NCBI GenBank assembly: GCA_027064945.1 | Contig: JAMOPB010000237.1 | Coordinates: 1-45,632, forward strand | Source of the DNA: Candidatus Cloacimonadota bacterium | GTDB lineage: Bacteria > Cloacimonadota > Cloacimonadia > Cloacimonadales > TCS61 | DNA: 45,632 bases | Direction of reading: 5' to 3' | Part shown: positions 1 to 45,632 of the stretch, in pieces | Layout: every line of letters begins with the position of its first letter | How positions within the stretch are numbered: position 1 is the stretch's first letter | Made by a program: the position numbers and the translations under genes | The notes under the pieces: generated by a model | The model's database searches: none | Told to the model about the DNA's origin: nothing | What the model saw: only the letters and a program-made list of their open reading frames with translations

Positions 1-90
1 TAATTGAACAGATTTTTTCATTGTCAAATTCCTTTAGGAAATATTATGCATATACGGACTTTAGTTCTTTCATTAAAATTAAAGGAAAAA

Positions 91-1704
91 TTAAGATTTG
101 ATCTCAATTTTTTTATAATTGATTTTAGCAATTTCGTCTACAGGAATTCCGTATTCTCGCAATCTGTTTTCTGTAGTTGCGTCCATAGCCTCAACAGTTT
201 TTAGTTTGCGAGCCGCTTTCATTGAATTTAAAAATTTATTAACTATATCATCAAACGATTTAATTGTTTGAGGAAAACTTTTAATGGTATAATCTGTTAC
301 AGAGTAATTGGTTTTTAATTGTACAGTACTTGCGTTTTTTTTGATGATTGGAAGCTGCATTAATTGATTATTTATAGCGTAAAGATTACCTCCAATTTTA
401 AAATAAGTGTCGTGTATGAGAGCTGGGACGCGTAACTTAGCCACATATGAACGCCCGTTTTCAGGCTTAATTTTGATCTTATATATATAAAAACGTGATC
501 GCCCATTATCTTTAATTTCTTTTTCAATTCCAAGAACATGCATTTTAAAATTTGGATCATCAAGTGATTCAATCAGTTTTTCTATATTACGATCGAGGTT
601 CTGATCGAATTCTACTTTTGTACGCCCAGGATCTGTTATCCATTTAACTCCTGTTGCTTTAAGCGCATTAATACCTATAGTTTTTTTATTATACATTTTA
701 TCAGAATCAATATTTTTCTTATACACGAACTGTTTGCGGTGTTCCGCGATTAATGTATCAAAACTTTGTGGTGTTCCTTCAATTTTGATTTCATTTTTAA
801 GAGCTTCATTTATAAGATTTGCTAATTCATTTGGATCACCTATGTTTATTTGCATATCTGGGTGTTCTGATAAAAATTTGCGAGTAATAGCAACAAGCGA
901 GTCGAGTTCTAATTTATCATCAATTTTTTTATTAAATTTTTTAATTAAAACTTCTTTTATCTTATCTGCTGTAATATTTTCAGGGTTTGGGATGTGTTGA
1001 TTTTGATTTTCAGCAGTTTGTGATAAAATGTTTTCTAATTGCTCATCCCGGTTTGATACAATTTTAGTTAATTTAGTAAATACAGTTTTAGGAACCTGCA
1101 TACTAGAATCAATTGTTAAGGATAAATATTTATTATTGTGGTAAAAAAATACATATCGGTCAGCAATTTGTACTGGAAATCTATATTCGTTTAATTTCAA
1201 ATATAATAATAATTTTTCCAGTTCCTGATATTCATGATTGAAATCTAATACCACTACTGTTTCGCTAGCACCTAGTTGTTTAGCCGCTGTTAGCATATTA
1301 TATATTGAATTTATAAGATTAAAAAAATCAGGTGCTACATATTTAATTCCGCGGCTGTTGACTAATTGCCAGAATGTTTTAGACACAGGACTCAGATCAA
1401 CTATTACTGGAGTATTTATAGAATTTTTAACAATTTTTTCTACTCGGATATTTTTAACTTCTTTTTTCAAATCATTGATATAATTTTGTATGCGGCGCAC
1501 AGCTATACCGCTAATCTGTATTTTATCAGGTACGATTATTGTTCTATAATGTTGCCTAAATTGTTGTTCACTTTCATACCATTTTTTAAAATCTGAAAGA
1601 GAAAAAGGTATATAGATTATATTTACACGAGCTTGCCACCAGTTAGCACGTGTGAATGGTGTAACAGGATTTTTAATGCCTGCTTTAAAATTTAACATAT
1701 CCAT
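91..1704 (-). CDS. hypothetical protein (537 aa)
   Basis: Long uninterrupted ORF. ATG at 1704 has AAAAGGA about 8 nt upstream, and a conserved GCCCCAATCATTAGCA element (1726-1741) lies just upstream. No domain recognised confidently. Confidence 0.55.
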   Translation of the reverse strand: MDMLNFKAGIKNPVTPFTRANWWQARVNIIYIPFSLSDFKKWYESEQQFRQHYRTIIVPDKIQISGIAVRRIQNYINDLKKEVKNIRVEKIVKNSINTPVIVDLSPVSKTFWQLVNSRGIKYVAPDFFNLINSIYNMLTAAKQLGASETVVVLDFNHEYQELEKLLLYLKLNEYRFPVQIADRYVFFYHNNKYLSLTIDSSMQVPKTVFTKLTKIVSNRDEQLENILSQTAENQNQHIPNPENITADKIKEVLIKKFNKKIDDKLELDSLVAITRKFLSEHPDMQINIGDPNELANLINEALKNEIKIEGTPQSFDTLIAEHRKQFVYKKNIDSDKMYNKKTIGINALKATGVKWITDPGRTKVEFDQNLDRNIEKLIESLDDPNFKMHVLGIEKEIKDNGRSRFYIYKIKIKPENGRSYVAKLRVPALIHDTYFKIGGNLYAINNQLMQLPIIKKNASTVQLKTNYSVTDYTIKSFPQTIKSFDDIVNKFLNSMKAARKLKTVEAMDATTENRLREYGIPVDEIAKINYKKIEIKS

Positions 1705-1725
1705 AGCGGTCCTTTTAAATTATTT

Positions 1726-1741
1726 TGCTAATGATTGGGGC
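1726..1741 (-). promoter_or_regulatory. GCCCCAATSATTAGCA element upstream of 91-1704
   Basis: The minus strand reads gaatGCCCCAATCATTAGCAaaataatttaaaaggaccgctATG. Confidence 0.35.
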
Positions 1742-1754
1742 ATTCATGAATCTC

Positions 1755-1795
1755 AAAAAAAACAAAAAAAACTGCGGAACAAGAGATCCGCAGTT
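1755..1795 (-). terminator. intrinsic terminator after 1998-2897
   Basis: Stem aactgcgga (1770-1778)/tccgcagtt (1787-1795). The A-run at 1755-1769 on plus is the U-run on minus. Confidence 0.75.
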
Positions 1796-1997
1796 TTATA
1801 CTGTAGAAGGAGGGGTTTTGTTAAGAGCCGCCTTTCTTCTTTCAATAATATTTTTTTGTATATTATAAACCTTTTCTATCATGTATAAGGGGAGGGATAA
1901 TAATTCAGAAAAACTGAATGGCAACATTTGAAAGCTAGCATTATACATGTAATCGGATAATGCGTTTTCCCAATAAGCTTCTTTTTCATGCGGCTCG

Positions 1998-2897
1998 TTA
2001 AATAGAAAAGGTTTTACGAAAAAACTCGCTTTCAGGTGATACAGACCAATTGAAATTGTGTCCGCAATGCTCGCACGTTACAGGTACTTTAAGATCAATA
2101 ACATATTTATTAAATGAATCATTGATAAATTTGTTAATTTCATCGTGTACTTCTAATGGGGCGTTATCCAAGTAAGGTCTAATTTCCGTAATCATATCTT
2201 TAAGTACATATGTTTCTTCTTTACCTGTTTCCTCATTCATATATTTAAACTCAAGAGATTCGATAAACATTAATAAAGTATCTGTGCTGTCGATTATTTG
2301 ACCTTTTTGAATTAAATTTTTACGTACAGTATCAAAATTCATAGACTCATAAACTTTATTTCTTTTAAGTTCTGTCGGCATTTTAATAGAAACTGTTAAT
2401 ACATTATCAAACATTGTTTTTGTAAATACTTTTTCGTATACCGGAAGATCTTCTTCCCAAACAGGAATTTTGCTTTCTGGATTACTGAATAAATCTGAAA
2501 TTACCAAATCATATTCTGTTAATTCACCACATTCAGGACAGTACGCTGTTCTTTTAGGAAGTTTTGTATATGATGCATCAAGCAGCAATGCTATAAGAAT
2601 TTCTTTATCAGGACTAGTTAGTTTAGATTCAAAATCTTCAAAACTAGCAAATTCAATGCCGTTATACTGACCTTTTTGATACAGGAATTCATTGATCATT
2701 TTATTAAAAGTGAGCATAGATGTGCGTGCTGTTTTAATTTTTAAATCATCATGTCCTGTTAATGGATTCATAGTAACTTCTACGTCTTTAAGAAGTGCGA
2801 GTTTTGCACTAACTTTTCTTGCTTCAATAACTTTTTGAGTTGCCTCAAGTGCCTTTAAAAATGCCGGTTTTACAGCATTCGGATCAAATGTTTGCAT
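1998..2897 (-). CDS. zinc-ribbon protein (two CxxC pairs), virion-block associated
   Basis: 299-aa ORF with AAGGAG 7 nt before ATG 2897. Motifs YCPECGELT and TCEHCGHNF form a four-Cys zinc ribbon. Flanked by terminator hairpins on both sides. Confidence 0.55.
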   Translation of the reverse strand: MQTFDPNAVKPAFLKALEATQKVIEARKVSAKLALLKDVEVTMNPLTGHDDLKIKTARTSMLTFNKMINEFLYQKGQYNGIEFASFEDFESKLTSPDKEILIALLLDASYTKLPKRTAYCPECGELTEYDLVISDLFSNPESKIPVWEEDLPVYEKVFTKTMFDNVLTVSIKMPTELKRNKVYESMNFDTVRKNLIQKGQIIDSTDTLLMFIESLEFKYMNEETGKEETYVLKDMITEIRPYLDNAPLEVHDEINKFINDSFNKYVIDLKVPVTCEHCGHNFNWSVSPESEFFRKTFSI

Positions 2898-2935
2898 CCA
2901 TGTACTCCTTATTATAAGATTTATTTTTTAGTTTT

Positions 2936-2983
2936 AAAAAAACAAAAAAGAAAAACTGAGATCAAACGGGTACGATCTCAGTT
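2936..2983 (-). terminator. intrinsic terminator after 2985-5342
   Basis: Stem aactgagatc (2954-2963)/gatctcagtt (2974-2983). Long A-run on plus immediately to the left. Confidence 0.8.
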
Positions 2984-2984
2984 A

Positions 2985-5342
2985 TCAAGAAATTATGAAT
3001 TTAATATCCATATTATTCACATCGAAATGGAAATATGTTGGAACGCTTGTGAGTTGGTCATCTACATTATAATTACCGTTTTCAATTATACTGTCCCATT
3101 TTTCAACAACTAAAGTTTTAGGGCTCTCGACCGTGACTTCATTAATTATATCAGGATACATCTCTTTTATTAATTTAATAATAGATGTTGTATAAATTTC
3201 TATTCCATCGCCTTCATTATCATTCAAATACCCGAGAACTGCAAGACTGATATCAGTTTTAAGGTCAATTAAGGTTAGACCGCTGGAACTTAATGCGTTG
3301 CTATCGTATTTAATTTCAATAGATACTGGATATCTAGCTAACAGATCATTGTTATCGTTTATTTGTACGCCGTCTGCTACGATGTTATCAACATCAATTG
3401 TATTCATTAATGCTTGGTTAATTGATATATTAAAAGCAATTTTATTTTTAAGATCTTTTTCGGATATTATAAAATAATCAACAAAACTGGATTCATATTT
3501 TATATCGTTCGCAAAATTATCATGATATTCTTTTTTAATGAAAGGTAAAAAAAGCAATTTTTCAGTTCCATCTTGGAAAGTATATTTTTTATGATTTTGA
3601 ATTTTCTTCATTACAACAACACTATTTACCACATTATATTCGTGAATATTGTAATTAGTAGAATCATTTCGCAAATTAACGCTATTTATGATTAAATCTT
3701 TATCAAAAAACTTATTGTAAATAAGTTCAGAGCTGCTGATATCAGCACGATAACTATTCGCGCTACTGAGTTCATAGTTACCAACATTACTTTCAATTAT
3801 TAAAGTATAACCTGCTCCAAAAGCATTCGATTCAAAATAAAATGCTTCATTTGTAGCATCCCATTTAATATATAATTCTATATTGATTTCAGGATTTGAG
3901 TTAATTCTTAATATAGTTAATGGAATACGTAGATTATCGTATTTATAATATGATGTTACTTTACCATTATAATCTATATATGTGAGTGGTGAAATAAGTT
4001 GTACTCCATTATATACATATTCAGGATTGATGCACCAGTTATTAGCCGAAAAACAGCTGCTAGTATCTATATTGAGTGTTGTACTTTCAACTATTTCATA
4101 AGTATAAGGATTTCTCAAAATATTATAAACTGATACAATAGGGCTGCTTGTATCTATTTGACGCGAAATAACCGTAGCAAATTTTTTAGTAACTGGATTT
4201 GCAAAATATTTTTCGAAATCAAGTTGTGTGATTAATGAATTTCTTTCAGTAATTTTTTTCAAAATTCCGAATCTAATATCATCAATGCTACTAGCATCTT
4301 GCCCACCGCTTGCTGGAGTTTCTGTTTTTACATTAAGATTTACAGTATTAAATACAATTGTATCATTTGTATTTGTGTCAATTTCATAATAATTTATGTT
4401 TTCAATTTGAGCAAGCCCGCTAGGCACATTACCAGCTGCACCGAGACTGAATTCAACAATAGTTATAACTTCATCATTAGTGGATAATTTATATCCATAT
4501 AATCCGTTACCTAGTGTAAATGTGATATTTTGGTAATCAGTCAAATTAGCGAATATCACTTTTTCAGTAGATGTTGTGTTAAATTTAAAATATTTTAGAT
4601 CAAATTCTTCAAGTTGTGGATAAATATTCGTAATTGCATCAATTGGTAAATGCTCTATTCCTGTTGTGTCGATCGGTGGATTGCTGTTTGTATTGACATA
4701 TGTTTTCATTAAATATAATTGATGTCCTTCAGGTATTGGTATATTGTACGATACATTATCGCCTATATCATATGCCGGAACCACAAACTTATCAACAATT
4801 CTTTCTACTTGTCTTACTTTATCATCTGGAATAATAATAAAGTATGTAGGAGTATTATTATCATCGACACTATCAATTATATCAAGTTGATATGTACCGA
4901 TTCCGTCTGTTAAAGTTGCGGTAATTGCATTTTCCGTAATTTCTACATTTATTTCGCCTTCGATTCTGAAAGCTGCATTATTAATTTCAAAATATGAGAA
5001 AGATGGAACTGTGTACTTTAACTTACGGTTGCTATTAACGGTGACTTTAGGAATCATAAGATAAGAAGTTACTTTAGATGGTAACGCTAAGTTGAAATCA
5101 TATGAATAGACTGATGCATGGAATAACATAGATTTAAAATTCTGTGCTGTAGCTACATTGAATTCTTTAGTAACATATTCATAATATTTTTGTGCGTCAA
5201 ACGCAATATTTGAAAGCATATTGGCCAGCACAGATAGCGCCCCACTTGTTAATAATTTAGTATCTTTAATACCTAGGTTGGTTTGTAAGTCATAATTTAT
5301 CTGTGACAGATATTCTTCTGGCGTGTTTATTAAATTTGCCAT
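2985..5342 (-). CDS. baseplate wedge protein, Baseplate_J / T4 gp6-like
   Basis: 785-aa ORF. The N-terminal ~100 aa (TPEEYLSQINYDLQ..SGALSVLANMLSNIAFDAQKYYEYVTKEF..ATAQNFKSML) follows the pattern I associate with Baseplate_J family proteins. Size and virion context fit. Motif-level only. Confidence 0.45.
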   Translation of the reverse strand: MANLINTPEEYLSQINYDLQTNLGIKDTKLLTSGALSVLANMLSNIAFDAQKYYEYVTKEFNVATAQNFKSMLFHASVYSYDFNLALPSKVTSYLMIPKVTVNSNRKLKYTVPSFSYFEINNAAFRIEGEINVEITENAITATLTDGIGTYQLDIIDSVDDNNTPTYFIIIPDDKVRQVERIVDKFVVPAYDIGDNVSYNIPIPEGHQLYLMKTYVNTNSNPPIDTTGIEHLPIDAITNIYPQLEEFDLKYFKFNTTSTEKVIFANLTDYQNITFTLGNGLYGYKLSTNDEVITIVEFSLGAAGNVPSGLAQIENINYYEIDTNTNDTIVFNTVNLNVKTETPASGGQDASSIDDIRFGILKKITERNSLITQLDFEKYFANPVTKKFATVISRQIDTSSPIVSVYNILRNPYTYEIVESTTLNIDTSSCFSANNWCINPEYVYNGVQLISPLTYIDYNGKVTSYYKYDNLRIPLTILRINSNPEINIELYIKWDATNEAFYFESNAFGAGYTLIIESNVGNYELSSANSYRADISSSELIYNKFFDKDLIINSVNLRNDSTNYNIHEYNVVNSVVVMKKIQNHKKYTFQDGTEKLLFLPFIKKEYHDNFANDIKYESSFVDYFIISEKDLKNKIAFNISINQALMNTIDVDNIVADGVQINDNNDLLARYPVSIEIKYDSNALSSSGLTLIDLKTDISLAVLGYLNDNEGDGIEIYTTSIIKLIKEMYPDIINEVTVESPKTLVVEKWDSIIENGNYNVDDQLTSVPTYFHFDVNNMDIKFIIS

Positions 5343-5344
5343 GA

Positions 5345-6199
5345 TTATCCTTTATATGGGCGAAGTAACCCTTTTTCTACACATAGGTCTATAAATTCTC
5401 TAAATAACACTGAATCTGTATAAAATTTAGAAAAATGATCATTTGAAGACATTTTTTTGGTTGTAGGATACACAGAACGATCGTGGTCGACTATATTATA
5501 TTGGATATTTTTCATATAATGATTATTTTGACCTCTTTGGCCAAATGAATCTGATAGCGTATCATTAGAAGGAAAAACACCAACATATTTAACTATTTCT
5601 CGAGGTCGCAAATCAATTGGATTATATGCATATGCCCAAATTTGACCATAATAAGGAACCGGGTAAAATATATCAGTATCTTTTGCTAGATATTCATCTG
5701 GCAGGTCAACAAAACCTTTTTTTAAATCACTCATAAAATCTATCCACATCATATGTGTAAATTCTACCAAATTTCTTTCTTCGAGATATGTTATCGATAT
5801 ATTGTTTATTTTTGTATCATATGAAAAAACATTTTGATTTAAATGTCTTAAATTATAATTGTCTGCGCTTGCGTTAACTGTACCCGGATCTATCTGAAAA
5901 GCAAGTTTCATACTATTCATCATGAATTCTTTTATTACATCAGCATATTCAACAATTGAACTACCATATTTGTCTTGTAATCTTTTATCATGTTTTATTA
6001 ATTCCGGCCATGGACCTGGATCTACAAATATAACATAACCGCCGTTAAAATTTGGAGTATATTCATACAAAAGATCATGTGTAACATACTGATTCAATTG
6101 GCTTTGATAATCCGTATATAATTTACCGGAAAGAACGCTTTTACTCGGTGTAATTGTTGCTTGTTCATTCAATCCTAGGTTAACTATATAATCCTTCAT
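5345..6199 (-). CDS. hypothetical virion protein, possible tail-tube-fold (T4 gp19/gp48/gp54-like)
   Basis: 284-aa ORF tightly packed after 6180-6854. The segment ISITYLEERNLVEFTHMMWIDF...YYGQIWAYAYNP..VKYVGVFPSNDTLSDSF resembles the tube-family pattern. Weak. Confidence 0.3.
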   Translation of the reverse strand: MKDYIVNLGLNEQATITPSKSVLSGKLYTDYQSQLNQYVTHDLLYEYTPNFNGGYVIFVDPGPWPELIKHDKRLQDKYGSSIVEYADVIKEFMMNSMKLAFQIDPGTVNASADNYNLRHLNQNVFSYDTKINNISITYLEERNLVEFTHMMWIDFMSDLKKGFVDLPDEYLAKDTDIFYPVPYYGQIWAYAYNPIDLRPREIVKYVGVFPSNDTLSDSFGQRGQNNHYMKNIQYNIVDHDRSVYPTTKKMSSNDHFSKFYTDSVLFREFIDLCVEKGLLRPYKG

Positions 6200-6854
6200 T
6201 GTCCTCGCCTTTCATCGGAATATCATATTTTGGAACATCTATAATGTTTGATATTTTTTGAATCAATTCTAAAAGATCAAATTCGAATCCCACGATCATA
6301 TGATAAAGTGTATCTGCAGGCAGTGTTAAAGCAATTTCATCCAATATACCTACATACATAGCAATACGTTTTAATTGATCAAATTCATCTATATCATACT
6401 TGAGTTCCATTAAATCTATTAAATTTTCGAGATATTTTTTCAATTTTTCTAGACGTTGAATAAGATATATTTTGGTGAATATTTCTTGTGTTTGAGATAT
6501 TTGAATAGCTACAATATCATCCTCATCGATTTGAGGTTCTTCACCTTCGGCTGGCTGTTCTCCAGCTGGCTGTTCTCCAGCTGGCTGTTCTCCAGCTGGC
6601 TGCTCTTCAGCTGGTTGCCCTTCACCTTCGGCAGGCTGACCTTCAACAAGCTGTTCCCCACCTTCAGCAGGCTGCTCTTCAGCTGGTTGTGGCTGCATAG
6701 GTTCTTCTATATACCAGAGTCCACCCTCGTCATCTTCACCATTATCTAAAGGTATTAATCCTTCATCATTTTCATAGAAAACCTGAAAAGAAGCACGTTC
6801 AATAATTGAACGGCGTTCTTCCAATATATCCAAAATATTTTTGTCAATTATCAT
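6180..6854 (-). CDS. acidic protein with (EQPAG)n low-complexity repeat, scaffold-like composition
   Basis: 224-aa ORF. It contains QPAEEQPAEGGEQLVEGQPAEGEGQPAEEQPAGEQPAGEQPAGEQPAEGEE, encoded by 15-bp tandem repeats at 6551-6625. Overlaps the next gene by 20 nt. Confidence 0.5.
   Translation of the reverse strand: MIIDKNILDILEERRSIIERASFQVFYENDEGLIPLDNGEDDEGGLWYIEEPMQPQPAEEQPAEGGEQLVEGQPAEGEGQPAEEQPAGEQPAGEQPAGEQPAEGEEPQIDEDDIVAIQISQTQEIFTKIYLIQRLEKLKKYLENLIDLMELKYDIDEFDQLKRIAMYVGILDEIALTLPADTLYHMIVGFEFDLLELIQKISNIIDVPKYDIPMKGEDNEGLYS
6541..6695 (-). repeat. in-frame 15-bp tandem repeat (ctggctgttctccag x3 plus variants)
   Basis: Exact copies at 6551-6565, 6566-6580 and 6581-6595. Diverged copies flank them. 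Encodes (EQPAG)n. Confidence 0.9.
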
Positions 6855-6863
6855 GCTTAGTCC

Positions 6864-8045
6864 TTAAACCAATGTGCGTTCAAATTTATCCATTTTACTC
6901 ATGGTTTTTTGGAAGAAATAGAATAAAATATACATATAAAGTTTACGAAGTTTTAGTTTTTGAGTAGCGGATACTTTCATGAGAGTATTGATTCCAAAAA
7001 TTTCTTTTAACGATTCATCAATAAGTTGTTTAAGATTGTTAGAATAAACTTCGTTTTTACGCATCAATATTTTGTCAACCGTATGTAGTATAGGTAATCT
7101 GTGTATATCGTTTTCTGATTTCACTCCTACAGCCATTAAAAATTGGCTTATTTGATGTTTGATTTCGTTTGGATGATGTTTAATATATTCAATAATTTTA
7201 TCAACTGCTAATTCTGTTACCACAAGTCTTTTGGTTAAAAATAGTTTTTCTGAAATCGGCATATCAGGAAATTTTATAGTAATTGCTTTTTCAAACTTAT
7301 CAACCAACATATCTACAGCACCTTGGAGTAAATGATCTTCAATTTTTAATACTCCTTGGTCGTCTTTTGATAAAGTTTCGATTGCAGCATCTATATTTTT
7401 ATCATTAACATGTTTATAATATAATTGAGCTACATTCTTAAAAACTTGATTTAATCGTCCCCATGTTTGCATAAACAATCTAACAGCCATCTCACTTGGA
7501 TTCTTTTTGATCTGTTCACCATATTTTTTATCAAGAGTATCAATAAAATATGCAATTAGTTCAAGAGGTGTTCTGTTTTTTAGTAACGATTTATTATTAA
7601 GACGTACGCGCTTAATGAATTCTGCTACGTTTTCTTTACATCCGTTTTTAAAATATTTATATTGCATTCCGTTATACAACTTAACAAGTGTTAAGAACAT
7701 AGCAATTTTACGCAATTCATCATCATTTGAATAAAGTCCAATAAAATATAAAATCATAGTTGATTGATAATATGGATCTTCGAACATTCGATTTGTATGA
7801 AACTGAAGTTTTTTAAAATCTTCTTTTATTTTATTAAACGGCACGCCGTACACATCAAACAATTGATCTGGTAATCTATGTGGTATCTGAAATCTGTAAC
7901 AGAAAGTGCTAGCACTTTGGGCATTTAAATAAAGCTGTGAAGTTACCTGTTGTAATTTTTGTTTTAAGTTTGTTCTTAAAGAACTGTTTTTTTTAAATTT
8001 TTCTATTATATAATCAATAGACTCAGCGCCTGTGTAAATAGCCAT
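6864..8045 (-). CDS. hypothetical protein (393 aa, helical)
   Basis: ORF with AAAGGAAAA SD before ATG 8045. It has its own sigma70-like promoter at 8074-8102. Confidence 0.55.
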   Translation of the reverse strand: MAIYTGAESIDYIIEKFKKNSSLRTNLKQKLQQVTSQLYLNAQSASTFCYRFQIPHRLPDQLFDVYGVPFNKIKEDFKKLQFHTNRMFEDPYYQSTMILYFIGLYSNDDELRKIAMFLTLVKLYNGMQYKYFKNGCKENVAEFIKRVRLNNKSLLKNRTPLELIAYFIDTLDKKYGEQIKKNPSEMAVRLFMQTWGRLNQVFKNVAQLYYKHVNDKNIDAAIETLSKDDQGVLKIEDHLLQGAVDMLVDKFEKAITIKFPDMPISEKLFLTKRLVVTELAVDKIIEYIKHHPNEIKHQISQFLMAVGVKSENDIHRLPILHTVDKILMRKNEVYSNNLKQLIDESLKEIFGINTLMKVSATQKLKLRKLYMYILFYFFQKTMSKMDKFERTLV

Positions 8046-8073
8046 CGATTTTCCTTTATAAAAGTTATTTGAA

Positions 8074-8102
8074 ATTATATCAAGTTTTTGGGTTTAGATC
8101 AA
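8074..8102 (-). promoter_or_regulatory. sigma70/sigmaA-type promoter with extended -10 for 6864-8045
   Basis: The minus strand reads TTGATC-17 nt-TATAAT with TG one base upstream of the -10 (TGATATAAT). It lies about 28 nt upstream of ATG 8045, leaving room for the AAAGGA SD. Confidence 0.55.
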
Positions 8103-8182
8103 GATATATCTATAATACCGTCCCAGTATGATTCATAGTTGTATGATATTAAAGATATCAGTTTTCTTGTCCATGAATATTT

Positions 8183-8221
8183 GCGAAAAAGCAAGAAAGC
8201 AGAGGTCTGAACTAGACCTCT
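8183..8221 (-). terminator. weak terminator after the portal gene
   Basis: Stem agaggtct (8201-8208)/agacctct (8214-8221). Only a moderately U-rich tail. Confidence 0.4.
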
Positions 8222-8248
8222 ACTGTTTATCAAAGTTATTTTTGATTT

Positions 8249-10507
8249 TTAATACCCCATTCCGTTTCCTTGTTCTTGAGGCATCATTGCTTGTTGTACT
8301 TGTTGTTGTATAGCTTGACTAGCTTGTAATTTTTCTTGATATTTATCACCTGCTTGTTTTACTGCATCCCAATCAATTATCTTAATAAAGCGTTTTAAAA
8401 TCCATACAGGATCAGTTGGCAAGTTAACAGAATTTAGTAAATTAATAATATTAGTTGCGCTTGATAATGTTGATTCTAAATGTTGTAATACGAGGACAAG
8501 CGGTGGGTTAAGTTTTATGTCTATATATCTTGAAAGCGTTGTAAATTCTGGCTCACGACCATTTAAAATGTATAACTGTTTAGTTACCGCGTTAACTAGT
8601 TCTTCGAGTGATTCATTAATAAATGTTTGAAATGTATCAATTTTTGTAGCAAAAATAATATTGACGTTTACTATCTGTTCTCTTAAATCATATGTGTCAG
8701 TTATACCGAGCATAGGTGACGGTATACCAGAAGCTGCGATTAAATCAGCTTTTAATGTGTCCAATTCATTCATTGGTAATGATCTGTCATGCATAGGCAT
8801 AATTTCTAAATCAACAAAACGTTTTCCGTCTTGCGAAATTGTTACAAAATCTTTATAGTCAGAAACCATTTGGCTGACATCTTTAAGTTTCATAATATCT
8901 TCAAAACTGATAGTTTGGTTTCTTAGCTCGCGTTTAAATTTTTCTATCAATTCGGCATGATTTTTGTGAGAACCTGCTTCGATTGTCCATTTACGAACAA
9001 TTGATGCACGATTCATTCTTGAAATAATGCTTGAAAGTAAGCCGATTAAATAAAGACGTGCCGGAAACAACACAGTATCGAAAATCGATGTTCCATATGG
9101 TGCATATTTATCGATCGGATTGGTAAAATTAACCATTTCATCAGCTGGCACATAGCGAATAGTTATTTTTGCGTAGTTTTCGTATAAATCATATAATAAT
9201 GATTTCAATGCATGGATTGTGTTTTCATCACTAATTAAATTGATTAATTCGTTTATTTTTGTAATTTTATGTTTATTTTTAATTTTTTTAAATACATTTT
9301 TTAACAATTCATCTAATTGATTTCCAGTTTCTGCATTTTTGTCTTCAAAATTCGAACCTGATTTACCAAAAGATTTTTGTATTGTGTCTACAAAATTATA
9401 CTTTTCAGTATTAGCTGATCCGTTTGAAGTTTTCTTGTCTGTCCCTTCAATAACTAAATAACCATATTTATTACCATTTTTTTCAAGTATGATAACATTT
9501 TCAGGTGTAACATATTTTAAGTTGATAAATTTGATTTTTGTTAAATCAAGAGATCTAATTCCTTCAATCATCTGATTTACTGAAATATTATCATTTATTT
9601 CTTCAAATAAAATTTGTGATTCAAAACTAAGATCACCTGATTTTTCCTCCATTAGCAAATTTATCTGTCTGTCGAAATCAAGTTCTGTTTTACTAATTGC
9701 TGTATTCAGTTCTTCCATTATAGATTCATAATATATATTTGAAAGGTCAAATTCCACATTAAGGCCGAGTTTATGTGAATTATAATTGATTTTAATATCT
9801 TCGAGTTTAGAATATTGTTCTGTCAATATTGCTAATGATCCTTTTTTATTTTCTATATCAGCAAACTTGTTTAAATTTATTACTTCAACAAAAAAGTTAC
9901 CTAGCACCAGTTGTTTAGGAAGTATATCATTTTTCAAACGTTTTTGAATATCAAAATAAGCAAAAATCATTTTTACAAGTTTTAACAATACTTGTTTGTC
10001 TGTATCAGCAACTGACTTATCTTGTTCAAGCATTTCGCTATATAAAATATCAATGAATTGTTTTGTATAAGGATTTTTAATCAAAATATTATCAAGATAT
10101 ACTTGTATCATTCTAGTTGCTATATATAATTCATATGGTAATTGAGAATATTGTTTATAGCGTTCTAGTCTTTCTTTTGGAATTGAAAGATTTTCAAACT
10201 GTGTTAAAATAGATTCATCGAGACCTTGTGCTCTCTCTTTAACATCTTCTTGTAAAGATTTAGATTCTTTTTTATCTTTATATACACCAGTTAAAGAACG
10301 TAAATTTATACTTTGTATATTATTTAAAAGCGTGTCGTCTTGAGTATTCATTTTTGTTAATAAATCCTCAAAGGCAGCGTCCAGAGTTTTATCTAGAATC
10401 CCGAGCTTTTTTACAGGATCCAATACATCGCCGCTGTTTTCTTGTTCTATGTTTTCTGTTTGATTTTGATTTTCTGGAATTCCATAGCTATCATCTGTAT
10501 AAGCCAT
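8249..10507 (-). CDS. portal protein (T4 gp20-like pattern)
   Basis: 752-aa ORF. PYGTSIFDTVLFPARLYLIGLLSSIISRMNRASIVRKWTIEAG matches the portal core pattern (YG.S.....R.....L......R..RA..R......G) recalled from gp20-type portals. It has a Q-rich C-terminal tail, and size and context fit. Confidence 0.65.
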   Translation of the reverse strand: MAYTDDSYGIPENQNQTENIEQENSGDVLDPVKKLGILDKTLDAAFEDLLTKMNTQDDTLLNNIQSINLRSLTGVYKDKKESKSLQEDVKERAQGLDESILTQFENLSIPKERLERYKQYSQLPYELYIATRMIQVYLDNILIKNPYTKQFIDILYSEMLEQDKSVADTDKQVLLKLVKMIFAYFDIQKRLKNDILPKQLVLGNFFVEVINLNKFADIENKKGSLAILTEQYSKLEDIKINYNSHKLGLNVEFDLSNIYYESIMEELNTAISKTELDFDRQINLLMEEKSGDLSFESQILFEEINDNISVNQMIEGIRSLDLTKIKFINLKYVTPENVIILEKNGNKYGYLVIEGTDKKTSNGSANTEKYNFVDTIQKSFGKSGSNFEDKNAETGNQLDELLKNVFKKIKNKHKITKINELINLISDENTIHALKSLLYDLYENYAKITIRYVPADEMVNFTNPIDKYAPYGTSIFDTVLFPARLYLIGLLSSIISRMNRASIVRKWTIEAGSHKNHAELIEKFKRELRNQTISFEDIMKLKDVSQMVSDYKDFVTISQDGKRFVDLEIMPMHDRSLPMNELDTLKADLIAASGIPSPMLGITDTYDLREQIVNVNIIFATKIDTFQTFINESLEELVNAVTKQLYILNGREPEFTTLSRYIDIKLNPPLVLVLQHLESTLSSATNIINLLNSVNLPTDPVWILKRFIKIIDWDAVKQAGDKYQEKLQASQAIQQQVQQAMMPQEQGNGMGY

Positions 10508-11019
10508 TAGCTACCCTTTTCTATTGTTTTAAGTATCTGATTTGCATTAAAAATATTTTTTGAATTTTTTATTTCATACGCGTTTATTTTATTATGAAAA
10601 TACTCTTTTAAATAAATATCCAGAGCGCGGCGATCAGAAAAATAGTTATTCATAAGAGATTTATATATTTGAGGATTTATACACGCCTTTACATCCGTTT
10701 CAAAATTTTCAAAGGTTTTAGACACTAGTGCTTTAGTTACCCCATCAGAACCTTGTGTTAAATACACAGGTAAAATATTTTTTTCAAACCAGTATATAAA
10801 TTTTAATTCACAAGTGTTAATAAATAAAGTAAATGCTTTTTCAAAGCTCATACCGGTATGATCTGTTTTAGAATTTAATTTCTTCAAATTGTTCTTCAGT
10901 TTGTTGTTTGTTATCTTCAACTGATAATTCTGTTTTATTAATATCAATATTACTGCTATCGCTGTTATCAGTGTTGCGTTTATCGGTTGCGCAATCCAAT
11001 ACATGATTTGATCCATCAT
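10507..11019 (-). CDS. N-terminally membrane-anchored hypothetical protein (170 aa)
   Basis: AAAGGAG lies 6 nt upstream of ATGATG at 11019. Hydrophobic helix LITAIAVILILI near the N-terminus. Its stop overlaps the portal ATG (TAATG). Confidence 0.5.
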   Translation of the reverse strand: MMDQIMYWIAQPINATLITAIAVILILIKQNYQLKITNNKLKNNLKKLNSKTDHTGMSFEKAFTLFINTCELKFIYWFEKNILPVYLTQGSDGVTKALVSKTFENFETDVKACINPQIYKSLMNNYFSDRRALDIYLKEYFHNKINAYEIKNSKNIFNANQILKTIEKGS

Positions 11020-11149
11020 CTGATTCTCCTTTAATATGAACAGGCCTTAAAGTGGTGTTTTCTTCATTATTTAAATCTAAATCATCATCTTTTCTAAACA
11101 CCAGATCTATAGTAATTTCAGAAAAGTTATCTACAACCAAATCTTCCAT
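10868..11149 (-). CDS. small acidic hypothetical protein (about 93 aa)
   Basis: ATG at 11149 with AAGGA 8 nt upstream (the ORF track starts it at a TTG at 11155). Overlaps the 5' part of 10507-11019 by 152 nt in another frame. Confidence 0.4.
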   Translation of the reverse strand: MEDLVVDNFSEITIDLVFRKDDDLDLNNEENTTLRPVHIKGESDDGSNHVLDCATDKRNTDNSDSSNIDINKTELSVEDNKQQTEEQFEEIKF

Positions 11150-11151
11150 TT

Positions 11152-12186
11152 TCAATATCCTTTTTTATATATATTTTCTACCACATTAGCAATTTCTTCT
11201 TTTGGTTCTAATGATTTCGCTATAGTTGCAGGAGTCTGGAACCACGCGTTTTTGTAGAATGTTGGTTCTTTAAGAGCTGTTAAAGCATCTTGTGCTAACG
11301 GCTGCAATGTTATTCTAACATTCACTGTTAATGGTTGTTGGTATATATTAAAATCAACATCAGTTCCACCGCGATCAAAATTTATATTTGTAATTCCTGC
11401 AAGTTTATAATGCCCCATTCCGTGAGCATCCACTTCGTAAATAAAAGGTGTGCTAAGATCCGTTCCTGTACGCGAAAGTGGGGAACTCATGATAAATATA
11501 ATGATTAGTGGTTCGATTATATATCTCCGAATTGATTTTGGATCACCGCTTGGACTAGTTAATTTTATGCTTAATTGTAAGATATCTTGGACACTAGTAT
11601 TCGTCCACATTTTAGGCATATGGATTCTGTATCCTGAAAAAGCATCAAGTGCTCCAAAAATATCATTAAGATCCATGTCGCCGTTATACTGGTTTCCTGA
11701 AAGCATTTTAAATATTGATGCCGCGTTTCCAGTTGTATTTATCGCTTTTGAAAACACGCCTTTTGTTTTAGTGTCAAGAAATGAAGTTACTAAATCTTTG
11801 ACTCCAGTAGCTCCTTGATCCAATATATTAGAATCGTAATTGTGCGATATGCTATTGTTGATCGCACTGTCTACTGTAGCCACTAATCTAATACCATCAT
11901 ATCCAGTGCTCGGATTATAGGTAGTTAAATATTCTTTATGATTTTCTATTACTTTATTAAACCATTTCATTGGGTGATCAGCATCCGCGTAAGTTAAAAC
12001 ATCATTCACAAATGTTTTCATATCGTTAACGCTTGTAATATTTAAACCTTTATTAAATTTAAGTGTTCTTGGATACAAGTCCACAAACGCAAGATGAGGA
12101 AGAAGTTTATCCTCATACGAATAGCGTTTATTTATATTTTTATTATATCCAGGAACTTTACCTATTGTAAAAAATTTTTTAGGCAT
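11152..12186 (-). CDS. hypothetical tail protein, possible tube-initiator/distal-tail type
   Basis: 344-aa ORF immediately downstream of the tape-measure-like gene. The C-terminal beta-rich segment (WTNTSVQDILQLSIKLTSPSG..FIYEVDAHGMGHYKLAGITNINFDRGG..LTVNVRITLQPL) is reminiscent of the tube fold. Weak. Confidence 0.3.
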   Translation of the reverse strand: MPKKFFTIGKVPGYNKNINKRYSYEDKLLPHLAFVDLYPRTLKFNKGLNITSVNDMKTFVNDVLTYADADHPMKWFNKVIENHKEYLTTYNPSTGYDGIRLVATVDSAINNSISHNYDSNILDQGATGVKDLVTSFLDTKTKGVFSKAINTTGNAASIFKMLSGNQYNGDMDLNDIFGALDAFSGYRIHMPKMWTNTSVQDILQLSIKLTSPSGDPKSIRRYIIEPLIIIFIMSSPLSRTGTDLSTPFIYEVDAHGMGHYKLAGITNINFDRGGTDVDFNIYQQPLTVNVRITLQPLAQDALTALKEPTFYKNAWFQTPATIAKSLEPKEEIANVVENIYKKGY

Positions 12187-12200
12187 TTATTATTCCTTTT

Positions 12201-15200
12201 TTAATGATCATGTAGTGGATGATTCACTTTTTCTTCTAACTTCTGTTTTGCTGCTTTAGCAACTTGTATAGTTGCTTGTACTTGTTTTTCATGACCAGCT
12301 GCTGATACGCCTATGAGTTGATCAAGTTTAATTAATATACCTTCTAATAATCCAGGTACATCATCTTTTGATATATTTGAAATTTTGTTTTTATCCATTT
12401 TAGATGTTAATACATTGATATTGGTGCGAGCACTTCGATCATTGGCGATCTGTTTGCCAATTTTTGCTTGATAAATATTTTGAAGATGTTGTTTAGTTTC
12501 ATTATCCCAATCATCAAATTCAATTAATTTCTTAATCTGCTCTTTATCTAAACGTTTAACCGCATCCCAATCTTTAATCTCGCTATTGCCAAACCAATTA
12601 TGATCAACAATACCTTTGTCTTCAAGTTCAGCAACTATGTCTGCAGCACTCATTCTAGCATGGCGCGCTAAAGCTGTTTTATTAATTTTTATATTTTTAT
12701 CAATTTTTCTAATTTGTTCGCGTTCAATTGTATTTTTTTGTTTTTTACGAATGTCAAGCAACATTTGGAGGCGCTTCTTATCTTCATCGCTCAAATTAAG
12801 TTTTAATAAAGATTTGATTTGTTCAGGTTTAAGTCTTTCAATTAGCGCCCAGTCTCTGATTTCACTTATTATAAAAGGCGCAGTGGAAAAACGAATTGCA
12901 GCTGCTCGTTCAAGTTGATAATAAAGTTTTTTATCTTTTGAATTGATTGAGCTAAATAATCCACCAAGTGTTAACACATCATCTAGAACAGCGTGTGTAA
13001 GACTAGTAGTTATAATGCCAGTATAATAACCAAATTTACCTTGTTTATTTTTATTTTCATTTATGCGTTGTTTTATTATCTTTTGATACTCTTTTTCATT
13101 TTTAATAATATCTTTCATTTGAGTATCTTTATTTACTCGTTGTCGAGTTTTTAAAGTTACAAGATTTTGTAAAAATTGTTTATCTTTATCATCCCAATCA
13201 TCAAAACTCAATAATTGTGTTAATTGTTCAAGAGGCAATTTAGCAATCGTTTTATAATCTTTTATTTGTGATTTACCGATCCAATTATATTCAATAATTC
13301 CTAGTTTGTCGAATTCCTCAATTAATTTTTTTTCGCGCCCGTATCCGTAGCTCATAATTCCACTGATACCTAGCGAAGCTACGGCTAACGGCCCACCACC
13401 TTTTATGAATTTAGTGCCATATTTTAATAATCCTCCAATGCTAAGACCACTAAGTGCGGTACCTAATAACGCACCAAGTGATGCGTCAGATCCACCTGCA
13501 GTAGCCGTATTTCCGCCTCTTGTTATTAATGTTTTTAGACCATCTAAACTGAAAAATTTAACAAGTTTATTGGTATTCATCATAATTTTTTTCAAAAATG
13601 AATTTTGTAAAACTTCTGCATCTATAATATCATTTTCTTTGGCTTCTTTAATACCTTCAAGAGTATTGTCTGCAGATATCAATGCAGTTGGTTTTCGTCG
13701 AACTGGATATTTAACACTAAATATTTCTTTTCCTCTATTAATCAACTCGTCCGCTAGATATTTAGCACCTAGTTTTAAACTCTCTTCATTAATCGTAACA
13801 CAGCTACAGTATTCAGCTGCGTTTTTATTTTTAATTTTAACATGATCTTTTAAGATTGCAGCTGCTGGTATTCCTTCTTCATAATCGACATTTCCAAACG
13901 TATGTCTAATTCTAAGAAGTTTAGCTGCATCTATACTATTTTCAGTAATTTTTTTAATATCTTGTGGGGTTTTAATTCCACCAAGAAATTCTTCAGTAAA
14001 CAGCGGCCTGTACATCATTTCAGTGGCAAACTGCCAACCAGACTCTGCTGTTAGTTTTTCTTTTTCATAGAGATATTTGAAACCTTCTGCAACCCCTTTA
14101 ATTAGATCATCTTCATCATTTCCTTTACGACTTCCTTTTTTAAAACCATATTTTATAACATCAGCAAATCTAGCCCACGCTTTTTTAGTTTCAAAAGCAT
14201 TTTCTTTAGCTTTTTCTACGATTGCTTTCATAGCGCTTTGCATAAATTCTTTTGCTTCTTCTTCTGTTTCTAATTTACCAGTGTATTTATTCATAGTACG
14301 TGTAACACGAGCGCGTGGTTTTTCAATTAATCCATATCCTGTTAATGCTTGTGATAAATTAGCAGTATTTATCATAGTAGCATGTGTGAATAAGGCCACA
14401 TTTGCTAAATGATGAATCATCAAATCAAATTGATCTGGCATTGTAGTAGTGGCATATCTATAATAAAGCTGCTGATCTTCGAGTTTTTCGAGGCCTACTT
14501 CCTTCATAAGAGCAGTTATTTCTTTTTCCATCTGCTCTTGATATCTGAGCTTAGCTTTCTGTTCCAAGCCCATACGATTCTCATTTGCCAATATTCTGAA
14601 TACCGGTAACTTTAATAAAGCTTTATTGGTTTTTTCAATTATTGGCTCCATTAATCTTTCAAAAAATGATGTTTCTCTTCGAATATCAAAGCCTTCGGCC
14701 ATTTTGTTAAACATTTCATCGTGATAACGATATACATGTGGCCCACCAAGTAAATTTAAGAAGAAATTACCGATACCACTCATTTTACCGCCGCGACCGG
14801 CAACCCATTGTGCTCCAAGTGCTGCAACATTACGCGCACCACCTAGCATCATTCTAAGCATTTCGAAAAATGGTATTTTATTTGACAACCAATCTAGTAT
14901 ACCACCTTTTTCATTATCTGGTTTTCCGATTACATTATATTTAACAGGTTCTTTAATTCCATATCCGCGCGTACGGATTGTAGCCACCTCAACGGCGGTC
15001 ATTCTAGTAAATTCATATATTCCTGATAATAATCCAATTTGTGCATCTTCAAAAGTTCTAGCTCGTGAAAGAACACCTTGAGAATCTTCTGTAATACTAT
15101 AATACATATTAATATAAGACTCTTCTTCGCCGATACCTAGGCGCTTAGCAAACAATGCGGCTTTTCTCTGTTCAACTGTTTGAAAAGCTTTATCGAATTT

Positions 15201-16340
15201 TTTCATTTCCTCTTTAATATTACCACCGCTCATTACTATTTGCAACTGCTTAATGAGATCTAAACCAATCGCGGCTTTATTCAAAAATGATCCAAATTCA
15301 GTTGCTGCAAGTCCAAGATTTTCAGCAAAAGAATGCGCAAATTGTCCATGTTCCATACGTTCTGCATGTTTACCGATTACAGTAGCGTATTCTTTACCTT
15401 TATAAAATGTTGCTAGTTTGCCTAGGTTTCTGTTATAAGTACTCGCAGATGATATATTTTTACCAATAATATTGTTAACAAATTCTGAAGTTAAAATAGG
15501 GATTGAACTTGTGTAAGAAGCGATTCTAGCCAACATATTAAGTTGTGCCAAATCAACAATATTAATATGTTCGCCTTTCGGATCTAAAGCATACAATTGA
15601 TTAATTAATTGATTTGTTTCATGCATCGGTTCTTGATTAACAAACTCAGATGCAGCGTGCATTTTCGCATCAATTGTAATAGGGCGTAATTTACGCACTT
15701 GTTTGTGAGATATACCAGCTCCAGTTAACTTGCTAGCTAAAGTAGAAGTTAATTTACCTAAAAGCGGCATAGCCATCGCAATAACTGGTCCTGCAAGTAT
15801 GCTTCCAAGTACTTGGCTTCCTGTTAAAGCAGCTGCTGTGCCAGCTATCTTGTTTGCTGCTCCCATTGAAAGCGCATACATAGGGTTAATATATTGAAGT
15901 GTGCCAAATAAATGTTTTAATCCTCCAGCTTGAGATGCGATATTCGCAGCACCGCTTCCTAGAGATTTAAGAAATTGATTTTGTATCCCTGCACTTTGTA
16001 ATAAATTTACTCCGCTTGAAACTGTGCCTGCTAAATATTGAGGCATCATAGCAAGCATATAATTATTAGCCATAGCTCTCTGAAATTCAGCAGCACCTTT
16101 TAATGTAGTACCACCAGCTGCTCTAACTTGAGTAATTTTTCCTTCATTAATATTACCAGTACGAAAAGCTTCCCATTGCTCAGCAAGCCGCTGTGCTTCT
16201 TCTTCGCGTTTCTTAGATTGATAACGAGCAGTTTGTTGTTCATATTTGATTTTATTTTGCACTCCGCGTAAAGAACTTTGTGCTCCTTTTGCTTGTAGAT
16301 AAGTCATAAATGCCATTAAAGCAGGGTTAATAGGATTCAT
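12201..16340 (-). CDS. tape-measure-like / ejection-type giant virion protein (1379 aa)
   Basis: Longest ORF in the window. It has Gly/Ala-rich hydrophobic stretches (residues ~100-210 and ~920-980), long helical regions and a threefold internal ~55-aa repeat near the C-terminus. First gene after array L. Confidence 0.45.
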   Translation of the reverse strand: MNPINPALMAFMTYLQAKGAQSSLRGVQNKIKYEQQTARYQSKKREEEAQRLAEQWEAFRTGNINEGKITQVRAAGGTTLKGAAEFQRAMANNYMLAMMPQYLAGTVSSGVNLLQSAGIQNQFLKSLGSGAANIASQAGGLKHLFGTLQYINPMYALSMGAANKIAGTAAALTGSQVLGSILAGPVIAMAMPLLGKLTSTLASKLTGAGISHKQVRKLRPITIDAKMHAASEFVNQEPMHETNQLINQLYALDPKGEHINIVDLAQLNMLARIASYTSSIPILTSEFVNNIIGKNISSASTYNRNLGKLATFYKGKEYATVIGKHAERMEHGQFAHSFAENLGLAATEFGSFLNKAAIGLDLIKQLQIVMSGGNIKEEMKKFDKAFQTVEQRKAALFAKRLGIGEEESYINMYYSITEDSQGVLSRARTFEDAQIGLLSGIYEFTRMTAVEVATIRTRGYGIKEPVKYNVIGKPDNEKGGILDWLSNKIPFFEMLRMMLGGARNVAALGAQWVAGRGGKMSGIGNFFLNLLGGPHVYRYHDEMFNKMAEGFDIRRETSFFERLMEPIIEKTNKALLKLPVFRILANENRMGLEQKAKLRYQEQMEKEITALMKEVGLEKLEDQQLYYRYATTTMPDQFDLMIHHLANVALFTHATMINTANLSQALTGYGLIEKPRARVTRTMNKYTGKLETEEEAKEFMQSAMKAIVEKAKENAFETKKAWARFADVIKYGFKKGSRKGNDEDDLIKGVAEGFKYLYEKEKLTAESGWQFATEMMYRPLFTEEFLGGIKTPQDIKKITENSIDAAKLLRIRHTFGNVDYEEGIPAAAILKDHVKIKNKNAAEYCSCVTINEESLKLGAKYLADELINRGKEIFSVKYPVRRKPTALISADNTLEGIKEAKENDIIDAEVLQNSFLKKIMMNTNKLVKFFSLDGLKTLITRGGNTATAGGSDASLGALLGTALSGLSIGGLLKYGTKFIKGGGPLAVASLGISGIMSYGYGREKKLIEEFDKLGIIEYNWIGKSQIKDYKTIAKLPLEQLTQLLSFDDWDDKDKQFLQNLVTLKTRQRVNKDTQMKDIIKNEKEYQKIIKQRINENKNKQGKFGYYTGIITTSLTHAVLDDVLTLGGLFSSINSKDKKLYYQLERAAAIRFSTAPFIISEIRDWALIERLKPEQIKSLLKLNLSDEDKKRLQMLLDIRKKQKNTIEREQIRKIDKNIKINKTALARHARMSAADIVAELEDKGIVDHNWFGNSEIKDWDAVKRLDKEQIKKLIEFDDWDNETKQHLQNIYQAKIGKQIANDRSARTNINVLTSKMDKNKISNISKDDVPGLLEGILIKLDQLIGVSAAGHEKQVQATIQVAKAAKQKLEEKVNHPLHDH

Positions 16341-16405
16341 ATAACAACCTTTATTAGTTGATTTGTAGCTATTGCTTTGGGTTTAAATGAAGTACACAAA
16401 ATTTT

Positions 16406-16917
16406 AAAATAACAACCTTTCTAATAGCTTGTTGCAGTTGACTGTACCTAGATGCAGAAAAACTTTTTTAGTCTGCGCGAACCGGTCTGGACGGTTCACT
16501 GCGAATTGTTTTCTAGTTAATAGAAAATAGTAACCTTTCTAATATTATGTTACAGTTGGCAGAACCTAGATGCAGAAAAACTTTTTTAGTCTGCGCAAAC
16601 CGGTTTGATCCCTAGAAACTTTTTTCTAGTAAATAGAAAATAGTAACCTTTCTAATACTATGTTACAGTTGGCAGAACCTAGATGCAGAAAAACTTTTTT
16701 CTAGAGATCATCTCGGTCTGATCTCATTGTTGCGATGAAGTCGCAACAATGAGACGGCCTGTTAGATAACTTCCTTTTAGAAGTTATCTAACCAGTCTGA
16801 TCCCTAGAAACTTTTTTCTAGTTAATAGAAAATAGTAACCTTTCTAATGTTATGTTACAGTTGGCAGAACCTAGATGCAAAAAAACTTTTTTAGTTCGCG
16901 CGAACCGGTCTGGACGG
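16406..16917 (-). repeat. tandem array L: 4 copies of a ~113-118-bp unit (one expanded to 192 bp), reverse complement of array R
   Basis: Core aacctttctaat-NNNN-tgttacagttggcagaacctagatgcagaaaaactttttt begins at 16414, 16532, 16645 and 16837. A degenerate partial copy at 16341-16362 abuts the ATG of 12201-16340. Confidence 0.95.
16722..16792. repeat. double-hairpin module (copy in array L)
   Basis: tctcattgttgcga-tgaag-tcgcaacaatgaga (14-bp stem) followed by gttagataacttcc-tttt-agaagttatctaac (13/14 bp). Confidence 0.9.
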
Positions 16918-16988
16918 TAAAACTTTTTTAATTAATAAATATATTTAATTTTCTTAACAAACCTATAGACTATAAAACAGGAGCGCAC

Positions 16989-18773
16989 ATGCAACTAGAT
17001 AATCTAAGTTATGAAGTGCAGGAATATATGAAATGCAAATATAATCCGTTGTACTATATCGAAAATTATGTTAAGATTCCTACACAAGGTGGGCCAGTTC
17101 TGATATCAGAGGCTGGTCTCTGGAAAAAAACAAACAAATATAGACTTGCTATCAAATCTGCTTGGAAATTCAGAAAAGTAATTTTATTGTTTCCTAGACA
17201 GACTGGTAAAACAACGTTGAATGACGCAATTTTATCTCACACTTTGAATTTTTACGAAGGTATCCAAGCGGGGTTCGTATCGATTGATAAAAATAGAGTT
17301 ATGGATTTTATTAGACGATTACAATTTATTTACGACCATTTACCTGTGTTTTTAAAAACACCGCAAAAACGCTCGCTGTCAGATAGAGTAACGTATTTTA
17401 AATTATTAAACGGTTCTCAATTACACACAAGCGGAGTTTCTGGCAACGTTTCAGAATCAGAAGTATTCAGGGGTCTATCTTTAAGTAACTTGATAATAGA
17501 TGAGGCTGCATTTTTAAATATGAATGATTTGTTAACATCTGTTGGTCCAGCATATTCGAAAGCAAGTACAGAAGCAATCAAAGCAGGTAAACCAAGTGCA
17601 TTAATATTAACAACTACACCAAACGGCATTAATGATGGCGGTTTTTATAAAATTATGAGCAATGCAACTTCGATAGAAGAGTTGATAGTAGATCCAAAAG
17701 ATCCACTTTGTGATAAATTAAAATCTGACGAAGAATGTTTCGAAATCTTGAACCAAGAAGGACGTAACGGATATGTACTAGTAAAATTGAATTGGTGGGA
17801 AGTGTTTGATGATCAATGGTATAATCAACAGAAGCAATTATTAAACTTTGATAAAAGAAGAATTGCTCAAGAGATCGATCTTGTATTTTTAGGAAGCAGC
17901 ACATCGGTATTATCAGATGATGTTATTGCAAGAATGAAACCTGCTACACAATATACTGAAAAACAATTATTTAATAATATTAAAATTCATTTTTTCAATG
18001 ATCTTGATCCTGAACATGTGTATTTAATTGGAGTCGACGTAGCTGCATCCAGTGCAGATAGTCAAGCTGCCGATTATAGCGCGCTAGTTGTCTGGGATGC
18101 GACGTTAAATAGACAAGTTGCTGAATTAAAAGTACGAGAACCTGTGTTAAAAAATTATGGGTATGCGATAATTGAATTGATTAAATTTTTAATTAAAATT
18201 GTTAATATACCAGAATGGAATTTAAAATTGGTAATTGAAAGAAACTCGTTTGGATTAGGATTGATTGAACATTTACTATATGATCCAGACTGGGGTGACC
18301 TGATGGCTAGGATCTTGTATAAAAGTAAATTAAGAAATGATTTTGTATACGGGGTACAAGTAACCGCTGCTAATAGACCGCTTATTATTAACGCATTATT
18401 GCAGCTAGTAAACGAGAAGCCAGAATCTATTGTAGGCCCAGAATTAATTAAAGAATTACAAGTTTTAGAACAGAAAAGTAATGGAAGAATCGAAGCAGCA
18501 CGCGGTTTTCATGACGACGTTGTATTCGCCGCTTCACATGCAGTTTATGCTAGAAAAGATTTGATTAAAAGAGGAGAACTCGAAGGAAACCCTGATGAAA
18601 ATTATGGTCCAAGAGTATCACTTGAGCAAATTTTAACAGTTGTTAAAACAGATGATAGTGAGGATGAGCAAGCTGAATTACAAGTAATTGAACATCGCAG
18701 TAATAATTTGGAAGCTGAAAAGAGGGATAGGCAGTTAGAAGTTGAAAAAGCAATATTAAGTATATTAAATTAA
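16989..18773 (+). CDS. terL: terminase large subunit
   Basis: Walker A LFPRQTGKTT, Walker B LIIDEAAF, RNaseH-like nuclease motifs GVDVAASSADSQAADYSALVVWD and GFHDDVVFA. 594 aa. AGGAG SD 6 nt before the ATG. Confidence 0.9.
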   Translation: MQLDNLSYEVQEYMKCKYNPLYYIENYVKIPTQGGPVLISEAGLWKKTNKYRLAIKSAWKFRKVILLFPRQTGKTTLNDAILSHTLNFYEGIQAGFVSIDKNRVMDFIRRLQFIYDHLPVFLKTPQKRSLSDRVTYFKLLNGSQLHTSGVSGNVSESEVFRGLSLSNLIIDEAAFLNMNDLLTSVGPAYSKASTEAIKAGKPSALILTTTPNGINDGGFYKIMSNATSIEELIVDPKDPLCDKLKSDEECFEILNQEGRNGYVLVKLNWWEVFDDQWYNQQKQLLNFDKRRIAQEIDLVFLGSSTSVLSDDVIARMKPATQYTEKQLFNNIKIHFFNDLDPEHVYLIGVDVAASSADSQAADYSALVVWDATLNRQVAELKVREPVLKNYGYAIIELIKFLIKIVNIPEWNLKLVIERNSFGLGLIEHLLYDPDWGDLMARILYKSKLRNDFVYGVQVTAANRPLIINALLQLVNEKPESIVGPELIKELQVLEQKSNGRIEAARGFHDDVVFAASHAVYARKDLIKRGELEGNPDENYGPRVSLEQILTVVKTDDSEDEQAELQVIEHRSNNLEAEKRDRQLEVEKAILSILN

Positions 18774-18784
18774 AAAATACAAAA

Positions 18785-18829
18785 AACAGAGTAACGCAAA
18801 ACGGTATAATCCGATTGCGTTACTCTGTT
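18785..18829. terminator. bidirectional terminator between convergent terL and 18842-19456
   Basis: 15-bp stem aacagagtaacgcaa/ttgcgttactctgtt. A-rich on the left and T-rich on the right. Confidence 0.85.
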
Positions 18830-18841
18830 TGCTATTTTCTG

Positions 18842-19456
18842 TTATTCTAATCCATATGAATATGATTTTCTTATTTTTGTATCGAATGCAGGAGCTGGAG
18901 CAGGTTTAACTTCTTTAGATTGACCTGTAATTTTATCTAAAAAGTTTGCAGCTTTTATGCCACTTTCAGTAGGCTGTAGACCATATTTGGCAGTTTTTTC
19001 AACATTATTTTGGAATGTTTTAACACCTTTAGATATAATATTTTCTGGTTTTGGAACTGTTTTATCATTTAAAACTTCACCAGTATTTGTGATGTGTGTG
19101 CCGCTTGGTAAAGTTACACCTGCATTAATTTTATGACCAGGGTGTACTTTATCTGGTTTTGGAACTGTTTGTTCAGCCGGCGCTTTAACTTCGACTGTTT
19201 TGTTACCGAGATTAGTATGTTTCTGTGTTTCAGCTGCTAAATCTTTTTGTTCAGCCGGCTGTTCAACTGTTTCTTCATTTTTCTTATTGAAAAATTCTTT
19301 AGCGGTTTTTAATGCGGGATCAAGATGCCCTGTTTTATATGCATAATAAGTACCTCCTGCAAGAGCTGCTAAACCTGCTGCTGTTGCTAGTTTACCTTTA
19401 TGTTTAGAAACAAATTCTTTTGCTTTTTGTACAATAGATTCATGAATTATTTCCAT
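18842..19456 (-). CDS. YtxH-like membrane-anchored protein, paralog of 19574-19993
   Basis: KAKEFVSKHKGKLATAAGLAALAGGTYYAYKTGH aligns with KAKDFVVKNKGKLAALAGAAALAGAGAYYAHQH of the neighbouring gene. N-terminal MEIIHESI leader. Confidence 0.5.
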   Translation of the reverse strand: MEIIHESIVQKAKEFVSKHKGKLATAAGLAALAGGTYYAYKTGHLDPALKTAKEFFNKKNEETVEQPAEQKDLAAETQKHTNLGNKTVEVKAPAEQTVPKPDKVHPGHKINAGVTLPSGTHITNTGEVLNDKTVPKPENIISKGVKTFQNNVEKTAKYGLQPTESGIKAANFLDKITGQSKEVKPAPAPAFDTKIRKSYSYGLE

Positions 19457-19520
19457 TATTAAATCCTTTTTGTAATTTTATACAGTTATTTGGGCATAGA
19501 TTTCTAAATGCGCAGTTGCT

Positions 19521-19560
19521 AAAAAAACAATAACGAGATTCGCAGCTGCGAATCTCGTTA
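19521..19560 (-). terminator. intrinsic terminator after 19574-19993
   Basis: Perfect 30-nt palindrome taacgagattcgcag/ctgcgaatctcgtta (19531-19560), preceded on plus by aaaaaaacaa. Confidence 0.75.
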
Positions 19561-19573
19561 AATGATAATCAGA

Positions 19574-19993
19574 TTATTTTGTTTCGTTTCCTGAGAAAGT
19601 TTCTTTAACTTTTTCTGCTATATCGCCAGCTTTTTCTTTAACAGTTTCAGCTGCTTGACCAGCTTTTTCTTTAACAGTTTCAACTGCTTCGCCAGCTTTT
19701 TCTTTAGCGTTTTCTAGTGCTTCGCCAGCTTGATTTTTAAGAGCTTCTACTTGATCAGGATGTTGATGTGCATAATAAGCACCAGCACCTGCAAGAGCCG
19801 CTGCTCCAGCTAAAGCTGCTAATTTACCTTTGTTTTTTACAACAAAATCTTTAGCTTTTTTAAGTGTATCGCCAGCTGCTTCAACGATATATACATATCT
19901 TTCAGCAGTTGGAGTACCAGCTGCTTCTTCTAAAATAGTAGTTTTAGCTTGAAGTACTGCGTTTTCTACAATTACATCGAATAAATGTGCCAT
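19574..19993 (-). CDS. YtxH/LEA-like protein with 11-residue amphipathic repeats
   Basis: Ala/Gly hydrophobic helix followed by KEKAGEAVETV KEKAGQAAETV KEKAGDIAEKV, encoded by 33-bp tandem repeats at 19626-19757. Confidence 0.5.
   Translation of the reverse strand: MAHLFDVIVENAVLQAKTTILEEAAGTPTAERYVYIVEAAGDTLKKAKDFVVKNKGKLAALAGAAALAGAGAYYAHQHPDQVEALKNQAGEALENAKEKAGEAVETVKEKAGQAAETVKEKAGDIAEKVKETFSGNETK
19626..19757 (-). repeat. in-frame 33-bp tandem repeat x4 (11-residue amphipathic repeat)
   Basis: ccagctttttctttaacagtttcagctgcttga and variants at 19626, 19659, 19692 and 19725. Confidence 0.85.
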
Positions 19994-20008
19994 ATTTCTT
20001 TCCTTTAA

Positions 20009-20425
20009 TTAAAGAATTTCAAGTTTAGCTGCAATTTTAGCCGCTAGGTCTGCGCTTTCTTGCACTAAATCTTCTTCTTTAGTTTCTTCAGCTTCGCCAG
20101 CTTCAGGAGCTTCACCAGCTTCAGGAGCTTTTTCACCTTCTTCAGCTTCAACTTCTTCTGCTTTAACTACTTTGTAACCAGCAGCTTCTAGTTGTTTTTT
20201 AAGTTCTTCGAGTTCTTCTTCGCTAGGTACAAATTCATCCATAGCTTCTGTTATGATTTTTTCATAAAGTTTACTAACAGTATCAACTTCTTCTTTAAGA
20301 ATCGCGCCACTTTCTTGAATTACTCTGTGGATTGTGCTATTTAGAGCAGCTGCTGCTAAATCCATAGCTGCTGCAGCACTCGCTTCAGCGATTAAATCTT
20401 CAAAAACGATTACATTTTTTTCCAT
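20009..20425 (-). CDS. acidic Ala/Glu-rich hypothetical protein (138 aa)
   Basis: ORF with AAAGGATATTTAAT before the ATG. N-terminus MEKNVIVFEDLIAEAS. PEAGEAPEAGEA repeat. Confidence 0.5.
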   Translation of the reverse strand: MEKNVIVFEDLIAEASAAAAMDLAAAALNSTIHRVIQESGAILKEEVDTVSKLYEKIITEAMDEFVPSEEELEELKKQLEAAGYKVVKAEEVEAEEGEKAPEAGEAPEAGEAEETKEEDLVQESADLAAKIAAKLEIL

Positions 20426-20485
20426 ATTAAATATCCTTTATGGGAATTTTTATATTACAGGTTTTAGTTAAAGCAAACTAGAAAA

Positions 20486-21331
20486 CTAGTTTGCTTCTTC
20501 GTTGTCTAATCCAATCCCTGCCACTTCAGCGGGATTGAATGGTACGTTTATGCCAGCTTCTTTTAACGCGTTTACGAAAATAAAAGGTGCAACAATTGCT
20601 GCAATTTTAGCAACTGCTGATTTAAATGCTTCAATTTTTTCAGCAAGCGTGTTTCCAAAAATATCAGAATATCCTTCTGGTAAATTGTTTTTATAATCTT
20701 CAATTTGTTTGAAGATTCTTGAAGGAATTAACGTGTTTTCTATAGCATGTGCGACCGCATTTTCTGCACCCAGATATTTAGCAACTGCTTCAGGATCGTT
20801 TTTATCCAGAATACCAGTTTTAGCACATTTGATTATCAAACCTTTAATGCCAGGTGCTAGAATACGTTTTGCTTCACATCCATTTTGTACATCTTCGAAT
20901 AATAATTCAGATTTTAAATTTGGTTTATTAAATTCATGTTCTAAAATTAAATTGAAACTTCTTTTATAATGTTTAAGCATCTCGTCTTCTGATAATACTT
21001 CGTAATCGATAGCTGGCGATACAGTACGCGGAGAAACATCCGCTTCTTGTAAAATTTGACCAGCTAGAACCATAGCTTCAGTAATCAATTTATCGTAAGC
21101 TGCTTTAGCAGCTTCGCTTTTGCTACCAATAATTGTTTCAAAAATGTGCTCAAAAAATATTGCATCTTTTTCTGCTTTTTTGAGCATATCTTTTTTATCG
21201 AAACCTTTTATTTTTTTAACACCTTGGGGCCCCGATTGTATCCCACAGTTGCGTCCTTCTTCGATCATTTCTAGAGCCTTGCGAGCAGTCTCCAGTGTCT
21301 CGAATTTTTCTTTTTCAGAAAATCCTATCAT
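20486..21331 (-). CDS. hypothetical protein (281 aa)
   Basis: ORF in a tightly packed minus-strand operon. No domain recognised. Confidence 0.5.
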   Translation of the reverse strand: MIGFSEKEKFETLETARKALEMIEEGRNCGIQSGPQGVKKIKGFDKKDMLKKAEKDAIFFEHIFETIIGSKSEAAKAAYDKLITEAMVLAGQILQEADVSPRTVSPAIDYEVLSEDEMLKHYKRSFNLILEHEFNKPNLKSELLFEDVQNGCEAKRILAPGIKGLIIKCAKTGILDKNDPEAVAKYLGAENAVAHAIENTLIPSRIFKQIEDYKNNLPEGYSDIFGNTLAEKIEAFKSAVAKIAAIVAPFIFVNALKEAGINVPFNPAEVAGIGLDNEEAN

Positions 21332-21347
21332 CGAAATTCCTTATTAA

Positions 21348-23948
21348 TTAATGTTTTTTCTTTGGTAAAGATATATTTTTATATAAGCCGCGTGATGGAT
21401 CCATTAAGAAATCATAATTATTACGCAACTCTCTAATCGGGATTTTGGTCTTTGCTCCTCTATATAAATAAGGTACCCCAACATTATTCATATACACATA
21501 TGCATCATTGCGACCGTAAATTATTACATTGAAGTATGTTATTCCGTATACTTTATCTAGAAACTTGATCACAGAATCTGGTGAATTATAAGTAATTCCT
21601 GAGAAAGTATCCGACATAAGAACATATGTGAATTTTGCCAAATCCTGAATAACAGCACCATCAAAAGTTAATAACCCTACATTGCTTGGAGTTAATAATG
21701 TACTGAAATGTAGAATATCTTTGGAAATAATATCTGCCTCCACATCATTTCTACGAGAATTATAAATGAAATTATCAAATGCATATCCAAAAAAGTTAAT
21801 TAATACAGGTTTTAGATAATATTTGAAATAAATTTCTAGTAAATGTTCAGCTAAAGGTTCTTCATTTATTTTTTCAGAAATTTTTTTAGAAGCAATTTTT
21901 GCTGAAGCAATTTTACGTAAATAATCTTCAGGGAAAAGATTATCATATTCGCTAATATATTGAGCAATTTCATCATTAAATATAAAACATTTATTCACAT
22001 TCTTAATAAATTTTTCAATCGCAGCTGCATATCCCGGAGATATGTTCTCAATTTCTTTAAGTTCTTCATCAGATAACACATATTCTTTTAGCATCCAATT
22101 AATATATTTAAGACCATAAAATAATTCAAGTTGTTTAATAGCATTATCATAATCAGTTGCTGTTTTTATAGACGCTATGTAACCAGTAATTTTTGTAATT
22201 GAAAAATCAACAATTTCTATATATGCTAAGATTTTAATTAAAATTTTTTCTATTTTATGTTTAATAATGCCACTTAGATGTTTGATTGTTTTAGAAATTG
22301 CTTTTGCTGCATTATTGATGATTGATTGCACCATACGTTCAGCAACAGTATCGTTATTTAAAAGGTTACCAATTTTACTAAATGCATTATTTAATTCGCT
22401 TCGGATACTAGCGCGAATATGCCCAATACTGATAGTTAACCCTTGACGAGTTATAATATTTTGTACGATTTTTTCGATATTATCGGCTTCATAGGTACGT
22501 ACTTTGAAACATTTCCCGATATCATCTAAAAGATCTTCTATATCTTCTTTTAATCTATCTAATAATATTTCATCTTTAGAGAGTTTTCTCTGATCCCAAG
22601 CTTGCTGAAAACTGTCTTTACGCTCTTTTAATTTGTCAGTTTCATCACAAATTTCATTAATATAATTAATATCATTTTTAAAAATTTCAAAAATAAAATA
22701 ACTCAAATCTGTTTTATGGTTTAAAAATTTATCGTATGTGATTACTTTACGTGATAAATCAGATACTGATTTATTTTTTTTCAGACCTTCATAAAATTCT
22801 GCAACTACTTGAGAAATAAATTTATCTTTTTTAGGATTTTCTGGATCGGTATCTAGTAACTCTTTAGTTAAATAATTACGAGTATAATCGCCTATCTGTT
22901 TAAGCGTGCGCTGCAATTTAAGTTTCAAGGAATTCTTAATGTTGTAATCAGACAGCTTATATGATGTTGACCAATCAAGTAATCTTTTTTCACCTGTACA
23001 GATAGCTGCATACTCGCGTGTTATCACCGGTATAAAAGAATCCATTTGTGCGGTAAGATCTTTCTGTAGTACATTACTATCTAAAGCTTGCTCAATTTGA
23101 TTTCTGTATTCCAGTTTCTTTTCATCTTGCGGTGAAAGGCCGTATTCTGTATATTTTTCTAACATGTCTTGTGTCATAGGTCGGTAACTGAAATCAGTCA
23201 CTATGTTTCTTGATTTACCCATATATATCAAGAACCCTACAACATCTTGAATATCTTTATCCCTAATATGTTCAAAGTATTCTGATAATACTGTAATATT
23301 TTTTTCAAGCGGTGTAACAACAGGATTTTTGCCTTTTAATGCACGTTGCCAATCTAGCGAAACACTTTTTTCAATTATTTTGTCTTGTATTTTATATCCG
23401 CTCGCTGTGATGTGAATATTTTTCACAAGTTCTTTGAATTTTTGTCTCATATTATCTAGATTTCCACCTACTGTGCTTCTGAATACAAAGTTGTATAAGT
23501 TCTCATCTTGTAGCACAATTAACAGAACTCTAGTTCTATGAACAACATTGTCTCTGTTTTTCGGATTAAGAATAGAATTTGCATTGTCTGCATCATTGAT
23601 AACAAATCTATCTTCTTTTGGCAACATAGGTCCATTAGATAACAAGATTGCTTGAAAAATTTGAGCTGCTTTATCGCTATCAAATTTTTCCATTTTCAAT
23701 AAATAATATTCATAAATAACCTCAGCAACAGCTGCTCGAACTTCGTTATCTTTTGTATATTGAGCACCTCTTACAATTTCTTTATAGAGAACCGGATAAA
23801 ATAAACGGTGCCTGAACATAGGATCATATCTGAGATCTTCAATAAAAGCTTTAAGGCGGAGTGCAGCTTGCTCATGAAGTGTTTCTTGTATCGGTTTTGG
23901 CGGTTTTTTATTTTTAGATGTTTTTTTAGAAGATGTACCACTGGCCAT
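21348..23948 (-). CDS. large hypothetical protein (866 aa)
   Basis: Long ORF with a basic N-terminus (SSKKTSKNKKPPKP). No domain recognised. Confidence 0.55.
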   Translation of the reverse strand: MASGTSSKKTSKNKKPPKPIQETLHEQAALRLKAFIEDLRYDPMFRHRLFYPVLYKEIVRGAQYTKDNEVRAAVAEVIYEYYLLKMEKFDSDKAAQIFQAILLSNGPMLPKEDRFVINDADNANSILNPKNRDNVVHRTRVLLIVLQDENLYNFVFRSTVGGNLDNMRQKFKELVKNIHITASGYKIQDKIIEKSVSLDWQRALKGKNPVVTPLEKNITVLSEYFEHIRDKDIQDVVGFLIYMGKSRNIVTDFSYRPMTQDMLEKYTEYGLSPQDEKKLEYRNQIEQALDSNVLQKDLTAQMDSFIPVITREYAAICTGEKRLLDWSTSYKLSDYNIKNSLKLKLQRTLKQIGDYTRNYLTKELLDTDPENPKKDKFISQVVAEFYEGLKKNKSVSDLSRKVITYDKFLNHKTDLSYFIFEIFKNDINYINEICDETDKLKERKDSFQQAWDQRKLSKDEILLDRLKEDIEDLLDDIGKCFKVRTYEADNIEKIVQNIITRQGLTISIGHIRASIRSELNNAFSKIGNLLNNDTVAERMVQSIINNAAKAISKTIKHLSGIIKHKIEKILIKILAYIEIVDFSITKITGYIASIKTATDYDNAIKQLELFYGLKYINWMLKEYVLSDEELKEIENISPGYAAAIEKFIKNVNKCFIFNDEIAQYISEYDNLFPEDYLRKIASAKIASKKISEKINEEPLAEHLLEIYFKYYLKPVLINFFGYAFDNFIYNSRRNDVEADIISKDILHFSTLLTPSNVGLLTFDGAVIQDLAKFTYVLMSDTFSGITYNSPDSVIKFLDKVYGITYFNVIIYGRNDAYVYMNNVGVPYLYRGAKTKIPIRELRNNYDFLMDPSRGLYKNISLPKKKH

Positions 23949-23960
23949 TATTAGTCCTTA

Positions 23961-24176
23961 TCATTTTATAAATACTTTATTCATAGCTTTATCCACTCCT
24001 TTAACTATATTTTCAGGCACCCAGAGTTCAGTTTCATTCACAGCATTTTTAAGTTGTTTAAGCTGAATTCCTCTTAATATTTGTTTCATTACATATAATC
24101 CTGCCCAGTTGGCCGGCCCTTCGCACATACGTTTATCATAAGATAAACATAGGTTTCTTATTTCCACGACTTTCAT
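23961..24176 (-). CDS. hypothetical protein (71 aa)
   Basis: Small ORF coupled to the upstream gene by a 1-nt overlap at 24176. Confidence 0.45.
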   Translation of the reverse strand: MKVVEIRNLCLSYDKRMCEGPANWAGLYVMKQILRGIQLKQLKNAVNETELWVPENIVKGVDKAMNKVFIK

Positions 24177-24484
24177 CAGATTTCCTTTAAATTAACAATT
24201 GGTATTTTGAGTTTAGGAGCTCTTTTTGTTTGATTATTATTGGCCTGTGGGTTAGAAGAAGGCATTTCTAATTCATAAATTTCAACTTCACCTTCAAAAG
24301 TTTTATCAATTTTTGTAGAAGTTGATTGGTTGGTTTCTAAAGATCGGCTGATAGAATCTGCTGGCTGCTGACCAGGCTCGACAGATTGTTTAGATTTTAA
24401 ATTAGAACTGTTTATATTTGTCTGTTCCGGATTGAGCAATTGCTGTTTTTTCTTTTTAAAATTAAATCCTTCTTCTAAACCCAT
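24176..24484 (-). CDS. hypothetical protein (102 aa), polar low-complexity
   Basis: ORF follows 24494-25705 after a 9-nt gap. Q/N/S-rich. Confidence 0.45.
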   Translation of the reverse strand: MGLEEGFNFKKKKQQLLNPEQTNINSSNLKSKQSVEPGQQPADSISRSLETNQSTSTKIDKTFEGEVEIYELEMPSSNPQANNNQTKRAPKLKIPIVNLKEI

Positions 24485-24493
24485 TGTACCTCC

Positions 24494-25705
24494 TTAAAAA
24501 GGATTGTTATTTTGAAACTGATTTTTATTGAAATTTGAAGAGCCGAAATTTTTATTGTTTGGTTTGGCGTGTTCTGCTGCTTTACCTTCTTTAAAGAATT
24601 CATTATCACGTCTATTGAGAGCTGGTCTATTTTTACTTTCTTTGCTTATTTGATAAGCAAGATTTCTTAAATCACTGTCTAACTGTTTGCTGAGGTCGTG
24701 TCCGATTCTTACGTATTCCGGATCCTTAGAATTATTAAATGTGTCAATAATTTTTTGAACATTTTCAGAAACTTTGTTTACAACTTCAAGTAATTTATAC
24801 ATATTTTTATCGCGTGCAAGTCTCGCTATGTTGCGGAAAAGCGCCTCATTTAACATACCGCGTTTTAATCCATTTTCGTATACGCCAAACACTTTATCAT
24901 CAACATTACTTGCTTTCATGATTTTATAAAGTGCTTCTAATAATGTGATATAAAATTTAATTATTTTAGAACCTACACATCTCGCATAATCGTATTCTTT
25001 GTGTGAATTTGTAATTTTTTCTATAAATCTTGTAAATTTATTAGATTCTGATGGATTCCAGCCAACGATTTTCTGACATTCGTCAAATAAATCTGCAATT
25101 TCGCGAGCATCAATCATTGATAAAATCTCTTTTTTAGTACCTATACCATATTTATTCAAATCAACAGTAAGGAATTTACCAATTACTCTGCCCGCCATCT
25201 CAAAACCATTGATGATATTCTTTTTATCTTTGTCACTTAATCCTAGTAACACAGTTAATGCAAGAATTGTGGTAACAGCAGCTGGTGCAAAAATGCCTCC
25301 GAGGAAATATCCTGCAGCTCCCGCCAACGAACCTCCTACAACGATACTGCCAACGACAGATTTGATTCCTTCTGAAATTACATCATAAGAAGTGTTTAAT
25401 TTATATTCGATGTCGTATGGAAGTTGTTCATGCTCTGTAATCAATTTATATTTAACATCTAAATATGTTTCTAAAAACAGATGTTCATATATCCAGCTAA
25501 CAATTATTTTTTGTTTATCAGATCTAGTTTTCGCTTCTAAAAACATTTCGTATTCAGGAGACTGGATGAATTCTTTATAAAGGTTATCAACCGGAGGCCT
25601 ATAATCCATGTTTTCAAAAATTGTATTTTCTGATTCGTTAAATTTATTAAAAATTGGTAAATACATTTCATTAAAAATTTTGTATGATAATGTAGATTTA
25701 TTCAT
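24494..25705 (-). CDS. membrane protein with glycine-zipper TM segment (403 aa)
   Basis: VVGSIVVGGSLAGAAGYFLGGIFAPAAVTTILALTVLLGL. AAAGGAAAAATTA before ATG 25705. Confidence 0.5.
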   Translation of the reverse strand: MNKSTLSYKIFNEMYLPIFNKFNESENTIFENMDYRPPVDNLYKEFIQSPEYEMFLEAKTRSDKQKIIVSWIYEHLFLETYLDVKYKLITEHEQLPYDIEYKLNTSYDVISEGIKSVVGSIVVGGSLAGAAGYFLGGIFAPAAVTTILALTVLLGLSDKDKKNIINGFEMAGRVIGKFLTVDLNKYGIGTKKEILSMIDAREIADLFDECQKIVGWNPSESNKFTRFIEKITNSHKEYDYARCVGSKIIKFYITLLEALYKIMKASNVDDKVFGVYENGLKRGMLNEALFRNIARLARDKNMYKLLEVVNKVSENVQKIIDTFNNSKDPEYVRIGHDLSKQLDSDLRNLAYQISKESKNRPALNRRDNEFFKEGKAAEHAKPNNKNFGSSNFNKNQFQNNNPF

Positions 25706-25837
25706 TAATTTTTCCTTTGCAAAGGGTTTTAGTTCAAGACTTTGGGTTTTGACTTCAATGAACTTTGGTGTTGGAAACAGTTTTTAGTAGCTGTATTTCA
25801 TATATCTCTTTTAAAATTTCAATAAAAAGTTCTTTGA

Positions 25838-25848
25838 GATAGATATTA
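25838..25848 (+). promoter_or_regulatory. GATAGATATTA motif (candidate phage promoter element), instance 1
   Basis: agatagatattaaatagaaaaaataaaa, 25 nt upstream of ATG 25874 and about 55 nt upstream of the hairpin cluster. Confidence 0.35.
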
Positions 25849-25873
25849 AATAGAAAAAATAAAAGGAGAAAGA

Positions 25874-26092
25874 ATGTTTATCAAAATAAATGGATTTTAT
25901 TATAATGAGGCGATTATCGCCTCATTCGGGCCAGACACAGCGGGATCTGGCCCGTGTATCAGATTCAATTTTATCGATGGCAGCAAAGCTGCCATCGAAT
26001 TTCCGTTGTCCAAATACAACGGAAATATAATGGAAGCCGAAAAGGCGCGCAACGCGCGCCTTGGACGCTTATACAAAAAATTATGCCAATAA
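25874..26092 (+). CDS. questionable 72-aa ORF coincident with a GC-rich hairpin cluster
   Basis: Good SD (AAAAGGAGAAAGA-ATG). However, codon usage (GCG/GCC/CCG/CGC/GGG) is atypical for this genome, and five perfect hairpins lie inside it. The mirror ORF on the opposite strand is also open. Confidence 0.3.
   Translation: MFIKINGFYYNEAIIASFGPDTAGSGPCIRFNFIDGSKAAIEFPLSKYNGNIMEAEKARNARLGRLYKKLCQ
25904..26062. other. cluster of five consecutive perfect hairpins in a GC-rich island (candidate structured RNA or DNA element)
   Basis: Stems: 25904-25913/25917-25926 (10 bp), 25927-25935/25946-25954 (9 bp), 25974-25984/25988-25998 (11 bp), 25999-26009/26016-26026 (11 bp), 26042-26050/26054-26062 (9 bp). 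All pairs are Watson-Crick. Confidence 0.85.
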
Positions 26093-26156
26093 AAAACGCG
26101 GTTGCCGGACCGCGAGAACAAAACCGGAGTTAAACTTGTTGTTCATTTTTTTCTTG

Positions 26157-26210
26157 CAAAAAAAAACAAAAAGGTTGCTAGCAGCAGCCAAAACGGTGCT
26201 GCTAGCAACC
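26157..26210 (-). terminator. intrinsic terminator after 26210-26764
   Basis: 14-bp stem ggttgctagcagca (26173-26186)/tgctgctagcaacc (26197-26210). A-run at 26157-26172 on plus. Confidence 0.85.
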
Positions 26211-26764
26211 TATATTTCATATCCATCTTTAAAAGTTTGTTCAAGAATTGATTTGACAAGCGCGTTGTCTGTTGCCTTAGCTGATTCCTGATCGGAAGAA
26301 CCACTACTAACAAGAGCAGTAGCCTCTTCGAATTTCTTAAGAACTTCAAGAAATTTATTTTCATCAGCCGCGGTTTCTGTAGATTTTTTCCATCTGAGAT
26401 AATTGCTGAGTTTATCATTTTGGAGTTTACTTTTTTGATTAACGTAATCCTGTATTAACTTTTCATATTTGATAATTGTATCTGTTACGATTTGCTGTAT
26501 TTCAAGTTGTTTAGAAATAGCTATCTGCAGCTGCGAACGAAGCTTATAATTTTTACTATCGGTAGCTTCAAGCTGTGAATAATTTGTATAAATAAATTTA
26601 TCTAACATTTTCTCTTTATCACGTAAATTTTTAATACGTGTTTCGAGCTCAGCTATTTTATCGTCAATTTCTTGATATATTTTATCAACTTCGTTGTCTA
26701 TTTTACTATAATCAACTACAACTTCGACCTCTTTAATTTTAGCACTCATCATGTACCTTTTCAA
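26210..26764 (-). CDS. coiled-coil hypothetical protein (184 aa)
   Basis: ORF with heptad-like K/E/Q-rich sequence. It overlaps the upstream gene by 26 nt and is followed by a strong terminator. Confidence 0.5.
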   Translation of the reverse strand: MKRYMMSAKIKEVEVVVDYSKIDNEVDKIYQEIDDKIAELETRIKNLRDKEKMLDKFIYTNYSQLEATDSKNYKLRSQLQIAISKQLEIQQIVTDTIIKYEKLIQDYVNQKSKLQNDKLSNYLRWKKSTETAADENKFLEVLKKFEEATALVSSGSSDQESAKATDNALVKSILEQTFKDGYEI

Positions 26765-28304
26765 GTTCTCTAATAGCTTTTAAAGCTATATTATCAATTT
26801 CCGCAACTGTTCTTTCCATATCAGTTTCGGGTATTTCGCCCCACTGATTGATATAATGTTCAGGATTAACAGCACGCAGCATGTCATTTTTCATTTTATT
26901 ATAGAACACCTGTGCGGTTTTTTCGTGCTCGAAAAATTTTTGTAACGCAGCAATCATGCGATCCGCATATAGAGAATCGAAATATTTTTTAATAGCTTGA
27001 TAATTTTTCTTAGATTTGTATTTACTTGAATAAGTAAATCCGTTAGCTAATTCATCTTCGCTGTTTTTTAATTGTGAACCTATTAATGTATACATATACA
27101 TATTATCGAGGATAGAATATTTCGGATTCATAAAATAAAAGAAATCAAGTTGATTCATTTCTCCGAGGTACTTAAACATTTCTAAAATATCGTGATTTGG
27201 TTTTAATTTGCGTTTATTTCTATTTTTAAATACATTTGCTAATGCTTCTGCTATCATTTGCTGCTTATTGTATGCGAAATGAGTTCTTTCGCCTTCCTCA
27301 AACATATATTGAACTGCAGCTACATAACCTATTTTAACTTTTGTAATGTCAGCAGACAATAGTGAAATTATGTTTCTATGGATAAGTGATATGTATGTAG
27401 ACATTAGTGCGCGAAGCTCTAATGGATTCCTATTTTTAATTGCTATTAATATCAAATAACGCACTATTGTGTTGAGCATTACATACATATCGCTAAGTTG
27501 CAATTCATAAATAAATTTCGAAAGACGCGAACTTTTTGCGTGATATTTTTTCATCCATGATAATGTGATTGAAATAATAGTATTTGCAAATGCTTTCATC
27601 TGCGGATGATTAGAAAGAATATTTGTGATTTCTTTGTTATATAATTCAATTGCGATTTTTTGTTTGTTATAACCTACTAACTCATCTTTATATTTTTTAA
27701 TAAATTCACGAGCAATTTTTTCTAAATTTTTAAGTAAATAATGCCACGTAATTAAAGTTACTTTATCGATACCTGCGTCGTCTACCGTTAATCCAACATG
27801 AATATCAAGATTGTTTAATACTTCTTTTTTATCGTCAGGCATATCAGGATCAGATTTGAATTCTGCCTCTACAAATTCATTAATTTTTTCTTTTACCCAG
27901 TCGACAAGATTTTGAAAAAAATCAATATCGAATTGTAGATCTTCATTTTTACCCAGTGCGCCAGAAACTATTTTATCATGGTTTTCTTCATTGTGAAATG
28001 TTTTTATTTGCTCAATAAAATGATTGTCGAAAATTTCGTCTATATTATACTTGTTCATAAATTCTTCGATAATTTCTTCAACTCGTTCTGGTGCAACAGG
28101 TATTTTACGTTCTCTTTTGTCATCAAGAGACATTTTTGCTTTAAACGCTTTTATTCTCTGTTCTTCTTTAAGTTCTTCTTCAGTAGGTTCATGTTTAGTG
28201 TCGTCTGTTTCTACTTCGACCACTTGGTCGCGTACATCATCATCTTGTATATCATCTGTTACTATACCGTTTTTCTCGATAAGATTTTCAATAATATCTG
28301 CCAT
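26739..28304 (-). CDS. hypothetical protein (521 aa)
   Basis: GAAAGGTAAAGA-ATG start. GATAGATATTA motif 52 nt upstream. N-terminus MADIIENLIE. Confidence 0.55.
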   Translation of the reverse strand: MADIIENLIEKNGIVTDDIQDDDVRDQVVEVETDDTKHEPTEEELKEEQRIKAFKAKMSLDDKRERKIPVAPERVEEIIEEFMNKYNIDEIFDNHFIEQIKTFHNEENHDKIVSGALGKNEDLQFDIDFFQNLVDWVKEKINEFVEAEFKSDPDMPDDKKEVLNNLDIHVGLTVDDAGIDKVTLITWHYLLKNLEKIAREFIKKYKDELVGYNKQKIAIELYNKEITNILSNHPQMKAFANTIISITLSWMKKYHAKSSRLSKFIYELQLSDMYVMLNTIVRYLILIAIKNRNPLELRALMSTYISLIHRNIISLLSADITKVKIGYVAAVQYMFEEGERTHFAYNKQQMIAEALANVFKNRNKRKLKPNHDILEMFKYLGEMNQLDFFYFMNPKYSILDNMYMYTLIGSQLKNSEDELANGFTYSSKYKSKKNYQAIKKYFDSLYADRMIAALQKFFEHEKTAQVFYNKMKNDMLRAVNPEHYINQWGEIPETDMERTVAEIDNIALKAIRELEKVHDEC

Positions 28305-28355
28305 TCTTTACCTTTCATTTATAATCCTTTTTTTCTTAATTTTAACTTAATTTTC

Positions 28356-28366
28356 TAATATCTATC
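28356..28366 (-). promoter_or_regulatory. GATAGATATTA motif, instance 3 (minus strand)
   Basis: The minus strand reads cgatagatattagaaaatt, 52 nt upstream of ATG 28304. Confidence 0.35.
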
Positions 28367-28466
28367 GTTAAGGCGAATTTGGAGAAATGAAATTTTTAAA
28401 TTAAAAAATAAAAACCAAACTATCAGACGAAAGACTAGAAACCAAGACATAATAAAAAGGATTATA

Positions 28467-29180
28467 ATGAGTTCTCTAATTAATTGGAATAACACAATTG
28501 ATTTTATTAAAATTCAACTCGGAGCTGATGTTAATCAACTCGAAGTTGATGAATACAAAATACTTGATATTATTAAAACTGTCACTATGCCTGAGTTTTG
28601 CCAATATTTTAATTATATAGACAGAATAGATTATCCGAGTGATAAAATAGAATTAGTAACAGAGGCTGAACACAAGCATCGTTATAAAATTATAAATTAT
28701 GAGCGTCAGATATATGAGATTAAAAATGTTTATTTTCCGTCCAACTGGACTGTAGCATATACTGTTTTTGATCAAATTGATGCAACTTCAGCAGCCGTTT
28801 CTAATTATACATATAGTATGGCAGATTCCATGACACCAGTAAGATCATTTCAATTTTTTAGACCAGATATAATTGAATTAACAATACCAATCGGATATTC
28901 AGAGCCTAGTTATTTTACAGTTGAACTTGGCGCTGAATTCTTAAATCCAAATGAAATCGAACCTTCAATGTATTCTGCTTTCAAAAAATTAGCTGCTGCC
29001 GATGTAATTGATTATGTACTATCTTTAAGATCTAAATTTGAACAATTAACTACTCCACAGGGCACTATCAATATGAACTTAAATAGATTAGAGCAAAAAG
29101 CTGAAAGATTGAGATCTGAAGCAATGCAAAAACTCGAAAATACTCAGCCAGATGTGCTCTGGGCATGGGTAAATTCATGA
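28467..29180 (+). CDS. hypothetical virion/baseplate-module protein (237 aa)
   Basis: First gene of the plus-strand operon that contains the spike. AAAAAGGA SD. Confidence 0.5.
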   Translation: MSSLINWNNTIDFIKIQLGADVNQLEVDEYKILDIIKTVTMPEFCQYFNYIDRIDYPSDKIELVTEAEHKHRYKIINYERQIYEIKNVYFPSNWTVAYTVFDQIDATSAAVSNYTYSMADSMTPVRSFQFFRPDIIELTIPIGYSEPSYFTVELGAEFLNPNEIEPSMYSAFKKLAAADVIDYVLSLRSKFEQLTTPQGTINMNLNRLEQKAERLRSEAMQKLENTQPDVLWAWVNS

Positions 29181-29749
29181 TGAATGAAACTAGATATCTA
29201 TTAAATCTTAATAAAATTCTAATTAAAAAAATTAAAAATGACAGCATTTATATAGATTCGCATGAAAATTGGTACTTTAAAACATTTAGACTTCGCAAAA
29301 CTGCGTACAAAGAAGACCATAATCGCGTAAGATATTTCATTATTCCTAGTTCACGCGGTTCTTCGCAAGCCGTTAAACAGAAAAAAGAATTAAGTGAAGA
29401 TGATTTTAAAAAATTGAAAGAAAATCATAAAAATGAATTTGTTTTTTATCAGCGCGCTATTTTTTATCATCCGCGAAATACTTCTATTATGATTGAACAT
29501 GATTTTATAGAACCACGTGATCAAAAATCTTTTGAATTCTGGTCAACAGAAGCAGAAAACAACGCGGATCTACAAGCTGTTGAACAATTTTTGAAAGAAA
29601 ATAATATTAAATATAAAAAAACTTCAGATAATTTGCGAACAATTGTTGAGAAAATGATAAACAATAAAAATCGAAAAATAAGAGAATATATTATTCAAGA
29701 GGCTAAGCAACATATTGTATCAACATTAAGGAATAAAAAATGGCACTAA
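29165..29749 (+). CDS. hypothetical protein (194 aa; alternative start ATG 29177 in an ATGA overlap)
   Basis: ORF overlapping the stop of the preceding gene. Basic. Confidence 0.45.
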   Translation: MGKFMMNETRYLLNLNKILIKKIKNDSIYIDSHENWYFKTFRLRKTAYKEDHNRVRYFIIPSSRGSSQAVKQKKELSEDDFKKLKENHKNEFVFYQRAIFYHPRNTSIMIEHDFIEPRDQKSFEFWSTEAENNADLQAVEQFLKENNIKYKKTSDNLRTIVEKMINNKNRKIREYIIQEAKQHIVSTLRNKKWH

Positions 29750-29961
29750 AAAATCATTCAATAATCAAAAGAACTCGCGAACAAAAAATTAACGCAGCTG
29801 CAGCTACACTAGCTGTGCAGCTGGCTAAGCAAAATAACGACCCGATGTACAATAAATTAAAACGTTATAAATCGTTAATGTTGCAAGCACGCCAGAAAAT
29901 CATGCAAAAGTGGTATAATAAAGCGAAGCAAATTGTTAGACAAAGATTAGGAAGTGAATAA
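29740..29961 (+). CDS. small basic helical protein (73 aa)
   Basis: ORF overlaps the upstream gene by 10 nt. Followed by a terminator at 30004-30044. Confidence 0.5.
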   Translation: MALKNHSIIKRTREQKINAAAATLAVQLAKQNNDPMYNKLKRYKSLMLQARQKIMQKWYNKAKQIVRQRLGSE

Positions 29962-30003
29962 TCATTTTAATTTCTGAAATGATGTGTTCTCTTATCTGTT
30001 TTT

Positions 30004-30044
30004 AAATAGAGGCCATATATTGCGGCCTCTATTTTTGTTTTTTT
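30004..30044 (+). terminator. intrinsic terminator after 29740-29961
   Basis: Stem aaatagaggcc (30004-30014)/ggcctctattt (30024-30034) followed by ttgttttttt. Confidence 0.8.
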
Positions 30045-30082
30045 CGTCGACCTATATCATAGCAAATATTAAGGAGGACCTT

Positions 30083-30919
30083 TTGAAATTTGATATTTAT
30101 GAAGGCATTGTACTTGATCGCGATGATCCGAAAAAACAAGGTCGATATTATGTATATATTCCTGAATTGCAATTTAACGATCTAACTGATAACCCTCCAA
30201 TTAATAATAAATATTCAGGTGTATGGTGTTATAATTGCGTTGGAAATAATTTTATTAGATACACAGAGGCTGAACTCAGAGATTTTAAAAACACTAACAG
30301 TTATGGCAGTTATATGCCTTTAAAACCTGGTACGCATGTGCTAGTTGGTTTTCCTGAAAATTCAAATAAAACATATTGGGATTCTGGATATATATTAAAT
30401 ATAATTACTTTTGAAAAACCGCCTAACGAAGACCGTGATGATTTTTATTTGATTTATACAACAGATAAAGAATCTTGGGCTTTTATCGATGAGAATGGAG
30501 AACAATTCGCGATTAGTTTTCATAATGGAAAAAGCAATGTATGGGGTAAAGATGATGTTATTCATTTATCCAAAAAAAATGGTACAGTTGCTGAGATTCA
30601 TGATGATCATATAACTTTATTTCACAATTCCGGCAATTATGTACATATAGACGAGAACCAGATAACTGCTAAAATTGGTGGCAGTTTTATTAAATTGTCA
30701 AATGACCATATTTCTATTAAAGCGGAATCTGTTTACATAGAAGGAAGTTCATTGGTTGCTATAGAAGGTGGTGCCGTTCAAATAAATGATGGAGTTACTG
30801 TGCCAGATTCAGCTGACAGTAAATCGGATATAGCAAAACCATCACTCGATGCTATAAAGGAAATAAATGATAAAGATAAAGAATTGCACAGAAAGATTAA
30901 TAATGGAAGAGCAGAATAA
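30083..30919 (+). CDS. baseplate central spike / hub protein (gp5/VgrG-type OB fold plus beta-helix)
   Basis: TTG start at 30083, 5 nt after AAGGAGG. YEGIVLDRDDPKKQGRYYVYIPEL...PLKPGTHVLVGFPENS matches the Phage_base_V/gp5 OB-fold pattern. The C-terminus is repetitive beta-strand (ITLFHNSGNYVHIDENQITAKIGGSFIKLSNDHISIKAESVYIEG). The 33 upstream codons in the ORF track cross a terminator hairpin. Confidence 0.7.
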   Translation: MKFDIYEGIVLDRDDPKKQGRYYVYIPELQFNDLTDNPPINNKYSGVWCYNCVGNNFIRYTEAELRDFKNTNSYGSYMPLKPGTHVLVGFPENSNKTYWDSGYILNIITFEKPPNEDRDDFYLIYTTDKESWAFIDENGEQFAISFHNGKSNVWGKDDVIHLSKKNGTVAEIHDDHITLFHNSGNYVHIDENQITAKIGGSFIKLSNDHISIKAESVYIEGSSLVAIEGGAVQINDGVTVPDSADSKSDIAKPSLDAIKEINDKDKELHRKINNGRAE

Positions 30920-31049
30920 AAAAAATAAAAAAAGATCATCCCGGGATGATATCATTAAACGCGCAAAAACTAAATTAACATGCGACGGAATTAATGGACC
31001 TTGTATCATAACTTCCAAAAAACAATTTATTTATCCTCCATATCTATAA
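30903..31049 (+). CDS. small basic protein (48 aa) downstream of the spike
   Basis: ATG 30903 overlaps the end of the spike gene. KKNKKRSSR then CDGINGPC. Function unknown. Confidence 0.35.
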   Translation: MEEQNKKNKKRSSRDDIIKRAKTKLTCDGINGPCIITSKKQFIYPPYL

Positions 31050-31060
31050 AGGATTCATTG

Positions 31061-31570
31061 ATGATAATTGGTAACCCTGCTCTTGAAAAACGTTTTTCCA
31101 CTAATGGATTATTTGAAACAAGGCCCAAAGGTGTTATGATATGTGACAGTTGGAATAATGGTGTTTATAAATTTGAACAAACTGCCATCGATACCGCGCG
31201 GCCTGATTGGCCGCGCGTCTGGGATGAATATCTTAAAAAATATTCATTAGTAGATCGCGCATTATTTTTCCCAACTCATTATGTAATAGATACAATTAAC
31301 AATTTACCACAAGTCATTTCTACTCGTCCTTTAAGTTATCGATCATTAATACCTGACTATGAAGAATGGATAACTATTATGATAATTGGAGATAGTAATC
31401 GAGATATTTATACTCCAAGATACTATATGTCAATTGCAGATTTTATAATCAATCCGATTTTTCGAGGAATCCAATCTTGGAAAATGGTGCCTCAACTTGG
31501 TAAAAATGTAGTTTTAAAAAATCTGGGTAGCGGTTTTGTACCTCAAATGCTTGAAAAATATTTGCATTAA
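31061..31570 (+). CDS. hypothetical protein, possible Amidase_2/PGRP-like fold (degenerate)
   Basis: ATG 31061 with AAAGGA 6 nt upstream. KGVMICDS...THYVIDTINNLPQVISTRP...WITIMIIGDSN..YTPRYYMSIADFI parallels the T7-lysozyme-type order of strands, but the zinc ligands are not conserved. Confidence 0.3.
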   Translation: MIIGNPALEKRFSTNGLFETRPKGVMICDSWNNGVYKFEQTAIDTARPDWPRVWDEYLKKYSLVDRALFFPTHYVIDTINNLPQVISTRPLSYRSLIPDYEEWITIMIIGDSNRDIYTPRYYMSIADFIINPIFRGIQSWKMVPQLGKNVVLKNLGSGFVPQMLEKYLH

Positions 31571-31624
31571 CTAATCTTTGAAAAATATATAATATCATAT
31601 TGCACCTCCTTTCATAGTTTTTTA

Positions 31625-31660
31625 GAGACCGCGTCTGCGGTCTCATTTTTTGCTTTTTTT
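31625..31660 (+). terminator. intrinsic terminator of the plus-strand spike operon
   Basis: Stem gagaccgc/gcggtctc with loop gtct, followed by attttttgcttttttt. Confidence 0.85.
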
Positions 31661-31708
31661 CAAAAAAAACAAAAAACAAGAATCTAGCTTGCTGTTTGCT
31701 AGATTCTT
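31661..31708 (-). terminator. intrinsic terminator after 31714-32190
   Basis: 12-bp stem caagaatctagc (31676-31687)/gctagattcttg (31697-31708). A-run at 31661-31675 on plus. Confidence 0.85.
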
Positions 31709-31713
31709 GTTTG

Positions 31714-32190
31714 TTATTTTTGATTAGCTATTATTGTTGGTGATCCGTACAGTTTACCTTTGATATAATTATACGCAGGTCGTGCTGCTGCATTTGCAGC
31801 TCCTGCAGCACCTGCACCGATTGCTGCACCAGCTTTAGCACCCTCACTACCACCTGCAATTGCTCCAATTGCACCACCAACTAGTGCACCAGGCACTGCA
31901 CCATGTAAAGCACGTGAAGCCACATTTTTTACAGTGTAGACATCTCTCATTGTCACATTAGGATCTTTACGCGCTAATGCTCCAATTGCGCCTTCTCTTC
32001 CGTATTCTACTCCAGCTTGAGGTTCTCCAACTTCTCTACCAACTTCTACACCTGTGTTTTTTTCGAAAAATCTCGAAACTGGCACAATAGGTGTTGTAGC
32101 AATAGATGCAAGATCGCTGCTACTTAGCGCGCCTTTGTTAATAGCTTCGCGCGCTTTTTCACTGGCTTCAAATATAATTTTTTCTCTCAT
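31714..32190 (-). CDS. glycine-zipper protein, paralog of 35735-36280
   Basis: GVEYGREGAIGALARKDPNVTMRDVYTVKNVASRA..GALVGGAIGAIAGGSEGAKAGAAIGAGAAGAA..RPAYNYIKGK aligns with the 35735-36280 product. MREKIIFEAS leader. Confidence 0.55.
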   Translation of the reverse strand: MREKIIFEASEKAREAINKGALSSSDLASIATTPIVPVSRFFEKNTGVEVGREVGEPQAGVEYGREGAIGALARKDPNVTMRDVYTVKNVASRALHGAVPGALVGGAIGAIAGGSEGAKAGAAIGAGAAGAANAAARPAYNYIKGKLYGSPTIIANQK

Positions 32191-32196
32191 ATTATG

Positions 32197-32769
32197 TCAT
32201 CCTTTTTTTGGCATCAAATAACAATAAATATCGTGATCACAAATTGCTTCAATATCTTTATCATTTTTTAATTTATTCAACATGTTTTTACCGATTTCTT
32301 CAGCATCCACAAACACAAAATAATTATCTGCTTTAATTTTATCTCTATCATCACCATATGAAGGCATAAGTTTGAAATAACTTGGCGCGTTTATTACAAA
32401 ATCTTTTATTAATTCATATGATTCTTTTTCATTAATAAATCTTGGAAATACTGTTGAAGAATATTTATCATAAAACGTGATTGCATATGGCTTATTTTTA
32501 GGAAACGGCTTACAGTTTGCGCAGTGAAAGTCTTTAGATTGCAAAACAACTGGTTCTGCGTAAGCTACTAGTTTACCGTTTTTTTCAAATGCGTATACGC
32601 CACAACAAGCATCATTTAATTCTCTTAGCACATCATTGATGTTTGCTGATTTCGGCTCATCAGATAATTCATCAAGATGTCTTGACACGTAATTTTTAAA
32701 CGATATAGATTTAGTTGCTGGTTTAATAATAAATTTTAAAGAATTTATTTGTCCCGTTGCCTCCAGCAA
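32197..32769 (-). CDS. Cys-containing hypothetical protein (190 aa, TTG start in track)
   Basis: The ORF is open from the upstream stop. The only in-frame start candidate is TTG 32769, with no clear SD. Confidence 0.4.
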   Translation of the reverse strand: MLEATGQINSLKFIIKPATKSISFKNYVSRHLDELSDEPKSANINDVLRELNDACCGVYAFEKNGKLVAYAEPVVLQSKDFHCANCKPFPKNKPYAITFYDKYSSTVFPRFINEKESYELIKDFVINAPSYFKLMPSYGDDRDKIKADNYFVFVDAEEIGKNMLNKLKNDKDIEAICDHDIYCYLMPKKG

Positions 32770-32811
32770 TAATGCTTTTGCGCGATATGTGATATATTTT
32801 TTATCCGTGTT

Positions 32812-33699
32812 TTATCCTTTATTTAATTTATTTGTTAAATATGCGTACAAACCAACACCGATTAATCCTGTTTTTGTTACAACACCATTCCAAAAAGCAT
32901 GTAATACTTGCGCAATCAATGTACCGCGATCTTCGATTGCTTGTTTTATTTTATAATTATTCGGGTTTTTTGAATATAATTCGATAAATTGCGATTGCAA
33001 TTGTGTTTTTTTGTGAAAATATGTTGTGGATAAGTGAAATACAAACGAAAACAATCTCACAATAACTAGAAACAATACAGGAAAACCGAGTGCGGCAAAC
33101 TGCATAATATATGAAAGAGCTTCAGCGCCTGCTAAAGCAGAGGTCATTAAAAAACCTTTATACTGTTTAACGGCTGCACGTTTAAAGATTTCTTCAGTGA
33201 ACGGCGCACATAAAATTGCACCAATATATAACCCCATAGGTCCGAATAACGATACGCACGTAGTCATCACAACAGTATTTAATATATAAATAAAAATAAA
33301 CATCACCGCAAGTATTAATGCATCTTTTGCTTGAATATTTTTTAATTCTTCTTTGAATTCATTGATAATAAAATCAAAAGTGAATATTTTATCCAGATCT
33401 TGATATTTGCCTTGCTCGATATTTTTAATTATTTGATCTATTTTGCGTTTATCGATTCCTTGTTTGTCTAAAAACTGTATTATTCTCTGTTGTTGAGAAT
33501 AATACATGCGTTTCACACGTTCAATATCTTTTTCAGACTGAAATGCTTTGAAAAGAGAATCATATATTTTTTCTAAAAATGCGTTAATCGGATTGCTGAG
33601 TTTAGCAAATTTTTCTGTGATATCAAAATCAGATGCACGCGATTTAACCGAAGCTGTTTTAGCAATAGCTACAGCTTCAGTTATTATCATTTCGCGCAT
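32812..33699 (-). CDS. CPBP (CAAX protease / Abi, PF02517-type) intramembrane protease candidate
   Basis: Multi-TM protein with PFTEEIFKR (EExxxR motif 1), a mid-TM His (FSFVFH, approximate FxxxH) and LHAFWNG (HxxxN motif 3) in the expected order. MREMIITEAV leader. Confidence 0.55.
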   Translation of the reverse strand: MREMIITEAVAIAKTASVKSRASDFDITEKFAKLSNPINAFLEKIYDSLFKAFQSEKDIERVKRMYYSQQQRIIQFLDKQGIDKRKIDQIIKNIEQGKYQDLDKIFTFDFIINEFKEELKNIQAKDALILAVMFIFIYILNTVVMTTCVSLFGPMGLYIGAILCAPFTEEIFKRAAVKQYKGFLMTSALAGAEALSYIMQFAALGFPVLFLVIVRLFSFVFHLSTTYFHKKTQLQSQFIELYSKNPNNYKIKQAIEDRGTLIAQVLHAFWNGVVTKTGLIGVGLYAYLTNKLNKG

Positions 33700-33701
33700 T
33701 A

Positions 33702-34214
33702 TTAACCTTTTTTAATAATTTTTCTAGGATCTGTCTTAATTGCTTCTTTAACTGCTTTAAGAAATTCTTGTTTTGCTTGATCGTTAGGGACACCATTTTT
33801 AATTAATTTAAATATCTCATATAATCTTGATATTGCAAATATTGCAGCAAGCGGTGTCATTATTGGCGCTGCAATCAATGTTACGCCGGGTACAAACCCA
33901 AGTCCGATAACAACTGCAATAACATCAATTATAAAGAAAAGTACAGCCATAGCAAATTGAGCGAAATAATCACTTTTAGACATTAGATGTTGATCACTTT
34001 TTTCAAGTAAATCTTCAACTTTTTCTCCCCAAGCAACTATTTTTTCCCACTGCTTTGTATTAATTTTACCTTGTTTATGCATTTTTTCAGCCCAATCATA
34101 AACTTCTGTGTATATATCTACAAGTTTATTATGGTTGGTCATAATTTGGTGTTCTAGATCTTGAGAAACTGATTCTTCTATTATTTGCATTGTTAAACAA
34201 CTTAATTCTGCCAT
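33702..34214 (-). CDS. membrane protein (170 aa, two TM helices)
   Basis: FAMAVLFFIIDVIAVVIGLGFVPGVTLIAAPIMTPLAAIFAI. N-terminal region contains MQIIEES. Confidence 0.5.
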   Translation of the reverse strand: MAELSCLTMQIIEESVSQDLEHQIMTNHNKLVDIYTEVYDWAEKMHKQGKINTKQWEKIVAWGEKVEDLLEKSDQHLMSKSDYFAQFAMAVLFFIIDVIAVVIGLGFVPGVTLIAAPIMTPLAAIFAISRLYEIFKLIKNGVPNDQAKQEFLKAVKEAIKTDPRKIIKKG

Positions 34215-34215
34215 A

Positions 34216-34740
34216 TTAATTTCCTTTTCTTTTATTTACTAGCGGACCGCTCCCGTCATACTGGGTACCAATTGCTTTGATGATTTCACGCTCATATTCG
34301 CGTAAATCTTTTGGATTATCAAATGTTTTTATAATAACTATCCAGTTATTTTTATATTCATCTAGGTTTTTTGGCATCAGATTATCAGGATTTCCGCTTT
34401 GCTTATTTTGTTCGATTTGTCTTTCAAGTTCTTGAAAAAATTTCTTTTTGTATTGATTTTGTGAATCATCGATATTTCGGACAAAATTGTTTATATGATG
34501 ATTCATACGGTACTGCAGGCTGTTTTCTAGTTTACCTACATATACTGGTAAGTATGCTGATTTAACAGTTTGCTGTTTACCACAACACTGAAAATTATAT
34601 TCATAATCACCACTATGGAAAGGATCTAAATACATATAAATAGCATATTTATGTTTGCGATAATCGAAACGAGCAACTCTCGGGCTAACTTTGTCATATT
34701 TAAGATTTGTGGTTTTGTAGCTGTCTGATGTTATTAGCAT
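34216..34740 (-). CDS. GIY-YIG homing endonuclease
   Basis: KYAIYMYLDP (GIY-like), PVYVGK (YIG), YRMNHH (conserved Arg/His), REYEREIIKAIG (catalytic Glu) and LVN, in I-TevI-like order. Confidence 0.7.
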   Translation of the reverse strand: MLITSDSYKTTNLKYDKVSPRVARFDYRKHKYAIYMYLDPFHSGDYEYNFQCCGKQQTVKSAYLPVYVGKLENSLQYRMNHHINNFVRNIDDSQNQYKKKFFQELERQIEQNKQSGNPDNLMPKNLDEYKNNWIVIIKTFDNPKDLREYEREIIKAIGTQYDGSGPLVNKRKGN

Positions 34741-35084
34741 TTTAACTTCTTCCTTAATTCTGTAAGCTGTTTGCTGTTTATCTTGCTGCAGATCGAATTT
34801 TCTTTTGCACGGATAAATAATTCGATAAATTGTCTAAAATCTTCGCGAGTTGCTTTTTGGCGATAACTACGTTTAAAACTTGTATGAAACATTTTATGAC
34901 ATTCATCACATAAACATATACCATTTTCCGGGTCGAAGCGTTTTTCTGGAAAATAAGTTGCGTGGTCTAAATGATGCGCGTGTCTATTTTTAATCGATCC
35001 ACAAATTTGACATACCTTATCACGTCTAATCACGGTGGCGCGCCAAATACGGTAATCGCGGGTTCGACGCCAGTTTTTGCTCAT
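34734..35084 (-). CDS. HNH homing endonuclease
   Basis: WRATVIRRDKVCQICGS..HAHHLDH....ENGICLCDECHKMFH is a classic phage HNH pattern with CxxC...CxxC and H-N-H. Confidence 0.9.
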   Translation of the reverse strand: MSKNWRRTRDYRIWRATVIRRDKVCQICGSIKNRHAHHLDHATYFPEKRFDPENGICLCDECHKMFHTSFKRSYRQKATREDFRQFIELFIRAKENSICSKINSKQLTELRKKLKC

Positions 35085-35326
35085 TTGTTTTTCTTTTTAT
35101 CAGATTTTGTGATTTTATTAGTCAGATAGATTGAACCTAGTGCTCCGCCTGCTGCTCCTAATCCTGCTAATTTAACATGAAGTGCAGGCATAGTTAAATC
35201 GCCTGCTAATGTATCAGCTAGCGCGTGACCAGCAACCGCGCCACCTGCAAGTCCCGCACCTAACATGGCTAACCTTGCTTTTGGATTTTCTTTCAATATT
35301 TTTCTTGCTTTTTCCGCAATACTCAT
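35081..35326 (-). CDS. small glycine-zipper membrane protein (81 aa)
   Basis: LAMLGAGLAGGAVAGHALA....LAGLGAAGGALGSIYL. MSIAEKARKIL leader. Lys-rich C-terminus. Confidence 0.55.
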   Translation of the reverse strand: MSIAEKARKILKENPKARLAMLGAGLAGGAVAGHALADTLAGDLTMPALHVKLAGLGAAGGALGSIYLTNKITKSDKKKNK

Positions 35327-35327
35327 T

Positions 35328-35735
35328 TTATAATCCTTTGCATTCGCGTTCTAAATCATGAATTTCTTTTTTAAATCTCTCGATAATTTGATCTAAAGAA
35401 ACTTTTTTAGCTTCGTCGTAATGTATTTTTACTTTTTGACCTTTTATTTCAGGGTTATCAATTGCATATTTGATATCCTGATCACATTTACTTAAATATT
35501 TTTTAACACTTGCTTTGAATATATCCATCGCGATTGCATAAGGAATTTTTTTACATCTGGTAGATTTTGCAGCTAGTAATTCAGCACGGCGCCAAAATAA
35601 AGCCATCAAGCTTTCAGGTACATTGTATTTTTTTGCCCAAGACTTAATAACATTAGAATTTGTTTCAAATCCACGGACTACCGGACAACGTGCTTCAAAT
35701 ATCAATTTAGCTTTTTCTGCAATTAGATCTCTCAT
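35328..35735 (-). CDS. hypothetical protein (135 aa)
   Basis: Coupled ORF. MRDLIAEKAKLIFEA leader. Confidence 0.5.
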   Translation of the reverse strand: MRDLIAEKAKLIFEARCPVVRGFETNSNVIKSWAKKYNVPESLMALFWRRAELLAAKSTRCKKIPYAIAMDIFKASVKKYLSKCDQDIKYAIDNPEIKGQKVKIHYDEAKKVSLDQIIERFKKEIHDLERECKGL

Positions 35736-36280
35736 TAGCTTACCCCGTATTTCTTTTTCATATTTTCAAGTTCAGCTTCTTTCTTGCCGCGCCAATAATT
35801 ATATCCTGGTTTGATTAAAGCACGACCAGCTGTTTTTAATAAACCAGCACCTGCCCCCAGCAGTGCACCTCCTCCAACACCAATCAACAAATTTAACCCT
35901 TCATTGCCTCTAGCATGACTAGCTAATGCTGCTCCTGTAGCTGCTCCTGCTGCAGCACCACCAACTACGTCTTTTGTTAAACCTTGTTTTGCACGCGCTA
36001 TAATATTTTTTCTCGTATAAACATCTGTCCATTTGATATTTTTATCTTTTGCAGCTAACGCCCCTACTGCACCTTCTCTTTCATATTTTTCACCAATTTG
36101 CTCGTGCCCAACTTTACGTCCAGCAAGAATTGAATTTATACGATTATACTCAGAACCATGAAACCAATCAGAACTGCGTTTGGCTGTTTCATGTTCGGCG
36201 TACTTATTTATTAAAGCACGTGCTTTTTGTTTTGCACGTTCCCTGGCTTCTTTTATACTGTCTGATGTACTACGAGCCAT
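35735..36280 (-). CDS. glycine-zipper protein, paralog of 31714-32190
   Basis: GEKYEREGAVGALAAKDKNIKWTDVYTRKNIIARA..VVGGAAAGAATGAALA..IGVGGGALLGAGAGLL..KPGYNYWRGK. Confidence 0.55.
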   Translation of the reverse strand: MARSTSDSIKEARERAKQKARALINKYAEHETAKRSSDWFHGSEYNRINSILAGRKVGHEQIGEKYEREGAVGALAAKDKNIKWTDVYTRKNIIARAKQGLTKDVVGGAAAGAATGAALASHARGNEGLNLLIGVGGGALLGAGAGLLKTAGRALIKPGYNYWRGKKEAELENMKKKYGVS

Positions 36281-36283
36281 CTT

Positions 36284-37303
36284 TTATACTCTTACTTTTG
36301 ATTTATAATTTAAAACGATTTTTTCCATGTTGAGCTGAATTTCGCGATCGATTGGCCCCATGTTAAATAAAATAGAATGATGCGCAGATATTACAGCCCA
36401 TGCTACAAAATAATCATAAGTACCGTAGATCATTGATAAAACATTTGTTCCAAATCTTTTTGCAATTGCGTTATTTAAAGCTATTGGTGTGATGTTAATT
36501 ACTTTGATCATACCAAGTAAAGCCGGTAATTTATCCATAGAATTCAAAGAGGTAATTCCGTTTTTTGCTAATAAATCTGCTATCTCAGATCCATATTTTT
36601 TTGCAATGTTATGTAATACCTCACGAGGTTTCAAATTTGTAAATGCCACTGTGAATATATAATCGATTGCTGCGTTATATATTTTTTTATCATGGATTTG
36701 CATCATGCTTCCGATGCTTATTTCAAGAATTTTTTTAAATAATTCTATACTTAAATCAAAAAGTGTAACACTGGAACCTCTGTCAATTTCAGCAACTATA
36801 TATCTTAGAAATGAAAAATAAATAGCTTCAGCAATTCTCGGATAATCGAGCATAGCGGCTAAAGTTTCTTGTAATTCCTCACTTTCATTTTTAAGATTCA
36901 CAACTTTTTCAATCGAAGCATCATCAATTCTTTTTTGTAGAGTTATAATTTCTTTTGAGATTTTTTCTAATTTTTTAATTATATTAATAATATCAGTAGC
37001 TGTGTCTGGCGAACAGCGTACTATGTCTGGTATAATGCCTGCTAGTAAATTATGATCACCAACATAAATAGAAAAAACCGGAACTTCGCTACCTGCAGCT
37101 GTCGCGCTGTATCCTAAAAATATTTTATCGTTATCTAACAATTTACGTACTGTTCTGGTGTATGCGTTGGCACCTAGTTTCTGCAACGTTATATCCATAT
37201 TTTTATAGAATCTATTGTAAAGTATTTTAGAAGGTTGTTTCAAGATTCTTGCAATAGATTTTTCACTGCTTTCAAAAAATGGAGTTAAAACTGTTTTTTG
37301 CAT
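36284..37303 (-). CDS. hypothetical protein (339 aa, helical)
   Basis: ORF in the operon. No domain recognised. Confidence 0.5.
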   Translation of the reverse strand: MQKTVLTPFFESSEKSIARILKQPSKILYNRFYKNMDITLQKLGANAYTRTVRKLLDNDKIFLGYSATAAGSEVPVFSIYVGDHNLLAGIIPDIVRCSPDTATDIINIIKKLEKISKEIITLQKRIDDASIEKVVNLKNESEELQETLAAMLDYPRIAEAIYFSFLRYIVAEIDRGSSVTLFDLSIELFKKILEISIGSMMQIHDKKIYNAAIDYIFTVAFTNLKPREVLHNIAKKYGSEIADLLAKNGITSLNSMDKLPALLGMIKVINITPIALNNAIAKRFGTNVLSMIYGTYDYFVAWAVISAHHSILFNMGPIDREIQLNMEKIVLNYKSKVRV

Positions 37304-37317
37304 GTGGATCCTTTAGA

Positions 37318-37659
37318 TTAAATTTTGCTATTTAATAATTTTTGTATATAAAGTTTATCTGGAATTAGCATCTGATCACCGATATTTTCGCGCGTAAAAT
37401 TAAAAAATGTTGGACAATCATTAATAAACATTATTATATTTGTAAGAGCTAACGATTGAAAATAATCCCATGCCACTAAATCAGGGCGCATATCGTATCT
37501 CGAAGAAGAAAATTCTATTTTATTTGAATTTTCTTTTAATTCTTTTAAATTTAAGTTAAAAATATTTTCAAGAGGCTCAGATGTTAATTGTTCATATATT
37601 GATTCATCGAAATCGTCCAATTCAGTAGGAATGAAAGGTGTATAGCGTTTTATTTCCAT
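37318..37659 (-). CDS. hypothetical protein (113 aa), faint LysM/tail-protein-X-like C-terminus
   Basis: YDMRPDLVAWDYFQS...ENIGDQMLIP is weakly reminiscent of P2 gpX-type LysM. Not sufficient for a call. Confidence 0.35.
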   Translation of the reverse strand: MEIKRYTPFIPTELDDFDESIYEQLTSEPLENIFNLNLKELKENSNKIEFSSSRYDMRPDLVAWDYFQSLALTNIIMFINDCPTFFNFTRENIGDQMLIPDKLYIQKLLNSKI

Positions 37660-37668
37660 TTTTTTCTC

Positions 37669-38247
37669 CTATACTGGGTTAAACGGCTGGTGTGGTTGGT
37701 GTTCTAATTTTCTAGCTATCGGAACACCGTTTTCTTTATAAAGATAAGTGCGCACTTTCTTTACCCGTTTATCCATAATTGAATTGTCAACTTTTACTTT
37801 GGGATAAATATCATTTTTAGTTTTAAAACGATCTTTTTGATCTACAATACTTTTGCTTTTGCGTTTAGGATTATAAGGATTAGCAACATTTCTGATCATT
37901 TCAGCGCTTTGCCCCATTTGATAAGGAGATTCATACATACTTTCTTTAATTATTTTTTGAGCTTTTTGCTTGATTGTTTTGCGATTAATTGGAAGTATTG
38001 ATGAAGGATTTAAATCGTTTTTTTGCAATTCTATTTCTGCATCTGGTTCACCATCAGAATCTATATCAAGTTCTAATTCGATTTCTTCAGGAGCTTTAAG
38101 TTGGTTTAATGACAGTTGTGCGCCTCGTTTAATATTTTGAGTTAAATTGCGTGCTTGGTTTGTGATTACAGTTTTAGTTCCTGTCATAATTTTAGCACCA
38201 CTTGTTATCGAGTTTAATATTGATTTATTATTATCGCCCATATACAT
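37669..38247 (-). CDS. hypothetical protein (192 aa, basic)
   Basis: Coupled ORF (1-nt overlap at 38247). Confidence 0.5.
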   Translation of the reverse strand: MYMGDNNKSILNSITSGAKIMTGTKTVITNQARNLTQNIKRGAQLSLNQLKAPEEIELELDIDSDGEPDAEIELQKNDLNPSSILPINRKTIKQKAQKIIKESMYESPYQMGQSAEMIRNVANPYNPKRKSKSIVDQKDRFKTKNDIYPKVKVDNSIMDKRVKKVRTYLYKENGVPIARKLEHQPHQPFNPV

Positions 38248-39146
38248 TATTCTGCCTTTTCGATTTCTGTATCATTATTTGTTTCATCATTTTTTTCTAG
38301 CTCTTCACCAACTTGTTCTTCTGTAGCATCTCCGGCAAAATCTGGGTGTGCTTCTTTATCTACTTTATAAGGACCGTAATGAGCTACTTCGGTTTCGTCC
38401 CCATTGAGATCTGCAACTTTAACAATAACAGATAATGATAACGCTCGTACCCAGTAATCTGCATCTACTTTCATTAGCATATATAAAAATGAATCTTGTA
38501 ATGTGAAACTCATATTTATTGAATGTGAATCACTGTTTTTATCTTGATTAAGTGAAATTGATTCACATTTCATAATCGGTGTTGAGACGCATTTAGCAAA
38601 CAGATCATAGTTACTAGCATCATCTTTCATTTGAGCAAATATATTTATTGCATTATCCGCAGCAGGATCATATCCTTCAAGTATATTTTCAGGTAAATAA
38701 AGAAAATAATCGTATTCAAAATCGTAATAATATTTACCCTCATGAGGAAAATACTCACTGTAATTATGAAAAAAATCTAACAATTGCGCACCAGTTTCAA
38801 AGTTAACTGTAATATCGATACCAATATTGTACCTATTGGTTAATCCGTATATTTCAAATTTATCCAATACGCTTGCTATTGGGAAAGCGTTAGGAAATTG
38901 TATCAAATCTGCAGCATTTGTACCGACAGACATGTTTTGAGCAAGAGGATATGTAAATTGTTTTTGAATATTATTAATGTTGATAATGCCTTTTGGGAAT
39001 GGTTGCGGATTTCTGTGAAGTTTGATAGAATCAAAGGTTTTAGAATTATAATTAAAATCCCATTGGCTAATTGGTAATAATGGTGAAGCTGATTGAATAG
39101 CTGCAGCCATACCTCGCATTAAAGCATAATATTGTGTGTGTATCAT
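38247..39146 (-). CDS. hypothetical virion-type protein (299 aa), first gene of the minus-strand operon next to array R
   Basis: AAAGGACGAAGACT-ATG. GCCCCAATGATTAGCA element (39184-39199) upstream. Acidic C-terminal tail. Confidence 0.5.
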   Translation of the reverse strand: MIHTQYYALMRGMAAAIQSASPLLPISQWDFNYNSKTFDSIKLHRNPQPFPKGIININNIQKQFTYPLAQNMSVGTNAADLIQFPNAFPIASVLDKFEIYGLTNRYNIGIDITVNFETGAQLLDFFHNYSEYFPHEGKYYYDFEYDYFLYLPENILEGYDPAADNAINIFAQMKDDASNYDLFAKCVSTPIMKCESISLNQDKNSDSHSINMSFTLQDSFLYMLMKVDADYWVRALSLSVIVKVADLNGDETEVAHYGPYKVDKEAHPDFAGDATEEQVGEELEKNDETNNDTEIEKAE

Positions 39147-39183
39147 AGTCTTCGTCCTTTGATCAATTGCCTTTTATTTAAAA

Positions 39184-39199
39184 TGCTAATCATTGGGGC
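39184..39199 (-). promoter_or_regulatory. GCCCCAATSATTAGCA element upstream of 38247-39146
   Basis: The minus strand reads gaaGCCCCAATGATTAGCAttttaaataaaaggcaattgatcaaaggacgaagactATG. Confidence 0.35.
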
Positions 39200-39223
39200 T
39201 TCTCAATATTTTTATATTTTTAA

Positions 39224-39235
39224 GATAGCATACTA
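39224..39235 (+). promoter_or_regulatory. degenerate GATAG-cATAcTA motif at the left edge of array R
   Basis: taagatagcatactagaaaaca. Same orientation as the array units. Two mismatches to the motif. Confidence 0.2.
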
Positions 39236-39383
39236 GAAAACAATTCACAGTGAACCGTCCAGACCGGGATGATATCTAGAAAAAAGTTTTTCTGCATCTA
39301 GGTTCTGCCAACTGTAACAAGCTATTAGAAAGGTTGTTATTTTAAAACAACAAACTGAAAAACTAGTTTGGTCGTCTAGACTA

Positions 39384-39454
39384 GTTAGATAACTTCCTTT
39401 TGGAAGTTATCTAACAGGCCATCTCATTGTTACGACTTCATCGTAACAATGAGA
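39384..39454. repeat. double-hairpin module (array R copy 1)
   Basis: gttagataacttcc-tttt-ggaagttatctaac and tctcattgttAcga-cttca-tcgTaacaatgaga, both perfect 14-bp stems. Confidence 0.9.
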
Positions 39455-39696
39455 TCAGACCGGGATGATACCTAGAAAAAAGTTTTTCTGCATCTAGGTT
39501 CTGCCAACTGTAACAAGCTATTAGAAAGGTTGTTATTTTAAAACAGTAAACTGAAAAACTAATTTGGATGATCAGACCGGGATGATACCTAGAAAAAAGT
39601 TTTTCTGCATCTAGGTTCTGCCAACTGTAACAAGCTATTAGAAAGGTTGTTATTTTAAAACTGCAAACTGAAAAACTAGTTTGGACGATCAGACTA

Positions 39697-39767
39697 GTTA
39701 GATAACTTCCAAAAGGAAGTTATCTAACAGGCCGTCTCATTGTTGCGACTTCATCGCAACAATGAGA
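39697..39767. repeat. double-hairpin module (array R copy 2)
   Basis: gttagataacttcc-aaaa-ggaagttatctaac and tctcattgttGcga-cttca-tcgCaacaatgaga. Flanked by 8-nt direct repeats gatcagac at 39687-39694 and 39766-39773. Confidence 0.9.
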
Positions 39768-40056
39768 TCAGACCGGGATGATATCTAGAAAAAAGTTTTT
39801 CTGCATCTAGGTTCTGCCAACTGTAACAAGCTATTAGAAAGGTTGTTATTTTAAAACTGCAAACTGAAAAACTAGTTTGGACGATCAGACCGGGATGATA
39901 TCTAGAAAAAAGTTTTTCTGCATCTAGGTTCTGCCAACTGTAACAAGCTATTAGAAAGGTTGATTTTTAATATCAGATAATTTGTCAAATTTAAAAAAGA
40001 ACTGGGAGAAAATAAACACCAATTTCTATATATTCTTTAATAATTAAAATAAGTTA

Positions 40057-40067
40057 GATAGATATTA
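40057..40067 (+). promoter_or_regulatory. GATAGATATTA motif, instance 2
   Basis: agatagatattataataagaaaaataaaa, about 47 nt upstream of the rod hairpin at 40114. About 30 nt are similar to instance 1, with 2 indels. Confidence 0.35.
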
Positions 40068-40113
40068 TAATAAGAAAAATAAAAAAATAAATAAAATAAA
40101 TAAAATAATTTTG

Positions 40114-40208
40114 CCTCGAAGCTGGTTACAGAGCCTAGGGGCTGGGAGAGAGGCGACCGCGCGGCGCGTACTCTCTCAGTCTCGCGGGCTGCTGAGCCAG
40201 CTTCGAGG
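40114..40208 (+). other. 95-nt GC-rich rod-like hairpin in the 5' leader of the plus-strand block (processing site, attenuator or ncRNA candidate)
   Basis: Outer stem cctcgaagctgg/ccagcttcgagg (12 bp). Inner stem ctg..gagagag (40142-40152)/ctctctcag (40171-40179). A-rich tract upstream and ttatttatttttt downstream. Confidence 0.7.
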
Positions 40209-40240
40209 GATCGTTATTTATTTTTTAAAGGAGAAAAAAA

Positions 40241-40372
40241 ATGAAAATTAAAAAACGCGATTGGAATATCGTAGCCATAGCTCGTGGCGAAATTAATGCA
40301 CGCCCAAAAGTAGTGCATTCTAAGAAAAAATATTCACGCAAATTAAAACATAAAAAGCGTGAATATTTCTAA
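40241..40372 (+). CDS. 43-aa highly basic peptide (MKIKKRDWNIVAIARGEINARPKVVHSKKKYSRKLKHKKREYF), speculative ArfA-like tail
   Basis: Not in the ORF track because it is under 60 aa. AAAGGAG 8 nt upstream of ATG 40241. The C-terminal K/R tail resembles KGKGSYxRKxKH of ArfA-type ribosome rescue factors (from memory). Internal 7-bp hairpin at 40295-40319. Confidence 0.4.
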   Translation: MKIKKRDWNIVAIARGEINARPKVVHSKKKYSRKLKHKKREYF

Positions 40373-40482
40373 TTTCTATTTTAAAATTTATCTTTTAAGA
40401 TTAATATATAGAAATTATATATTGAAGGAGACCAGTATTTTGGCTCCAAAAAACAAAAAAACAAATCAAAAAAGGAGAACAC

Positions 40483-40968
40483 ATGAACGGTTTAACTTAC
40501 AAACAATGGAATGAAAGTATCAGAAACATTTTAAATAAATATCCGAAGTTGGTAACAGAATTGAAATTACCAAATACGGTAATGCTACAGTTCAGAAAAG
40601 TTGAATCTAAAAAATTAACAATCGATACTTTTTCAAAATTTATAGAAGGGTTAGGATTAAGTTTCGAGATTGTTATCAAAGATAAAGATGGAAACACTGT
40701 AGATACAACTAAACTTGAAAACTTAGCTGCAGACAAAGTTGAAAAAACGAAAAAAGAAACCCTTGCAACCATTGCAGGTGTTTCTACTGTTTCAAAAAAA
40801 GAAGGAAATAACACGTCTGCGCATGTTACAATGCCAGATGCAGATGATGTATTACCAGCAACTGGAGAAGTTAAAATTGGAGAATCTGTGTCTCAAAGCG
40901 AGAATGATTCAGCGCTTGCTGCGTCACCAGAGGTAGAAGTAGATCTCCAAGCAATATTCGGCAACTGA
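40483..40968 (+). CDS. hypothetical protein, possible HTH-like N-terminal domain with acidic tail
   Basis: AAAAGGAGAACAC-ATG. TIDTFSKFIEGLGLSFEIVIKD resembles the end of an XRE-type HTH. Followed by a strong terminator. Confidence 0.45.
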   Translation: MNGLTYKQWNESIRNILNKYPKLVTELKLPNTVMLQFRKVESKKLTIDTFSKFIEGLGLSFEIVIKDKDGNTVDTTKLENLAADKVEKTKKETLATIAGVSTVSKKEGNNTSAHVTMPDADDVLPATGEVKIGESVSQSENDSALAASPEVEVDLQAIFGN

Positions 40969-41007
40969 GTCTAGACCACTTGTGGTCTAGACTCTTTTTG
41001 TTCTTTT
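40967..41007 (+). terminator. intrinsic terminator after 40483-40968
   Basis: 12-bp stem gagtctagacca/tggtctagactc with loop cttg, followed by tttttgttctttt. Confidence 0.85.
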
Positions 41008-41110
41008 AGGGTTTAAATATAGAAATATAATTGGTGTTTGCAAATTACTTATTCATGAGTGTTCATAAGTGGTCAGTGTGTTTTGCTACTCTTTTGAAAA
41101 GTTCGACGAA

Positions 41111-41150
41111 AGCAAGAGAATAGTTATCTCTTGCTTTTTTGCGTTTTTTT
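41111..41150 (+). terminator. second intrinsic terminator about 105 nt downstream
   Basis: 9-bp stem agcaagaga/tctcttgct with loop atagtta, followed by ttttttgcgttttttt. Confidence 0.75.
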
Positions 41151-41295
41151 CAATATAATTAAATTCTTCAAAACCTTCGATTGTTAAATTATTTGTGTGT
41201 GAATTGTGGTTAAAAATTTCACAAAGATGTGCGAGCGAGTAGAAGCGCGCGGCTAATAATTAGCCAAAAAGAAAAAAAATTCAAAAAGGAAATTA

Positions 41296-42636
41296 ATGAG
41301 TTTAAAAATTGATTTTTCCCTTTACGAGATCGATCTTCCTGTAGTGACTTCTTCCAAAATTTTTGCAAATAATAAAAATGAGTATCATGAAGAAGGATTA
41401 TATTCGCAGAAAATATTTGGACCGGTTAAAAATTACGAATGCAAATGTGGTAAGTTAAAAGGTAAATATTATGCAGGTCAAAGATGTGAAGATTGCGGAG
41501 TGCTTTGTGATAGTAATGATTTGCGAATGAAAACATTTGCGCAAATAAATTTACCATCTGATATCTGGGTTGTATTTCCACCTTTAAAACATGTGTTACA
41601 TAAGATCTTTAGCAAAAGAGCAGTTGATAAGATCATGACTTTTGATCCGCATGTGTATGAAGTACATGACTATTTTATATACGATTTAAATGATGCAACT
41701 CTTGTTAATGTGAATAATTTGATAAATGAGGATGAAATTAAAGCAAAAATTTCAGATCAAGCAAAAGAAGAACTGAATATTGATGAACTAGAAAAACTGA
41801 GAGCAGAATTTGTTAATAAATGGGTTTCTGAAAATCTTAATCCAGAGAGGTACTTAATTGATTTTAAAATTTATTCTATAATAAATCTGAAACATTTATT
41901 TGACTATTTGTATGAAAATCATTGGGAAATATTTGAGAAGAAACAAGTTGGTAATCGCGATATAGTTAAATTTGCTTTTGTGAATAAAATACCAGTGACT
42001 CCACCAGATACAAGACCTGTTATTAAGATAGCAAAAAACAGATTTAGTGTTAATGATATTACTAAATCCTATAGTGAAATTTTGAAAAATCTTGAACATA
42101 AATTCATGGATGATATTTATTTACAGATACAAGATGAAACCGAGCGTAATATATATCTTGCAAATGCTGCTAAAAAATTCCAGCGTTCAGTTGACGATAT
42201 TTATAAATTCGCACAAGAAAATCAGCTAGGCGATAAAGAATCCATTTTAAGAAACTCTATTCTTGGAAAAACAGTTGAATTTAGTGGAAGAACTGTCGTA
42301 ACATGCGGTGCAAATGTTCCACCTTATATGATCTCAATTCCTAGAGAATCTGCAAAAGTATTGTTTATTCTCGAAGTGCTAAATTATCTTGTAAATAATG
42401 ATAATGATATTTTAGATATTGATGATATTGCTTCTTTAATGCAATTAATTACGAACAACATTGAGGATGCAGAATTAAAAATTGATGATGATGTATTTGA
42501 TGAAATTTATCAGAAAATTAGACCGCAGCTGCGTGTTATGTTTGAAAGACCTCCAACATTGTTTATGTATAATGACAGCACATTTATTCTAGATGAGCTA
42601 TTTGAAAATAAATTTAAAATGAAGGAAGAACTATGA
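41296..42636 (+). CDS. phage multisubunit RNA polymerase beta-prime, N-terminal half
   Basis: IFGPVKNYECKCGKLKGKYYAGQRCEDCGVLC (beta-prime zinc motif), IPVTPPDTRPV, LRNSILGKTVEFSGRTVV (NLLGKRVDYSGRSV equivalent). It ends at ERPPTLFMYNDSTFILDELFENK ([22 protein letters not shown] equivalent). Confidence 0.9.
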   Translation: MSLKIDFSLYEIDLPVVTSSKIFANNKNEYHEEGLYSQKIFGPVKNYECKCGKLKGKYYAGQRCEDCGVLCDSNDLRMKTFAQINLPSDIWVVFPPLKHVLHKIFSKRAVDKIMTFDPHVYEVHDYFIYDLNDATLVNVNNLINEDEIKAKISDQAKEELNIDELEKLRAEFVNKWVSENLNPERYLIDFKIYSIINLKHLFDYLYENHWEIFEKKQVGNRDIVKFAFVNKIPVTPPDTRPVIKIAKNRFSVNDITKSYSEILKNLEHKFMDDIYLQIQDETERNIYLANAAKKFQRSVDDIYKFAQENQLGDKESILRNSILGKTVEFSGRTVVTCGANVPPYMISIPRESAKVLFILEVLNYLVNNDNDILDIDDIASLMQLITNNIEDAELKIDDDVFDEIYQKIRPQLRVMFERPPTLFMYNDSTFILDELFENKFKMKEEL

Positions 42637-42998
42637 TGACTTTAAAAATAATACTTGCAATTGTTTTTTTTGTTATTTTCTGGATAATTCCTAGTTTACT
42701 AGGTACTTGGATGCTTTTGAGAATTCTTAAAAAAGATTTTTTACCTGTAATCACAAAGTTGAATATTAAAGAGGATGGGCTATCTTTAGCTGATTTAATT
42801 TTTTTAAATATTTTTGTGTTTAGTGTATTATTTGTATTGTTTTTAACGTGGATTCCAGCTGTAAATTTTGTAATGTTATGGTCATTTTTTGATTACAGTG
42901 GCGATTTGAATTTAGATAAAATGTACATTATTAAACCGCGTGATAAGCAAACTAATTCTAATTCAGATTCAGAATATGATGGAATTATTTGTGAATGA
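42633..42998 (+). CDS. 121-aa membrane protein encoded between the two beta-prime halves
   Basis: ATGA overlap with the beta-prime N stop. GAAGGAAG SD. Two or three hydrophobic helices (ILAIVFFVIFWIIPSLLGTWMLL; IFLNIFVFSVLFVLFLTWIPAV). Confidence 0.55.
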   Translation: MMTLKIILAIVFFVIFWIIPSLLGTWMLLRILKKDFLPVITKLNIKEDGLSLADLIFLNIFVFSVLFVLFLTWIPAVNFVMLWSFFDYSGDLNLDKMYIIKPRDKQTNSNSDSEYDGIICE

Positions 42999-43016
42999 TT
43001 TTAAAAAGGGGAACAT

Positions 43017-45011
43017 TTGAAAAAGCAAATACAAACAATCGCAATAAACCCGATGATCGCAAGAAACTATAACGTGGATTTTGACGGCGACGGTATGGGG
43101 ATTACAAATCTCCAATCCGAGCAGGCCAAAAGAGATTTTTATAAATTGTTTATCGCAAATCATGTGAAATTATATTTTGATCCTGATACATACATTCCAG
43201 AGCTAACACATGAAGCTGTTTACAGCTTGTGGGCAGTTACTCATAAAATATCTGAGAATAACTGGCAACAGCGTGCTCCAATCACTGAATTTGAAAATTT
43301 TAAAAGTGTAAAAATTCGCACGTCAAATATAAAAAAATCTATTTTGGAACCTGTGTACGTTAAGAGTGTCGATACAACGATGCCTTGGTTTTGGGCACTA
43401 GTGCACAAAACTATTTATCAATGGGGGTCAGGCAAATTAGCAACTGAGAACGGCGGCGACGGTAAAGAAAAAATACTTTTTGACATTCATAAAGTATATA
43501 ATAAAAAAGCAATTAAAGAGATGTTTGATGCAATTTTTGATATCTCTGTTTCGAATATCGATTTTATGAACAGAATTTGGAAATTGAATCAATTTTTAAA
43601 TGAATTATCAAGTATTTACGATATAGCAATTCCTTCATTTGAAGCTGATGATTTTGTGGTTAGTTCAGAACAGATCGAAGAATTTAAAAAGAATTTCGTA
43701 ACTGAACCAGTGATCGGATTTCATCAGAACATGTATTTATTCTACAAAATGGTCTTACCTTATTTAGAAAACTATAAAAACGGTAATAATATTCTTTATA
43801 AAGTTTTTAAATCAGGTTCAAGACTTAAAGCTGTACAATTAATGAAATCAACTGCAAGTAGCGGTATACCGACTGATATTTATGGTCGCGCAATTAATAG
43901 AAATGTTGCAACATCTCTTTTGGAATCATTAAAGCCGGATGAAATGTTTGATTTAGCAAACGGTGCAAGAATGGCGCTTGCAGCACGTGAGACATTGATT
44001 CCTGCATCGGGCGAAATGCAAAGAATCATTATGAACAGTATCGGATTTATTATGTTGGATCAAACAGTTGAGGATTGTGGATGCGAACATGGTTTTAAGA
44101 TCAAAGTAAAAGATGAAAAGCATTTGAGATCACTACAGAAACGTATCATGGTGGATGGCCATGTTATAGATCCTGAAAAAGACAAACATCTGATAGGTCA
44201 AACTATTGAGATTTTTTCACCAATGACTTGCAAACTGGATGGTTTTAAGATTTGTAAAAAATGTTGGGGGCATTATTTACCGCCTGCTGATAAAAATGGT
44301 ATCAGTTATGTAGGTACTTTGGCAGCAAGTGCAGTTGTTGAACAATTATTACAATCAAGTTTAAGATTGCACCACACAGGTGGTACGTGGGAAATGGAAA
44401 CATTGTATAATGAAATTTTTGATATGATGGATCGCGGTGTAAAATTTTGGAGTGAAGAAAACGACGAAGGTGAGCCAATTACCTATACTGATGCTAATGA
44501 GAATGATTTGAATACATTAAAGGAAATTATGATTCCTAGATATTACGCAGAAGACGAAATCGAGTTCATAGAAGTTGAAAAAGGAAAAATCGCAATTGTT
44601 CCACATGTAAAACTACAAAACCAAGATGCTTCAAGAATATTAAGAGAGTTTGCTACATTAGTGTATGGTAAGCGTGAATTAAATGCAAGTAAAGAAAAAC
44701 ATGAGTTAATAGCTCCTGAAGTATTTTATGAAAAAATTGTGGATATAGTGTTTGAAGGTGCATATTTGCTATCTAACTATATAGAAGTGATAATGAGCGC
44801 ATTATTTTATGATGAAAATATGGAATCTATCAGATACAGTGGACGACCGCCTGTATATCAAACACCATTAAAATCCGTCATACACACTATAGATCCTAAA
44901 TTATCTATTTTTTATAAATTAAGTAATAATGCTCTTAAAAACATTTATCAAGGTGAAAGCAGATATGAGCTAGATCATATGATGTATAAATTAATGAATT
45001 GTTATAGATAA
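43017..45011 (+). CDS. phage multisubunit RNA polymerase beta-prime, C-terminal half (catalytic DFDGD)
   Basis: TTG start after [29 protein letters not shown] equals [39 protein letters not shown] (bridge-helix region). [25 protein letters not shown] (trigger-loop pattern). Confidence 0.9.
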   Translation: [664 protein letters not shown]

Positions 45012-45044
45012 CAAGGTTTAAAACAACCTTGTTTTAATTTTTTT
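45011..45044 (+). terminator. intrinsic terminator after the beta-prime C-half
   Basis: Stem acaaggtt/aaccttgt with loop taaaac, followed by tttaattttttt. Confidence 0.7.
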
Positions 45045-45061
45045 AAAAAAAGGAAGTGTTC

Positions 45062-45247
45062 ATGAGTATATATAAAAAAATAACTGCGGTAATTCTAATG
45101 ATATTGATAATATTGAGTTTAACAGTCCAATACACAACTGACAAATCCACCACTGAAGGATTAATTAAATATGGTATATCACAAATAGACACTTTGATAT
45201 TGTCAACAACATTGATATTATTGAGTTTATGTGAAAAAGAGGATTAA
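45062..45247 (+). CDS. small membrane protein (61 aa from ATG 45062)
   Basis: AAAGGAAG 5 nt before ATG 45062 (the track uses GTG 45056). Two hydrophobic helices. Confidence 0.45.
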   Translation: MSIYKKITAVILMILIILSLTVQYTTDKSTTEGLIKYGISQIDTLILSTTLILLSLCEKED

Positions 45248-45248
45248 A

Positions 45249-45494
45249 ATGGGATTATTGGATTGGTTTCCAGGGTGCGATATTTCACCTGTAGAGATGC
45301 CAGAATTTGACGGCATTTTTAAAGATTTGAAAGATAAACAAGCAGATTATGCGGCCGAAGAAATCCTAAATAAACATTTAAAATCCATAAGCGATGAATT
45401 GCTTTTAAAGTTATTTTTAGCAATTAAGAAGGAGCTGTTGGAAAGAAATCAATTTGAAGAAATTATGAAAAAGGATGATAATGTTCAAAATTAG
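45249..45494 (+). CDS. hypothetical protein (81 aa from ATG 45249)
   Basis: GAGGA 6 nt upstream of ATG 45249, directly after the preceding stop (the track starts at GTG 45231). Confidence 0.45.
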   Translation: MGLLDWFPGCDISPVEMPEFDGIFKDLKDKQADYAAEEILNKHLKSISDELLLKLFLAIKKELLERNQFEEIMKKDDNVQN

Positions 45495-45632
45495 CGGAGA
45501 AAAAATAATCAGATGGGAAATGAATATCGGTTTTCTGATTGCTATATTTGGTGCTTTTTTTATAGACACTAGTACGCTAAAAGGACTGATTATGTCGTGT
45601 ACAATGACAATAGCTGCTGGAATTTTTATGAG
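45481..45632 (+). CDS. membrane protein, 5' partial (runs off the window)
   Basis: ATG 45481 with AAAGGA upstream. MFKISGEKIIRWEMNIGFLIAIFGAFFIDTS... is hydrophobic. Overlaps the preceding stop. Confidence 0.35.
   Translation, partial: MFKISGEKIIRWEMNIGFLIAIFGAFFIDTSTLKGLIMSCTMTIAAGIFM

Follow-up and report, generated by a model that had tools for sequence, protein, structure and literature searches.

Jumbo phages that encode their own multisubunit RNA polymerases have middle and late promoters that are computationally elusive and known for very few of them. A described case is AR9, whose non-virion RNA polymerase uses late promoters (PMC5312081, PMC7598289, PMC9209446) with the consensus AACA-N6-T-A/G, the final base being the start site (PMC5312081; also PMC7598289). 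AR9-type recognition involves a five-subunit phage polymerase with a gp226-like specificity subunit, acting on uracil-containing DNA. The stretch of DNA analysed here (the window: one entire contig of 45.6 kb, C237, from a fragmented bin) is phage DNA, and it carries two arrays of an intergenic repeat unit that recalls these promoters in two respects: 34 of the 36 distinct units in this phage and a sister phage have the bipartite form of AACA, 6 variable nt and TA, and the phage has a split beta-prime subunit whose C-terminal half is closest to the AR9 non-virion polymerase chain. In AR9 single short sites with the motif stand ahead of the majority of late genes (at 94 of 118 non-early start sites), whereas here it is not enriched outside the arrays, lies inside a conserved block of at least 68 nt and is arranged in tandem.

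Two kinds of repeats in T4-related phages also invite comparison. The repeat regions of the Campylobacter group II phages CP21, CP220 and CPt10 resemble the present arrays in having tandem units at module borders with a short conserved core (PMC4546147). In both cases close relatives have units in different numbers and orientations, assemblies break at the repeats, lone units lie at other places in the genome, and the phages are large and T4-related (PMC4546147). The Campylobacter units measure 72-86 bp (PMC4546147) against 113-118 here; the CP21 core AAACTTAAAGCAA is absent from our arrays (one match with 1 mismatch lies inside a gene, with 0.54 expected); and our arrays have 2-5 units, enclose no genes and are themselves inverted, with no whole-module inversion seen. 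The PeSL cassettes of T4-type phages are likewise repeated intergenic cassettes, of stem-loop plus promoter, that act as recombination points; they are single composite units of a terminator and a host sigma-70 early promoter, flanking small accessory genes (PMC2839356, PMC4122927). The units described here stand in tandem before large gene blocks, neither array contains a terminator-like site, and sigma-70-type promoter sites in the arrays are at chance level (3 versus 2.6 expected, and 5 versus 5.1 expected).

The phage, its polymerase genes and the two arrays

The genes and repeats on which the analysis turns are the following.

12201-16340, minus strand: gene of 1379 aa, called "tape-measure-like" in the first-pass annotation; PHROG and Pfam gave nothing for its product
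16386-16929, minus strand: array L, four units spaced 118, 113 and 192 nt
16404-16469, 16520-16587, 16633-16700 and 16825-16892, minus strand: conserved cores of array L
16422, 16540, 16653 and 16845, minus strand: putative +1 A of the array L units, placed by the AR9 register
16701-16790, minus strand: optional twin-hairpin insert that separates units 3 and 4 in array L
16989-18773, plus strand: large terminase subunit of the T4 gp17 type, by homology
39257-39976, plus strand: array R, five units spaced 196, 117, 196 and 117 nt
39260-39271, no strand: example of the CARACCGGTYTG-like 12-bp near-palindrome, the opening site of a unit
39280-39346, 39476-39542, 39593-39659, 39789-39855 and 39906-39972, plus strand: cores of array R
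39327, 39523, 39640, 39836 and 39953, plus strand: putative +1 A of the array R units, by the same register
39687-39773, plus strand: twin-hairpin insert with two perfect stems of 14-15 bp (fold of -43.4 kcal/mol, z = -10.8)
41296-42636, plus strand: N-terminal half of RNA polymerase beta-prime, by homology
43017-45011, plus strand: C-terminal half of RNA polymerase beta-prime, by homology and solved structures

Pieces of a multisubunit RNA polymerase lie at 41296-42636, 43017-45011 and 91-1704. The first two divide beta-prime between them. Among solved structures the top match of 43017-45011 is the AR9 non-virion RNA polymerase chain 7S00_D (E = 1e-11), and it is also closest to the AR9 gene annotated as a non-virion subunit. 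There is no close cultivated phage (terminase identity is at most 26%), and no DNA similar to the window was found in a phage collection. The head protease of T4 gp21 type was found only in relative L002.

The terminase is the sole plus-strand gene between minus-strand blocks on both sides, and thus inverted relative to both. A lone inverted terminase gene is also seen in L002, L004, L017, L018 and L019. In the more distant relative L005 the terminase (9960-11717) is co-directional with its neighbours, and a homologue of the giant tail gene follows directly after it.

A second twin-hairpin copy of array R lies near 39375-39460. In the second stem of these inserts (39375-39460 and 39687-39773 in the window, about 9850-9930 in L004) perfect pairing is kept via compensating changes: within the window the stem reads TTACGA/TCGTAA or TTGCGA/TCGCAA, and between the window and the sister phage TCTCATTG.../...CAATGAGA or TGTCAATG.../...CATTGACA.

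Composition, spread and conservation of the unit

Each unit is a cassette of about 115 nt in which a near-palindrome, a AAAAAAGTTTT tract, a bipartite core, one of two palindrome-rich tails and an optional twin-hairpin insert follow one another in this order, and units are mosaics of alternative modules. The 12-bp near-palindrome CARACCGGTYTG around ACCGGT opens every unit, and the core consists of AACTGTAACA, 6 variable nt and TAG(A/T)AAGGTT. Units are rich in short palindromes (CTAG, GATC, CCGG, GATATC and ACTAGT): the arrays have 21 CTAG and 6.2 CCGG per kb, whereas other parts of the window have 2.5 and 0.7 per kb, a difference of about 8 times for both words.

The core recurs on another contig of the window phage (C493, which is IMG/VR record 3300026512_000058), and more copies lie on ten contigs, all from one metagenome. 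In total, two hydrothermal-vent phages hold at least 36 distinct copies, 14 of them in the window phage. Contigs were assigned to type A, the window phage (the window, C493, L008, L009 and L011), or to type B, its sister phage (L004, L007, L010, L012, L013, L014 and L016). Beyond these two phages, searches of viral, metagenome and genome collections with core patterns returned only chance matches inside unrelated genes, and an nhmmer profile of the core gave no significant solo copies. All copies are intergenic and form tandem arrays of 2-5 units, with at least five array sites per phage; units are alike within a genome, and they are placed between a terminator or divergent gene start and the next gene. 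The arrays break assemblies, and most copies lie at contig ends.

In the window, every one of the nine units has AACA-N6-TAGAAAGG (0.39 expected); the four of array L carry it on the minus strand and the five of array R on the plus strand. The first-pass annotation had described AACA and TTAGAAAGG as invariant around four variable nucleotides. The variable 4-mers (agct, taat, tagt and taac) are as it gave them, and the invariance holds for the nine window units in the form AACA-N6-TAGAAAGG, but not across the family: on C493 two copies have AACT and one has TTAGAAAAG, and the sister phage reads CATAGTAAGG. Across the 36 distinct units, AAAAAAGTTTT, GCA, CT, GG, AACTG, AAC, TA, AA and GT are invariant, and the block AACTGTAAC has zero variation. 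AACA is found in 34 units (the other two have AACT), G follows TA in 35, and, in sequence terms, TA stands at the 6-nt spacing in all 36. The sole block that also varies within a phage is this spacer of 6 nt from AACA to TA.

The first-pass annotation had pointed to AR9 late promoters, with the consensus as AACA-N6-TW. The actual consensus is AACA-N6-T-A/G (PMC5312081), and all window units fit the corrected form as well. We estimate the chance of one AACA-N6-TR on a given strand of a 68-nt AT-rich block at about 6%, so that the nine fitting copies count as one event and not as nine. To our knowledge, a conserved block of this length, at least 68 nt, far exceeds any described jumbo-phage promoter, which argues against a promoter reading.

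We nevertheless lean, tentatively and with somewhat less than even confidence, toward the reading that the units are tandemly amplified, recombination-prone promoter/operator cassettes for a phage polymerase, uniform within each genome and moved or flipped at their own palindromes. On this reading, one of the phage's own multisubunit RNA polymerases would use the core as its promoter, and the register would be that of AR9 late promoters, with AACA at -11 to -8 and TA at -1/+1. The near-palindrome, which looks suited to a dimeric DNA-binding protein, may be the site of a regulator, and the short palindromes within the unit could offer a route to inversion by recombination.

The direction of the arrays relative to genes bears on this reading. 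Between divergent genes any orientation faces some gene, so arrays L and R are uninformative on direction. In five tandem settings (C493 at 22.9 kb, L008 into C493, L009 into L011, L007 and L016) a gene and its intrinsic terminator are followed by a co-directional array, and the next gene, visible in three of them, is co-directional too. In the sixth tandem setting (L010) the array faces the 3' end of the neighbouring gene, which speaks against a promoter. Co-direction in 5 of 6 settings is not significant, and orthologous sites are not independent.

The gene start beside array L and words upstream of other genes

Three short sites around array L enter the comparison with the neighbouring genes.

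16341-16352, minus strand: AAAGGTTGTTAT, abutting the ATG of 12201-16340 on its 5' side; five units have the identical segment after their putative start site
16376-16381, minus strand: CCCAAA word, 41 nt upstream of the same ATG, between array L and the gene
16956-16968, plus strand: solo AACAAACCTATAG (AACA-N6-TAG), a motif facing the terminase, with its first base 33 nt before the terminase ATG

The minus strand at the start of 12201-16340 reads ctaataaaggttgttatATG. According to the first-pass annotation, every unit ends in a copy of this gene start, and the units look like duplicated promoter-plus-leader modules. A unit segment does abut the ATG: AAAGGTTGTTAT adjoins it and recurs in five of the nine units, which makes six occurrences in the window (0.03 expected), and at 16341-16352 it spans the ribosome-binding site AAAGG and a 7-nt spacer. 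The shared ending, GGTTGTTAT, is likewise found in five of nine units, but three units of array L have GGTTACTAT and the last unit of array R has GGTTGATTT. The copy is not the end of the unit, since the repeat continues for about 45 nt past it. As for the further similarity of about 18 nt, we recovered a gapped 23-nt alignment with 19 matches, but shuffles score as well in 32 of 3000 cases (p ~0.011); without gaps, one other among 46 gene-upstream stretches reaches an equal score by chance. The 12-nt match to the gene start is marginal and is weak evidence.

The sister phage helps to interpret this match. At the gene start it reads AAAGGTTTGCACATG and the 12-nt match is absent; the type B tail gene begins AAAAAGGTTTGCACATG, so the identity is lost in type B. 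The CCCAAA word at 16376-16381 is kept in the sister phage (L004) and lies outside the repeat unit. The tail gene's own element is therefore absent from the units, which means that they are not copies of its promoter plus leader. The position of this CCCAAA between the array and the tail-gene ATG also argues against a simple promoter reading of the units. In type B, where the array points to the terminase, it is the terminase leader that matches the type B unit (GCTATTTTAAAA, gapped; 29 of 3000 shuffles, p ~0.01), and the gene on the far side of the array has no such leader match in either phage. Because the leader match is mirrored in both phages, it suggests an array end blending into the leader of the gene that it faces, either through decay of the last unit or as a patch of conversion. 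The 12-nt identity is a feature local to the window phage, most simply a decayed end unit or conversion patch, and is no sign that 12201-16340 was the source of the units.

That the 12-mer spans the ribosome-binding site of the neighbouring gene would also fit tandem small-RNA genes or a structured repeated leader, with AGAAAGG or the twin-hairpin parts acting as RNA; read from the other strand, such an RNA would be antisense to the ribosome-binding site of 12201-16340. The twin hairpins have very high stability (z = -10.8) and their pairing is kept by compensating changes between the phages, and a plain unit, folded as its sense strand, does slightly better than shuffled sequences (z = -2.1). 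We find this very improbable all the same: folding of the other strand of plain units is not significant (z = -0.9 and -0.45), the arrays lack terminator-like sites, the window has no Rfam family and no tRNA, and the 12-mer is lost in the sister phage.

A scan for AACA-N6-TR before other genes, proposed in the first-pass annotation, gave no enrichment (4 of 64 upstream regions versus 4.35 in shuffles), and outside the arrays the motif has no upstream preference within the window. The top enriched upstream word is instead CCCAA(A), present in 12 of 34 curated regions (0.95 expected) and located about 36-55 nt before the ATG. Its sites, in the form CCCAA(A/T), are these.

1736-1741, 8088-8093, 16376-16381, 19490-19495, 25742-25747 and 39194-39199, minus strand: CCCAA(A/T) in the window
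about 20130 in C493, about 3152 in L009, three sites in L002 and about 1371 in L018: the same upstream word elsewhere

The word stands before many block-leading genes, usually directly after an intrinsic terminator. It is a candidate for the core of an ordinary late promoter or leader. Enrichment is likewise seen for the unit word TAGAAA, which occurs on the sense strand of 9 of 30 non-array upstream regions, against 2.5 in shuffles (maximum 8 in 300), and on the antisense strand of 3 of the same 30. That CCCAA and TAGAAA are enriched while AACA-N6-TR is not argues against a simple promoter reading. The TAGAAA enrichment itself, the strict intergenic placement, the co-direction in 5 of 6 settings, the restriction of variation to the spacer and the AR9-like beta-prime all support a promoter-like one.

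Two other motif forms were tried and set aside. CCCA-N6-TR occurs in 4 upstream regions (0.51 expected), but as a general form it is weakly supported, the enrichment coming mostly from the CCCAAA word itself; and a loose regular expression for a CAAAGCTATAG-like word was dropped, with mostly coding matches. Types A and B (L004), L017 and L018 have a solo AACA-N6-TA site before the terminase, with spacers that differ, which favours a promoter-like reading, and such a site is absent there in L031, L034 and L035; being short, these solo sites rest on motif logic and carry no E-values.

Array orientation in the sister phage and repeats in wider relatives

At the compared array loci the flanking genes of types A and B share 76-85% DNA identity (up to 92% elsewhere), and units and flanks are both about 75-85% identical. 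Array orientation is inverted at 3 of 4 shared sites (between tail gene and terminase, beside the 39146 gene, and in L008 versus L010), with collinear flanks. The units had been described as "firing outward". In the window array L does point toward the minus-strand gene and array R toward the plus-strand genes, but with the arrays inverted in type B, the two that bracket the 22-kb block both point inward there. One array, between the homologues of 26739-28304 and 28467-29180, exists in type B only, with none in the window, and unit counts vary (3 in L004, 5 in L013). Cassettes are, in short, inverted, gained or lost between the two sister phages. Both the inversion at 3 of 4 shared sites and the array present in one phage only argue against a simple promoter reading. 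We also considered that arrays L and R might invert the 22 kb that they enclose; gene order is unchanged in the sister phage, where nothing but the arrays is turned round, so block inversion is not what separates the two phages.

Variation of unit number, orientation and presence between sister phages, mosaic units, broken assemblies and copies mostly at contig ends would be expected of functionless recombination-prone repeats, spread by slippage and recombination and serving as rearrangement breakpoints, and the Campylobacter group II repeat regions, which behave alike, are without assigned function (PMC4546147). We hold a lack of function to be quite unlikely here. AAAAAAGTTTT and AACTGTAAC are invariant in 36 copies despite about 20% divergence of the flanks, which indicates constraint on these core positions, and the copies are placed strictly between genes, after terminators.

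The terminase site of wider relatives shows a related pattern. L018, L031/L033 and L034 (about 80% terminase identity) have tandem arrays upstream of the terminase that are made of other unit sequences and are without this core; L034 shares with our units only the tail and the ACCGG site. These lineage-specific arrays lie at 1324-1856 in L018, 1-663 in L033 and 1-750 in L034, with periods of about 32, 42, 83 and 120 nt. Different arrays at one place upstream of the terminase point to a hotspot for fast-evolving repeats across the group. L002 (77% terminase identity) and L005 (54%) have no array at the terminase site. L002 has a single CAGACCGGTCTG palindrome before its terminase, flanked by two divergent CCCAA-type starts, and L017 has the near-palindrome site twice upstream of its terminase. 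Arrays at the same site without this core count against a promoter, as does the layout after array R, where 280 nt without genes and a very large GC hairpin precede the first ORF.

Another explanation is that the arrays are bound by a protein independently of orientation, as sites for a regulator acting to either side, as a packaging or terminase-recognition site, or as an origin- or partition-like element, with the AACA...TAG core as the binding site. We consider this possible, though on balance doubtful. It would account for the ACCGGT near-palindrome in every unit and upstream of the terminase in L002 (once) and L017 (twice), for the tolerance of orientation flips and copy-number changes, and for the density of CTAG and CCGG in the arrays, some 8 times that of other window DNA; lineage-specific arrays beside the terminase are what one expects of a site that co-evolves with its binding protein. 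However, the same units recur at no fewer than five dispersed sites, which mostly lie a long way from the terminase, the 5 of 6 co-directional bias and the spacer-type variation better suit a directional element, and no candidate binding protein was identified.

Returning to the promoter/operator cassettes that we prefer, one could go further and take the arrays as tandem strong promoters that serve a multisubunit RNA polymerase of the phage, have a -10/start element like that of AR9 in a lineage remote from it, and flip and move because they are built from palindromes. We think this unlikely. If it were true, the same boost of transcription would enter opposite operons in the sister phages: the tail block in one and the terminase in the other, or the polymerase block as against the head-internal block. 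Recombination would have rewired late expression in a way not known from jumbo phages. More generally, if the units are promoters, they would offer a long, highly conserved and easily testable template for the polymerase of an uncultured vent phage, and a natural experiment in which the same cassettes are oppositely directed in two sister phages. If they are not, the units would join the unexplained repeat regions of large T4-related phages, and the arrays would still mark sites of genome rearrangement and breaks in metagenome assemblies.

Two further intergenic elements were noticed. The very large GC-rich hairpin after array R (40113-40215, plus strand; -75.7 kcal/mol, z = -8.5) stands in an AT-rich spacer between the array and the polymerase gene block, and is followed by a U-rich run and then a very basic ORF of 40 aa (40241-40363); it has no second copy in the assembly and no Rfam match. 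The other is a second repeated element of about 70 nt, TCTCTTTTAAAATTTCAATAAAAAGTTCTTTGAGATAGATATTAAATAGAAAAA, at 25802-25868 in the window, 2034-2124 in L009 and 5632-5721 in L011. It ends right before the ribosome-binding site of small genes and, like the array units, contains TAGAAA.

Follow-up and report, generated by a model that had tools for sequence, protein, structure and literature searches.

Outward-facing tandem repeat arrays in an uncultured AT-rich phage belong to an intergenic repeat family at transcription-unit boundaries and may act as promoter cassettes

Introduction

Phage T7 carries the tandem strong early promoters A1–A3, and its primary origin consists of a tandem pair of phage promoters with an AT-rich region behind them; these elements are found at a single locus and are not repeated in near-identical form. 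In plasmids and plasmid prophages, the iterons of origins (~20 bp) and the sopC units of centromere arrays (43 bp) are each single-locus elements as well, located beside rep or par genes.

In the Campylobacter group II phages CP21, CP220 and CPt10 (Firehammervirus), repeat regions (RR1–RR4) that are direct or inverted and vary in unit number lie between the modules, and a module inversion has been reported for CP21 (PMC4546147). The PeSLs (promoter-early stem-loop cassettes) of T4-type phages are single short motifs, composed of a stem-loop and a promoter for the host sigma-70 polymerase, that are dispersed at gene-cassette boundaries, where homologous exchange and indels take place (PMC2839356, PMC4122927). 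The late promoters of phage AR9, which its non-virion RNA polymerase recognises, have the consensus AACA-(6N)-TA/G and are single sites needing only positions -11 to +1 (PMC5312081, PMC7598289).

The window analysed here, i.e., the whole stretch of 45.6 kb, comes from an uncultured AT-rich phage lineage that combines T4-like structural genes with an AR9-like multisubunit RNA polymerase. It has no DNA similarity to phage records, and the related contigs originate from hydrothermal-vent metagenomes. Like the three Campylobacter phages, it represents an AT-rich myovirus whose structural genes are T4-like and in which long extragenic regions of tandem units, direct or inverted, separate large modules; in both groups the unit number varies even among close phages, and the repeats break assemblies and accompany module rearrangement or inversion. 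The initial annotation, which recognised this architecture in no described phage, is therefore not upheld on this point. However, the units are longer here (113–118 bp, or 196 bp with an insert, vs 72–86 bp) and fewer (2–6 per array vs as many as 18 per arm), the arrays do not contain the 13-nt core AAACTTAAAGCAA of CP21, terL alone shows weak similarity (26%) within the 59 kb of CP21 compared, an own multisubunit RNA polymerase is encoded, and flipping was seen for arrays and not for modules as in CP21. The PeSLs are similarly dispersed, conserved, composite and prone to exchange and indels, but the present elements form tandem ~115-bp units lacking a sigma-70 promoter, and their hairpins are optional and without T-run. 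The likeness to AR9 consists of AACA, six variable bases and TA(G) in each window unit (a predicted function), of split beta-prime genes closest to AR9-like non-virion polymerases and of an AR9-like early motif downstream of the right array; in contrast to AR9, conservation extends over at least 45 more bases upstream, and the sites come in stacks of 4–6. Putative promoters stacked ~100–125 bp apart in the same direction, with an AT-rich stretch after the right array, recall T7, although the stretch is explained here by a predicted early promoter and leader. Tandem direct repeats with a short palindromic protein-binding site are also typical of iterons, sopC and parS, in contrast to which the ~115-bp units occur at many loci with no rep or par genes found.

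Results

Repeat search and TRF recovered the two inverted tandem arrays recognised at first reading, with four units in array L and five in array R (Table 1); their locations stood, while both ends had to be corrected to the extents listed. The start-to-start spacings, 118/113/192 in L and 196/117/196/117 in R, were reproduced, as were the near-identity of the R copies (94–100% over 94 nt), the strong divergence of the L copy adjoining the 1379-aa gene (69% identity) and the reverse-complement relation of L to R, with inverted-repeat arms of up to 166 nt at 95% complementarity. The longest exact stretch common to both is 65 nt, accompanied by fourteen exact runs of 32–45 nt, and the 26-nt core GCATCTAGGTTCTGCCAACTGTAACA has eight exact occurrences vs 0 expected (100 shuffles). 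The basic unit measures 113–118 nt in both arrays. Array R can be described as a 313-nt super-unit present 2.3 times, its 196/117 alternation resulting from alternate units that carry a 79-nt insert, composed of two long perfect hairpins; such inserts are present in some units only and have no T-run. Both arrays point outward and are non-coding, with no ORF, Rfam family or sigma-70 promoter found in them.

The ~115-bp cassette is composed of a degenerate palindrome ATCARACCGGTYTGAT (the junction or "J" element, one copy per unit), an A6/T5 quasi-palindrome with CTAG borders, the conserved core GCAnCTnGGT...CAACTGTAACA, a 6-nt spacer of variable sequence, TAGnAAGGTT and a short AT hairpin. Between sequence variants the blocks AAAAAAGTTTT, GCA.CT.GGT, CAACTGTAACA and TAG.AAGGTT are kept, and the spacer is the most variable part of the unit.

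Table 1. Features of the window, in window coordinates.
Feature	Position	Strand	Remark
1379-aa gene	12201-16340	-	adjoins array L; heads the leftward late (tail/baseplate) operon
Late-promoter-like CCCAAAGCAATAG, 1379-aa gene	16369-16381	-	between array L and ATG; kept in L003, L138
Array L	16386-16929	-	4 head-to-tail units; non-coding; tail toward 1379-aa gene
L unit 1	~16909-16718	-	192 nt, with hairpin insert
L unit 2	16717-16605	-	113 nt
L unit 3	16604-16487	-	118 nt
L last unit	16486 to ~16402	-	diverged and truncated
L double-hairpin insert	16722-16792	-	hp2 16722-16754, hp1 16761-16792
Perfect 12-bp palindrome CAAACCGGTTTG	16596-16607		best local copy of the J element
AACA-N6-TAG in L, starts	16856, 16664, 16551, 16433	-	
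Late-promoter-like AACAAACCTATAG	16956-16968	+	upstream of terL
Large terminase (terL)	16989-18773	+	lone plus-strand gene
299-aa gene	38247-39146	-	adjoins array R; first gene of leftward operon
Late-promoter-like CCCCAATGATTAG, 299-aa gene	39186-39198	-	between 299-aa gene and array R
Array R	39233-39976	+	5 units; non-coding; tail toward RNA-polymerase operon
R unit 1	39263-39458	+	196 nt
R unit 2	39459-39575	+	117 nt
R unit 3	39576-39771	+	196 nt
R unit 4	39772-39888	+	117 nt
R last unit	from 39889	+	truncated past AAGGTTG
R double-hairpin insert 1	39384-39454	+	hp1 loop TTTT, then hp2
R double-hairpin insert 2	39697-39767	+	hp1 with flipped loop AAAA, then hp2
AACA-N6-TAG in R, example	39316-39328	+	AR9-late-promoter geometry
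AACA-N6-TAG in R, other starts	39512, 39629, 39825, 39942	+	
AR9-early-promoter-like GATAGATATTATAATAAG	40057-40074	+	inside A/T tract; consensus from PMC5312081
Structured element, candidate leader RNA	40113-40209	+	conserved, GC-rich; after early-like promoter and A-rich leader
Second AR9-early-like GATAGATATTATAATAAG	40407-40424		
Split RNA-polymerase beta-prime genes	41296-45011 (41296-42636 + 43017-45011)	+	downstream of array R

As originally noted, both arrays lie at divergent strand switches, L in the intergenic region between the 1379-aa gene and terL and R between the 299-aa gene and plus-strand genes starting at 40241. The 22-kb block between them, with further strand switches at ~18.8, 28.4 and 31.6 kb, is more than a single transcription unit. 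The homologue of the 1379-aa gene in contig L004 has a weak phage-lysozyme match, and the best cultured matches of the polymerase genes are non-virion beta-prime subunits of AR9-like phages.

The motif AACA-N6-TAG, with variable N6, occurs once in each window unit (9/9); the exceptions in related contigs are two L010 units with AACT and the truncated last unit of L003 without the motif. Similar motifs precede the flanking genes: CCCAAAGCWATAG was found upstream of the 1379-aa gene orthologues in 3/3 cases and MMCA-N6-TA 28–40 nt upstream of the terL orthologues in 6/7 lineages. The window contained four promoter-like motifs vs 0.18 expected, as judged by a post hoc test on a motif of low information content, and no enrichment was observed upstream of genes in independent relatives. 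Upstream of genes, the unit core was never found singly.

The A/T tract past array R reads as an AR9-like early promoter with an A-rich leader ahead of a conserved structured RNA (23 pairs, 10 with compensatory changes across four lineages), and relatives share this layout ahead of the polymerase operon. Accounted for in this way, the tract does not count as evidence for an origin, which weakens the origin function proposed in the initial annotation.

Comparison with related genomes placed the unit family at other boundaries, with variable copy number and orientation. The family occurs in at least ten related metagenome contigs, including L003, L118, L010, L036, L046, L062, L068, L104 and L120, and its arrays occupy at least six gene-block boundaries, all intergenic and at transcription-unit boundaries. 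All arrays of one contig belong to one sequence variant (W-type or type-3), the variants being ~25% apart. In W-type genomes, the array tails with known context all run into the start of a gene (window L and R, L010, L046), and each head lies opposite the start of a divergent gene or a terminator located upstream. In L068 and L001 the "forward" direction enters the 3' end of a convergent gene, and likewise in L134, whose orientation was called from the short GCATYTAGGTTC motif only. Distant arrays, with 52-nt units in L134/L144 and 32-nt units in L138, all lack AACA-N6-TA and share with the window no more than short motifs, e.g., GCATYTAGGTTC and AGTAAACTGAAA.

Discussion

The arrays are tentatively explained as amplified regulatory or promoter cassettes at transcription-unit boundaries, which would also be recombination substrates (probability roughly 0.4); the repeat regions of CP21/CP220 and the T4-type PeSLs come nearest as precedents. 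The outward-facing stacked promoters suggested initially remain the best single functional idea, given the AACA-N6-TAG motif and the AR9-like polymerase, but array orientation is labile: whole arrays are flipped between collinear flanks at 3/3 loci comparable between two lineages, with the flipped array carried by the type-3 lineage each time. The promoter function is further opposed by the promoter-like motifs that the flanking late genes have of their own and by the terL genes of some relatives (L001, L144, L004), which have no adjoining array. The substrate role follows from the presence of like sequence at many boundaries, in both orientations and rich in palindromes.

Labile orientation at every comparable locus would be expected if the arrays were orientation-independent protein-binding platforms (an iteron origin, a centromere/partition site or an array for a global regulator or nucleoid protein) rather than promoters, the bound protein recognising the palindromic J element and CTAG-rich motifs. 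J-like sites are strongly over-represented in the window (11 matches vs 0.66 expected, 8 of them inside the arrays), CTAG reaches 21 per kb in the arrays vs 2.5 per kb elsewhere, the palindrome is common to lineages without full arrays (CAAACCGGTTTG in L139 and, in L001, a perfect CAGACCGGTCTG as the only element between terL and the abutting portal gene), and the distant lineages keep short tandem motifs at periods of 52 and 32 nt. However, the ~40 ORFs of the window yielded no gene for an initiator, a ParB-like protein or a recombinase, the candidate DNA-binding protein encoded just downstream of R (40483-40968) matched nothing in Pfam or PDB and gave a model with a pLDDT of 47, GC skew follows the coding strand only, the A/T tract is otherwise explained, and six or more loci per genome would be unusual for origins or centromeres. 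Such platforms are considered unlikely, although they survive best among the alternatives.

Also rather unlikely is that the units are selfish or neutral recombinogenic repeats of the PeSL or CP21 kind, spread between genes and homogenised by gene conversion, with genome plasticity as their sole real effect. This has published precedent (PMC4546147, PMC2839356, PMC4122927) and agrees with the polymorphic copy number (4 vs 6 units in L003 vs L118, 99.8% identical over 9.8 kb), the unit present at the 28.4-kb boundary in the close relative L120 and absent there from the window, the missing arrays at terL, the genome-specific variants, the hairpin loops flipped between copies (TTTT vs AAAA) and the metagenome contigs ending inside arrays. 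On the other hand, discrete blocks are kept between variants otherwise ~25% different, short motifs persist in lineages at only ~50% protein identity, and from the window to L134 an array separates the 299-aa gene from the polymerase operon, which argues for selection on both sequence and position.

The exact inverted stretches of up to 65 nt make recombination between L and R, as proposed initially, plausible, with the module inversion of CP21 as a precedent (PMC4546147), but the adjacency at both array loci is kept in all spanning relatives (L003, L118, L104, L134). A programmed switch, in which the 22.3-kb block would flip-flop through L and R or a dedicated recombinase would invert multi-promoter cassettes, might account for the flipped arrays and for the 87-nt inverted repeats (91% complementary) around the 52-nt array of L134. 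It is nevertheless improbable: if orientation were free, three flips at three loci would arise by chance with a probability of 1/8, the genomes with flipped arrays belong to distinct lineages (flanking proteins only ~57–96% identical) and are not isomers of one genome, and no recombinase is visible within the 45.6 kb. Moreover, since the arrays face outward, block inversion leaves each facing its present operon, and the difference in array orientation between lineages cannot arise by a simple recombination of L with R.

Still less probable is a small non-coding RNA gene, or an array serving as precursor of abundant structured RNAs. The super-unit folds much better than shuffled sequence on its two strands (z = -6.9 and -5.6), mainly owing to the two long hairpins, and changes in the 5-bp GTAAC/GTTRY stem are all G-U-compatible on the forward strand; but RNAalifold on 20 diverse units found no conserved structure (-2.25 kcal/mol, 8 pairs, 0 compensatory changes), units may lack the hairpin insert, Rfam gave no match and conservation concerns primary-sequence blocks. 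Packaging-recognition (pac) sites for the terminase, suggested initially by array L abutting terL, are very improbable with arrays at many loci unrelated to terL and none beside it in the three relatives named above.

Arrays L and R both belong to an intergenic repeat family that occupies multiple loci in uncultured phages and whose arrays vary in copy number, flip, come and go at boundaries and mark rearrangement breakpoints. As amplified promoter cassettes, the ~115-bp composite elements would act in tandem at the DNA level, the units possibly being sites where the phage's own transcription machinery docks, in the form of stacked late-type promoters (AACA-N6-TA, starting at the A), probably with an operator. 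Array L would then fire leftward into the tail operon and array R rightward, past the early promoters, into the operon of the non-virion RNA polymerase, which may provide for sustained expression of that operon.

Structure and sequence conservation of the arrays

Repeat search and TRF recovered both tandem arrays with the spacing of the initial annotation: five units with start-to-start distances of 196/117/196/117 in array R and four units at 118/113/192 in array L. Both occupy divergent intergenic regions on the gene map and face outward, with the 1379-aa gene ahead of L and the plus-strand genes ahead of R. R is the reverse complement of L, with arms of up to 166 nt at 95% complementarity; the two have one exact stretch of 65 nt in common, the longest, and fourteen more of 32–45 nt, and a 26-nt core occurred exactly 8 times compared to 0 in 100 shuffles. 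The most diverged copy of L was, as had been noticed, the unit adjoining the 1379-aa gene (69%). The units of R were 94–100% identical over 94 nt and formed a super-unit of 313 nt. Long units differ from short ones by a 79-nt insert containing two perfect hairpins with 14-bp stems; the first has a TTTT loop in one copy and an AAAA loop in others, a small hairpin-mediated inversion.

The absence of open reading frames of at least 35 aa from both L and R ruled out coding repeats, and no tRNA-like elements were found. Rfam 15 gave 0 matches at the gathering threshold in the whole window and only sub-threshold, unrelated matches around R, while RNAalifold with 20 diverse units produced -2.25 kcal/mol, 8 pairs and 0 compensatory changes, so a structured RNA was rejected as well. 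Near-absent RNA structure and the lack of an Rfam match place the constraint on the primary sequence, which points to a recognition of the units as DNA. Column conservation between the two sequence variants of the unit (W-type and type-3) is block-wise, with four conserved blocks: AAAAAAGTTTT, GCA.CT.GGT, CAACTGTAACA and TAG.AAGGTT. The most variable positions are the six bases between AACA and TAG, both of which are kept in both variants. A degenerate version of the palindrome ATCARACCGGTYTGAT is part of every unit as well (11 matches in the window where 0.66 were expected; 8 of the 11 fall in the arrays), and the density of CTAG is 21 per kb in the units versus 2.5 per kb elsewhere.

A sigma-70 consensus scan of the array regions showed no excess of promoter-like matches over shuffles and no match recurring from unit to unit. 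Sigma-54 was rejected, the TGGCA...TGCA spacing in the units being wrong on hand check and the consensus scans being without a recurring match. The terminator scan found none within the units, whose hairpins are not followed by a T-run.

Distribution in related phages

The window DNA had no match among 50,697 phage records. Its genes include a T4-like large terminase and a T4 baseplate protein, and a split RNA polymerase beta-prime subunit is encoded downstream of R, indicating a multisubunit RNA polymerase; the best cultured matches of the latter were the non-virion polymerases of AR9-like jumbo phages of Staphylococcus and Bacillus, at approximately 28% identity. Related contigs (designated by L and a number) were found by a metagenome scan and through terminase and polymerase homologues, after a first metagenome search pattern had proved too loose and returned mostly chance matches. 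One relative came from a hydrothermal-vent metagenome.

The same kind of unit was present in ten further contigs. L and R, which had been taken for a pair, are thus both real but not a lone pair: they are members of a conserved, fast-evolving repeat family found in multiple contigs. Across the relatives the arrays are confined to intergenic DNA at transcription-unit boundaries, at no fewer than six loci (see the table). W-type and type-3 units are about 25% apart, and only one variant occurs per contig. Presence or absence and copy number of the arrays vary among relatives: L003 has 4 units and L118 has 6, despite 99.8% identity over 9.8 kb. One array lies at a rearrangement junction. Many contigs begin or end within an array, and therefore the repeats break assemblies. 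More distant lineages have arrays of other periods (52 nt in L134 and L144, 32 nt in L138), sharing with the window units only short motifs, among them GCATYTAGGTTC, AGTAAACTGAAA, AGAAAGGT and the palindrome. A single IMG/VR contig, L010, had arrays, and GTDB genomes had none.

L134 and L144 are JBPKYW010000006.1 (113 kb) and JBPKYW010000040.1 (16 kb) of assembly GCA_054040455.1, a distant relative of at least 129 kb which encodes a ribonucleotide reductase, a topoisomerase and the polymerase operon; its 52-nt-unit arrays are flanked by an element of about 90 nt used as inverted repeat.

Positions of features in the window and in related contigs
Feature	Contig	Position	Remark
Array L	window	16386-16929 (-)	4 units
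Array R	window	39233-39976 (+)	5 units
Array site between 1561-aa gene and terL	L003, L118
Array site next to 299-aa gene	L104
Array site upstream of orthologue of window gene 28467	L120		this boundary without array in window
Array site after 249-aa head-module gene	L046, L068		L001 contig begins there
Array sites at three other boundaries	L010, L036, L062
Structural-gene upstream motif	window	1728-1740, 16369-16381, 39186-39198	also in other upstream regions
Early-promoter-like motif GATAGATATTATAATAAG	window	40057-40074	just after R; second copy 40407-40424
Early-like motif	L132	345, 532, 768
Early-like motif	L134	9786
Early-like motif	L142	129, 321
GC-rich element	window	40113-40209
GC-rich element	L142	186-292
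GC-rich element	L134	9832-9918
GC-rich element	L132	583-676
GC-rich element	L140	1-62
43-aa very basic ORF MKIKKRDWNIVAIARGEINARPKVVHSKKKYSRKLKHKKREYF	window	40241-40372	strong ribosome-binding site
161-aa protein	window	40483-40968	first sizeable early gene; in all relatives
Beta-prime gene	window	41296-45011	two halves, 41296-42636 and 43017-45011
Gap between beta-prime halves	L134	11234-12389
terL	window	16989-18773
terL	L004	9960-11717
HNH endonuclease gene	window	34734-35084
In-frame 33-nt and 9-nt tandem repeats	window	19600-19764, 20056-20158
Repeat-bearing small genes	window	19574-19993, 20009-20425	first: apolipoprotein-like helical repeat match

Late-promoter-like motifs

The late promoter of phage AR9 reads AACA-(6N)-TA/G (PMC5312081, PMC7598289). 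AACA-N6-TAG, which fits it, stands once per unit in all nine window units (9/9); the departures among relatives were two units of L010 (AACT) and the truncated last unit of L003, in which the motif is missing. Similar motifs are located 28–47 nt upstream of terL in 6/7 lineages and of the 1379-aa gene in 3/3. Upstream of window genes the extended motif was observed 4 times against 0.18 expected, in a post hoc test, and neither the strict nor the loose motif was enriched upstream of genes in five independent related loci. Because of this post hoc origin and the failure in the five loci, a role of the AR9 late motif as general late promoter is suggestive only. The unit core was never found as a single copy upstream of a gene.

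In the W-type genomes all known array tails lead into a gene start, and the heads abut either the start of a divergent gene or an upstream terminator, which is what stacked promoters, one of the functions proposed initially, would look like. Speaking against promoters, both the type-3 array of L068 and the element of L001 are directed into a convergent gene at its 3' end. The L134 array adds a third such case when the short GCATYTAGGTTC motif is taken to show its orientation. The flanking late genes possess late-promoter-like motifs of their own. Taking motif, layout and primary-sequence constraint together, we tentatively read the units as putative docking sites for the phage transcription machinery, i.e., stacked late-type promoters plus an operator, with a probability of roughly 40%. 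Under this reading, array R would place late-type starts upstream of the polymerase operon's early promoters; in AR9, late initiation in that position has been tied to continuous expression (PMC5312081). That the units bind a protein irrespective of their orientation is rather unlikely in our estimate; the arrays pointing into convergent 3' ends and the palindrome in each unit are compatible with it.

The structural genes share another upstream motif, AAACCCAAAG or GCCCCAAT followed by N and TAG, 30–50 nt before the start codon, which is probably the late promoter of this phage lineage. Its geometry is the same as that of the AR9 late promoter, with CCCA/CCCC in place of AACA.

Array flipping and rearrangement

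The L array is inverted between the window and L003 within collinear flanks, and the arrays at the 299-aa and 249-aa genes are likewise flipped between W-type and type-3 genomes. The flips thus affected 3/3 comparable loci; under free orientation the chance probability is 1/8, and hence the count alone is not significant. Beside its 1561-aa gene, L003 retains the degenerate remains of a unit tail in reverse orientation, and its last unit ends after CAACTGTAA, which places one inversion breakpoint inside a unit. Recombination between L and R cannot yield such flips, since the array end touching a given flank never changes; recombination between the palindromic sub-elements could be a route. In the distant relative L134, inverted repeats of 87 nt (91% complementary) stand on either side of the array with the 52-nt period.

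The inversion of the whole block between terL and the 299-aa gene (22 kb), envisaged in the initial annotation, was not seen: all contigs spanning it keep the adjacency of the window. In L001 (a 71-kb contig) terL abuts the portal gene with only the perfect palindrome CAGACCGGTCTG in between; the tail block of 14.6 kb is missing there, which appears to mark a rearrangement at this boundary. Copy-number differences and such junctions would suit largely selfish recombinogenic repeats, an unlikely explanation, to be weighed against the block-wise conservation.

Invertons of the fimS type or of Bacteroides consist of a segment with short inverted repeats and a cognate recombinase, and both orientations occur in one population. 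Around the window arrays, discrete terminal inverted repeats were not seen, and Pfam and PHROGs detected no recombinase in the window (nor initiator/Rep or ParB proteins); L134 does have its flanking repeats. A programmed inversion switch, to which the 3/3 flips would be relevant, is improbable. A combined scheme is just as doubtful: the arrays would be invertible multi-copy promoter/enhancer cassettes for the non-canonical multisubunit RNA polymerase of the phage, and their palindromic sub-elements (the J palindrome, the A/T tract bounded by CTAG and the paired hairpins) would let whole arrays flip, redirecting strong transcription between adjacent operons. In view of the 3/3 flips between two lineages, such flipping might be coordinated from locus to locus.

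Several further features of gene order and coding sequence were recorded. In the window, L003, L001, L138 and L144, terL is alone on the strand opposite to both adjacent late operons; in the more distant L004 it is co-directional with the neighboring late operons, and a single-gene inversion of terL appears to have taken place in one sub-lineage. Within the bracketed block, the minus-strand late operon includes an HNH endonuclease gene. Two small minus-strand genes carry in-frame tandem repeats, and L001 and L139 have coding repeats of a similar kind.

Region downstream of array R

The motif GATAGATATTATAATAAG is close to the consensus of the early promoters used by the AR9 virion polymerase, AAATATATATTAT-(6N)-G (PMC5312081), and early-like motifs also occur upstream of the polymerase operon in L132, L134, L136, L140 and L142. 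The recurrent AT-rich form at this position is (A)TAGAWATTATA-N5-6-G. In the window the motif is followed by an A-rich leader and then by a GC-rich element conserved across four lineages, for which RNAalifold predicts 23 pairs and finds compensatory changes at 10 of these. The element has no Rfam family and may represent a new structured leader or small RNA; its outer stem is formed by GCCTCGAAGCTGG and CCAGCTTCGAGGG, and the center, GAGAAGCGACCGCGCGGAGCATACTC, is almost invariant.

The basic 43-aa ORF is the first one past the structured element and is conserved in L136 and L137. The 161-aa protein has a conserved N-terminal part of 100 residues and an acidic, variable tail, with no Pfam match and no PDB sequence match; a by-eye guess of a helix-turn-helix regulator or DNA-binding fold was unsupported by these searches, and the AlphaFold model (pLDDT 47) was too poor for a fold search. 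The two halves of the beta-prime gene are separated by a 121-aa ORF of unknown function. In L134 the corresponding gap is taken up by two ORFs built of nine 93-nt tandem repeats.

The 150-bp A/T tract behind R had been offered as evidence for a replication origin; given the early-like motif, the A-rich leader and the conserved GC-rich element, it reads better as an early promoter with its leader, and the origin argument was rejected. GC skew is uninformative on this point, since it follows the coding strand. Iteron origins are short direct repeats beside an initiator gene with an AT-rich unwinding element. The present arrays differ in having no Rep/initiator gene in the window, in the nature of the AT tract and in occupying many loci. 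Small RNA genes, which recurrent intergenic units might represent, are very improbable, since the units had neither an Rfam match nor compensatory change in the 20-unit alignment. The use of the arrays as packaging sites, suggested by the position of L beside terL, has a next to negligible likelihood with arrays at so many other boundaries.

Comparison with known phage repeats

The initial annotation recognized no such architecture in any described phage, which does not hold. The Campylobacter group II phages CP21, CP220 and CPt10 have four modules with long repeat regions between them, whose arms contain up to 18 units of 72–86 bp with a 13-nt core, AAACTTAAAGCAA, in direct or inverted orientation; unit numbers are variable, and two modules are inverted in CP21 (PMC4546147). 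Judged by that description, these regions are the closest architecture on record. As in the CP220-type regions, extragenic tandem repeats separate gene modules in the window lineage, the unit number varies between close relatives, and both direct and inverted orientations occur. Unlike them, the window units are 113–118 bp long and AAACTTAAAGCAA is absent from the arrays. A module inversion like that of CP21 was not seen between terL and the 299-aa gene in the spanning contigs; in L001 the tail block is missing between portal and terL. The window phage also differs from the Eucampyvirinae: in the 59 kb of CP21 examined terL alone was weakly similar (26%), and the window has a multisubunit RNA polymerase. 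No repeat region was located in two stretches of CP21, the likeness resting on the description in PMC4546147.

The PeSLs of T4-type phages, each composed of a single host sigma-70 early promoter and a terminator stem-loop (PMC2839356, PMC4122927), are conceptually the closest match, as composite regulatory motifs through which shuffling also takes place. The arrays resemble them in having dispersed copies at cassette boundaries which coincide with indels or replacements between relatives, but the units are not sigma-70 sites and contain no terminators.

Should the invertible-cassette reading be true, it would amount to a genome-wide directional switch undescribed for any lytic phage. If the units are stacked promoters, they would supply a strongly conserved sequence, recognized by an uncultured multisubunit polymerase of the AR9 type, that is ready for direct testing in vitro, and would show how such phages raise or prolong the expression of the polymerase and tail operons. 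Whatever their function, module-separating repeat regions are not confined to the Campylobacter group II phages, the only ones for which they had been described, and occur in an unrelated lineage, here too with copy-number variation, flips and broken assemblies. This matters for assembling and comparing the large genomes of uncultured phages and for tracing how modules are reshuffled in them.

Follow-up and report, generated by a model that had tools for sequence, protein, structure and literature searches.

Short N-terminal leaders with a candidate prohead protease site on proteins of a phage with T4-type head genes

The window, a stretch of 45,632 nt on contig JAMOPB010000237.1 filed under Candidatus Cloacimonadota bacterium, carries genes of a large uncultured phage, including a block beside the large terminase that encodes the following proteins (a slash marks the putative cleavage position, and genes are named below by their first coordinate):

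16989..18773, plus strand: T4 gp17-like large terminase, 594 aa (PHROG 2, E 3.5e-33)
18842..19456, minus strand: 204-aa basic protein, pI 9.3, leader MEIIHE/SIV
19574..19993, minus strand: 139-aa weak paralog of 18842, three sites in the first 38 residues
20009..20425, minus strand: 138-aa acidic Ala/Glu-rich protein, pI 4.2, six Phi-Phi-x-E sites
20486..21331, minus strand: 281-aa protein without an N-terminal leader, five Phi-Phi-x-E sites, e.g. KLITE/AM and ILQE/AD
26739..28304, minus strand: 521-aa protein, leader MADIIE/NLIE/KNG, then a very acidic stretch

After its leader, the 18842 protein continues with KAKEFVxKxKGKLA and a Gly/Ala-zipper segment, and the six members of its family in relatives all start M-x(0-1)-[IL][IL]-x-E/S-I, with H, Y or Q at P2. 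The sites of its paralog 19574 (DVIVE/NA, TILEE/AAG and YIVE/AAGD) are all kept in the relatives L001 and L010; the third, which aligns with the leader site of 18842, is internal and has two more sites ahead of it. The sites of 20009 include VIVFE, LIAE/AS, VIQE/SG and IITE/AM (leader ..DLIAE14/AS) and persist in 4 relatives whose codons differ synonymously, while KLITEAM and ILQEAD of 20486 are kept in L011, L012 and L013. The motif density is high in both proteins (20009: 6 against 0.7 expected, P = 1e-4; 20486: 5 against 1.5, P = 0.017), which to judge from their sequences look more like scaffold or core proteins cut several times over than like cargo. The L001 ortholog of 26739 starts MDIIENLIEKNG, and family and structure searches with 26739-28304 gave no match. 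No head-protein identity could be established for the neighbouring 866-aa protein, and therefore the assignment of the block 18842-28304 to the head draws on its position beside the terminase and on the motif itself.

A second group of minus-strand genes occupies the locus 31714-36280, which is hypervariable between close relatives; as in the internal-protein (IP) locus of T4, the content varies and the leader persists (PMC9026906, PMC3012670):

31714..32190, minus strand: 158-aa basic protein, pI 9.6, leader MREKIIFE/AS
32812..33699, minus strand: 295-aa PrsW/CPBP-like intramembrane metalloprotease, leader MREMIITE/AV
33702..34214, minus strand: 170-aa protein, MAELSCLTMQIIEE/SV, ribosome-binding site before the first ATG
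34734..35084, minus strand: HNH endonuclease, no leader (Pfam HNH_2 E 1.2e-5)
35081..35326, minus strand: 81-aa very basic Gly-zipper protein, pI 10.1, leader MSIAE/KARK
35328..35735, minus strand: 135-aa basic soluble protein, leader MRDLIAE/KAK, second site LIFE/AR
35735..36280, minus strand: 181-aa Gly-zipper paralog of 31714, SIKE/A in the window copy

The C-terminal half of 31714 is a Gly-zipper (Pfam PF13441 in orthologs), and the five members of its family read IIFE, IIEE, IIEE, IIQE and IIME followed by A[SN], i.e. P2 is free while P1, P3 and P4 are fixed. An internal Met had been proposed as the start of 33702-34214, but it is the first ATG (MAELSCLTMQIIEES) that bears the ribosome-binding site, which places the motif at residues 10–14; the protein has a long hydrophobic segment (residues 81–132), its N-terminus is identical in L014, and the gene is missing from L001, L016 and L019. 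Likewise, 35081 is missing from L014, L001 and L016, and L019 has at its place a 114-aa Gly-zipper protein starting MEQIIEE/RAQ; the place of the HNH endonuclease gene also varies between relatives. The L014 ortholog of 35328 reads MKRKIIE/KAQLIFE/SR (the AF2 model of 35328 was of too poor quality for use). The motif is not kept in the orthologs of 35735, which read SLESAKA, SLEAAKA and SLQAARE, and hence 35735-36280 is probably not a leader protein. Most leader proteins bear Gly/Ala-zipper or true transmembrane segments.

All nine N-termini that the earlier note had quoted as sharing a leader were found at their minus-strand genes, each with an ATG start and an AAAGGA-like ribosome-binding site 6–10 nt upstream. 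The claim that the carriers are otherwise unrelated was overstated: 31714 and 35735 are clear paralogs (E 7e-15), 18842 and 19574 weak ones (E 0.014), and 31714 and 32812 have their first 44 residues in common; when kinship is removed, about eight independent families are left. Nor did the proposed amphipathic turn stand out, since over residues 1–18 the nine proteins have hydrophobic moments of 0.17–0.37, against a background of 0.26 +/- 0.14.

With the motif defined post hoc from the same data, 9 of the 43 proteins in the window have [ILV][ILV]-x-E within residues 1–16. Shuffling predicts about 2.5 (2.6 when each N-terminus was shuffled, 2.3 with pooled N-terminal residues), and 0 of 5000 shuffles reached the observed count; the rate of the motif in internal windows of equal length is 5.5%. 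The shorter [IL]xE occurs at 17 of 43 N-termini (8.9 expected, P = 0.0002). Eight of the nine carriers are minus-strand genes within 18842-36280 (8/19 such genes versus 1/24 elsewhere, Fisher P = 0.006). As a control, 31 of 106 T4 proteins bear [IL]xE in their first 16 residues, only 9 of which are known or likely substrates of the prohead protease gp21, and the presence of the motif in 22 of 97 non-substrates counts against a protease site; the N-terminal motif alone is sensitive and unspecific. No depletion of the motif from the mature parts was seen with composition controlled (8 observed, 9.6 expected).

Among orthologs and paralogs the P1 Glu and the P3/P4 Ile/Leu/Val are fixed, while P2 is free (F/E/Q/M or H/Y/Q across families), and these residues persist while the codons change synonymously, which shows selection at the level of the protein. 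Varying P2 with fixed P1 and P3, together with the tandem sites of 19574, is more readily explained by a protease site than by a packing helix.

The earlier note had proposed a search for a prohead protease gene; one was indeed identified, a Peptidase_S77 (T4 gp21 family) gene of the same contig that lies 434 nt beyond the left edge of the window. Coordinates to the left of the window relate to L003 (contig ERZ27262656:k141_169530, positions 1-19616, reversed) as 12898 minus the L003 position. The genes at this side are:

8249..10507, minus strand: T4 gp20-like portal protein, 752 aa (BLASTP to L026 and L027 proteins)
1..87, minus strand: 139-aa Gly-zipper protein, first 29 codons only, continuing past the left edge
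-433 to -1221, left of the window: Peptidase_S77 prohead protease, 262 aa
-1245 to -2780, left of the window, next after the protease: gp23-like capsid protein (transitive homology)

The L001 ortholog of the protease matches PF03420 above the cut-off (E 1.8e-14) and scores 54 bits with the S77 profile versus 30 bits with S80. The ELDHP (His) and GFSLRAVGS (Ser) segments align with the T4 gp21 structure 5jbl, albeit in a weak match (E 0.25), and we take this His and Ser to be the catalytic positions. Annotated cyanophage gp21 proteins are ~30% identical to the protease, and by analogy with such a relative its specificity would be L/I-x-E. The protease has a high motif density at both ends (N-terminal site ..QLIME10/Q), and the capsid protein has the site ..VLLE65/D. 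The portal is similar to proteins of L026 (E 6e-31) and L027 (E 3e-24) that match Pfam Portal_T4 (E 3e-21 and 2e-19), and the terminase is about 26% identical to T4-like terminases. Judged by homology, the phage thus has a T4-type head set of gp17-, gp20- and gp23-like genes with a gp21-family protease. The motif is dense just where T4 biology predicts it, in the scaffold-like 20009 and 20486 and at the ends of the protease, which favours a protease site.

In T4, gp21 cleaves after L/I-X-E and the capsid targeting sequences (CTS) are N-terminal propeptides of 10–19 residues (PMC9026906), while Alt sheds only 6 residues, at ITE-6 (PMC5694885). Re-reading of the T4 genome gave MEGLIE6 (gp67), MLLIPE6 (gp68), MELITE6 (Alt), ..QLIAE9/AQ (gp22), ..FIAE10/AS (IPIII), ..LLIE9 (gp21), ..FLTE65/A (gp23) and MAKINE6LLRE10/S (gp24), the last with a layout akin to that of 26739. 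The leaders MEIIHE6/S, MADIIE6NLIE10/K, ..DLIAE14/AS and MRDLIAE7/K match this form: as in IPI, IPII, IPIII and Alt, a short propeptide ends in [I/L]-x-E and a small residue follows (FIAE10/AS and ITE-6 in T4, LIAE14/AS, IIHE6/S and LIAE7/K here), and both sets combine small basic mature parts with a gp21-family protease in the genome. Beyond the cleavage motif, sequence comparison revealed no homology to the T4 IPs or to MKTYQEFIAE, and for none of the leader proteins was a homolog detected among characterised virion proteins. Unlike the T4 CTS, the leaders are often only 5–8 residues long, and several of these hold little besides the cleavage motif, so that a distinct targeting determinant could hardly fit in; the Gly/Ala-zipper or transmembrane segments are also absent from T4 IPs. 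20009 and 20486 resemble gp22, gp67 and gp68 in composition and site density, and the scaffold candidates share with these a site within the first 6–14 residues; no homology between the two sets was detected, and the genes adjoin the terminase rather than lying between portal and protease as in T4.

The phage is large and has split multisubunit RNA polymerase genes. These traits are found also in the phiKZ-like giants (phiKZ gp175, 201phi2-1, SPN3US gp245; Peptidase_S80), which process many head or ejection proteins by cutting after Glu; however, their proteases require a small P3 (S/A/G-x-E, or A-x-E) where Ile/Leu/Val is found here, and they usually remove propeptides of >100 residues, unlike the short leaders of this phage. 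A precedent for leaders on membrane-type proteins is SPN3US gp47: this ejection protein has both a propeptide and a transmembrane helix, and its locus is plastic (PMC5694885).

An unusual carrier is 32812, with several strongly hydrophobic segments (predicted transmembrane helices) and a second site, DFDITE/KF, at residues 24–28. It scores 22.1 bits with Pfam PrsW, just below the cut-off of 23.5, which the L027 member of its family passes. EExxK, H222 and HxxxN are invariant among 30 aligned family sequences, and as in PrsW/CPBP proteins (CAAX protease, Abi) 32812 and 157 relatives keep EExxK/R, an FxxxH-type His and HxxxN within a multi-helix membrane domain. Unlike PrsW/CPBP proteins, members of the phage family begin with an additional soluble region of ~120 residues, whose sole conserved feature is [IL]-x-E near the start: sites pile up in residues 1–30, and 123 of 138 distant representatives have one there (52 expected). 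A search for a close characterised phage or cellular member of the family found none. In the jumbo UViGs L026 and L027 the gene abuts a T4-like portal-protease-capsid head module, where 11 of 19 ORFs have [IL]xE N-termini (7 of 41 others, P 0.002). A polytopic membrane protease is unlikely to be a capsid passenger, and with the zipper and transmembrane segments of the other carriers it makes a poor fit to soluble injected effectors.

Could the resemblance to T4 have arisen otherwise? Chance, the amino-acid composition that goes with an AT-rich genome, or selection at the opening codons in favour of translation initiation might yield Ile- and Glu-rich N-termini; Ile is indeed somewhat enriched over residues 1–15 (11.9% versus 9.0%), and the motif is short, post hoc and frequent in the T4 background. 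Such an origin is nevertheless very improbable in view of the shuffling result, the clustering of carriers in one gene block, the persistence of the residues through synonymous codon changes in orthologs, and the out-of-sample replication of the motif in the 138-sequence family and two other phages. Or perhaps small membrane-active phage proteins (candidates for superinfection exclusion, lysis control or host takeover) have expanded as a family and either inherited an N-terminal helix from a common ancestor or gained it by module shuffling, with the motif serving folding, oligomerisation or membrane association and unrelated to the protease. The paralog pairs, the N-terminus common to 31714 and 32812, the membrane-type segments of most carriers and the hypervariable locus with an HNH endonuclease, as in accessory-gene islands, are consistent with this. 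It is unlikely, however, as proteins with neither a membrane segment nor detected kinship bear the motif too (the protease, the capsid protein, 20009, 26739 and 35328), amphipathicity at the N-termini is ordinary, P2 swings between charged and hydrophobic, the 35735 lineage retained the following helix and lost the motif, and the carrier genes are co-oriented within a structural gene block.

Somewhat less likely still, the protease may cut the leaders while the membrane-type carriers (the Gly-zipper proteins, 33702 and 32812) are inner-membrane proteins and not cargo. Their N-termini, exposed to the cytoplasm, would bind to the core of the forming prohead, and the cut after Glu would then either let the matured prohead detach from the membrane or activate or inactivate the membrane protein itself. 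T4 proheads do form on the inner membrane and are freed after gp21 cleavage (PMC5694885, PMC9026906), and the hydrophobicity of 32812 and 33702 agrees with such a role, as does the almost invariable N-terminal [IL]xE of a PrsW/CPBP-like family found beside T4-like head modules. Yet the variable presence of these genes among close relatives argues against an essential role in assembly, the known T4 anchors are gp40 and gp20 and no others, and the Gly/Ala-zipper segments are weakly hydrophobic (KD about 1.5) and could stay soluble in the capsid.

We favour, with a probability of roughly 60%, the interpretation of the shared (M)x(1-12)-[I/L/V]-[I/L/V]-x-E as the site recognised and cut by the phage's own gp21-family protease and of its carriers as components of the prohead interior. 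The T4-type leader of the earlier note is thus retained on account of the protease, the T4-type head genes, the match to L/I-X-E and the conserved motif, while the view of all carriers as unrelated cargo is not. The specificity of the protease, cleavage at the sites, location in the head and ejection of any carrier are what we infer from these data. The leader proteins would assemble together with the scaffold core in a prohead of T4 type, made of a gp20-like portal and a gp23-like shell, and the protease would cut after the leader Glu. The acidic multi-site proteins 20009-20425 and 20486-21331 would be chopped to peptides and lost, like gp22, gp67 and gp68 of T4, whereas the small basic proteins 18842, 31714, 35081 and 35328 and their relatives would shed only 5–14 residues and stay alongside the DNA within the head, as do the T4 IPs and Alt; their Gly/Ala-zipper segments suggest that they may act on the membrane of the next host after ejection. 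The mechanism as such is already known; what would be new is the phage lineage in which it operates and the unusual, membrane-type nature of its substrates.

The N-termini quoted in the earlier note are all present in the window, each beginning at an ATG preceded by a ribosome-binding site of the AAAGGA type; the internal Met start assumed for 33702-34214 is unnecessary, since a ribosome-binding site precedes the first ATG of this gene, which places QIIEE at residues 10-14. The leader, defined as [ILV][ILV]xE within the first 16 residues, is found in 9 of 43 window proteins (compared with 5.5% of internal windows), against 2.6 expected after shuffling of each N-terminus (0 of 5000 shuffles reached 9), and the less restrictive [IL]xE in 17 of 43 (8.9 expected). 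The carriers are clustered, with 8 among the 19 minus-strand genes of the region 18842-36280 versus 1 among the 24 genes elsewhere (P 0.006), and their orthologs exhibit synonymous codon changes with the residues kept, which indicates that the constraint acts on the protein. The description of the carriers as otherwise unrelated was overstated, as the 158-aa protein 31714 and the 181-aa protein 35735 are paralogs (E 7e-15), 18842 and 19574 are weak paralogs, and 31714 and 32812 have their first 44 residues in common. Nor could the proposed amphipathic turn be substantiated, the hydrophobic moments being ordinary. In T4, the genes of which were re-read from NC_000866 for comparison, the [IL]xE motif marks all 9 known or likely N-terminally processed substrates and 22 others among 106 proteins; by itself, it is weak evidence. 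The idea that the mature parts avoid [IL]xE as protease-resistant cargo was rejected (8 observed versus 9.6 expected, composition controlled).

The claim of a prohead protease substrate calls for a protease, and the search for one beyond the window succeeded. The window (G+C ~31%) sits inside a 66,241-nt metagenomic contig (ENA ERZ27262656:k141_169530), in which, together with baseplate and other virion proteins identified in the window by family searches, the following genes were found:

434 nt left of window position 1, same contig: Peptidase_S77 prohead protease, 262 aa, at 13331-14119 of L003 (contig positions 1-19616, reversed), ortholog of a gene in L001, a syntenic 71-kb relative
After the protease, same contig: capsid protein, 511 aa, match to PDB 7x30 (E 2e-8)
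8249-10507: T4 gp20-like portal, 752 aa, match to the portals of two jumbo-phage loci, L026 and L027 (E 6e-31), themselves Pfam Portal_T4 (E 3e-21)
16989-18773: T4 gp17-like large terminase, TerL (PHROG 2, E 3.5e-33), ~26% identity to T4-like terminases
91-1704, 41296-42636 and 43017-45011, at both window ends: split multisubunit RNA-polymerase beta-type subunits (family searches)

The L001 ortholog of the protease (263 aa) matches Pfam Peptidase_S77 (PF03420, T4 gp21) above the cut-off (E 1.8e-14). The protease scores higher against S77 than against S80 (54.2 versus 29.9 bits), is ~30% identical to annotated gp21 proteins, and its segments ELDHP and GFSLRAVGS, which we take to contain the catalytic His and Ser, align weakly with their counterparts in the structure of T4 gp21 (5jbl; pairwise E 0.25). 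The capsid protein has matches (E 6e-11) in two jumbo phages of IMG/VR, whose capsid proteins are members of Pfam Gp23 (E 4e-33), and the portal, for which PHROG and Pfam gave no direct match, was identified by transitive homology. The homologies of TerL, portal, protease and capsid protein thus provide this phage with four T4 head-core genes, of the gp17, gp20, gp21 and gp23 types. The kinship to T4 is seen only through profiles, as BLAST of the T4 head proteins, including the internal proteins (IPs), against the window and L003 revealed no similarity. The conserved 866-aa protein encoded by 21348-23948 was at first a portal candidate, on grounds of size and location, and was rejected, as it matches no family and the real portal is 8249-10507. 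Among 5.8 billion proteins only 9 are homologs of it, and its AF2 model on 10 homologs is all-alpha (pLDDT 59.7) without a PDB match by Foldseek or phmmer. Conservation is very high in the C-terminal ~170 residues, and the protein could be internal or resemble a tape measure.

Judging from its gene content, the window appears to belong to an uncultured large phage, which combines phiKZ/AR9-style RNA polymerase genes with a T4-type head. A megablast of 24 kb revealed no DNA-level similarity to isolate phages, and neither the leader proteins nor the capsid protein have isolate matches. No close relatives were identified in tblastn searches with the capsid protein, 26739, 35735, 32812, P0033 and P0038, or in IMG/VR scans with single proteins, alignment A1 and subgroup A3, and a metagenome scan recovered four short contigs only. 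A 14-kb block (1998-16340) comprising baseplate genes, the portal and a 1379-aa ORF adjoining the terminase (12201-16340, no PHROG or Pfam match) separates TerL from an RNA-polymerase beta gene; in L001 the equivalent block is located elsewhere, and TerL directly adjoins the RNA-polymerase beta, protease and capsid genes. The RNA-polymerase subunit 41296-42636 also exhibits L-x-E at its N-terminus (MSLKIDFSLYE↓ID, with the arrow placed after the motif Glu), which might be meaningful if it were a virion polymerase as in phiKZ-like phages, chance being equally possible. Two repeat arrays of opposite orientation, 16386-16929 (4 copies) and 39257-39976 (5 copies, 94-100% identical), with units of 94-121 nt, occupy the two long intergenic regions flanking the minus-strand block 18842-39146. 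They are presumably the two arrays between which the earlier note placed the leader genes and are possibly promoter, regulatory or origin-like elements; the second also contains perfect or near-perfect palindromes of 32-34 nt.

The specificity of T4 gp21 is L/I-X-E, and the capsid targeting sequences (CTSs) are N-terminal propeptides of 10-19 residues in internal proteins (PMC9026906), while Alt is trimmed by only six residues, at ITE-6 (PMC5694885). Asp in place of the P1 Glu abolishes processing in T4 and leaves targeting intact (PMC9026906). In the T4 genome short sites are seen in gp67 (MEGLIE6), gp68 (MLLIPE6), Alt (MELITE6), Inh (..YIAE9) and gp21 itself (..LLIE9), and, with the next residues, in gp22 (MLKEQLIAE9↓AQ), gp24 (MAKINE6LLRE10↓S), IPII/III (MKTYQEFIAE10↓A[RS]) and gp23 (..FLTE65↓A). 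The phage studied here exhibits short leaders MEIIHE6↓S, MRDLIAE7↓K, MSIAE5↓K, MREKIIFE8↓AS and MREMIITE8↓AV, and further sites MADIIE6NLIE10↓K, ..DLIAE14↓AS, ..QLIME10↓Q in the protease and ..VLLE65↓D in the capsid protein. The layout of the leaders, with L/I-x-E within approximately the first 6-19 residues, matches that of gp67, gp68, gp22, gp24, Alt and the IPs, and the likeness to the CTS MKTYQEFIAE is confined to the signal ([I]-A-E↓A-S), without homology. Substrates of the phiKZ-type protease (Peptidase_S80) are different: they exhibit S/A/G-x-E, with a small P3 residue and long propeptides, whereas P3 is Ile, Leu or Val in all leaders studied here.

Relatives were found via the 866-aa protein and 34216-34740, and their contigs were retrieved. 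The six members of the 204-aa family (18842) exhibit II-H-E↓SI, IL-Y-E↓SI, LL-H-E↓SI, IL-Q-E↓SI, LL-Q-E↓SI and LL-H-E↓SI, the five members of the 158-aa family (31714) exhibit II-F/E/E/Q/M-E↓A[SN], and the 138-aa family (20009) keeps four sites. In the 139-aa paralog 19574, a stretch of 38 residues contains three consecutive sites, the third of which aligns with the N-terminal site in 18842. P1, P3 and P4 are thus fixed and P2 is free, which is the pattern expected for a gp21-type site. A tenth candidate, 35735-36280, is probably not a member, as its orthologs do not possess the motif.

The carriers differ in character. In the protease the motif sites are clustered at both ends, 20009 (pI 4.2) contains six sites where 0.7 are expected (P 1e-4), and 20486 contains five where 1.5 are expected; to judge from their sequences, the latter two resemble scaffold or core proteins that are cleaved several times. 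The genes 19574-19993 and 20009-20425 contain in-frame tandem repeats in their DNA, of 33 nt (19600-19749) and of 9-18 nt (20090-20172), which encode EKAGEAVETVK-like and PEAGEA-like peptide units. The remaining carriers are mostly small and basic (pI 9.3-10.1), and most exhibit Gly/Ala-zipper or transmembrane segments. Orthologs of 31714 and 35735 have weak precomputed matches to Pfam PF13441 (Gly-zipper_YMGG), with none for the window copies at E <= 0.01; the single-sequence AF2 model of 35328-35735 (pLDDT 50) was unusable. For 19574 and 32812, PHROG gave weak matches to tape-measure proteins, which we attribute to Gly/Ala-rich segments and did not take as an indication of function.

The locus 31714-36280 is hypervariable. 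In the window its gene sizes are 181-135-81-HNH-174-170-295-190-158 aa; among the relatives, L014 misses four of these genes, L001 and L016 keep only 184-175(-139), and L019 possesses different leader-bearing genes (MEQIIEE↓R, MTLLQE↓S, MELLHE↓S). The locus parallels the T4 IP locus (PMC3012670) and that of the SPN3US ejection protein gp47, with its propeptide, transmembrane helix and plastic locus (PMC5694885). The HNH endonuclease gene 34734-35084 is positioned differently in L019, is absent from L001 and L016, and may drive gene turnover. The 190-aa ORF 32197-32769 begins with TTG, lacks a ribosome-binding site and is absent from all relatives examined, hence its start and coding status are uncertain.

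The protein encoded by 32812-33699 contains the hydrophobic segments of a polytopic membrane domain and scores just below the cut-off of Pfam PrsW (22.1 versus 23.5 bits), with 28.7 bits for the L027 copy. Residues E169, E170, K173, H222, H267 and N271, which form EExxK, His and HxxxN motifs, are invariant in alignment A2, and these features identify it as a predicted PrsW/CPBP-like intramembrane metalloprotease. The full HMMER search retrieved 157 relatives, all from metagenomes and none from isolate phages. Loci of the family include the following:

32812-33699: window
L025 10001-11092
L026 10001-10783
L027 9923-10750
L028 10004-10828

An out-of-sample test of the motif was carried out on 138 representatives with <=50% mutual identity: 123 of them possess [IL]xE within their first 30 residues, with 52 expected and a maximum of 74 over 300 shuffles. 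The sites are concentrated in residues 1-30, with a variable P2 and a preference for S, G or A at P1'. Family members are found on jumbo-phage contigs of 207-273 kb, one of them on a 272.6-kb contig amid RNA-polymerase subunit genes, next to a Gly-zipper protein (MYLALMIEE↓SF). In the UViGs of 207 and 255 kb (L026, L027) the gene directly adjoins the portal-protease-capsid module, and [IL]xE N-termini are exhibited by 11 of 19 head-module ORFs versus 7 of 41 others (P 0.002). A further leader-like [IL]xE family is seen on an unrelated contig (L028, IMG/VR UViG_3300010344_001700), where the PrsW/CPBP-like gene is closely preceded by three small paralogous ORFs at 7138-9123, with the N-termini MYKETLYE↓IID, MYKEILFE↓IID and MYKDFLHE↓III.

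The claim that the leaders are T4-type cleavage signals is supported by the gp21-type protease, the T4-type head genes and the conserved signal, with no sequence homology to the T4 IPs or their CTS beyond the motif. We regard such signals as the best explanation of the leaders (probability about 0.6); cleavage, virion location and injection are all inferred, and the role as injected anti-defence cargo is a plausible proposal. A polytopic membrane protease is, however, an awkward passenger for a capsid, which keeps two alternatives alive. The leader could be a family-specific N-terminal helix, against which speaks the fixation of P1, P3 and P4 with P2 free, as at a gp21-type site. Alternatively, the membrane-type carriers could be prohead anchors freed by cleavage.

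If the leaders are cleavage signals, they might even mark an unrecognized class of membrane-protein substrates of the prohead protease, comprising the small Gly-zipper proteins and the PrsW/CPBP-like family of uncultured AT-rich jumbo phages, a proposal that we consider unlikely. Such substrates would either be stored in the capsid and delivered to the membrane of the next host, which would make the PrsW/CPBP-like protein a phage-injected intramembrane protease, or would hold the prohead at the membrane during its assembly, to be released or activated by the maturation cleavage.

The T4-type mechanism as such is already known. What is potentially new is a PrsW/CPBP-like family that is associated with head modules and conserves a protease-type motif at the N-terminus, as the literature searched contains no description of this family linked to T4-like head modules. 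If the leaders are true gp21-type signals, a few residues would reveal which proteins of a highly divergent, uncultured phage lineage are head-internal and injected, and flag a hypervariable cargo locus as the expected place for anti-defence or host-takeover functions. They would also offer natural leader sequences for protein-packaging engineering, and the T4 CTS paradigm would extend beyond Straboviridae, to phages with T4-type heads and phiKZ/AR9-style split RNA polymerases.

Follow-up and report, generated by a model that had tools for sequence, protein, structure and literature searches.

Hairpins within a small phage gene: a probably selected structure overlaid on an exchangeable coding cassette

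A chain of perfect hairpins in phage DNA that can also be read as a gene raises the question of what such a locus is: an open reading frame (ORF) that merely accompanies palindromes, palindromes that merely accompany a gene, or a sequence selected as both. We analysed such a case in a stretch of 45,632 nucleotides (the window) out of a genome of roughly 66 kb. With a TerL gene at 16989-18773, its source is a double-stranded-DNA tailed phage. Related contigs come from a hydrothermal-vent metagenome; the phage itself probably originates from such a vent, and its host is likely to be a thermophile. A preliminary description of the sequence had singled out a GC-rich island at 25874-26125 and read it as hairpins masquerading as a lone plus-strand ORF.

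Geometry and folding of the hairpins

All five perfect hairpins described for the island were found exactly where they had been placed:

25904-25926, hairpin 1: AATGAGGCGA-TTA-TCGCCTCATT, 10 bp, perfect
25927-25954, hairpin 2: CGGGCCAGA-(10 nt)-TCTGGCCCG, 9 bp, perfect
25974-25998, hairpin 3: TCGATGGCAGC-AAA-GCTGCCATCGA, 11 bp, perfect
25999-26026, hairpin 4: ATTTCCGTTGT-CCAAAT-ACAACGGAAAT, 11 bp, perfect
26042-26062, hairpin 5: AAGGCGCGC-AAC-GCGCGCCTT, 9 bp, perfect

Zero bases separate hairpins 1 and 2, and likewise hairpins 3 and 4, giving spans of 51 nt (hairpins 1 and 2), 53 nt (3 and 4) and 21 nt (5). Each of the 50 stem pairs is Watson-Crick (50/50, no G-U), and together the stems make up about 46% of a 72-aa ORF. 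The five sequences are mutually unrelated and share no common flanking motif, and a search for further copies in the window and in 18 loci returned just chance matches of 8-12 nt. No T run follows hairpins 1, 2, 4 or 5, as an intrinsic terminator would have; hairpin 3 gives only a weak match as an internal terminator, one that is not conserved in the related contig L001.

Folded as plus-strand RNA, 25874-26125 reaches a predicted -104 kcal/mol, compared with -61.1 +/- 4.4 for 200 dinucleotide shuffles (z = -9.8), none of which (0/200) matches it. The z score is -8.2 for the minus-strand RNA and -11.3 with DNA parameters, and the 72-aa ORF also stands apart from its own synonymous-codon shuffles (z = -5.9). 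The island tile is also the most extreme of 104 window tiles of 219 nt, at z = -9.5 compared with a mean of -0.73 (sd 1.9); the cluster is indeed far beyond chance, as had been supposed. For the whole window the density of perfect hairpins (9 bp or longer) is 0.57 per kb, falling to 0.46 per kb once the island is left out, and related contigs of 2.8-13 kb show 0.24-0.71 per kb; the island packs five into 160 nt. We found no second such cluster in the 45-kb window, intergenic DNA included, nor in nine related or other loci.

The GC content of the island, previously put at about 50%, is indeed raised (0.43-0.49 in 100-nt windows, compared with about 0.17-0.35 in the flanks), but that of the whole ORF is 0.42. 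Since the stems are 60% GC and the rest of the ORF 28%, the raised GC of the island is due to its GC-rich stems, the linkers having the phage's own 28% GC. Third codon positions follow the same pattern, with G or C at 22/33 (67%) in stems and 13/39 (33%) outside (p = 0.009); an enrichment of this kind in helices is partly circular for ORFs whose stems are themselves folding predictions.

Coding status of the ORF and evolution of its stems

The gene and its ribosome-binding signal are placed as follows:

25863-25868, plus strand: Shine-Dalgarno (SD) sequence AAGGAG, 5 nt before the ATG, kept in the related contigs L001 and L002
25874-26092, plus strand: 72-aa ORF, the cassette cargo, taken from the ORF list and marked out by its homologue and substitution pattern

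As described earlier, mirror ORFs run along both strands of the island (72 aa plus, 73 aa minus). When the window is compared with L001, which encodes the sole homologue of the 72-aa protein (83% aa identity), plus frame 0 is the only frame open in both, and a stop codon interrupts the minus-strand mirror ORF in L001. This one pair, too few sequences for covariation statistics, differs by 22 synonymous changes over 45.5 sites and 16 non-synonymous changes over 170.5 sites (dN/dS 0.13, dS 0.78). In the same pair, substitutions at codon positions 1/2/3 number 4/10/24 (chi-square p = 2.4e-4). Because of the sole shared frame, the low dN/dS, the positional periodicity, the conserved SD and an ORF-exact swap described below, we conclude from sequence comparison that the 72-aa ORF is a genuine protein-coding gene. 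The idea of a masquerading ORF is not supported; a real csx3 gene of the same hairpin-studded build also speaks against it, indicating that such hairpins are compatible with coding. For annotation this is a caution: a sequence with mirror ORFs and extreme folding can still be coding.

The protein is an ORFan. AlphaFold2 predicts five strands and a C-terminal helix (pLDDT 65), for which neither Foldseek (PDB, BFVD) nor a sequence search of solved structures gave a significant match. PHROGs, Pfam and PADLOC held no family for it, defence and anti-defence families included, and none for its neighbours, TerL elsewhere being the sole match in the window. HMMER with the 72-aa query over 1.84 billion proteins returned two weak matches only. 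One, an FN3-repeat protein, we judged spurious; the other, a 157-aa repeat protein (P0004), has an RFxxxDGxxKAxxYPxxYN-like motif in common with the 72-aa protein but is of uncertain homology, and the fact that its gene is not rich in hairpins (z = -1.5) was for that reason not taken as decisive. Neither the ORF nor its 403-aa neighbour was matched when IMG/VR and JGI metagenomes were scanned by protein pattern, and a BLASTN query with the region found nothing among 50,697 phage records. No Rfam family was found in the whole window at the gathering score, searching the island at E up to 10 gave sub-threshold noise only, and a tRNA/tmRNA scan found none.

We also compared the stems between the window and L001. 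Hairpin 1 is cut in L001 to a GC core (GAGGC/GCCTC) by two synonymous transitions, hairpin 2 has 8 pairs with one G-U, hairpin 4 retains an 8-bp core, and hairpin 5 has an identical stem, its loop alone differing (N to D); in these four hairpins 5-9 pairs survive despite the dS of 0.78. The site of hairpin 3 holds a different 14-bp stem in L001, ATTCACAGACGGCA-GCAC-TGCTGTCTGTGAAT, in a shifted register, and the nine substitutions between the two sequences each fit the register of their own sequence. Degenerate third positions have changed in 7/33 cases in stems and 16/37 outside (p = 0.07), or in 4/26 and 15/36 (p = 0.049) when hairpin 3 is left aside, which is a marginal indication (p about 0.05-0.07) of extra constraint on synonymous sites in stems. 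Given the folding z scores, the excess of GC and GC3 in stems, the fewer synonymous changes there and the cores kept at this dS, the hairpin cluster has probably been selected as a structure, which bears out the earlier suggestion that the structure itself is under selection. That the gene carries a selected nucleic-acid structure on top of its coding function is part of the overall explanation that we lean towards below.

A cassette in a variable slot, and others like it

The 72-aa gene lies in a slot between two conserved genes, together with the following features:

24494-25705, minus strand: conserved 403-aa gene at one border of the slot, with homologues of 39-77% identity in L002, L003, L004, L007 and L008
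25838-25853, plus strand: putative promoter motif GATAGATATTAAATAG, 20 nt before the start codon of the 72-aa ORF
26096-26151, plus strand: conserved 3' module of 56 nt, with hairpin 6, a stem GAACAA/TTGTTC and a T run at 26146-26152
26097-26114, hairpin 6: CGCGGT-TGCCGG-ACCGCG, 6 bp, inside the 56-nt 3' module
26172-26211, minus strand: 15-bp hairpin followed by TTTTTGTTTTTTTTT, a hairpin plus T tract that qualifies as an intrinsic terminator
26210-26764, minus strand: conserved 184-aa gene at the other border, with homologues in L002, L003, L007 and L008

Homologues of the 184-aa gene are syntenic with those of a 521-aa gene and the 403-aa gene (order 521-184-403). The slot between the 184-aa and 403-aa homologues is empty in L003 (44 nt) and in L007 (87 nt), holds 4 tRNAs and a 64-aa ORF in L008, the 72-aa ORF in L001 and an unrelated 119-aa ORF in L002. 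Between L001 and L002 the boundaries of the exchange are exactly the start codon and the stop codon, within near-identical flanks (about 97%, estimated by eye from the alignment), and the 119-aa ORF reuses the same promoter/SD and terminator as the 72-aa ORF of L001. An unrelated 119-aa ORF also stands before a near-identical 3' module in L010.

The motif GATAGATATTAAATAG stands unchanged in L001 and almost unchanged in L002. Its 11-nt core, GATAGATATTA, has three exact copies in the window (25838-25848, plus; 28356-28366, minus; 40057-40067, plus), all of them intergenic and each aimed at a downstream gene. The first and last confirm the earlier observation that a common motif precedes both the island and a hairpin at 40114. 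With at most one mismatch the core has 8 matches in the window compared with 2.55 expected, and 0/100 shuffles reach 8; for the 16-nt motif with 3 mismatches the enrichment is not significant, whereas that of the core is. Leaders resembling ATTAAATAG-N(about 10)-AAGGAG precede the cassettes of L012, L013 and L014. Judged by its consensus, GATAGATATTAAATAG may be a phage promoter.

Downstream, the 56-nt module would serve as the cassette terminator. A near-identical copy stands behind the 119-aa ORF in both L002 and L010, and L012, a contig with no other relation to the window, has one after its csx3 gene (87.5% identity across 56 nt). Hairpin 6, which the preliminary description had counted with the island, is present but belongs to this conserved module; read on the minus strand it is followed by TTTTTT and is terminator-like. 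The upstream minus-strand operon, comprising the genes from 28304 to 26210, is likely to terminate at the 15-bp hairpin of 26172-26211, and in L001 and L002 a hairpin of other sequence takes the place of this one. Matches to the hairpin 6 18-mer in IMG/VR and to a flank pattern in L011 were dismissed as chance matches in GC-rich DNA.

Phage morons, as reportedly described by Hendrix and colleagues, are extra transcription units inserted between conserved genes. The present locus shares with them a single small gene with its own promoter- and terminator-like signals, located between genes that are adjacent in relatives (it is absent where the flanking genes adjoin, in L003 and L007), and a composition unlike that of its neighbours; it differs in that the deviant composition is confined to the stems and does not come from a foreign donor. 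The same regulatory flanks border unrelated ORFs, as seen for L001 compared with L002 and L010 and for the 3' module in L012, which is the mark of an exchange cassette. We therefore lean towards regarding the 72-aa gene as a moron-type accessory cassette that sits, in reverse orientation, in a slot of variable content enclosed by two conserved genes, again as part of the overall explanation given below. Cassettes known as PeSLs in T4-like phages likewise combine conserved regulatory flanks, hypervariable small ORFs and exchange points (PMC2839356, PMC4122927). Short regulatory flanks act as exchange points here too (L001 compared with L002, the window compared with L012), but this is another phage lineage without sequence relation, so the likeness is functional only; promoter/SD and terminator here flank one ORF slot, and PeSLs are intergenic whereas the striking hairpins of the window lie inside coding sequence. 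The slot shows that cassettes can be swapped with ORF-exact boundaries, the expression signals staying in place, in phages other than the T4-like ones.

The hairpin-studded build is not confined to this gene. It recurs in the csx3 gene of L012 (z = -9.3; Csx3 Pfam E = 7.5e-27), on a phage-type contig binned in a Nautiliaceae MAG, in the csx3 gene of L014 (z = -9.7) and in a 72-aa ORFan of L013 that is unrelated to the one in the window (z = -9.4). Against synonymous-codon shuffles these three give z = -6.6 to -7.5. In each studded ORF the first GC-rich helix begins at nt 31-54, and folding in silico predicts hairpins that persist at 60-75 C; together with the vent and Nautiliaceae provenance of related contigs, these are hints of a role in RNA. 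The same GC-rich overlay of perfect hairpins is shared by small cassettes that are unrelated to one another, in AT-rich phages that are related, and this points to selection on nucleic-acid structure that is able to shape the use of codons and even of amino acids. Among these cassettes are those for Csx3, a ring nuclease (Csx3/Crn3) of a class that degrades cA4, the messenger of type III CRISPR (PMC7371418, PMC12409355). Viruses employ ring nucleases of this sort against CRISPR. Other cargo in the same kind of cassette is unstudded (the 119-aa ORF of L002, z about -2; the csx3 gene of L013, z = -1.7), so the hairpins are not required for expression from the cassette. When studded and unstudded csx3 homologues are aligned, the stems that they share are free of gaps, apart from one of a single residue adjoining a stem of L012, which suggests that the stems arise by substitution rather than insertion. 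Sense compared with antisense fold energy, and G-U content, did not discriminate between action in RNA and action in DNA, since unstudded ORFs show the same asymmetry.

Possible roles of the hairpins

On balance we favour, with some reserve, a coding accessory cassette whose heat-stable hairpins are under selection and have the mRNA as their most likely site of action. The cassette would consist of the putative promoter GATAGATATTAAATAG, the strong SD, the 72-aa ORF and the 56-nt terminator module, and the five GC-rich stem-loops would have been overlaid on the coding sequence, past its first 30 nt, by way of synonymous sites and tolerant residues. The body of the short transcript would then be a chain of hairpins folded at 55-75 C, with the region of ribosome loading left open; the presumed effect would be to keep RNases off the transcript, to prevent antisense or guide RNAs from pairing with it, or to tune expression. 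MS2 and other single-stranded RNA phages have genomic hairpins that serve packaging, regulation and nuclease protection. There, too, coding sequence doubles as a dense chain of selected local hairpins, but those are RNA genomes, whereas the present case concerns a single small gene in a tailed phage with double-stranded DNA. The hairpins were most likely made or repaired by template-switch-type multi-base mutations and then kept by selection, since template switching can build perfect stems in one event and is known to create and maintain RNA hairpins in rRNA genes (PMC8794818). The perfect reverse-complement arms and the coordinated multi-base changes at hairpin 3 resemble what was described there; the present gene differs in being protein-coding, with amino acids altered, and two sequences are too few for ancestral reconstruction.

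Stems that are entirely Watson-Crick fit an origin or a function at the level of DNA as well as one in RNA. The hairpins may be a functionless by-product of intrastrand template switching, tolerated in a small accessory ORF, which we consider possible but improbable. Perfect Watson-Crick stems are what such switching would leave, the block of nine coordinated changes in shifted register at hairpin 3 is a footprint as described for template-switch mutations (PMC8794818), and cargo without hairpins exists in the same kind of cassette. Copying of local sequence would not, however, yield GC-rich stems in an AT-rich genome, at synonymous sites as well; stem synonymous sites diverge less than non-stem sites, GC cores survive a dS of 0.78, no comparable cluster exists elsewhere in the 45 kb, intergenic DNA included, and a dN/dS of 0.13 speaks against a weakly constrained ORF. 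Slightly less probable again, in our estimation, is that the hairpins act as DNA, in cruciform or single-stranded form, be it as a replication or primosome site, as a hot spot of cassette recombination or as promoters of the N4 type. Such roles would suit perfect palindromes that fold equally on both strands, three loops of 3 nt and a slot that is a site of cassette exchange. N4-type hairpin promoters have a stem of 5-7 bp, a 3-nt loop and a conserved sequence, and go with a virion RNA polymerase gene; the stems here are of 9-11 bp, with 3-nt loops in three only, and the mutually unrelated hairpins have neither a common sequence nor a common flanking motif. The origin or primosome site once proposed is unlikely, and a replication origin was rejected: the element is missing from close relatives (L002, L003, L007) and so is not essential for replication, and the island lies off the extreme of the cumulative GC skew, which has its minimum near 36-39.5 kb by a tandem-repeat region. 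The exchange junctions lie in the conserved flanks, away from the hairpins. Stems also keep clear of the first 30 nt in every studded ORF, which is sensible for an mRNA but not for DNA. Moreover, palindromes are a liability to phages, those at T7 RNase III sites for example triggering Lamassu/DdmABC (PMC11707656); these are likewise stable stem-loop-forming palindromes in a phage genome, but intergenic RNA-processing sites that the host senses.

A further alternative is an anti-defence device, in which the hairpins shield the accessory transcript from type III or type VI CRISPR, Argonaute or abortive-infection RNases, or supply a decoy RNA. We hold this, too, to be unlikely. In its favour are the same 3' module and studded build on the phage-type contig with Csx3/Crn3 (L012), a second csx3 gene (L014) that is equally studded and the location of the gene in an accessory slot, but this is argument by association alone; the 72-aa protein matches no defence or anti-defence family, the stems cover just about 46% of the ORF, the csx3 gene of L013 is unstudded, and we found no paper on evasion of type III CRISPR through target structure. 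Far less probable is that the ORF is an illusion created by palindromes and the element a non-coding structured RNA. Open mirror ORFs, extreme folding and a protein without known family would agree with this earlier suggestion, but the ORF evolves as a protein gene, with three-base periodicity of substitutions at a dN/dS of 0.13, the mirror ORF is broken in L001, a conserved SD stands at ideal spacing, the exact exchange with a 119-aa ORF uses the same signals, no Rfam family matches at the gathering score or at E up to 10, and real csx3 genes show the same architecture. Least probable of all, and very nearly dismissed, is the insertion of selfish GC-rich palindromes in frame into an AT-rich gene. 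Rickettsia palindromic elements, yeast mitochondrial GC clusters, double-hairpin elements and REP/BIME are families of related repeats that spread by insertion, and MITEs would be a further candidate. Like some of these, the window has GC-rich hairpins in an AT-rich genome, compatible with an ORF and in part abutting in pairs; GC-rich hairpin segments alternate with AT-rich linkers, and the 51 nt of hairpins 1 and 2 and the 21 nt of hairpin 5 are multiples of three. The 53 nt of hairpins 3 and 4 are not, however, and the five hairpins are unique, unrelated sequences with no other copy in the window, the 18 loci or the protein-pattern scans of IMG/VR and JGI. In the csx3 analogue the hairpins arise by substitution, the homologues being aligned without insertions at shared stems, one single-residue gap in L012 aside.

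If the hairpins do stabilise or shield transcripts, against heat or against RNA-targeting immunity, they would represent a new, testable principle of phage gene design and a useful marker of accessory and anti-defence genes in thermophile viromes. We can extend this, tentatively and as an improbable proposal, to phages of thermophilic vent Campylobacterota, which might armour the transcripts of some of their swappable small accessory genes with heat-stable GC-rich hairpins, made by template switching and retained by selection, against RNA-guided immunity (type III CRISPR) or against RNases of the host or of abortive infection; were this so, phages would have a further layer of counter-defence, written into synonymous sites and not described before. 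The genes that can be cited as examples of such armour are the 72-aa ORFan of the window, the unrelated 72-aa ORFan and two Csx3/Crn3 ring nucleases.

Hairpins of the island and the gene that carries them

The hairpins listed in the preliminary description for positions 25874–26125 (the island) are all present exactly as described:

25904–25926, hairpin 1, AATGAGGCGA-TTA-TCGCCTCATT, 10-bp stem
25927–25954, hairpin 2, CGGGCCAGA-(10 nt)-TCTGGCCCG, 9-bp stem
25974–25998, hairpin 3, TCGATGGCAGC-AAA-GCTGCCATCGA, 11-bp stem
25999–26026, hairpin 4, ATTTCCGTTGT-CCAAAT-ACAACGGAAAT, 11-bp stem
26042–26062, hairpin 5, AAGGCGCGC-AAC-GCGCGCCTT, 9-bp stem
26097–26114, hairpin 6, CGCGGT-TGCCGG-ACCGCG, 6-bp stem

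In the comparison with shuffled controls that the same description had proposed, the RNA reaches −104 kcal/mol, whereas dinucleotide shuffles average −61 ± 4.4 (z = −9.8); z is −8.2 for the minus strand and −11.3 with DNA folding parameters. The island tile is the most extreme of 104 across the window (z = −9.5; mean −0.73, sd 1.9), and a simple calculation puts the expectation for 160 random bases at about 0.005 such hairpins. The density of perfect hairpins with stems of 9 bp or more is 0.57 per kb in the window (0.46 without the island) and 0.24–0.71 per kb in related contigs (2.8–13 kb). Most of them are intergenic and terminator-like, and scanning brought up no second cluster in the window or these contigs.

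The hairpin structure claimed earlier is therefore far beyond chance, but the coding evidence speaks against the accompanying view of the plus-strand ORF (25874–26092, 72 aa) as an illusion, and against reading the element as purely non-coding RNA. AAGGAG lies 5 nt before the ATG. A search of 5.8 billion proteins returned one homologue (83% identity), encoded on an 817-bp contig (L001) syntenic with the window. These two sequences, on which all divergence figures for the gene are based, differ at 38 nucleotides, distributed 4/10/24 by codon position (p = 2.4e-4), and for this one pair 22 synonymous and 16 non-synonymous differences give dN/dS = 0.13 and dS = 0.78. Plus frame 0 is the only one of six frames open in both. 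Since the mirror frames share third codon positions, periodicity alone cannot pick the strand; we assign the plus strand because a stop codon in L001 breaks the 73-aa mirror ORF, and because of the Shine-Dalgarno sequence and the cassette boundaries. From its sequence, the 72-aa ORF is recognisable as a genuine small protein gene.

No Pfam, PHROG or PADLOC family matches the protein, an ORFan. Its AlphaFold2 model (five strands and a C-terminal helix, pLDDT 65) had no Foldseek match, and an exhaustive HMMER scan contributed only a doubtful repeat protein, encoded by a gene that is not rich in hairpins. Residues 30–51 (RFNFIDGSKAAIEFPLSKYNGN; 25961–26026) resemble a motif present three times in P0004, a 157-aa metagenomic protein (L018, 636–1109; library-wide E = 3.4e-4). 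Two of its three repeats carry a 6–7-bp stem (ATGGAAC/GTTCCAT, ATGGCA/TGCCAT) on the DG...P(Y) codons, and the gene overall is not unusually structured (z = −1.5).

Evolution of the stems and alternative explanations

Stem nucleotides are 60% GC, whereas the rest of the ORF is at the phage background of 28%; at third codon positions GC is found in 22 of 33 cases in stems and 13 of 39 outside. Synonymous-codon shuffles that keep the protein remove most of the excess folding of the ORF (z = −5.9). The GC island is due to the stems, which themselves look selected. Extra constraint on the stems is marginal: degenerate third positions changed between the window and L001 number 7/33 in stems and 16/37 outside (p = 0.07), or 4/26 and 15/36 when hairpin 3 is omitted (p = 0.049).

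L001 keeps the 5-bp GC core of hairpin 1, 8 pairs each of hairpins 2 and 4, 9 pairs of hairpin 5 and 5–6 of hairpin 6. Hairpin 3 is replaced by ATTCACAGACGGCA-GCAC-TGCTGTCTGTGAAT, a 14-bp stem with one G-U whose pairing register is displaced by three positions. Nine substitutions on both arms each match the register of their own sequence, five of them altering amino acids, and the L001 region still folds at z = −7.2. Template-switch mutation yields a pattern of this kind (PMC8794818). Comparison at this site shows a hairpin apparently maintained as such rather than as a particular sequence. The superimposed hairpins exceed chance by a wide margin, are richer in GC at silent sites, and have been kept or rebuilt across a dS of ~0.8.

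A neutral by-product of template switching would account for the perfect Watson-Crick stems and for hairpin 3; the GC enrichment of the stems, their lower synonymous divergence and the uniqueness of the cluster do not fit this explanation. Palindromic symmetry would also be compatible with a role in DNA, as a cruciform, origin, recombination site or N4-type promoter. We disfavour such a role, since relatives lack the element, the GC-skew minimum lies elsewhere, the exchange junctions sit in the flanks and the stems keep out of the first codons. A selfish palindrome insertion is contradicted, as no other copy of the hairpins was found. For phages, palindromes are an established liability (PMC11707656), which makes the retention of those in the island more notable.

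A variable slot and its cassettes

Related contigs, reached through homologues of the neighbouring 403-aa protein, conserve the gene order 521 aa, 184 aa, 403 aa. The interval between the 184-aa gene (26210–26764, minus) and the 403-aa gene (24494–25705, minus) holds elsewhere:

L003: nothing (44 nt)
L007: nothing (87 nt)
L002 and L010: an unrelated 119-aa ORF on the opposite strand
L008 (distant relative, 113-kb MAG contig), 5138–5730: four tRNA genes (Ser-TGA, Asn-GTT, Gln-TTG, Asp-GTC) and a 64-aa ORF

The flanks of L001 and L002 are almost the same (~97%, estimated from the alignment), and the two contigs share the upstream sequence (including GATAGATATTAAATAG and the Shine-Dalgarno sequence) and the downstream sequence; they differ over exactly the stretch that begins with the start codon and ends with the stop codon. 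The 72-aa gene is the cargo of a swappable cassette in a moron-like exchange slot, which we liken to that of PeSL cassettes (PMC4122927). Three exact copies of GATAGATATTA occur in the window (25838 plus, 28356 minus, 40057 plus), each intergenic and aimed at a gene, and with one mismatch allowed its count exceeds that in all 100 shuffles, making it a plausible phage promoter element.

Hairpin 6, previously counted with the island, is instead part of the conserved downstream module (26096–26151) and not of the cargo. Read on the minus strand, hairpin 6 runs into TTTTTT; read on the cargo strand, it has a second stem and a T run after it. A 15-bp hairpin at 26172–26211 with a minus-strand T run is predicted to end the upstream operon. 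Within the module the hairpin 6 loop (UGCCGG) and the downstream ACCGGAG, both invariant in 4/4 available copies, could form a CCGG/CCGG pseudoknot.

At 40057–40372, GATAGATATTA is followed ~46 nt on by a GC-rich rod-like stem of ~95 nt (~40113–40210), then a Shine-Dalgarno sequence ahead of a strongly basic 43-aa ORF (40241–40372; phrog_18092) with a 12-bp perfect stem (GAATATTCACGC/GCGTGAATATTC) in its 3' half; the 219-nt tile from 40297 has z = −6.8.

Recurrence in other cassettes and possible roles

A metagenome scan with the 3' module identified L012, which shares only the 56 nt of this module with the window (87.5% identity). Here the module lies behind the gene of a Csx3/Crn3 ring nuclease (PF09620, E = 7.5e-27). 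This gene forms an island of 55% GC, against 25% for its contig, and is itself studded with hairpins (z = −8 to −9.3). Small cassettes whose leaders resemble one another (ATTAAATAG-N(about 10)-AAGGAG) are arrayed in both L012 and a further locus, L013; in L012 the array spans 3880–5060. Small ORFs, with z measured against dinucleotide shuffles where given, include:

L014 (hydrothermal-vent metagenome), csx3: z = −9.7, studded
L013, 72-aa ORFan (unrelated protein): z = −9.4, studded
L013, csx3: z = −1.7, not studded
L002, 119-aa ORF: z about −2, not studded
L012, 43-aa ORF: 13-bp internal hairpin and 19-bp terminator overlapping the ORF end
L012, 41-aa ORF: GGCAGCAA-AAA-TTGCTGCC
L012, ring nuclease: 99-aa Csx3/Crn3

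The three csx3 proteins align without gaps at shared stems save for a single-residue gap beside one L012 stem, so these stems arise by substitution and not insertion. Every studded ORF has its first GC-rich helix starting 31–54 nt past the start codon, and the hairpins are predicted to hold at 60–75°C. The hairpin overlay recurs across unrelated genes.

Folding gives no separation of RNA from DNA level; we infer that the hairpins would act in the mRNA, sparing the initiation region and turning the body of the transcript into a string of heat-stable stems. The host is likely a thermophile: its assignment comes solely from the binning of L012, an identical contig (L016, JAMORJ010000072.1) being placed in a Nautiliaceae MAG, and cultured Nautiliaceae grow at ~45–60°C. 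The benefit could lie in resisting RNases, in resisting pairing with antisense or guide RNA, or in tuned expression. Should the contig of the L012 ring nuclease, binned to the Nautiliaceae MAG, prove viral, that gene would be a candidate for countering type III CRISPR. Given the link to a ring nuclease from the type III CRISPR pathway (PMC7371418, PMC12409355), an anti-defence context for the studded cassettes is plausible but unproven. We regard the element as an accessory gene cassette with a probably selected hairpin chain written into its coding sequence.

Elsewhere in the window, a lone 9-bp hairpin of 100% GC (CGCGCGGCC-TGATT-GGCCGCGCG, 31195–31217) within the plus-strand ORF 31001–31570 may be a single case of the same habit of placing hairpins inside ORFs. 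A tandem array at 39260–39970 (units of ~117 and ~313 nt, 94–96% identity, around CAGACCGGGATGATA...GGTTCTGCCAACTGTAACAAGC...), some of whose units contain a pair of 14–15-bp hairpins, lies near the cumulative GC-skew minimum (~36–39.5 kb) and is a possible origin or regulatory RNA array. A conserved pair of perfect 13–15-bp hairpins (GTTAGATAACTTCC..., TCTCATTGTTGCGA...) occupies three intergenic sites (16722–16792, 39384–39455 and 39697–39767), one with the order inverted, and is also found at 300–370 of L002, upstream of the 519-aa gene.

Follow-up and report, generated by a model that had tools for sequence, protein, structure and literature searches.

The stretch between positions 31,714 and 36,280 is best explained as the distal, hypervariable portion of an operon of late virion genes from an uncultured jumbo phage. 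The membrane proteins that it encodes may, on a tentative reading that we hold with slightly less than even confidence, be loaded into the virion, processed by a protease and ejected to act on the membrane of the host, in the manner of the T4 proteins with a capsid-targeting sequence (CTS) or of SPN3US gp47. We propose that these proteins follow a common plan of an N-terminal tag (hydrophobic-hydrophobic-x-Glu), a basic or helical linker and a C-terminal membrane-inserting element, the last being a glycine-zipper hairpin in the paralogs A and B and in an 81-aa protein, a hydrophobic hairpin in a 170-aa protein and a PrsW-type domain in a 295-aa protein. Among the functions suggested for the cluster in the first-pass annotation, an ejected pore- or channel-forming set using a shared leader is the one that we favour, and the toxin-immunity framing is the one that we set aside.

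Within the window (the whole stretch of 45,632 nucleotides that was analysed), the cluster's open reading frames are all present where the first-pass annotation had placed them, all on the minus strand and as tightly coupled as it had described, with intergenic gaps of 3, −1, 1, −4, −7, 1, 2, 42 and 6 nt (range −7 to +42). The source phage is AT-rich and encodes a T4-type terminase and a multisubunit RNA polymerase, and its related contigs originate from hydrothermal-vent metagenomes. A terminator scan identified a GC-rich hairpin, GAGACCGCGTCTGCGGTCTC, with a T-run at 31625..31644; it sits between two convergent operons and marks the 3′ end of the cluster operon. At the other end of the cluster, A directly follows the gene for a conserved 339-aa protein (36284..37303, minus strand) in every relative whose contig spans the junction, and the synteny 299-192-113-339-A is kept in the related contigs L003, L004, L008 and L017. 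The 339-aa gene shares its late operon with 37318-37659, a gene for a 113-aa protein with a weak match to a baseplate-wedge PHROG (phrog_7145, E 3.5e-4). The cluster ends an operon with a baseplate-like gene, and is convergent with an operon encoding gp13-like (neck) and gp5-like spike proteins.

Such a setting is compatible with delivery via the tail lumen or baseplate hub, whereby the proteins would travel alongside the tape-measure protein or spike and build an inner-membrane channel once contraction has occurred, with the tag as a tail-assembly docking peptide. Glycine-zipper segments are typical of tape-measure proteins, and a 1379-aa protein encoded at 12201-16340 contains two of them; B also weakly matches the C-terminal region of the P22 ejection protein gp7 (E 0.013), together with other generic zipper matches. 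We nevertheless regard this route as quite improbable, because the baseplate assignment is a single match, the gp7 match (E 0.007-0.013) occurs in only two of the 11 members of the A/B family and covers the Gly/Ala region, and Glu-ending motifs repeated in scaffold-like proteins by the terminase (described below) point to head maturation.

Paralogs A (35735..36280, 181 aa) and B (31714..32190, 158 aa) share 34% identity across 155 aa (BLASTP E 3e-16), in agreement with the paralogy first proposed for them; an all-vs-all BLAST gave no other pair with E below 0.03, reducing the two paralog pairs originally claimed to one detectable pair. In A, a basic helical N-terminal region leads to the core YEREGAVGALAAKDKNIKWTDVYTRKNI, a two-segment Gly/Ala zipper hairpin and a basic tail with PGYNYWRGK, and B comprises the tag MREKIIFE|A, the conserved core of A, a zipper hairpin and a PAYNYIKGK tail. 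All of the motifs by which the pair had been recognised were found, and they are conserved in nine further members of the family, whose 11-member alignment yields Y(G/E)REGAxGALAxKD...DVYTxKN, the Gly/Ala zipper and P(A/G)YNY(I/W)xGK. Four of the 11 match Gly-zipper_YMGG (best E 3.2e-6); the Pfam family matches of the zippers are generic. The zipper segments are weakly hydrophobic (Kyte-Doolittle hydropathy 1.5-1.6), as expected if the proteins are soluble before membrane insertion.

Hydropathy and sequence likewise bear out an 81-aa double zipper, a 170-aa hydrophobic hairpin and a 190-aa Cys-containing protein. The 81-aa protein (35081..35326; tag MSIAE|K) has basic N- and C-terminal flanks (+4, +5), an acidic loop (−2) and a KKKNK tail, and its two transmembrane segments and lysine-rich C-tail give it the shape of a small holin. 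The tagged 170-aa protein (33702..34214; N-terminus MAELSCLTMQIIE|ES) runs from an acidic helical N-terminal region through a strongly hydrophobic two-helix hairpin (residues 85-131, Kyte-Doolittle peak 2.86) to a basic tail. Two cluster proteins are soluble and returned no family matches in profile and homology searches: a tagged 135-aa protein with four Cys (35328..35735), whose N-terminus MRDLIAE|KAKLIFE|A has the tag motif at residues 4 and 11, and the untagged 190-aa protein with six Cys (32197..32769), whose only start is a TTG lacking a Shine-Dalgarno sequence. The first-pass annotation passed over the endonucleases inside the stretch. A 116-aa protein (34734..35084), with the motifs CxxC...HH...N...CxxC...H, matches Pfam HNH_2 (PF13391, 25.5 bits against a cutoff of 21) and PHROG HNH families down to 2e-10, and is likely a homing endonuclease. 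A conserved 174-aa protein (34216..34740) has GIY-YIG-like motifs (AIY...YVG...R..H...E...N) and is possibly a Seg-like endonuclease; its sole match is to the homing endonuclease PHROG 314 (weak, E 0.006), with none in Pfam or PDB. It is 74-93% identical to the copies in relatives, compared with only 33-64% for A and B of the same relatives.

The shared leader proposed at first pass is real. Overall N-terminal similarity brings it out modestly (permutation p = 0.01), but it stands out far more clearly as the motif [ILVMF][ILVMFAT]xE[ASGNKE] located in the first 12 residues. This definition of the motif was made after inspection of the data, which counts against the ejection reading. Five of the seven non-nuclease cluster proteins have the motif, as do three proteins encoded next to the terminase, and the other window proteins listed all lack it. 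A further zipper protein noted earlier, of 403 aa (24494-25705, minus strand), does have a Gly-rich double transmembrane region at residues 113-156 by hydropathy and sequence, and is without the tag. Codons for the one tag peptide differ among genes, so that the conserved entity is the peptide and not a DNA repeat, and genes swapped in among relatives stay tagged (MEQIIEE|R, MTLLQE|S, MELLHE|S, MINRNLIIQE|A and MKRKIIE|K). In family A the tag Glu is not conserved, with SLDS or SLAS in its place in other members, and this also counts against ejection.

Outside the cluster lies a tagged 204-aa zipper protein (18842..19456, minus strand; MEIIHE|SIVQKAKEFVSKHKGKL, then the zipper) whose N-terminal module recurs in the 183-186-aa genes found within the cluster in relatives (N-terminal 36 aa against the 186-aa protein of L004, BLASTP E 1e-5; alignment A5). 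The T4-like large terminase has as neighbours two small helical proteins, acidic or rich in Ala, in which the motif is densest and internally repeated. One is a tagged 139-aa protein (19574..19993, minus strand) with VIVE|N and ILEE|A sites, in which a ‘KAKDFVVKNKGKL + zipper’ module precedes apolipoprotein-like amphipathic repeats and [ILV]xE reaches a density of 5.8% against a window background of 2.1%. The other, an acidic, Ala-rich helical protein of 138 aa (20009..20425, minus strand), contains five tag-like motifs (LIAE|A, VIQE|S, ILKE|E, IITE|A and LVQE|S) and resembles a scaffold or prohead-core protein in composition and position. The repeated motifs in these two scaffold-like proteins recall T4 scaffold and core proteins, which are cut at multiple sites.

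It could be argued that the cluster has no common function and consists of unrelated accessory genes gathered by homing endonucleases and recombination, with the zippers and the ‘tag’ reflecting low-complexity, AT-rich composition. Two endonuclease-type genes in the cluster, an IS200/IS605 element in relatives, extreme gene turnover, the generic zipper matches in Pfam and an overall N-terminal similarity only modestly above background would all suit this explanation, which we consider unlikely: A and B are true paralogs whose conserved segment is not low-complexity, the tag is position-specific and codon-independent, and in the PrsW-like family the motif is concentrated in residues 1-45 (67 of 105 proteins have it there, and the two following stretches of 45 residues have it in 20 and 9 of the 105). 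Moreover, PrsW-like and small membrane proteins, both tagged, recur together in four other contigs from three further lineages.

The 295-aa protein of the cluster (32812..33699) was initially labelled a CPBP/Abi protease, but its match is to the PrsW family of intramembrane metalloproteases (PF13367, E 1.2e-4; 22.1 bits, under the cutoff of 23.5), and PF02517 (CPBP/Abi) matched neither this protein nor any of 40 homologs, 35 of which matched PrsW. Its tag, MREMIITE|A, is followed by a helical soluble domain (residues 27-119) and five long helices (124-294) carrying E169-E170-x-x-K173, E193, R215...H222 and H267...N271; EExxK, FxxxH and HxxxN are retained, and the motif residues are invariant or nearly so in alignment A3. 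The AF2 model has a pLDDT of 89.3 and a pTM of 0.84. Compared with the PrsW family, the protein has fewer helices and a 120-aa N-terminal extension. It has 113 representative homologs (best E 4e-13), and tblastn found none in 50,697 deposited phage records. These results support the earlier grouping of glycine-zipper and other membrane proteins with a glutamate/histidine-type intramembrane protease-like protein, although not the placing of the protease at the hub of the cluster, as its gene is deleted in close relatives that still carry zipper genes.

A bacteriocin-like toxin-immunity system, in which the zipper peptides would be membrane toxins and a CPBP/Abi-type protein their immunity or maturation factor, is highly improbable in the light of this assignment. 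CPBP/Abi proteins were reportedly described by Kjos et al. in 2010 as immunity proteins for some class II bacteriocins, and GxxxG-rich peptides do adjoin a glutamate/histidine intramembrane protease-like protein here; there is also a weak Bacteriocin_IIc match (E 0.057), attributable to Gly/Ala composition. The protease, however, is of the PrsW type, the leaders end in x-Glu and none is of the double-glycine kind, and no export transporter, quorum-sensing gene or PADLOC match was found in the cluster. The zipper proteins, at 81-204 aa and with large cytoplasmic-type domains, are unlike secreted peptides, and L005, L006 and L017 no longer have the ‘immunity’ gene yet retain zipper genes, a loss that would be lethal if these were toxins.

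Where their context is readable, PrsW-like homologs lie on jumbo-phage-like contigs and adjoin small membrane proteins with a common, lineage-specific N-terminal tag, such as YLxYLxE (L010, L014) or M(G/S)xYG (L011, L015). Two proteins annotated as structural components of the virion in the msRNAP jumbo phage AR9, gp213 and gp214, contain transmembrane segments; the gene block in L011 includes a gp214 homolog (2e-21) and two soluble proteins that start MG(I/L)Y(G/S), a start shared by the adjacent PrsW-like protein and its membrane partner. Endolysin- or spanin-like genes adjoin PrsW-like homologs in two of the five other contigs with readable neighbours, which counts against ejection. In L015 a gene for a 536-aa endolysin (phrog_20388, 5e-84; Pfam Phage_lysozyme2, Amidase_2, LysM) immediately precedes the PrsW-like gene, and the PrsW-like gene of L014 comes three genes after an SLT endolysin (1.9e-15) and also follows an overlapping pair with weak Rz-like spanin matches (2e-4, 8e-3), the whole cassette being flanked by tagged transmembrane proteins.

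These neighbours favour the possibility, which we rate as somewhat doubtful, that the products are late inner-membrane proteins acting inside the infected cell as holin/antiholin-like, envelope-remodelling or superinfection-exclusion factors, with the PrsW-like protease regulating or processing them, or cutting a host envelope protein, and the tag serving as a cytoplasmic regulatory or processing peptide. The classic small-holin shape of the 81-aa protein agrees with this, and every hairpin has basic flanks and a neutral or acidic loop, obeying the positive-inside rule as expected for insertion from the cytoplasm, a topology that counts against ejection. The helices of the PrsW-like and 170-aa proteins are strongly hydrophobic (Kyte-Doolittle hydropathy 2.4-2.9) and fit ordinary membrane integration; co-translational insertion in the producer cell would be normal for them and would be hard to reconcile with loading into a capsid. 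In cells, PrsW works as a site-1 protease on a regulator anchored in the membrane (PMC3482391). Conversely, no endolysin, spanin or recognised holin was found in or near the cluster in the window, lysis neighbours are confined to those two contigs, and it would be unusual for a lysis system to contain so many paralogous holin-like genes and to gain and lose them freely, B among them. An inner-membrane role also leaves unexplained why the tag is present on, and repeated in, soluble scaffold-like proteins beside the terminase, and why soluble proteins of the virion-gene block in L011 carry it.

No annotated phage function matched the cluster, as had been reported at first pass: searches of PHROGs, Pfam, NCBIfam, PADLOC, PDB and BFVD with its proteins were negative or generic, as was a tblastn search of the deposited phage records with three proteins (A, the PrsW-like protein and the 339-aa protein upstream), and no structural or homology match linked the cluster genes to any known virion protein, which counts against ejection. 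The ejection reading draws on the distribution of the tag, its recurrence in scaffold-like proteins, the place of the cluster at the end of its operon, the weak hydrophobicity of the zippers and the virion proteins with transmembrane segments in AR9, and also on other characterised phages. Prohead proteases of T4, phiKZ, 201phi2-1 and SPN3US cleave after Glu, T4 internal proteins have CTS propeptides of 10-20 residues, and SPN3US gp53 and gp54 share an identical 15-residue N-terminus with xE sites; SPN3US gp47, whose gene occupies a hypervariable place in the genome, is an ejection protein of the head that undergoes processing and, once mature, begins with a transmembrane helix (PMC5694885). 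T4 internal proteins are highly diverse except in the CTS (PMC3012670). By analogy, the tag may be this lineage's counterpart of the T4 CTS and prohead-protease site, directing proteins into the assembling head or the head/tail channel and then being removed by cleavage after Glu, a prohead-protease specificity that we assume for this phage; no prohead protease, major capsid protein or portal was identified within the window. The mature proteins would exit along with the DNA and enter the envelope of the host from outside, where the zippers could assemble into an oligomeric conduit or reshape the membrane, and the PrsW-like protease would cut a membrane substrate of host or phage origin.

The interval from A to B is hypervariable, with six gene contents in six relatives (metagenomic contigs), among which zipper genes are swapped and the PrsW-like, 190-aa and B genes are deleted in some. 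L017 has the 170-aa gene and a conserved 135-aa ORF at the equivalent position (L018 has a DNA-level match to the 135-aa stretch); it is missing the 81-aa gene, its PrsW-like gene is truncated or deleted, and the 190-aa gene and almost all of B are deleted, with remnants at both ends. L005 and L006 have neither the PrsW-like nor the 170-aa gene, and relatives lose the 190-aa gene together with the PrsW-like gene. Individual members of the cluster are dispensable. The cassette may be kept in flux by recombination and by homing endonucleases of the HNH and possibly the GIY-YIG type, and its hypervariability and the dispensability of its members fit a role as accessory cargo for interaction with the host.

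The minus-strand interval 31714-36280 is filled by nine ORFs with gaps of -7 to +42 nt, in keeping with the tight gene coupling described in the first-pass annotation, and directly extends an operon comprising 38247-39146, 37669-38247, 37318-37659 and 36284-37303. At its 3' end, a GC-rich hairpin followed by a T-run (31625-31644) faces a convergent operon. In order, the cluster encodes zipper protein A (35735-36280, 181 aa), a 135-aa protein (35328-35735), an 81-aa protein (35081-35326), an HNH endonuclease (34734-35084), a 174-aa protein (34216-34740), a 170-aa protein (33702-34214), a PrsW-like protease candidate (32812-33699, 295 aa), a 190-aa protein and zipper protein B (31714-32190, 158 aa). 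The predicted 190-aa Cys-rich ORF (32197-32815 region), tentative in both start and expression, has TTG as its sole start, without a Shine-Dalgarno sequence, and contains a GGAGG 11 nt ahead of an ATA codon.

The window, with a GC content of 31%, carries split multisubunit RNA-polymerase genes (91-1704, 41296-42636 and 43017-45011), a T4 gp17-type large terminase (16989-18773; ~26% identity to T4-like phages), a gp5-like spike N-domain (29984-30919), a virion structural protein identified by PHROGs (28467-29180; 2.5e-15) that also has a faint precomputed T4 gp13-like Pfam match, and a weak baseplate-wedge match (37318-37659). From its RNA-polymerase, terminase, spike and virion genes, it thus derives from a jumbo-type myovirus that has not been cultured. 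The label of one related contig names a hydrothermal-vent metagenome outright, and the remaining relatives come from metagenome assemblies. Among 50,697 deposited phage records, no match was found to the cluster region by DNA search, nor to A, the PrsW-like protein or a 339-aa neighbour by tblastn; neighbours of 521 aa and 866 aa found nothing among deposited phages, and scans of IMG/VR returned no relatives besides a 272-kb contig bearing the homolog P0017. The long divergent intergenic region 39147-40482 contains a 313-bp tandem repeat (39260-39970; 2.3 copies, 94% identity, nested 117-bp period). An ENA contig otherwise equal to the window departs from it at 39285, within this repeat, and the repeat unit is carried at the ends of related contigs L005 and L017, identifying the repeat as an assembly or recombination breakpoint; possibly it has a regulatory or origin-like role. 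The 66-kb contig and related ones break at this 313-bp repeat. Between two RNA-polymerase beta-prime pieces lies the gene for a 121-aa protein (42633-42998) that contains two very hydrophobic helices, and a 1379-aa protein (12201-16340) with two Gly-rich hydrophobic segments (residues 171-195 and 954-972) and no family matches could plausibly be a tape-measure protein.

A and B are paralogs (E 3e-16); a second paralog pair, also claimed at first pass, was not detected in the cluster. Hydropathy bore out the double zipper of the 81-aa protein, the hairpin of the 170-aa protein (peak 2.86) and a further zipper protein at 24494-25705. The GxxxG/AxxxG zipper pattern is obvious in the A and B sequences, and a search of 5.8 billion protein clusters yielded nine further members of their family, all from the same phage clade. 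Members share a core that is not of low complexity, G(R/E)xxGxxxxGxxYGREGAxGAxAxKDxNxxxxDVYTxKNxxxRA, followed by two Gly/Ala zipper segments and then a P(A/G)xN(Y/F)xxGK tail. PF13441 is matched by 4 of the 11 family members (best E 3.2e-6); A and B of the window fail to reach E 0.1. A two-segment Gly/Ala zipper is also found in YMGG, Rick_17kDa and SlyB-type outer-membrane lipoproteins, and weak YiaD, TagQ and TraT matches were obtained as well. Unlike these, however, the cluster zippers have no signal peptide or lipobox, and the YGREGAxGA...DVYTxKN core is foreign to the lipoprotein families. PADLOC and NCBIfam searches of the cluster returned generic zipper-lipoprotein noise only, and no cluster protein save the HNH endonuclease matched a PHROG of known function. 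Homology of A/B to P22 gp7 was considered and rejected, the match being present in 2 of 11 members, at E ~0.007, over the Gly/Ala region.

The protein encoded at 32812-33699 had been put forward as a CPBP/Abi protease candidate, but its profile matches point to PrsW. It scores 22.1 bits with PF13367 against a cutoff of 23.5 (E 1.2e-4). Among the 40 homologs closest to it, 35 match this family with E-values of at most 0.01 (best 1.1e-9), and their profile matches include no other protease family. The CPBP/Abi family PF02517 was matched neither by the protein itself (E threshold 0.1) nor by any of the 40 homologs (E threshold 0.01). In a word-indexed search the protein was an orphan; a full HMMER scan with residues 115-295 recovered 113 representative proteins (best E 4e-13), nearly all of 230-370 aa with the matched domain in the C-terminal half. 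Deposited phage genomes gave no tblastn match to the window protein or to its homologs P0012, P0026 and P0128. The EExxK/R, FxxxH and HxxxN motif classes of PrsW site-1 proteases (B. subtilis PrsW; PF13367; MEROPS M82) are retained, EExxK being the first in this protein, and are invariant or nearly so across the 40 homologs; here they read PFTEEIFKR (E169, E170, K173), RLFSFVFH (R215, H222) and HAFWN (H267, N271). In the 40-sequence alignment A3, E169, E170, K173, R215, H222, H267 and N271 are invariant or at least 90% conserved and E193 is invariant or nearly so; the predicted PrsW-like catalytic apparatus is therefore under selection.

An alignment-based AlphaFold model of the protease (pLDDT 89.3, pTM 0.84; AF2 without an alignment gave pLDDT 43) begins with a floppy tag (residues 1-25), continues as a soluble domain made of helices (27-119) and ends in five long helices (124-294), and hydropathy resolves three to four strongly hydrophobic segments. 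The PrsW family has about eight transmembrane helices (PMC3482391). The protein thus differs from PrsW in its reduced core of about five membrane helices, its 120-aa N-terminal helical domain and tag, its phage origin and a score just under the Pfam cutoff, and has no structural match in PDB or BFVD, where Foldseek, proposed as a check at first pass, returned non-significant all-helical matches only. Nothing informative came from querying PDB sequences and profiles with alignments A2, A3 and A4. Our verdict is that 32812-33699 encodes a reduced, N-terminally extended, phage-borne PrsW member or close relative, and not a CPBP/Abi protein. Both belong to the same broad superfamily, with a shared Glu-Glu plus His motif logic, and genes of both kinds adjoin GxxxG-rich peptides; even so, a toxin-immunity module, as the cluster had initially been framed, is scarcely credible. 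The protease is of the wrong family, leaders of the cluster proteins end in x-Glu rather than Gly-Gly, and the cluster holds no significant match to a transporter or bacteriocin precursor and no bacteriocin export or maturation machinery. Bacteriocin_IIc reached E 0.057, below cutoff, the defence libraries gave no matches and, in contrast to CPBP/Abi immunity, the supposed immunity gene is lost in relatives while zipper genes persist.

A feature of most cluster proteins is a short N-terminal tag ending hydrophobic-hydrophobic-x-Glu. With the presumed cut marked by a slash, it reads MREKIIFE/A in B, MREMIITE/A in the PrsW-like protein, MRDLIAE/K in the 135-aa protein, MSIAE/K in the 81-aa protein and MAELSCLTMQIIE/ES in the 170-aa protein. 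Leader endings across cluster and terminase-proximal proteins include IIFE/A, IITE/A, LIAE/K, IIEE/S, (S)IAE/K and IIHE/S. Compared over their 25 N-terminal residues, the cluster proteins exceed background similarity only modestly (permutation p = 0.01). The motif [ILVMF][ILVMFAT]xE[ASGNKE], defined post hoc, falls within the first 12 residues of 5/7 non-nuclease cluster proteins, and at the same position in three terminase-proximal proteins (18842-19456, 19574-19993 and 20009-20425), but in none of the remaining listed proteins of the window; family A in relatives is an exception to the (L/I)-x-E leader. Tag codons vary among genes (AGA vs CGC, TTT vs ACT), so the conserved unit is the peptide, and a DNA repeat or recombination artefact is ruled out. 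The density of [ILV]xE peaks in 19574-19993 and 20009-20425 (5.8% vs 2.1%). Both genes lie next to the terminase, their products are small, helical and acidic or Ala-rich, and 20009-20425 has five internal tag-like sites; we infer that both encode candidate scaffold or prohead-core proteins that would be cut by a Glu-specific prohead protease. No prohead protease, capsid or portal, sought as a positive control for the tag, was identifiable in the window, and three candidate head proteins yielded nothing informative when searched against PDB by sequence and profile. A 'KAxEFVxKxKGKL + zipper' module is common to 19574-19993, 18842-19456 and the 183-186-aa genes found between A and B in relatives, so that the zipper family is divided between the terminase-proximal locus and the cluster; inside 19574-19993 it appears as a KNKGKL-zipper module.

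Between A and B, relatives carry six different gene contents, with deletions of the PrsW-like, 190-aa and B genes that left remnants. Contig L017, whose A is 86% identical, retains A, the 135-aa gene, HNH, the 174-aa and 170-aa genes, then remnants of the PrsW-like gene and B: the first 153 nt of the former, with ATG changed to ATT, are joined through ~80 nt of filler to the final 35 nt of B, a lesion corresponding to deletion of window 33546-31749. Contigs L005 and L006 (82-87% DNA identity) have an IS200/IS605 pair, a different 116-aa zipper, the 174-aa gene, a 300-nt gap and B, and are without the 170-aa, PrsW-like and 190-aa genes. Their IS200/IS605-type pair, a Y1 transposase with a TnpB/Cas12f-like gene (L005 65-1706, L006 71-1700), stands where the window has A. 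L004 and L008 (~70%) carry A, a 175-aa gene, a tagged 186-aa double zipper and B, and L020 carries A, HNH, a tagged 114-aa zipper, a 175-aa gene, tagged zippers of 183 aa and 158 aa, and B. Swapped-in genes keep the tag (MEQIIEE/R, MTLLQE/S, MELLHE/S, MINRNLIIQE/A and MKRKIIE/K), which identifies the A-B locus as a cassette array. Its individual members, protease and B included, are dispensable, and the protease is not a hub; as an obligatory zipper partner the PrsW-like gene was rejected, being deleted in L005, L006 and L017. Two genes of the array had been overlooked at first pass. The HNH endonuclease (34734-35084) matches PF13391 at 25.5 bits against a cutoff of 21, has HNH and zinc-knuckle motifs, and is matched by 20 PHROG families, mostly HNH, down to 2e-10. 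The 174-aa product of 34216-34740 is weakly GIY-YIG-like, with GIY...YIG...R...H...E...N-like residues readable by eye and a weak match to PHROG 314 (E 0.006, residues 130-173); it has no Pfam match, and a PDB profile search found nothing. Its 74-93% identity to relatives' copies, compared with 33-64% for A and B in more distant relatives, fits a mobile or strongly constrained gene.

Neighbourhoods of the PrsW-like gene were compared between the window and six other contigs, five of them readable and the sixth, L009 (1.6 kb), reaching the start of one neighbour only. In L010, a 272.6-kb IMG/VR viral genome with multisubunit RNA-polymerase genes, the gene lies among four glycine-zipper proteins, one beginning MYLALMIEE/S and two with EF-hand-like loops, and YLxxLxE and LIEE leaders are shared. 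The loops (L010 11779-13286) are EF-hand/dockerin-like DxNxDGxxD calcium-binding loops placed between N- and C-terminal zippers. In L011, a membrane-hairpin protein (MGLYGNVW...) comes after the PrsW-like protein (MGLYGEVF...); in the adjacent block, two soluble proteins begin MGIYG and MGIYS, and gp214 of Bacillus phage AR9 has a 594-aa homolog (2e-21). In AR9 (182065-184377, our stretch L021), gp214, annotated 'virion structural protein', shows an obvious transmembrane segment, and gp213 bears the annotation 'virion structural protein, transmembrane domain'. The PrsW-like gene of L015 (MSVYG...) directly follows a bona fide endolysin (phrog_20388, 5e-84) and has on its 3' side a homolog of the L011 partner (MSIYG...; 1e-17). 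In L014 it lies three genes past an SLT endolysin and a spanin-like overlapping pair, its product starting MRQQITLEYYLDIMQVHENLMLYE/G and its transmembrane neighbours MEILNQYLTYLNE and MSNKYFDYLHE, and in L013 its neighbours are sugar-biosynthesis and QueC genes. The 170-aa protein of the window was considered as a homolog of the L011 and L014 partners and rejected for want of similarity. Across 105 full-length family representatives, a tag-like motif occurs in residues 1-45 of 67, 46-90 of 20 and 91-135 of 9; 43 carry Y[ILMV]xx[ILMV] within residues 1-25, with 9 and 1 in the next two windows, and 16/105 start M-x(1-3)-[YF]-G. Given this N-terminal bias and the contexts in L010, L011, L014 and L015, a lineage-specific tag common to the PrsW-like protein and the small membrane proteins adjoining it is recurrent and not due to chance. 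That the cluster genes serve no common function is improbable, since A and B are paralogs and the tag is position-specific and recurs in other lineages.

Lysis cassettes account for two of the five readable homolog contexts, as would suit proteins inserted late from the cytoplasm for lysis control, envelope remodelling or exclusion. All hairpins have basic flanks and neutral or acidic loops, the helices of the 170-aa and PrsW-like proteins are strongly hydrophobic, and the 81-aa protein resembles a small holin, sharing with class II holins and pinholins two Gly-rich transmembrane segments, N-in/C-in charges and a Lys-rich C-tail. PrsW-like homologs adjoin endolysins in L014 and L015, but adjacency to lysis genes is seen only in those two contigs: no lysis genes were found in or beside the window cluster, which itself contains neither endolysin nor spanin. 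A and B, with N-terminal domains of ~100 aa, are also unlike holins, as are the many paralogs and freely lost members, and late insertion would leave the tag on soluble scaffold-like and virion-block proteins unexplained. We regard late insertion as the main rival to the ejection reading, though less likely than not.

The reading that we rate best, if tentatively and by analogy, is that the cluster encodes virion-loaded, protease-processed ejection proteins acting on the host membrane, since its signature (unrelated proteins with a short leader ending in xE, membrane segments, a hypervariable locus and dispensable members) matches the template of T4 and SPN3US, in a phage with a T4-type terminase and multisubunit RNA polymerase. 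The analysis establishes the anatomy of the cluster, its family relationships, the tag's distribution, the gene turnover and the recurrence in other lineages, whereas cleavage, packaging, ejection, action on the membrane and the substrate of the protease are proposed steps. The prohead proteases of T4, phiKZ, 201phi2-1 and SPN3US all cleave after Glu, and capsid-targeting propeptides of 10-20 residues are present on T4 internal proteins and gp24 (PMC5694885). In SPN3US, gp53 and gp54 have an identical 15-residue N-terminus with xE sites, and the head ejection protein gp47 is processed to a mature form that starts with a transmembrane helix, its locus holding highly diverged genes in related phages (PMC5694885). 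T4 internal proteins are likewise highly diverse save for their CTS (PMC3012670). Like the cluster proteins, T4 IPI, IPII, IPIII and Alt, whose capsid-targeting sequence (CTS) is cleaved by gp21, have N-terminal leaders of ~5-13 residues ending in a hydrophobic-x-Glu site; in both systems, otherwise unrelated proteins share the leader only and the locus is hypervariable and non-essential, and both phages have a T4-type large terminase. T4 internal proteins are, however, small, soluble and basic, whereas the cluster, which has no sequence homology to them, encodes mostly predicted membrane-inserting hairpins and one polytopic putative protease. SPN3US and phiKZ resemble the window phage as giants with multisubunit RNA polymerases and paralog families, and their head ejection proteins (SPN3US gp47, gp53 and gp54; phiKZ gp93 and inner-body paralogs) carry N-terminal propeptides cut after Glu. 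Their motif is (A/S/G)-x-E and their propeptides often exceed 100 aa, in contrast to hydrophobic-x-E and leaders of ~5-13 aa in the cluster, in which neither PF12699 nor other homology to SPN3US/phiKZ ejection proteins was found. A variant of the ejection-protein reading, with delivery via the tail lumen, is highly improbable.

As a more specific form of the ejection-protein reading, a short cleavable tag could load an intramembrane metalloprotease and a changeable set of glycine-zipper hairpins into the virion, both to enter the host inner membrane by injection, either before the DNA or together with it. An entry membrane might then be built or reshaped by the zippers, in the form of a channel or of a vesicle such as nucleus-forming phages make early in infection, and the protease might cleave a phage pro-protein or a host sensor or defence protein anchored in the membrane. 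Such a tag-loaded, injected intramembrane protease acting alongside pore-forming zippers is the boldest reading of the cluster, and one that we consider doubtful.

Tagged, hypervariable loci for ejection proteins are already known as a kind from large myoviruses; new here are a family of glycine-zipper hairpins, a PrsW-like protease that bears the tag, and the co-variation of that tag. The locus bears on two open questions, the passage of giant phages across the inner membrane and the roles of their many injected proteins. It offers a defined and testable candidate set in which the tag may single out the proteins that are loaded and processed and the zipper hairpin family could form a conduit. 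The PrsW-like protease is motif-intact across many uncultured jumbo-phage-like contigs and absent from deposited phage genomes. Were the injected-protease reading true, it would be the first virion-delivered intramembrane protease, from a new and widespread tagged PrsW-like phage family of 113 representative clusters, none of them in deposited phage genomes. Should the proteins instead act inside the infected cell, on lysis or exclusion, phage biology would still gain a new family, phage-specific intramembrane proteases with leaders that co-vary with those of neighbouring proteins. The tag would likewise give a practical handle for annotating the dark matter of jumbo phages.

Follow-up and report, generated by a model that had tools for sequence, protein, structure and literature searches.

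The stretch of DNA analysed here (the window) is the whole of a 45,632-nt contig, C237, and thus a 45.6-kb part of a 2.43-Mb, 493-contig bin from Candidatus Cloacimonadota. It is phage DNA. The window encodes a large terminase, a baseplate hub, a wedge, spike-like proteins and virion proteins, with baseplate genes of the contractile-tail type, and holds three pieces of a split multisubunit RNA polymerase (RNAP). The best identity that the terminase and the RNAP pieces show to any GenBank phage is only about 25%; judged by these proteins, no deposited phage is close to the window phage, which is uncultured. Two other contigs of the bin, C493 and C227, are assigned to the same phage because they have the intergenic repeat arrays of the window in common.

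An open reading frame (ORF) at 32812-33699 on the minus strand starts with an ATG, has an AAAGG ribosome-binding site 6 nt upstream, and encodes a 295-residue protein with a strongly hydrophobic C-terminal half. The protein is best described in three parts, all encoded on the minus strand. Residues 1-29 (33613-33699) form a leader or propeptide with two [LI]-x-E sites, I6-T7-E8↓A9 and I27-T28-E29↓K30, in which the arrow marks the putative cut. Residues 30-122 (33334-33612) form a soluble, all-helical domain. Residues 123-295 (32815-33333) form a five-helix membrane domain that, by profile matches, predicted structure and loop charges, would be the catalytic core of an intramembrane protease of the PrsW type. 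A preliminary description of the locus had noted a multi-TM protein of this length on phage DNA with the strings EEIFKR, FSFVFH and HAFWN, and all three are indeed present, at residues 169-174, 217-222 and 267-271, respectively.

These strings fall within a set of four motifs, each of which has a counterpart in cellular PrsW: E169-E170-x-x-K173 (33181-33195) aligns to EExxK, (F/L)189-x-x-x-E193-x-x-x-Y197 (33109-33135) to GFAxxENxxY, H222 (33034-33036) to the PrsW histidine and H267-x-x-W-N271 (32887-32901) to HxxFN, again with all coordinates on the minus strand. Two family alignments, of 70 and 90 homologues, have a mean column identity of 18-19%. In both, E169, K173, E193, H222, H267 and N271 are invariant, and P166, E170, F189, Y197 and R215 are at least 90% conserved. 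Since the motifs are invariant at a mean column identity this low, they are not there by chance.

Searched exhaustively with phmmer (E<=1e-3), 1.84 billion representatives yield at least 157 metagenomic clusters at 50% identity that make up the family, the best at E=8.8e-23; most members are 250-300 residues long and have the same architecture. The best Pfam match of the protease is PrsW (PF13367; E=1.2e-4, 22.1 bits), which aligns residues 132-279 with positions 15-179 of the 196-position profile and falls 1.4 bits short of the curated gathering cut-off of 23.5 bits. The same profile is matched at E<=0.01 by 63 of 70 relatives, the best at 9.3e-10. By contrast, PF02517, which covers the CPBP, Rce1-like and Abi proteins, is matched neither by the protease (Pfam search, E<=1) nor by any of the 70 relatives (E<=0.01), and none of these relatives matches any other protease family. 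Searches of PHROGs and NCBIfam with the protease itself return nothing.

Profile-profile comparison separates the two families further. A profile of the phage membrane domain was aligned by hhalign with 10 cellular PrsW and 12 cellular CPBP proteins drawn from genomes related to the bin; each of the PrsW references scores 45-146 bits to PF13367, and the CPBP references carry EExxxR in 12 of 12 cases and FxxxH in 9 of 12. Against PrsW, the alignment extends over 114 columns at 97.2% probability (E=2.9e-11), with APxxEExxK, FxxxExxxY, H and HxxxN all in register, whereas against CPBP it reaches 13.4% probability over 19 columns and includes the EE motif only. The conserved basic residue of the phage family is K173, as in the PrsW form EExxK, and R174 is not conserved. 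Because PrsW, and not CPBP, aligns with every motif in register, the EExxxR that had been read from EEIFKR is, on this comparison, a coincidence, with R174 happening to follow the truly conserved K173. Similarly, S218 stands four residues before H222, and the F of the CPBP motif FxxxH is not conserved at that position in the family. The invariant E193 motif is an extra relative to CPBP and is specific to PrsW.

The attraction of a CPBP assignment is easy to see: the phage protease has the EE motif, the TM histidine and HxxxN in common with the CPBP, or type II CAAX/Abi (Rce1-like), proteins, and in the same order, and CPBP, PrsW and APH-1 are distantly related (PMC3482391). The preliminary description had called the protein a CPBP/Abi intramembrane protease. 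The broad part of that call, an intramembrane protease of the glutamate/histidine superfamily, to which CPBP/Rce1, PrsW and APH-1 belong, holds. The family does not: membership in CPBP/CAAX/Abi is ruled out by the empty PF02517 searches, the 13% hhalign probability and the conservation of K173 rather than R174, and has next to no chance of being right. On these alignments the protease belongs with PrsW, as a divergent branch just below the Pfam threshold.

Bacillus subtilis PrsW (YpdC; PF13367), the site-1 protease of the anti-sigma factor RsiW, has the same motif order, EExxK, FxxxE, H and HxxxN, with all four in membrane helices. Compared to it, the phage protease adds the N-terminal leader and a helical domain of about 90 residues, and its subfamily is found only in large phages. 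Whereas most PrsW proteins are described as having eight helices (PMC3482391), five are predicted here. A PrsW core joined to another domain is likewise found in polymorphic toxins, where fused PrsW domains are proposed to act as releasing peptidases (PMC3482391). In these toxins, however, PrsW is N-terminal to the toxin, while in the phage protein it is C-terminal to a helical domain in which no toxin is recognisable.

The five-helix fold is seen in an AlphaFold2 model of the full protease built from the family alignment (pLDDT 88.6, pTM 0.82); a model of the membrane half alone reaches a pLDDT of 93.9. Residues 1-30 are modelled with low confidence (pLDDT 51-56). The N-terminal domain is made up of helices between residues 27 and 120 (pLDDT 86-97) and has neither a Pfam domain nor a matching fold family. 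Five long helices follow, at residues 124-152, 155-178, 182-203, 208-242 and 248-294, the last four of which bear the motifs. The motif residues all lie inside predicted TM helices and at one depth, rather than outside the membrane core, in agreement with the intramembrane protease first proposed. The charge of the loops suggests how the protein is oriented. The family mean number of K+R is 0.24 and 0.40 in loops 1-2 and 3-4, as against 1.84 and 4.9 in loops 2-3 and 4-5, and because the latter are K/R-rich and the former nearly K/R-free, the N-terminus and loops 2-3 and 4-5 are predicted to be on the cytoplasmic (cis) side. The four motifs would then occupy that half of helices 2-5 which faces the cis side, where the N-terminal helical domain is also placed.

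The predicted structure gives the family call no independent support, since Foldseek returned no significant match: nothing below E=0.17 was obtained with the full model against the PDB and BFVD or with the TM-only model against the PDB, and Rce1 was not recovered, an outcome that speaks neither for nor against the CPBP call. When the PDB was searched by sequence, with either the protease or the family profile, the only matches were designed helical repeats, which align to the N-terminal domain. This silence of the Foldseek search with regard to an enzyme fold could be expected of a membrane scaffold or anchor without catalytic activity that keeps a PrsW-like fold, but six catalytic-motif residues that remain invariant at 18-19% column identity are the signature of a selected active site and make a dead scaffold very improbable.

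The family is found only on large-phage contigs. On one contig of 272.6 kb, relatives are encoded among RNAP β’ pieces, glycine-zipper proteins and the RNAP β subunit, with a ribonucleotide reductase nearby; another relative adjoins a lysozyme/amidase/LysM protein, and further ones adjoin DNA polymerase B and helicase genes or sugar-modification genes. One metagenome scan for related loci produced two loci. A host origin of the gene is rejected: the family profile, searched against 232 genomes of the phylum of the bin, finds the window copy and nothing in the 231 other genomes. Among deposited phages, tblastn against 50,697 GenBank records gives no match for the protease and three other family members or for both glycine-zipper paralogues, and ten family members have no match over the membrane domain in PHROGs. 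Canonical PrsW is itself nearly absent from deposited phages, being present in two metagenomic records, one of which is a 634-kb phage. The phage proteins thus constitute a subfamily that had not been filed before and is confined to large phages; it combines a leader, a helical domain of about 90 residues and a minimal five-helix core.

In the window, the protease gene is part of a three-gene cassette of 1975 bp (32210-34183, minus strand), the limits of which are set by blastn collinearity with L051 and L052, two assemblies of a close relative; the cassette comprises a two-TM gene from its codon 11 onward, the protease and a 190-residue ORF. The two-TM gene (33702-34214, minus) lies upstream and encodes 170 residues, with a leader, MAELSCLTMQIIEE↓S, a helical domain and a two-TM hairpin. 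The downstream ORF (32197-32769, minus) starts with TTG, lacks a clear ribosome-binding site and has no family match; it is also present in L054, a third assembly, 99.7% identical to the window, which has the protease-containing arrangement. The 99.7%-identical copy there differs in six codons, too few for dN/dS. Beyond the upstream gene, and inside the same cluster, 34216-35084 (minus) encodes an HNH endonuclease (PF13391, E=1.2e-5; phrog_1271, E=2e-10) and a possible second homing endonuclease, a 174-residue ORF with only a weak match of this kind (phrog_314, E=0.006). Three more genes with leaders follow at 35081-36280 (minus); they encode an 81-residue double glycine-zipper protein (MSIAE↓K), a 135-residue protein (MRDLIAE↓K) and a 181-residue glycine-zipper protein (DSIKE↓A).

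On the other side of the cassette, 31714-32190 (minus) encodes a glycine-zipper protein with the leader MREKIIFE↓A. It is 36% identical over 148 residues to the product of a gene at 2799-3260 of another phage contig, L004, and this homologue directly follows the protease gene there, even though the two proteases are only 27% identical. PF13441 is a precomputed match for relatives of the window protein, which itself gives a weak match to P22_gp7 (E=0.013). P22 gp7, gp20 and gp16, T7 gp14-16 and the N4 ejection proteins are carried in the virion and enter the host envelope, and P22 gp7 has an N-terminal leader that is cleaved. The parallel with these podovirus proteins is limited in two respects: none of them is an enzyme built on a classical multi-pass fold, and the window phage has baseplate genes of the contractile-tail type.

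The cassette region is plastic. L051 and L052 are collinear with the window on both sides of the cassette at 82-88% nucleotide identity, and in place of 32210-34183 they contain about 300 bp of unrelated GC-rich DNA, in which Rfam finds nothing. An IS200/IS605 TnpA-TnpB pair is located nearby in these relatives. In L051 a remnant of the two-TM gene, its first ten codons, is still present, so that the change is a deletion or replacement in the relatives. Its loss implies that the protease is accessory rather than an essential assembly component. Together with the invariant active-site motifs, we are confident that the protein, as read from its sequence, is a PrsW-like active protease and an accessory gene of the phage.

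The same comparison bears on the relation of the protease to its neighbours. CPBP/Abi proteins mature bacteriocins or protect their producers, and PrsW domains are proposed to release polymorphic toxins (PMC3482391); on these models, the phage protease could be paired with the glycine-zipper proteins encoded next to it, either processing them or giving the producer immunity to them. The gene order in the window and in L004, conserved across divergent proteases, is what such a partnership would produce, as is the arrangement in a further phage contig, L003, where glycine-zipper genes are found on both sides of the protease gene. However, L051 and L052 keep the downstream glycine-zipper gene, at 94% protein identity, after losing the cassette; the protease is therefore not an obligate maturation or immunity partner of this protein and would be dispensable both for its function and for its tolerance, unless a second copy is encoded elsewhere. 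In three other contigs (L046, L048 and L002) the protease has no glycine-zipper neighbour at all. The suggestion in the preliminary description that the protease might protect from the neighbouring zipper proteins is thereby weakened, and a partnership of either kind appears improbable.

The protease is linked to its neighbours in the window by the leader. Of the 36 window ORFs, 14 carry [LIV]xE[ASKNGE] within their first 16 residues, as compared with 3.8 +/- 1.7 in random internal windows, and a count of 14 is reached in 0 of 2000 random draws; the leader common to the protease and its neighbours, already recognised in the preliminary description, is thus borne out by numbers. In addition to the three genes at 35081-36280, the leader-bearing genes include the protease (MREMIITE↓A), the adjacent glycine-zipper gene, with which the protease has MRE-II-E in common, and the two-TM gene (MQIIEE↓S). 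The MRE part is not fixed, as the first codon is ATT in the 99.7%-identical contig, in which MIITE is kept. A further reservation is that [LI]xE is a short motif and the proteome is rich in I, L, E and K.

The enrichment extends to the family as a whole. Of 124 full-length members, 83 have [LIVM]xE[GASE] within residues 2-45, where shuffled sequences give 34 +/- 4.6 (500 shuffles, maximum 51), and the sites are concentrated at positions 10-40; the second site of the window protease, I27-T28-E29, aligns with a conserved LIEE of its closest relatives. More telling still, an identical or near-identical leader is common to the protease and its neighbours in five phage contigs, namely the window, L003, L004, L006 and L055, and varies from phage to phage. 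In L004, KIDKLIEE is present on the protease and on the glycine-zipper gene that follows it, KIDRLIEE on a 165-residue gene two genes before it, and YLIEE and YLEE on two more genes, both with glycine-rich segments. In L003, the glycine-zipper genes that flank the protease carry LMIEE, LLEE and YLNE. In L006 and L055 the leaders take the forms MS-V/I-YG-S/N and M(SN)IYGDNIF, or, written together, MS-IYG-N/D.

Leaders of this kind have a precedent. In phage T4, a 10-residue leader is common to the internal proteins, suffices for targeting to the head and is removed by the prohead protease gp21, which cuts after L/I-X-E; giant phages use S/A-X-E or A-X-E sites (PMC9026906, PMC10052503; sufficiency of the leader and the gp21 specificity, PMC9026906). 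The bin contains exactly one prohead protease of the gp21 type, on contig C279 (PF03420, 44.8 bits; phrog_207, E=1e-33), next to a 511-residue protein with a weak match to Gp23, the major capsid protein; ILEE↓G or ILEG sites are located close to the N-terminus in each of the two. C279 is likely to belong to the window phage on grounds of composition, with a tetranucleotide correlation of 0.978 that ranks eighth; the repeat arrays by which C493 and C227 are assigned to this phage are absent from it. The resemblance to the T4 internal proteins IPI, IPII, IPIII and Alt is threefold: a short L/I-x-E leader is likewise found on otherwise unrelated neighbouring genes, these genes are variable and dispensable, as in the window phage, and a gp21-type protease is at hand, in T4 itself and, here, in the same bin. 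The T4 proteins, by contrast, are small and soluble, while the phage protease, with its putative packaging and cleavage, is a multi-pass membrane enzyme. By analogy with T4, the leader appears reasonably likely to be a prohead-protease or targeting signal.

The leading reading, a tentative one that we hold to fall a little short of probable, is that the protein is an active accessory membrane protease that is targeted to the head or at least trimmed at its leader. The leader would serve as a capsid-targeting and prohead-protease signal of the T4 type and bring the protease to the assembling head, where a gp21-type protease would trim it after E8 and/or E29. The mature protease would then travel with the virion and act at the inner membrane of the next host; its active site, which would lie in the leaflet on the side of the helical N-terminal domain, may cut host or co-delivered membrane proteins, and the protease would thus help to take over the host or to counter its defences, an accessory role comparable to that of the T4 internal proteins. 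Packaging is argued for by the T4 precedent and by neighbours that resemble ejection proteins. That the whole membrane protein is packaged and ejected, as these analogies would have it, seems possible rather than probable. The complete sequence of events, in which the full multi-pass protease is loaded into the head, trimmed, injected with the DNA and inserted, and cuts membrane proteins within seconds of infection, we consider rather unlikely.

Alternatively, the protease may never be packaged and may stay in the inner membrane of the producer cell. There it could cut membrane proteins of the host, for example anti-sigma factors or membrane-bound defence sensors, or aid superinfection exclusion or lysis timing, and the leader could dock it to membrane-bound proheads, cleavage releasing the protein or setting its timing, or serve some other shared purpose. 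A strongly hydrophobic five-helix protein is normally inserted co-translationally into the membrane of the cell that makes it, and we know of no packaged multi-pass membrane enzyme. The hydrophobicity of TM1 and TM4 (Kyte-Doolittle means of 2.4-2.6) is typical of a protein inserted via SRP/YidC and argues for ordinary membrane insertion. By its N-in charge pattern, the protein would have its leader, helical domain and active site on the cytoplasmic side, where proheads assemble; those of T4 and SPN3US form on the inner membrane and come off it once cleavage has taken place (PMC9026906, PMC10052503). Cellular PrsW, too, is a resident of the membrane, where it acts as a site-1 protease (PMC3498285). 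Several observations weigh on the other side: common leaders that end in L/I-x-E are associated with head packaging in T4, the same leader is present on glycine-zipper proteins resembling those of the ejection type, and no host substrate is identifiable, with no match to cellular PrsW at E<=1e-10 either in the bin or in two genomes from its genus. Residence in the producer membrane is a serious contender, if a rather doubtful one.

The first consequence of these results concerns the family itself, the assignment of which is corrected from CPBP/Abi to PrsW. PrsW-type proteases are known as cellular enzymes of stress signalling and toxin release; here they appear as a phage-confined subfamily of at least 157 clusters that has no counterpart in PHROGs or in a viral structure library and, by tblastn with four members, none among GenBank phages. 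If the leader works as it does in T4, large phages would deliver or deploy a swappable, membrane-active toolkit that includes an intramembrane protease, which would bear on how the host envelope is breached or rewired at entry and on how a very hydrophobic protein can be kept fit for packaging. If it is packaged and injected, the protease would be the first integral membrane enzyme delivered by a virion, among exchangeable, leader-tagged, membrane-active cargo. Even on the conservative reading, the subfamily offers a new handle on the manipulation of host membrane proteolysis by phages.

The protease, a PrsW-like intramembrane enzyme of 295 aa (window 32812-33699, minus strand), opens with ATG at window 33697-33699 whereas ATT stands in its place at positions 90-92 of L054, a contig 99.7% identical to the window. 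In L054, gene callers place the start at M4 (MIITE...). Either ATT initiates translation in L054 or the second ATG is the true start; the I-T-E site of the leader is retained under both choices.

The protease shares a three-gene cassette (window 32210-34183) with a 190-aa ORF (window 32197-32769, minus strand), which starts with TTG, encodes several Cys pairs, has no visible ribosome-binding site and matches no family. This ORF is kept in L054 and is gone, along with the protease, from L051 and L052, two assemblies of a close relative. There, the place of the cassette is occupied by about 300 bp (L051 2829-3128; also in L052) of GC-rich, structure-prone and apparently non-coding DNA, which found no match in an Rfam search and has no copy within the window. 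Roughly 1 kb upstream of this segment, L051 and L052 carry an IS200/IS605 TnpA and TnpB pair.

Leaders of the [LIV]xE type extend beyond the leader-bearing cluster, to minus-strand ORFs at window 18842-20425, 26739-28304 and 6180-10507; MEIIHE|S, VIVE|N, DLIAE|A and MADIIE|N are among them. Several of these ORFs are Ala/Gly-rich, and their products are candidate head-internal proteins. The sole gp21-type prohead protease of bin G000, the type of enzyme proposed to cut the leader, is encoded on contig C279 (8.8 kb), where it adjoins a 511-aa protein with a weak match to Gp23, the major capsid protein; a second, stronger Gp23 match lies on C489, a contig less similar in composition. The intergenic repeat arrays at window 16341-16990 and 39147-40483 recur on two further contigs of the bin, C493 (24.8 kb) and C227 (12.3 kb), so these two are pieces of the window's phage.

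In another phage contig, L006, a PrsW-like gene (10001-10876) directly follows a gene (8309-9910) whose 533-aa product combines lysozyme, amidase and LysM domains, and shares an MS-I/V-YG leader with the next gene. When canonical cellular PrsW was used as a tblastn query, only two deposited phage records matched, one being LR745206.1, a 634,780-bp uncultured phage (90358-90849; 25% identity, E=3e-4). This match hints that PrsW-type proteases may occur in huge phages more than once.

Of 18 other genomes from the same taxonomic family, 12 encode a cellular PrsW (PF13367, E<=1e-10); at the same threshold, none was found in two same-genus genomes or in bin G000, which is 89% complete. If bin G000 reflects the host, the phage would supply a protease type that is absent from the host genus.
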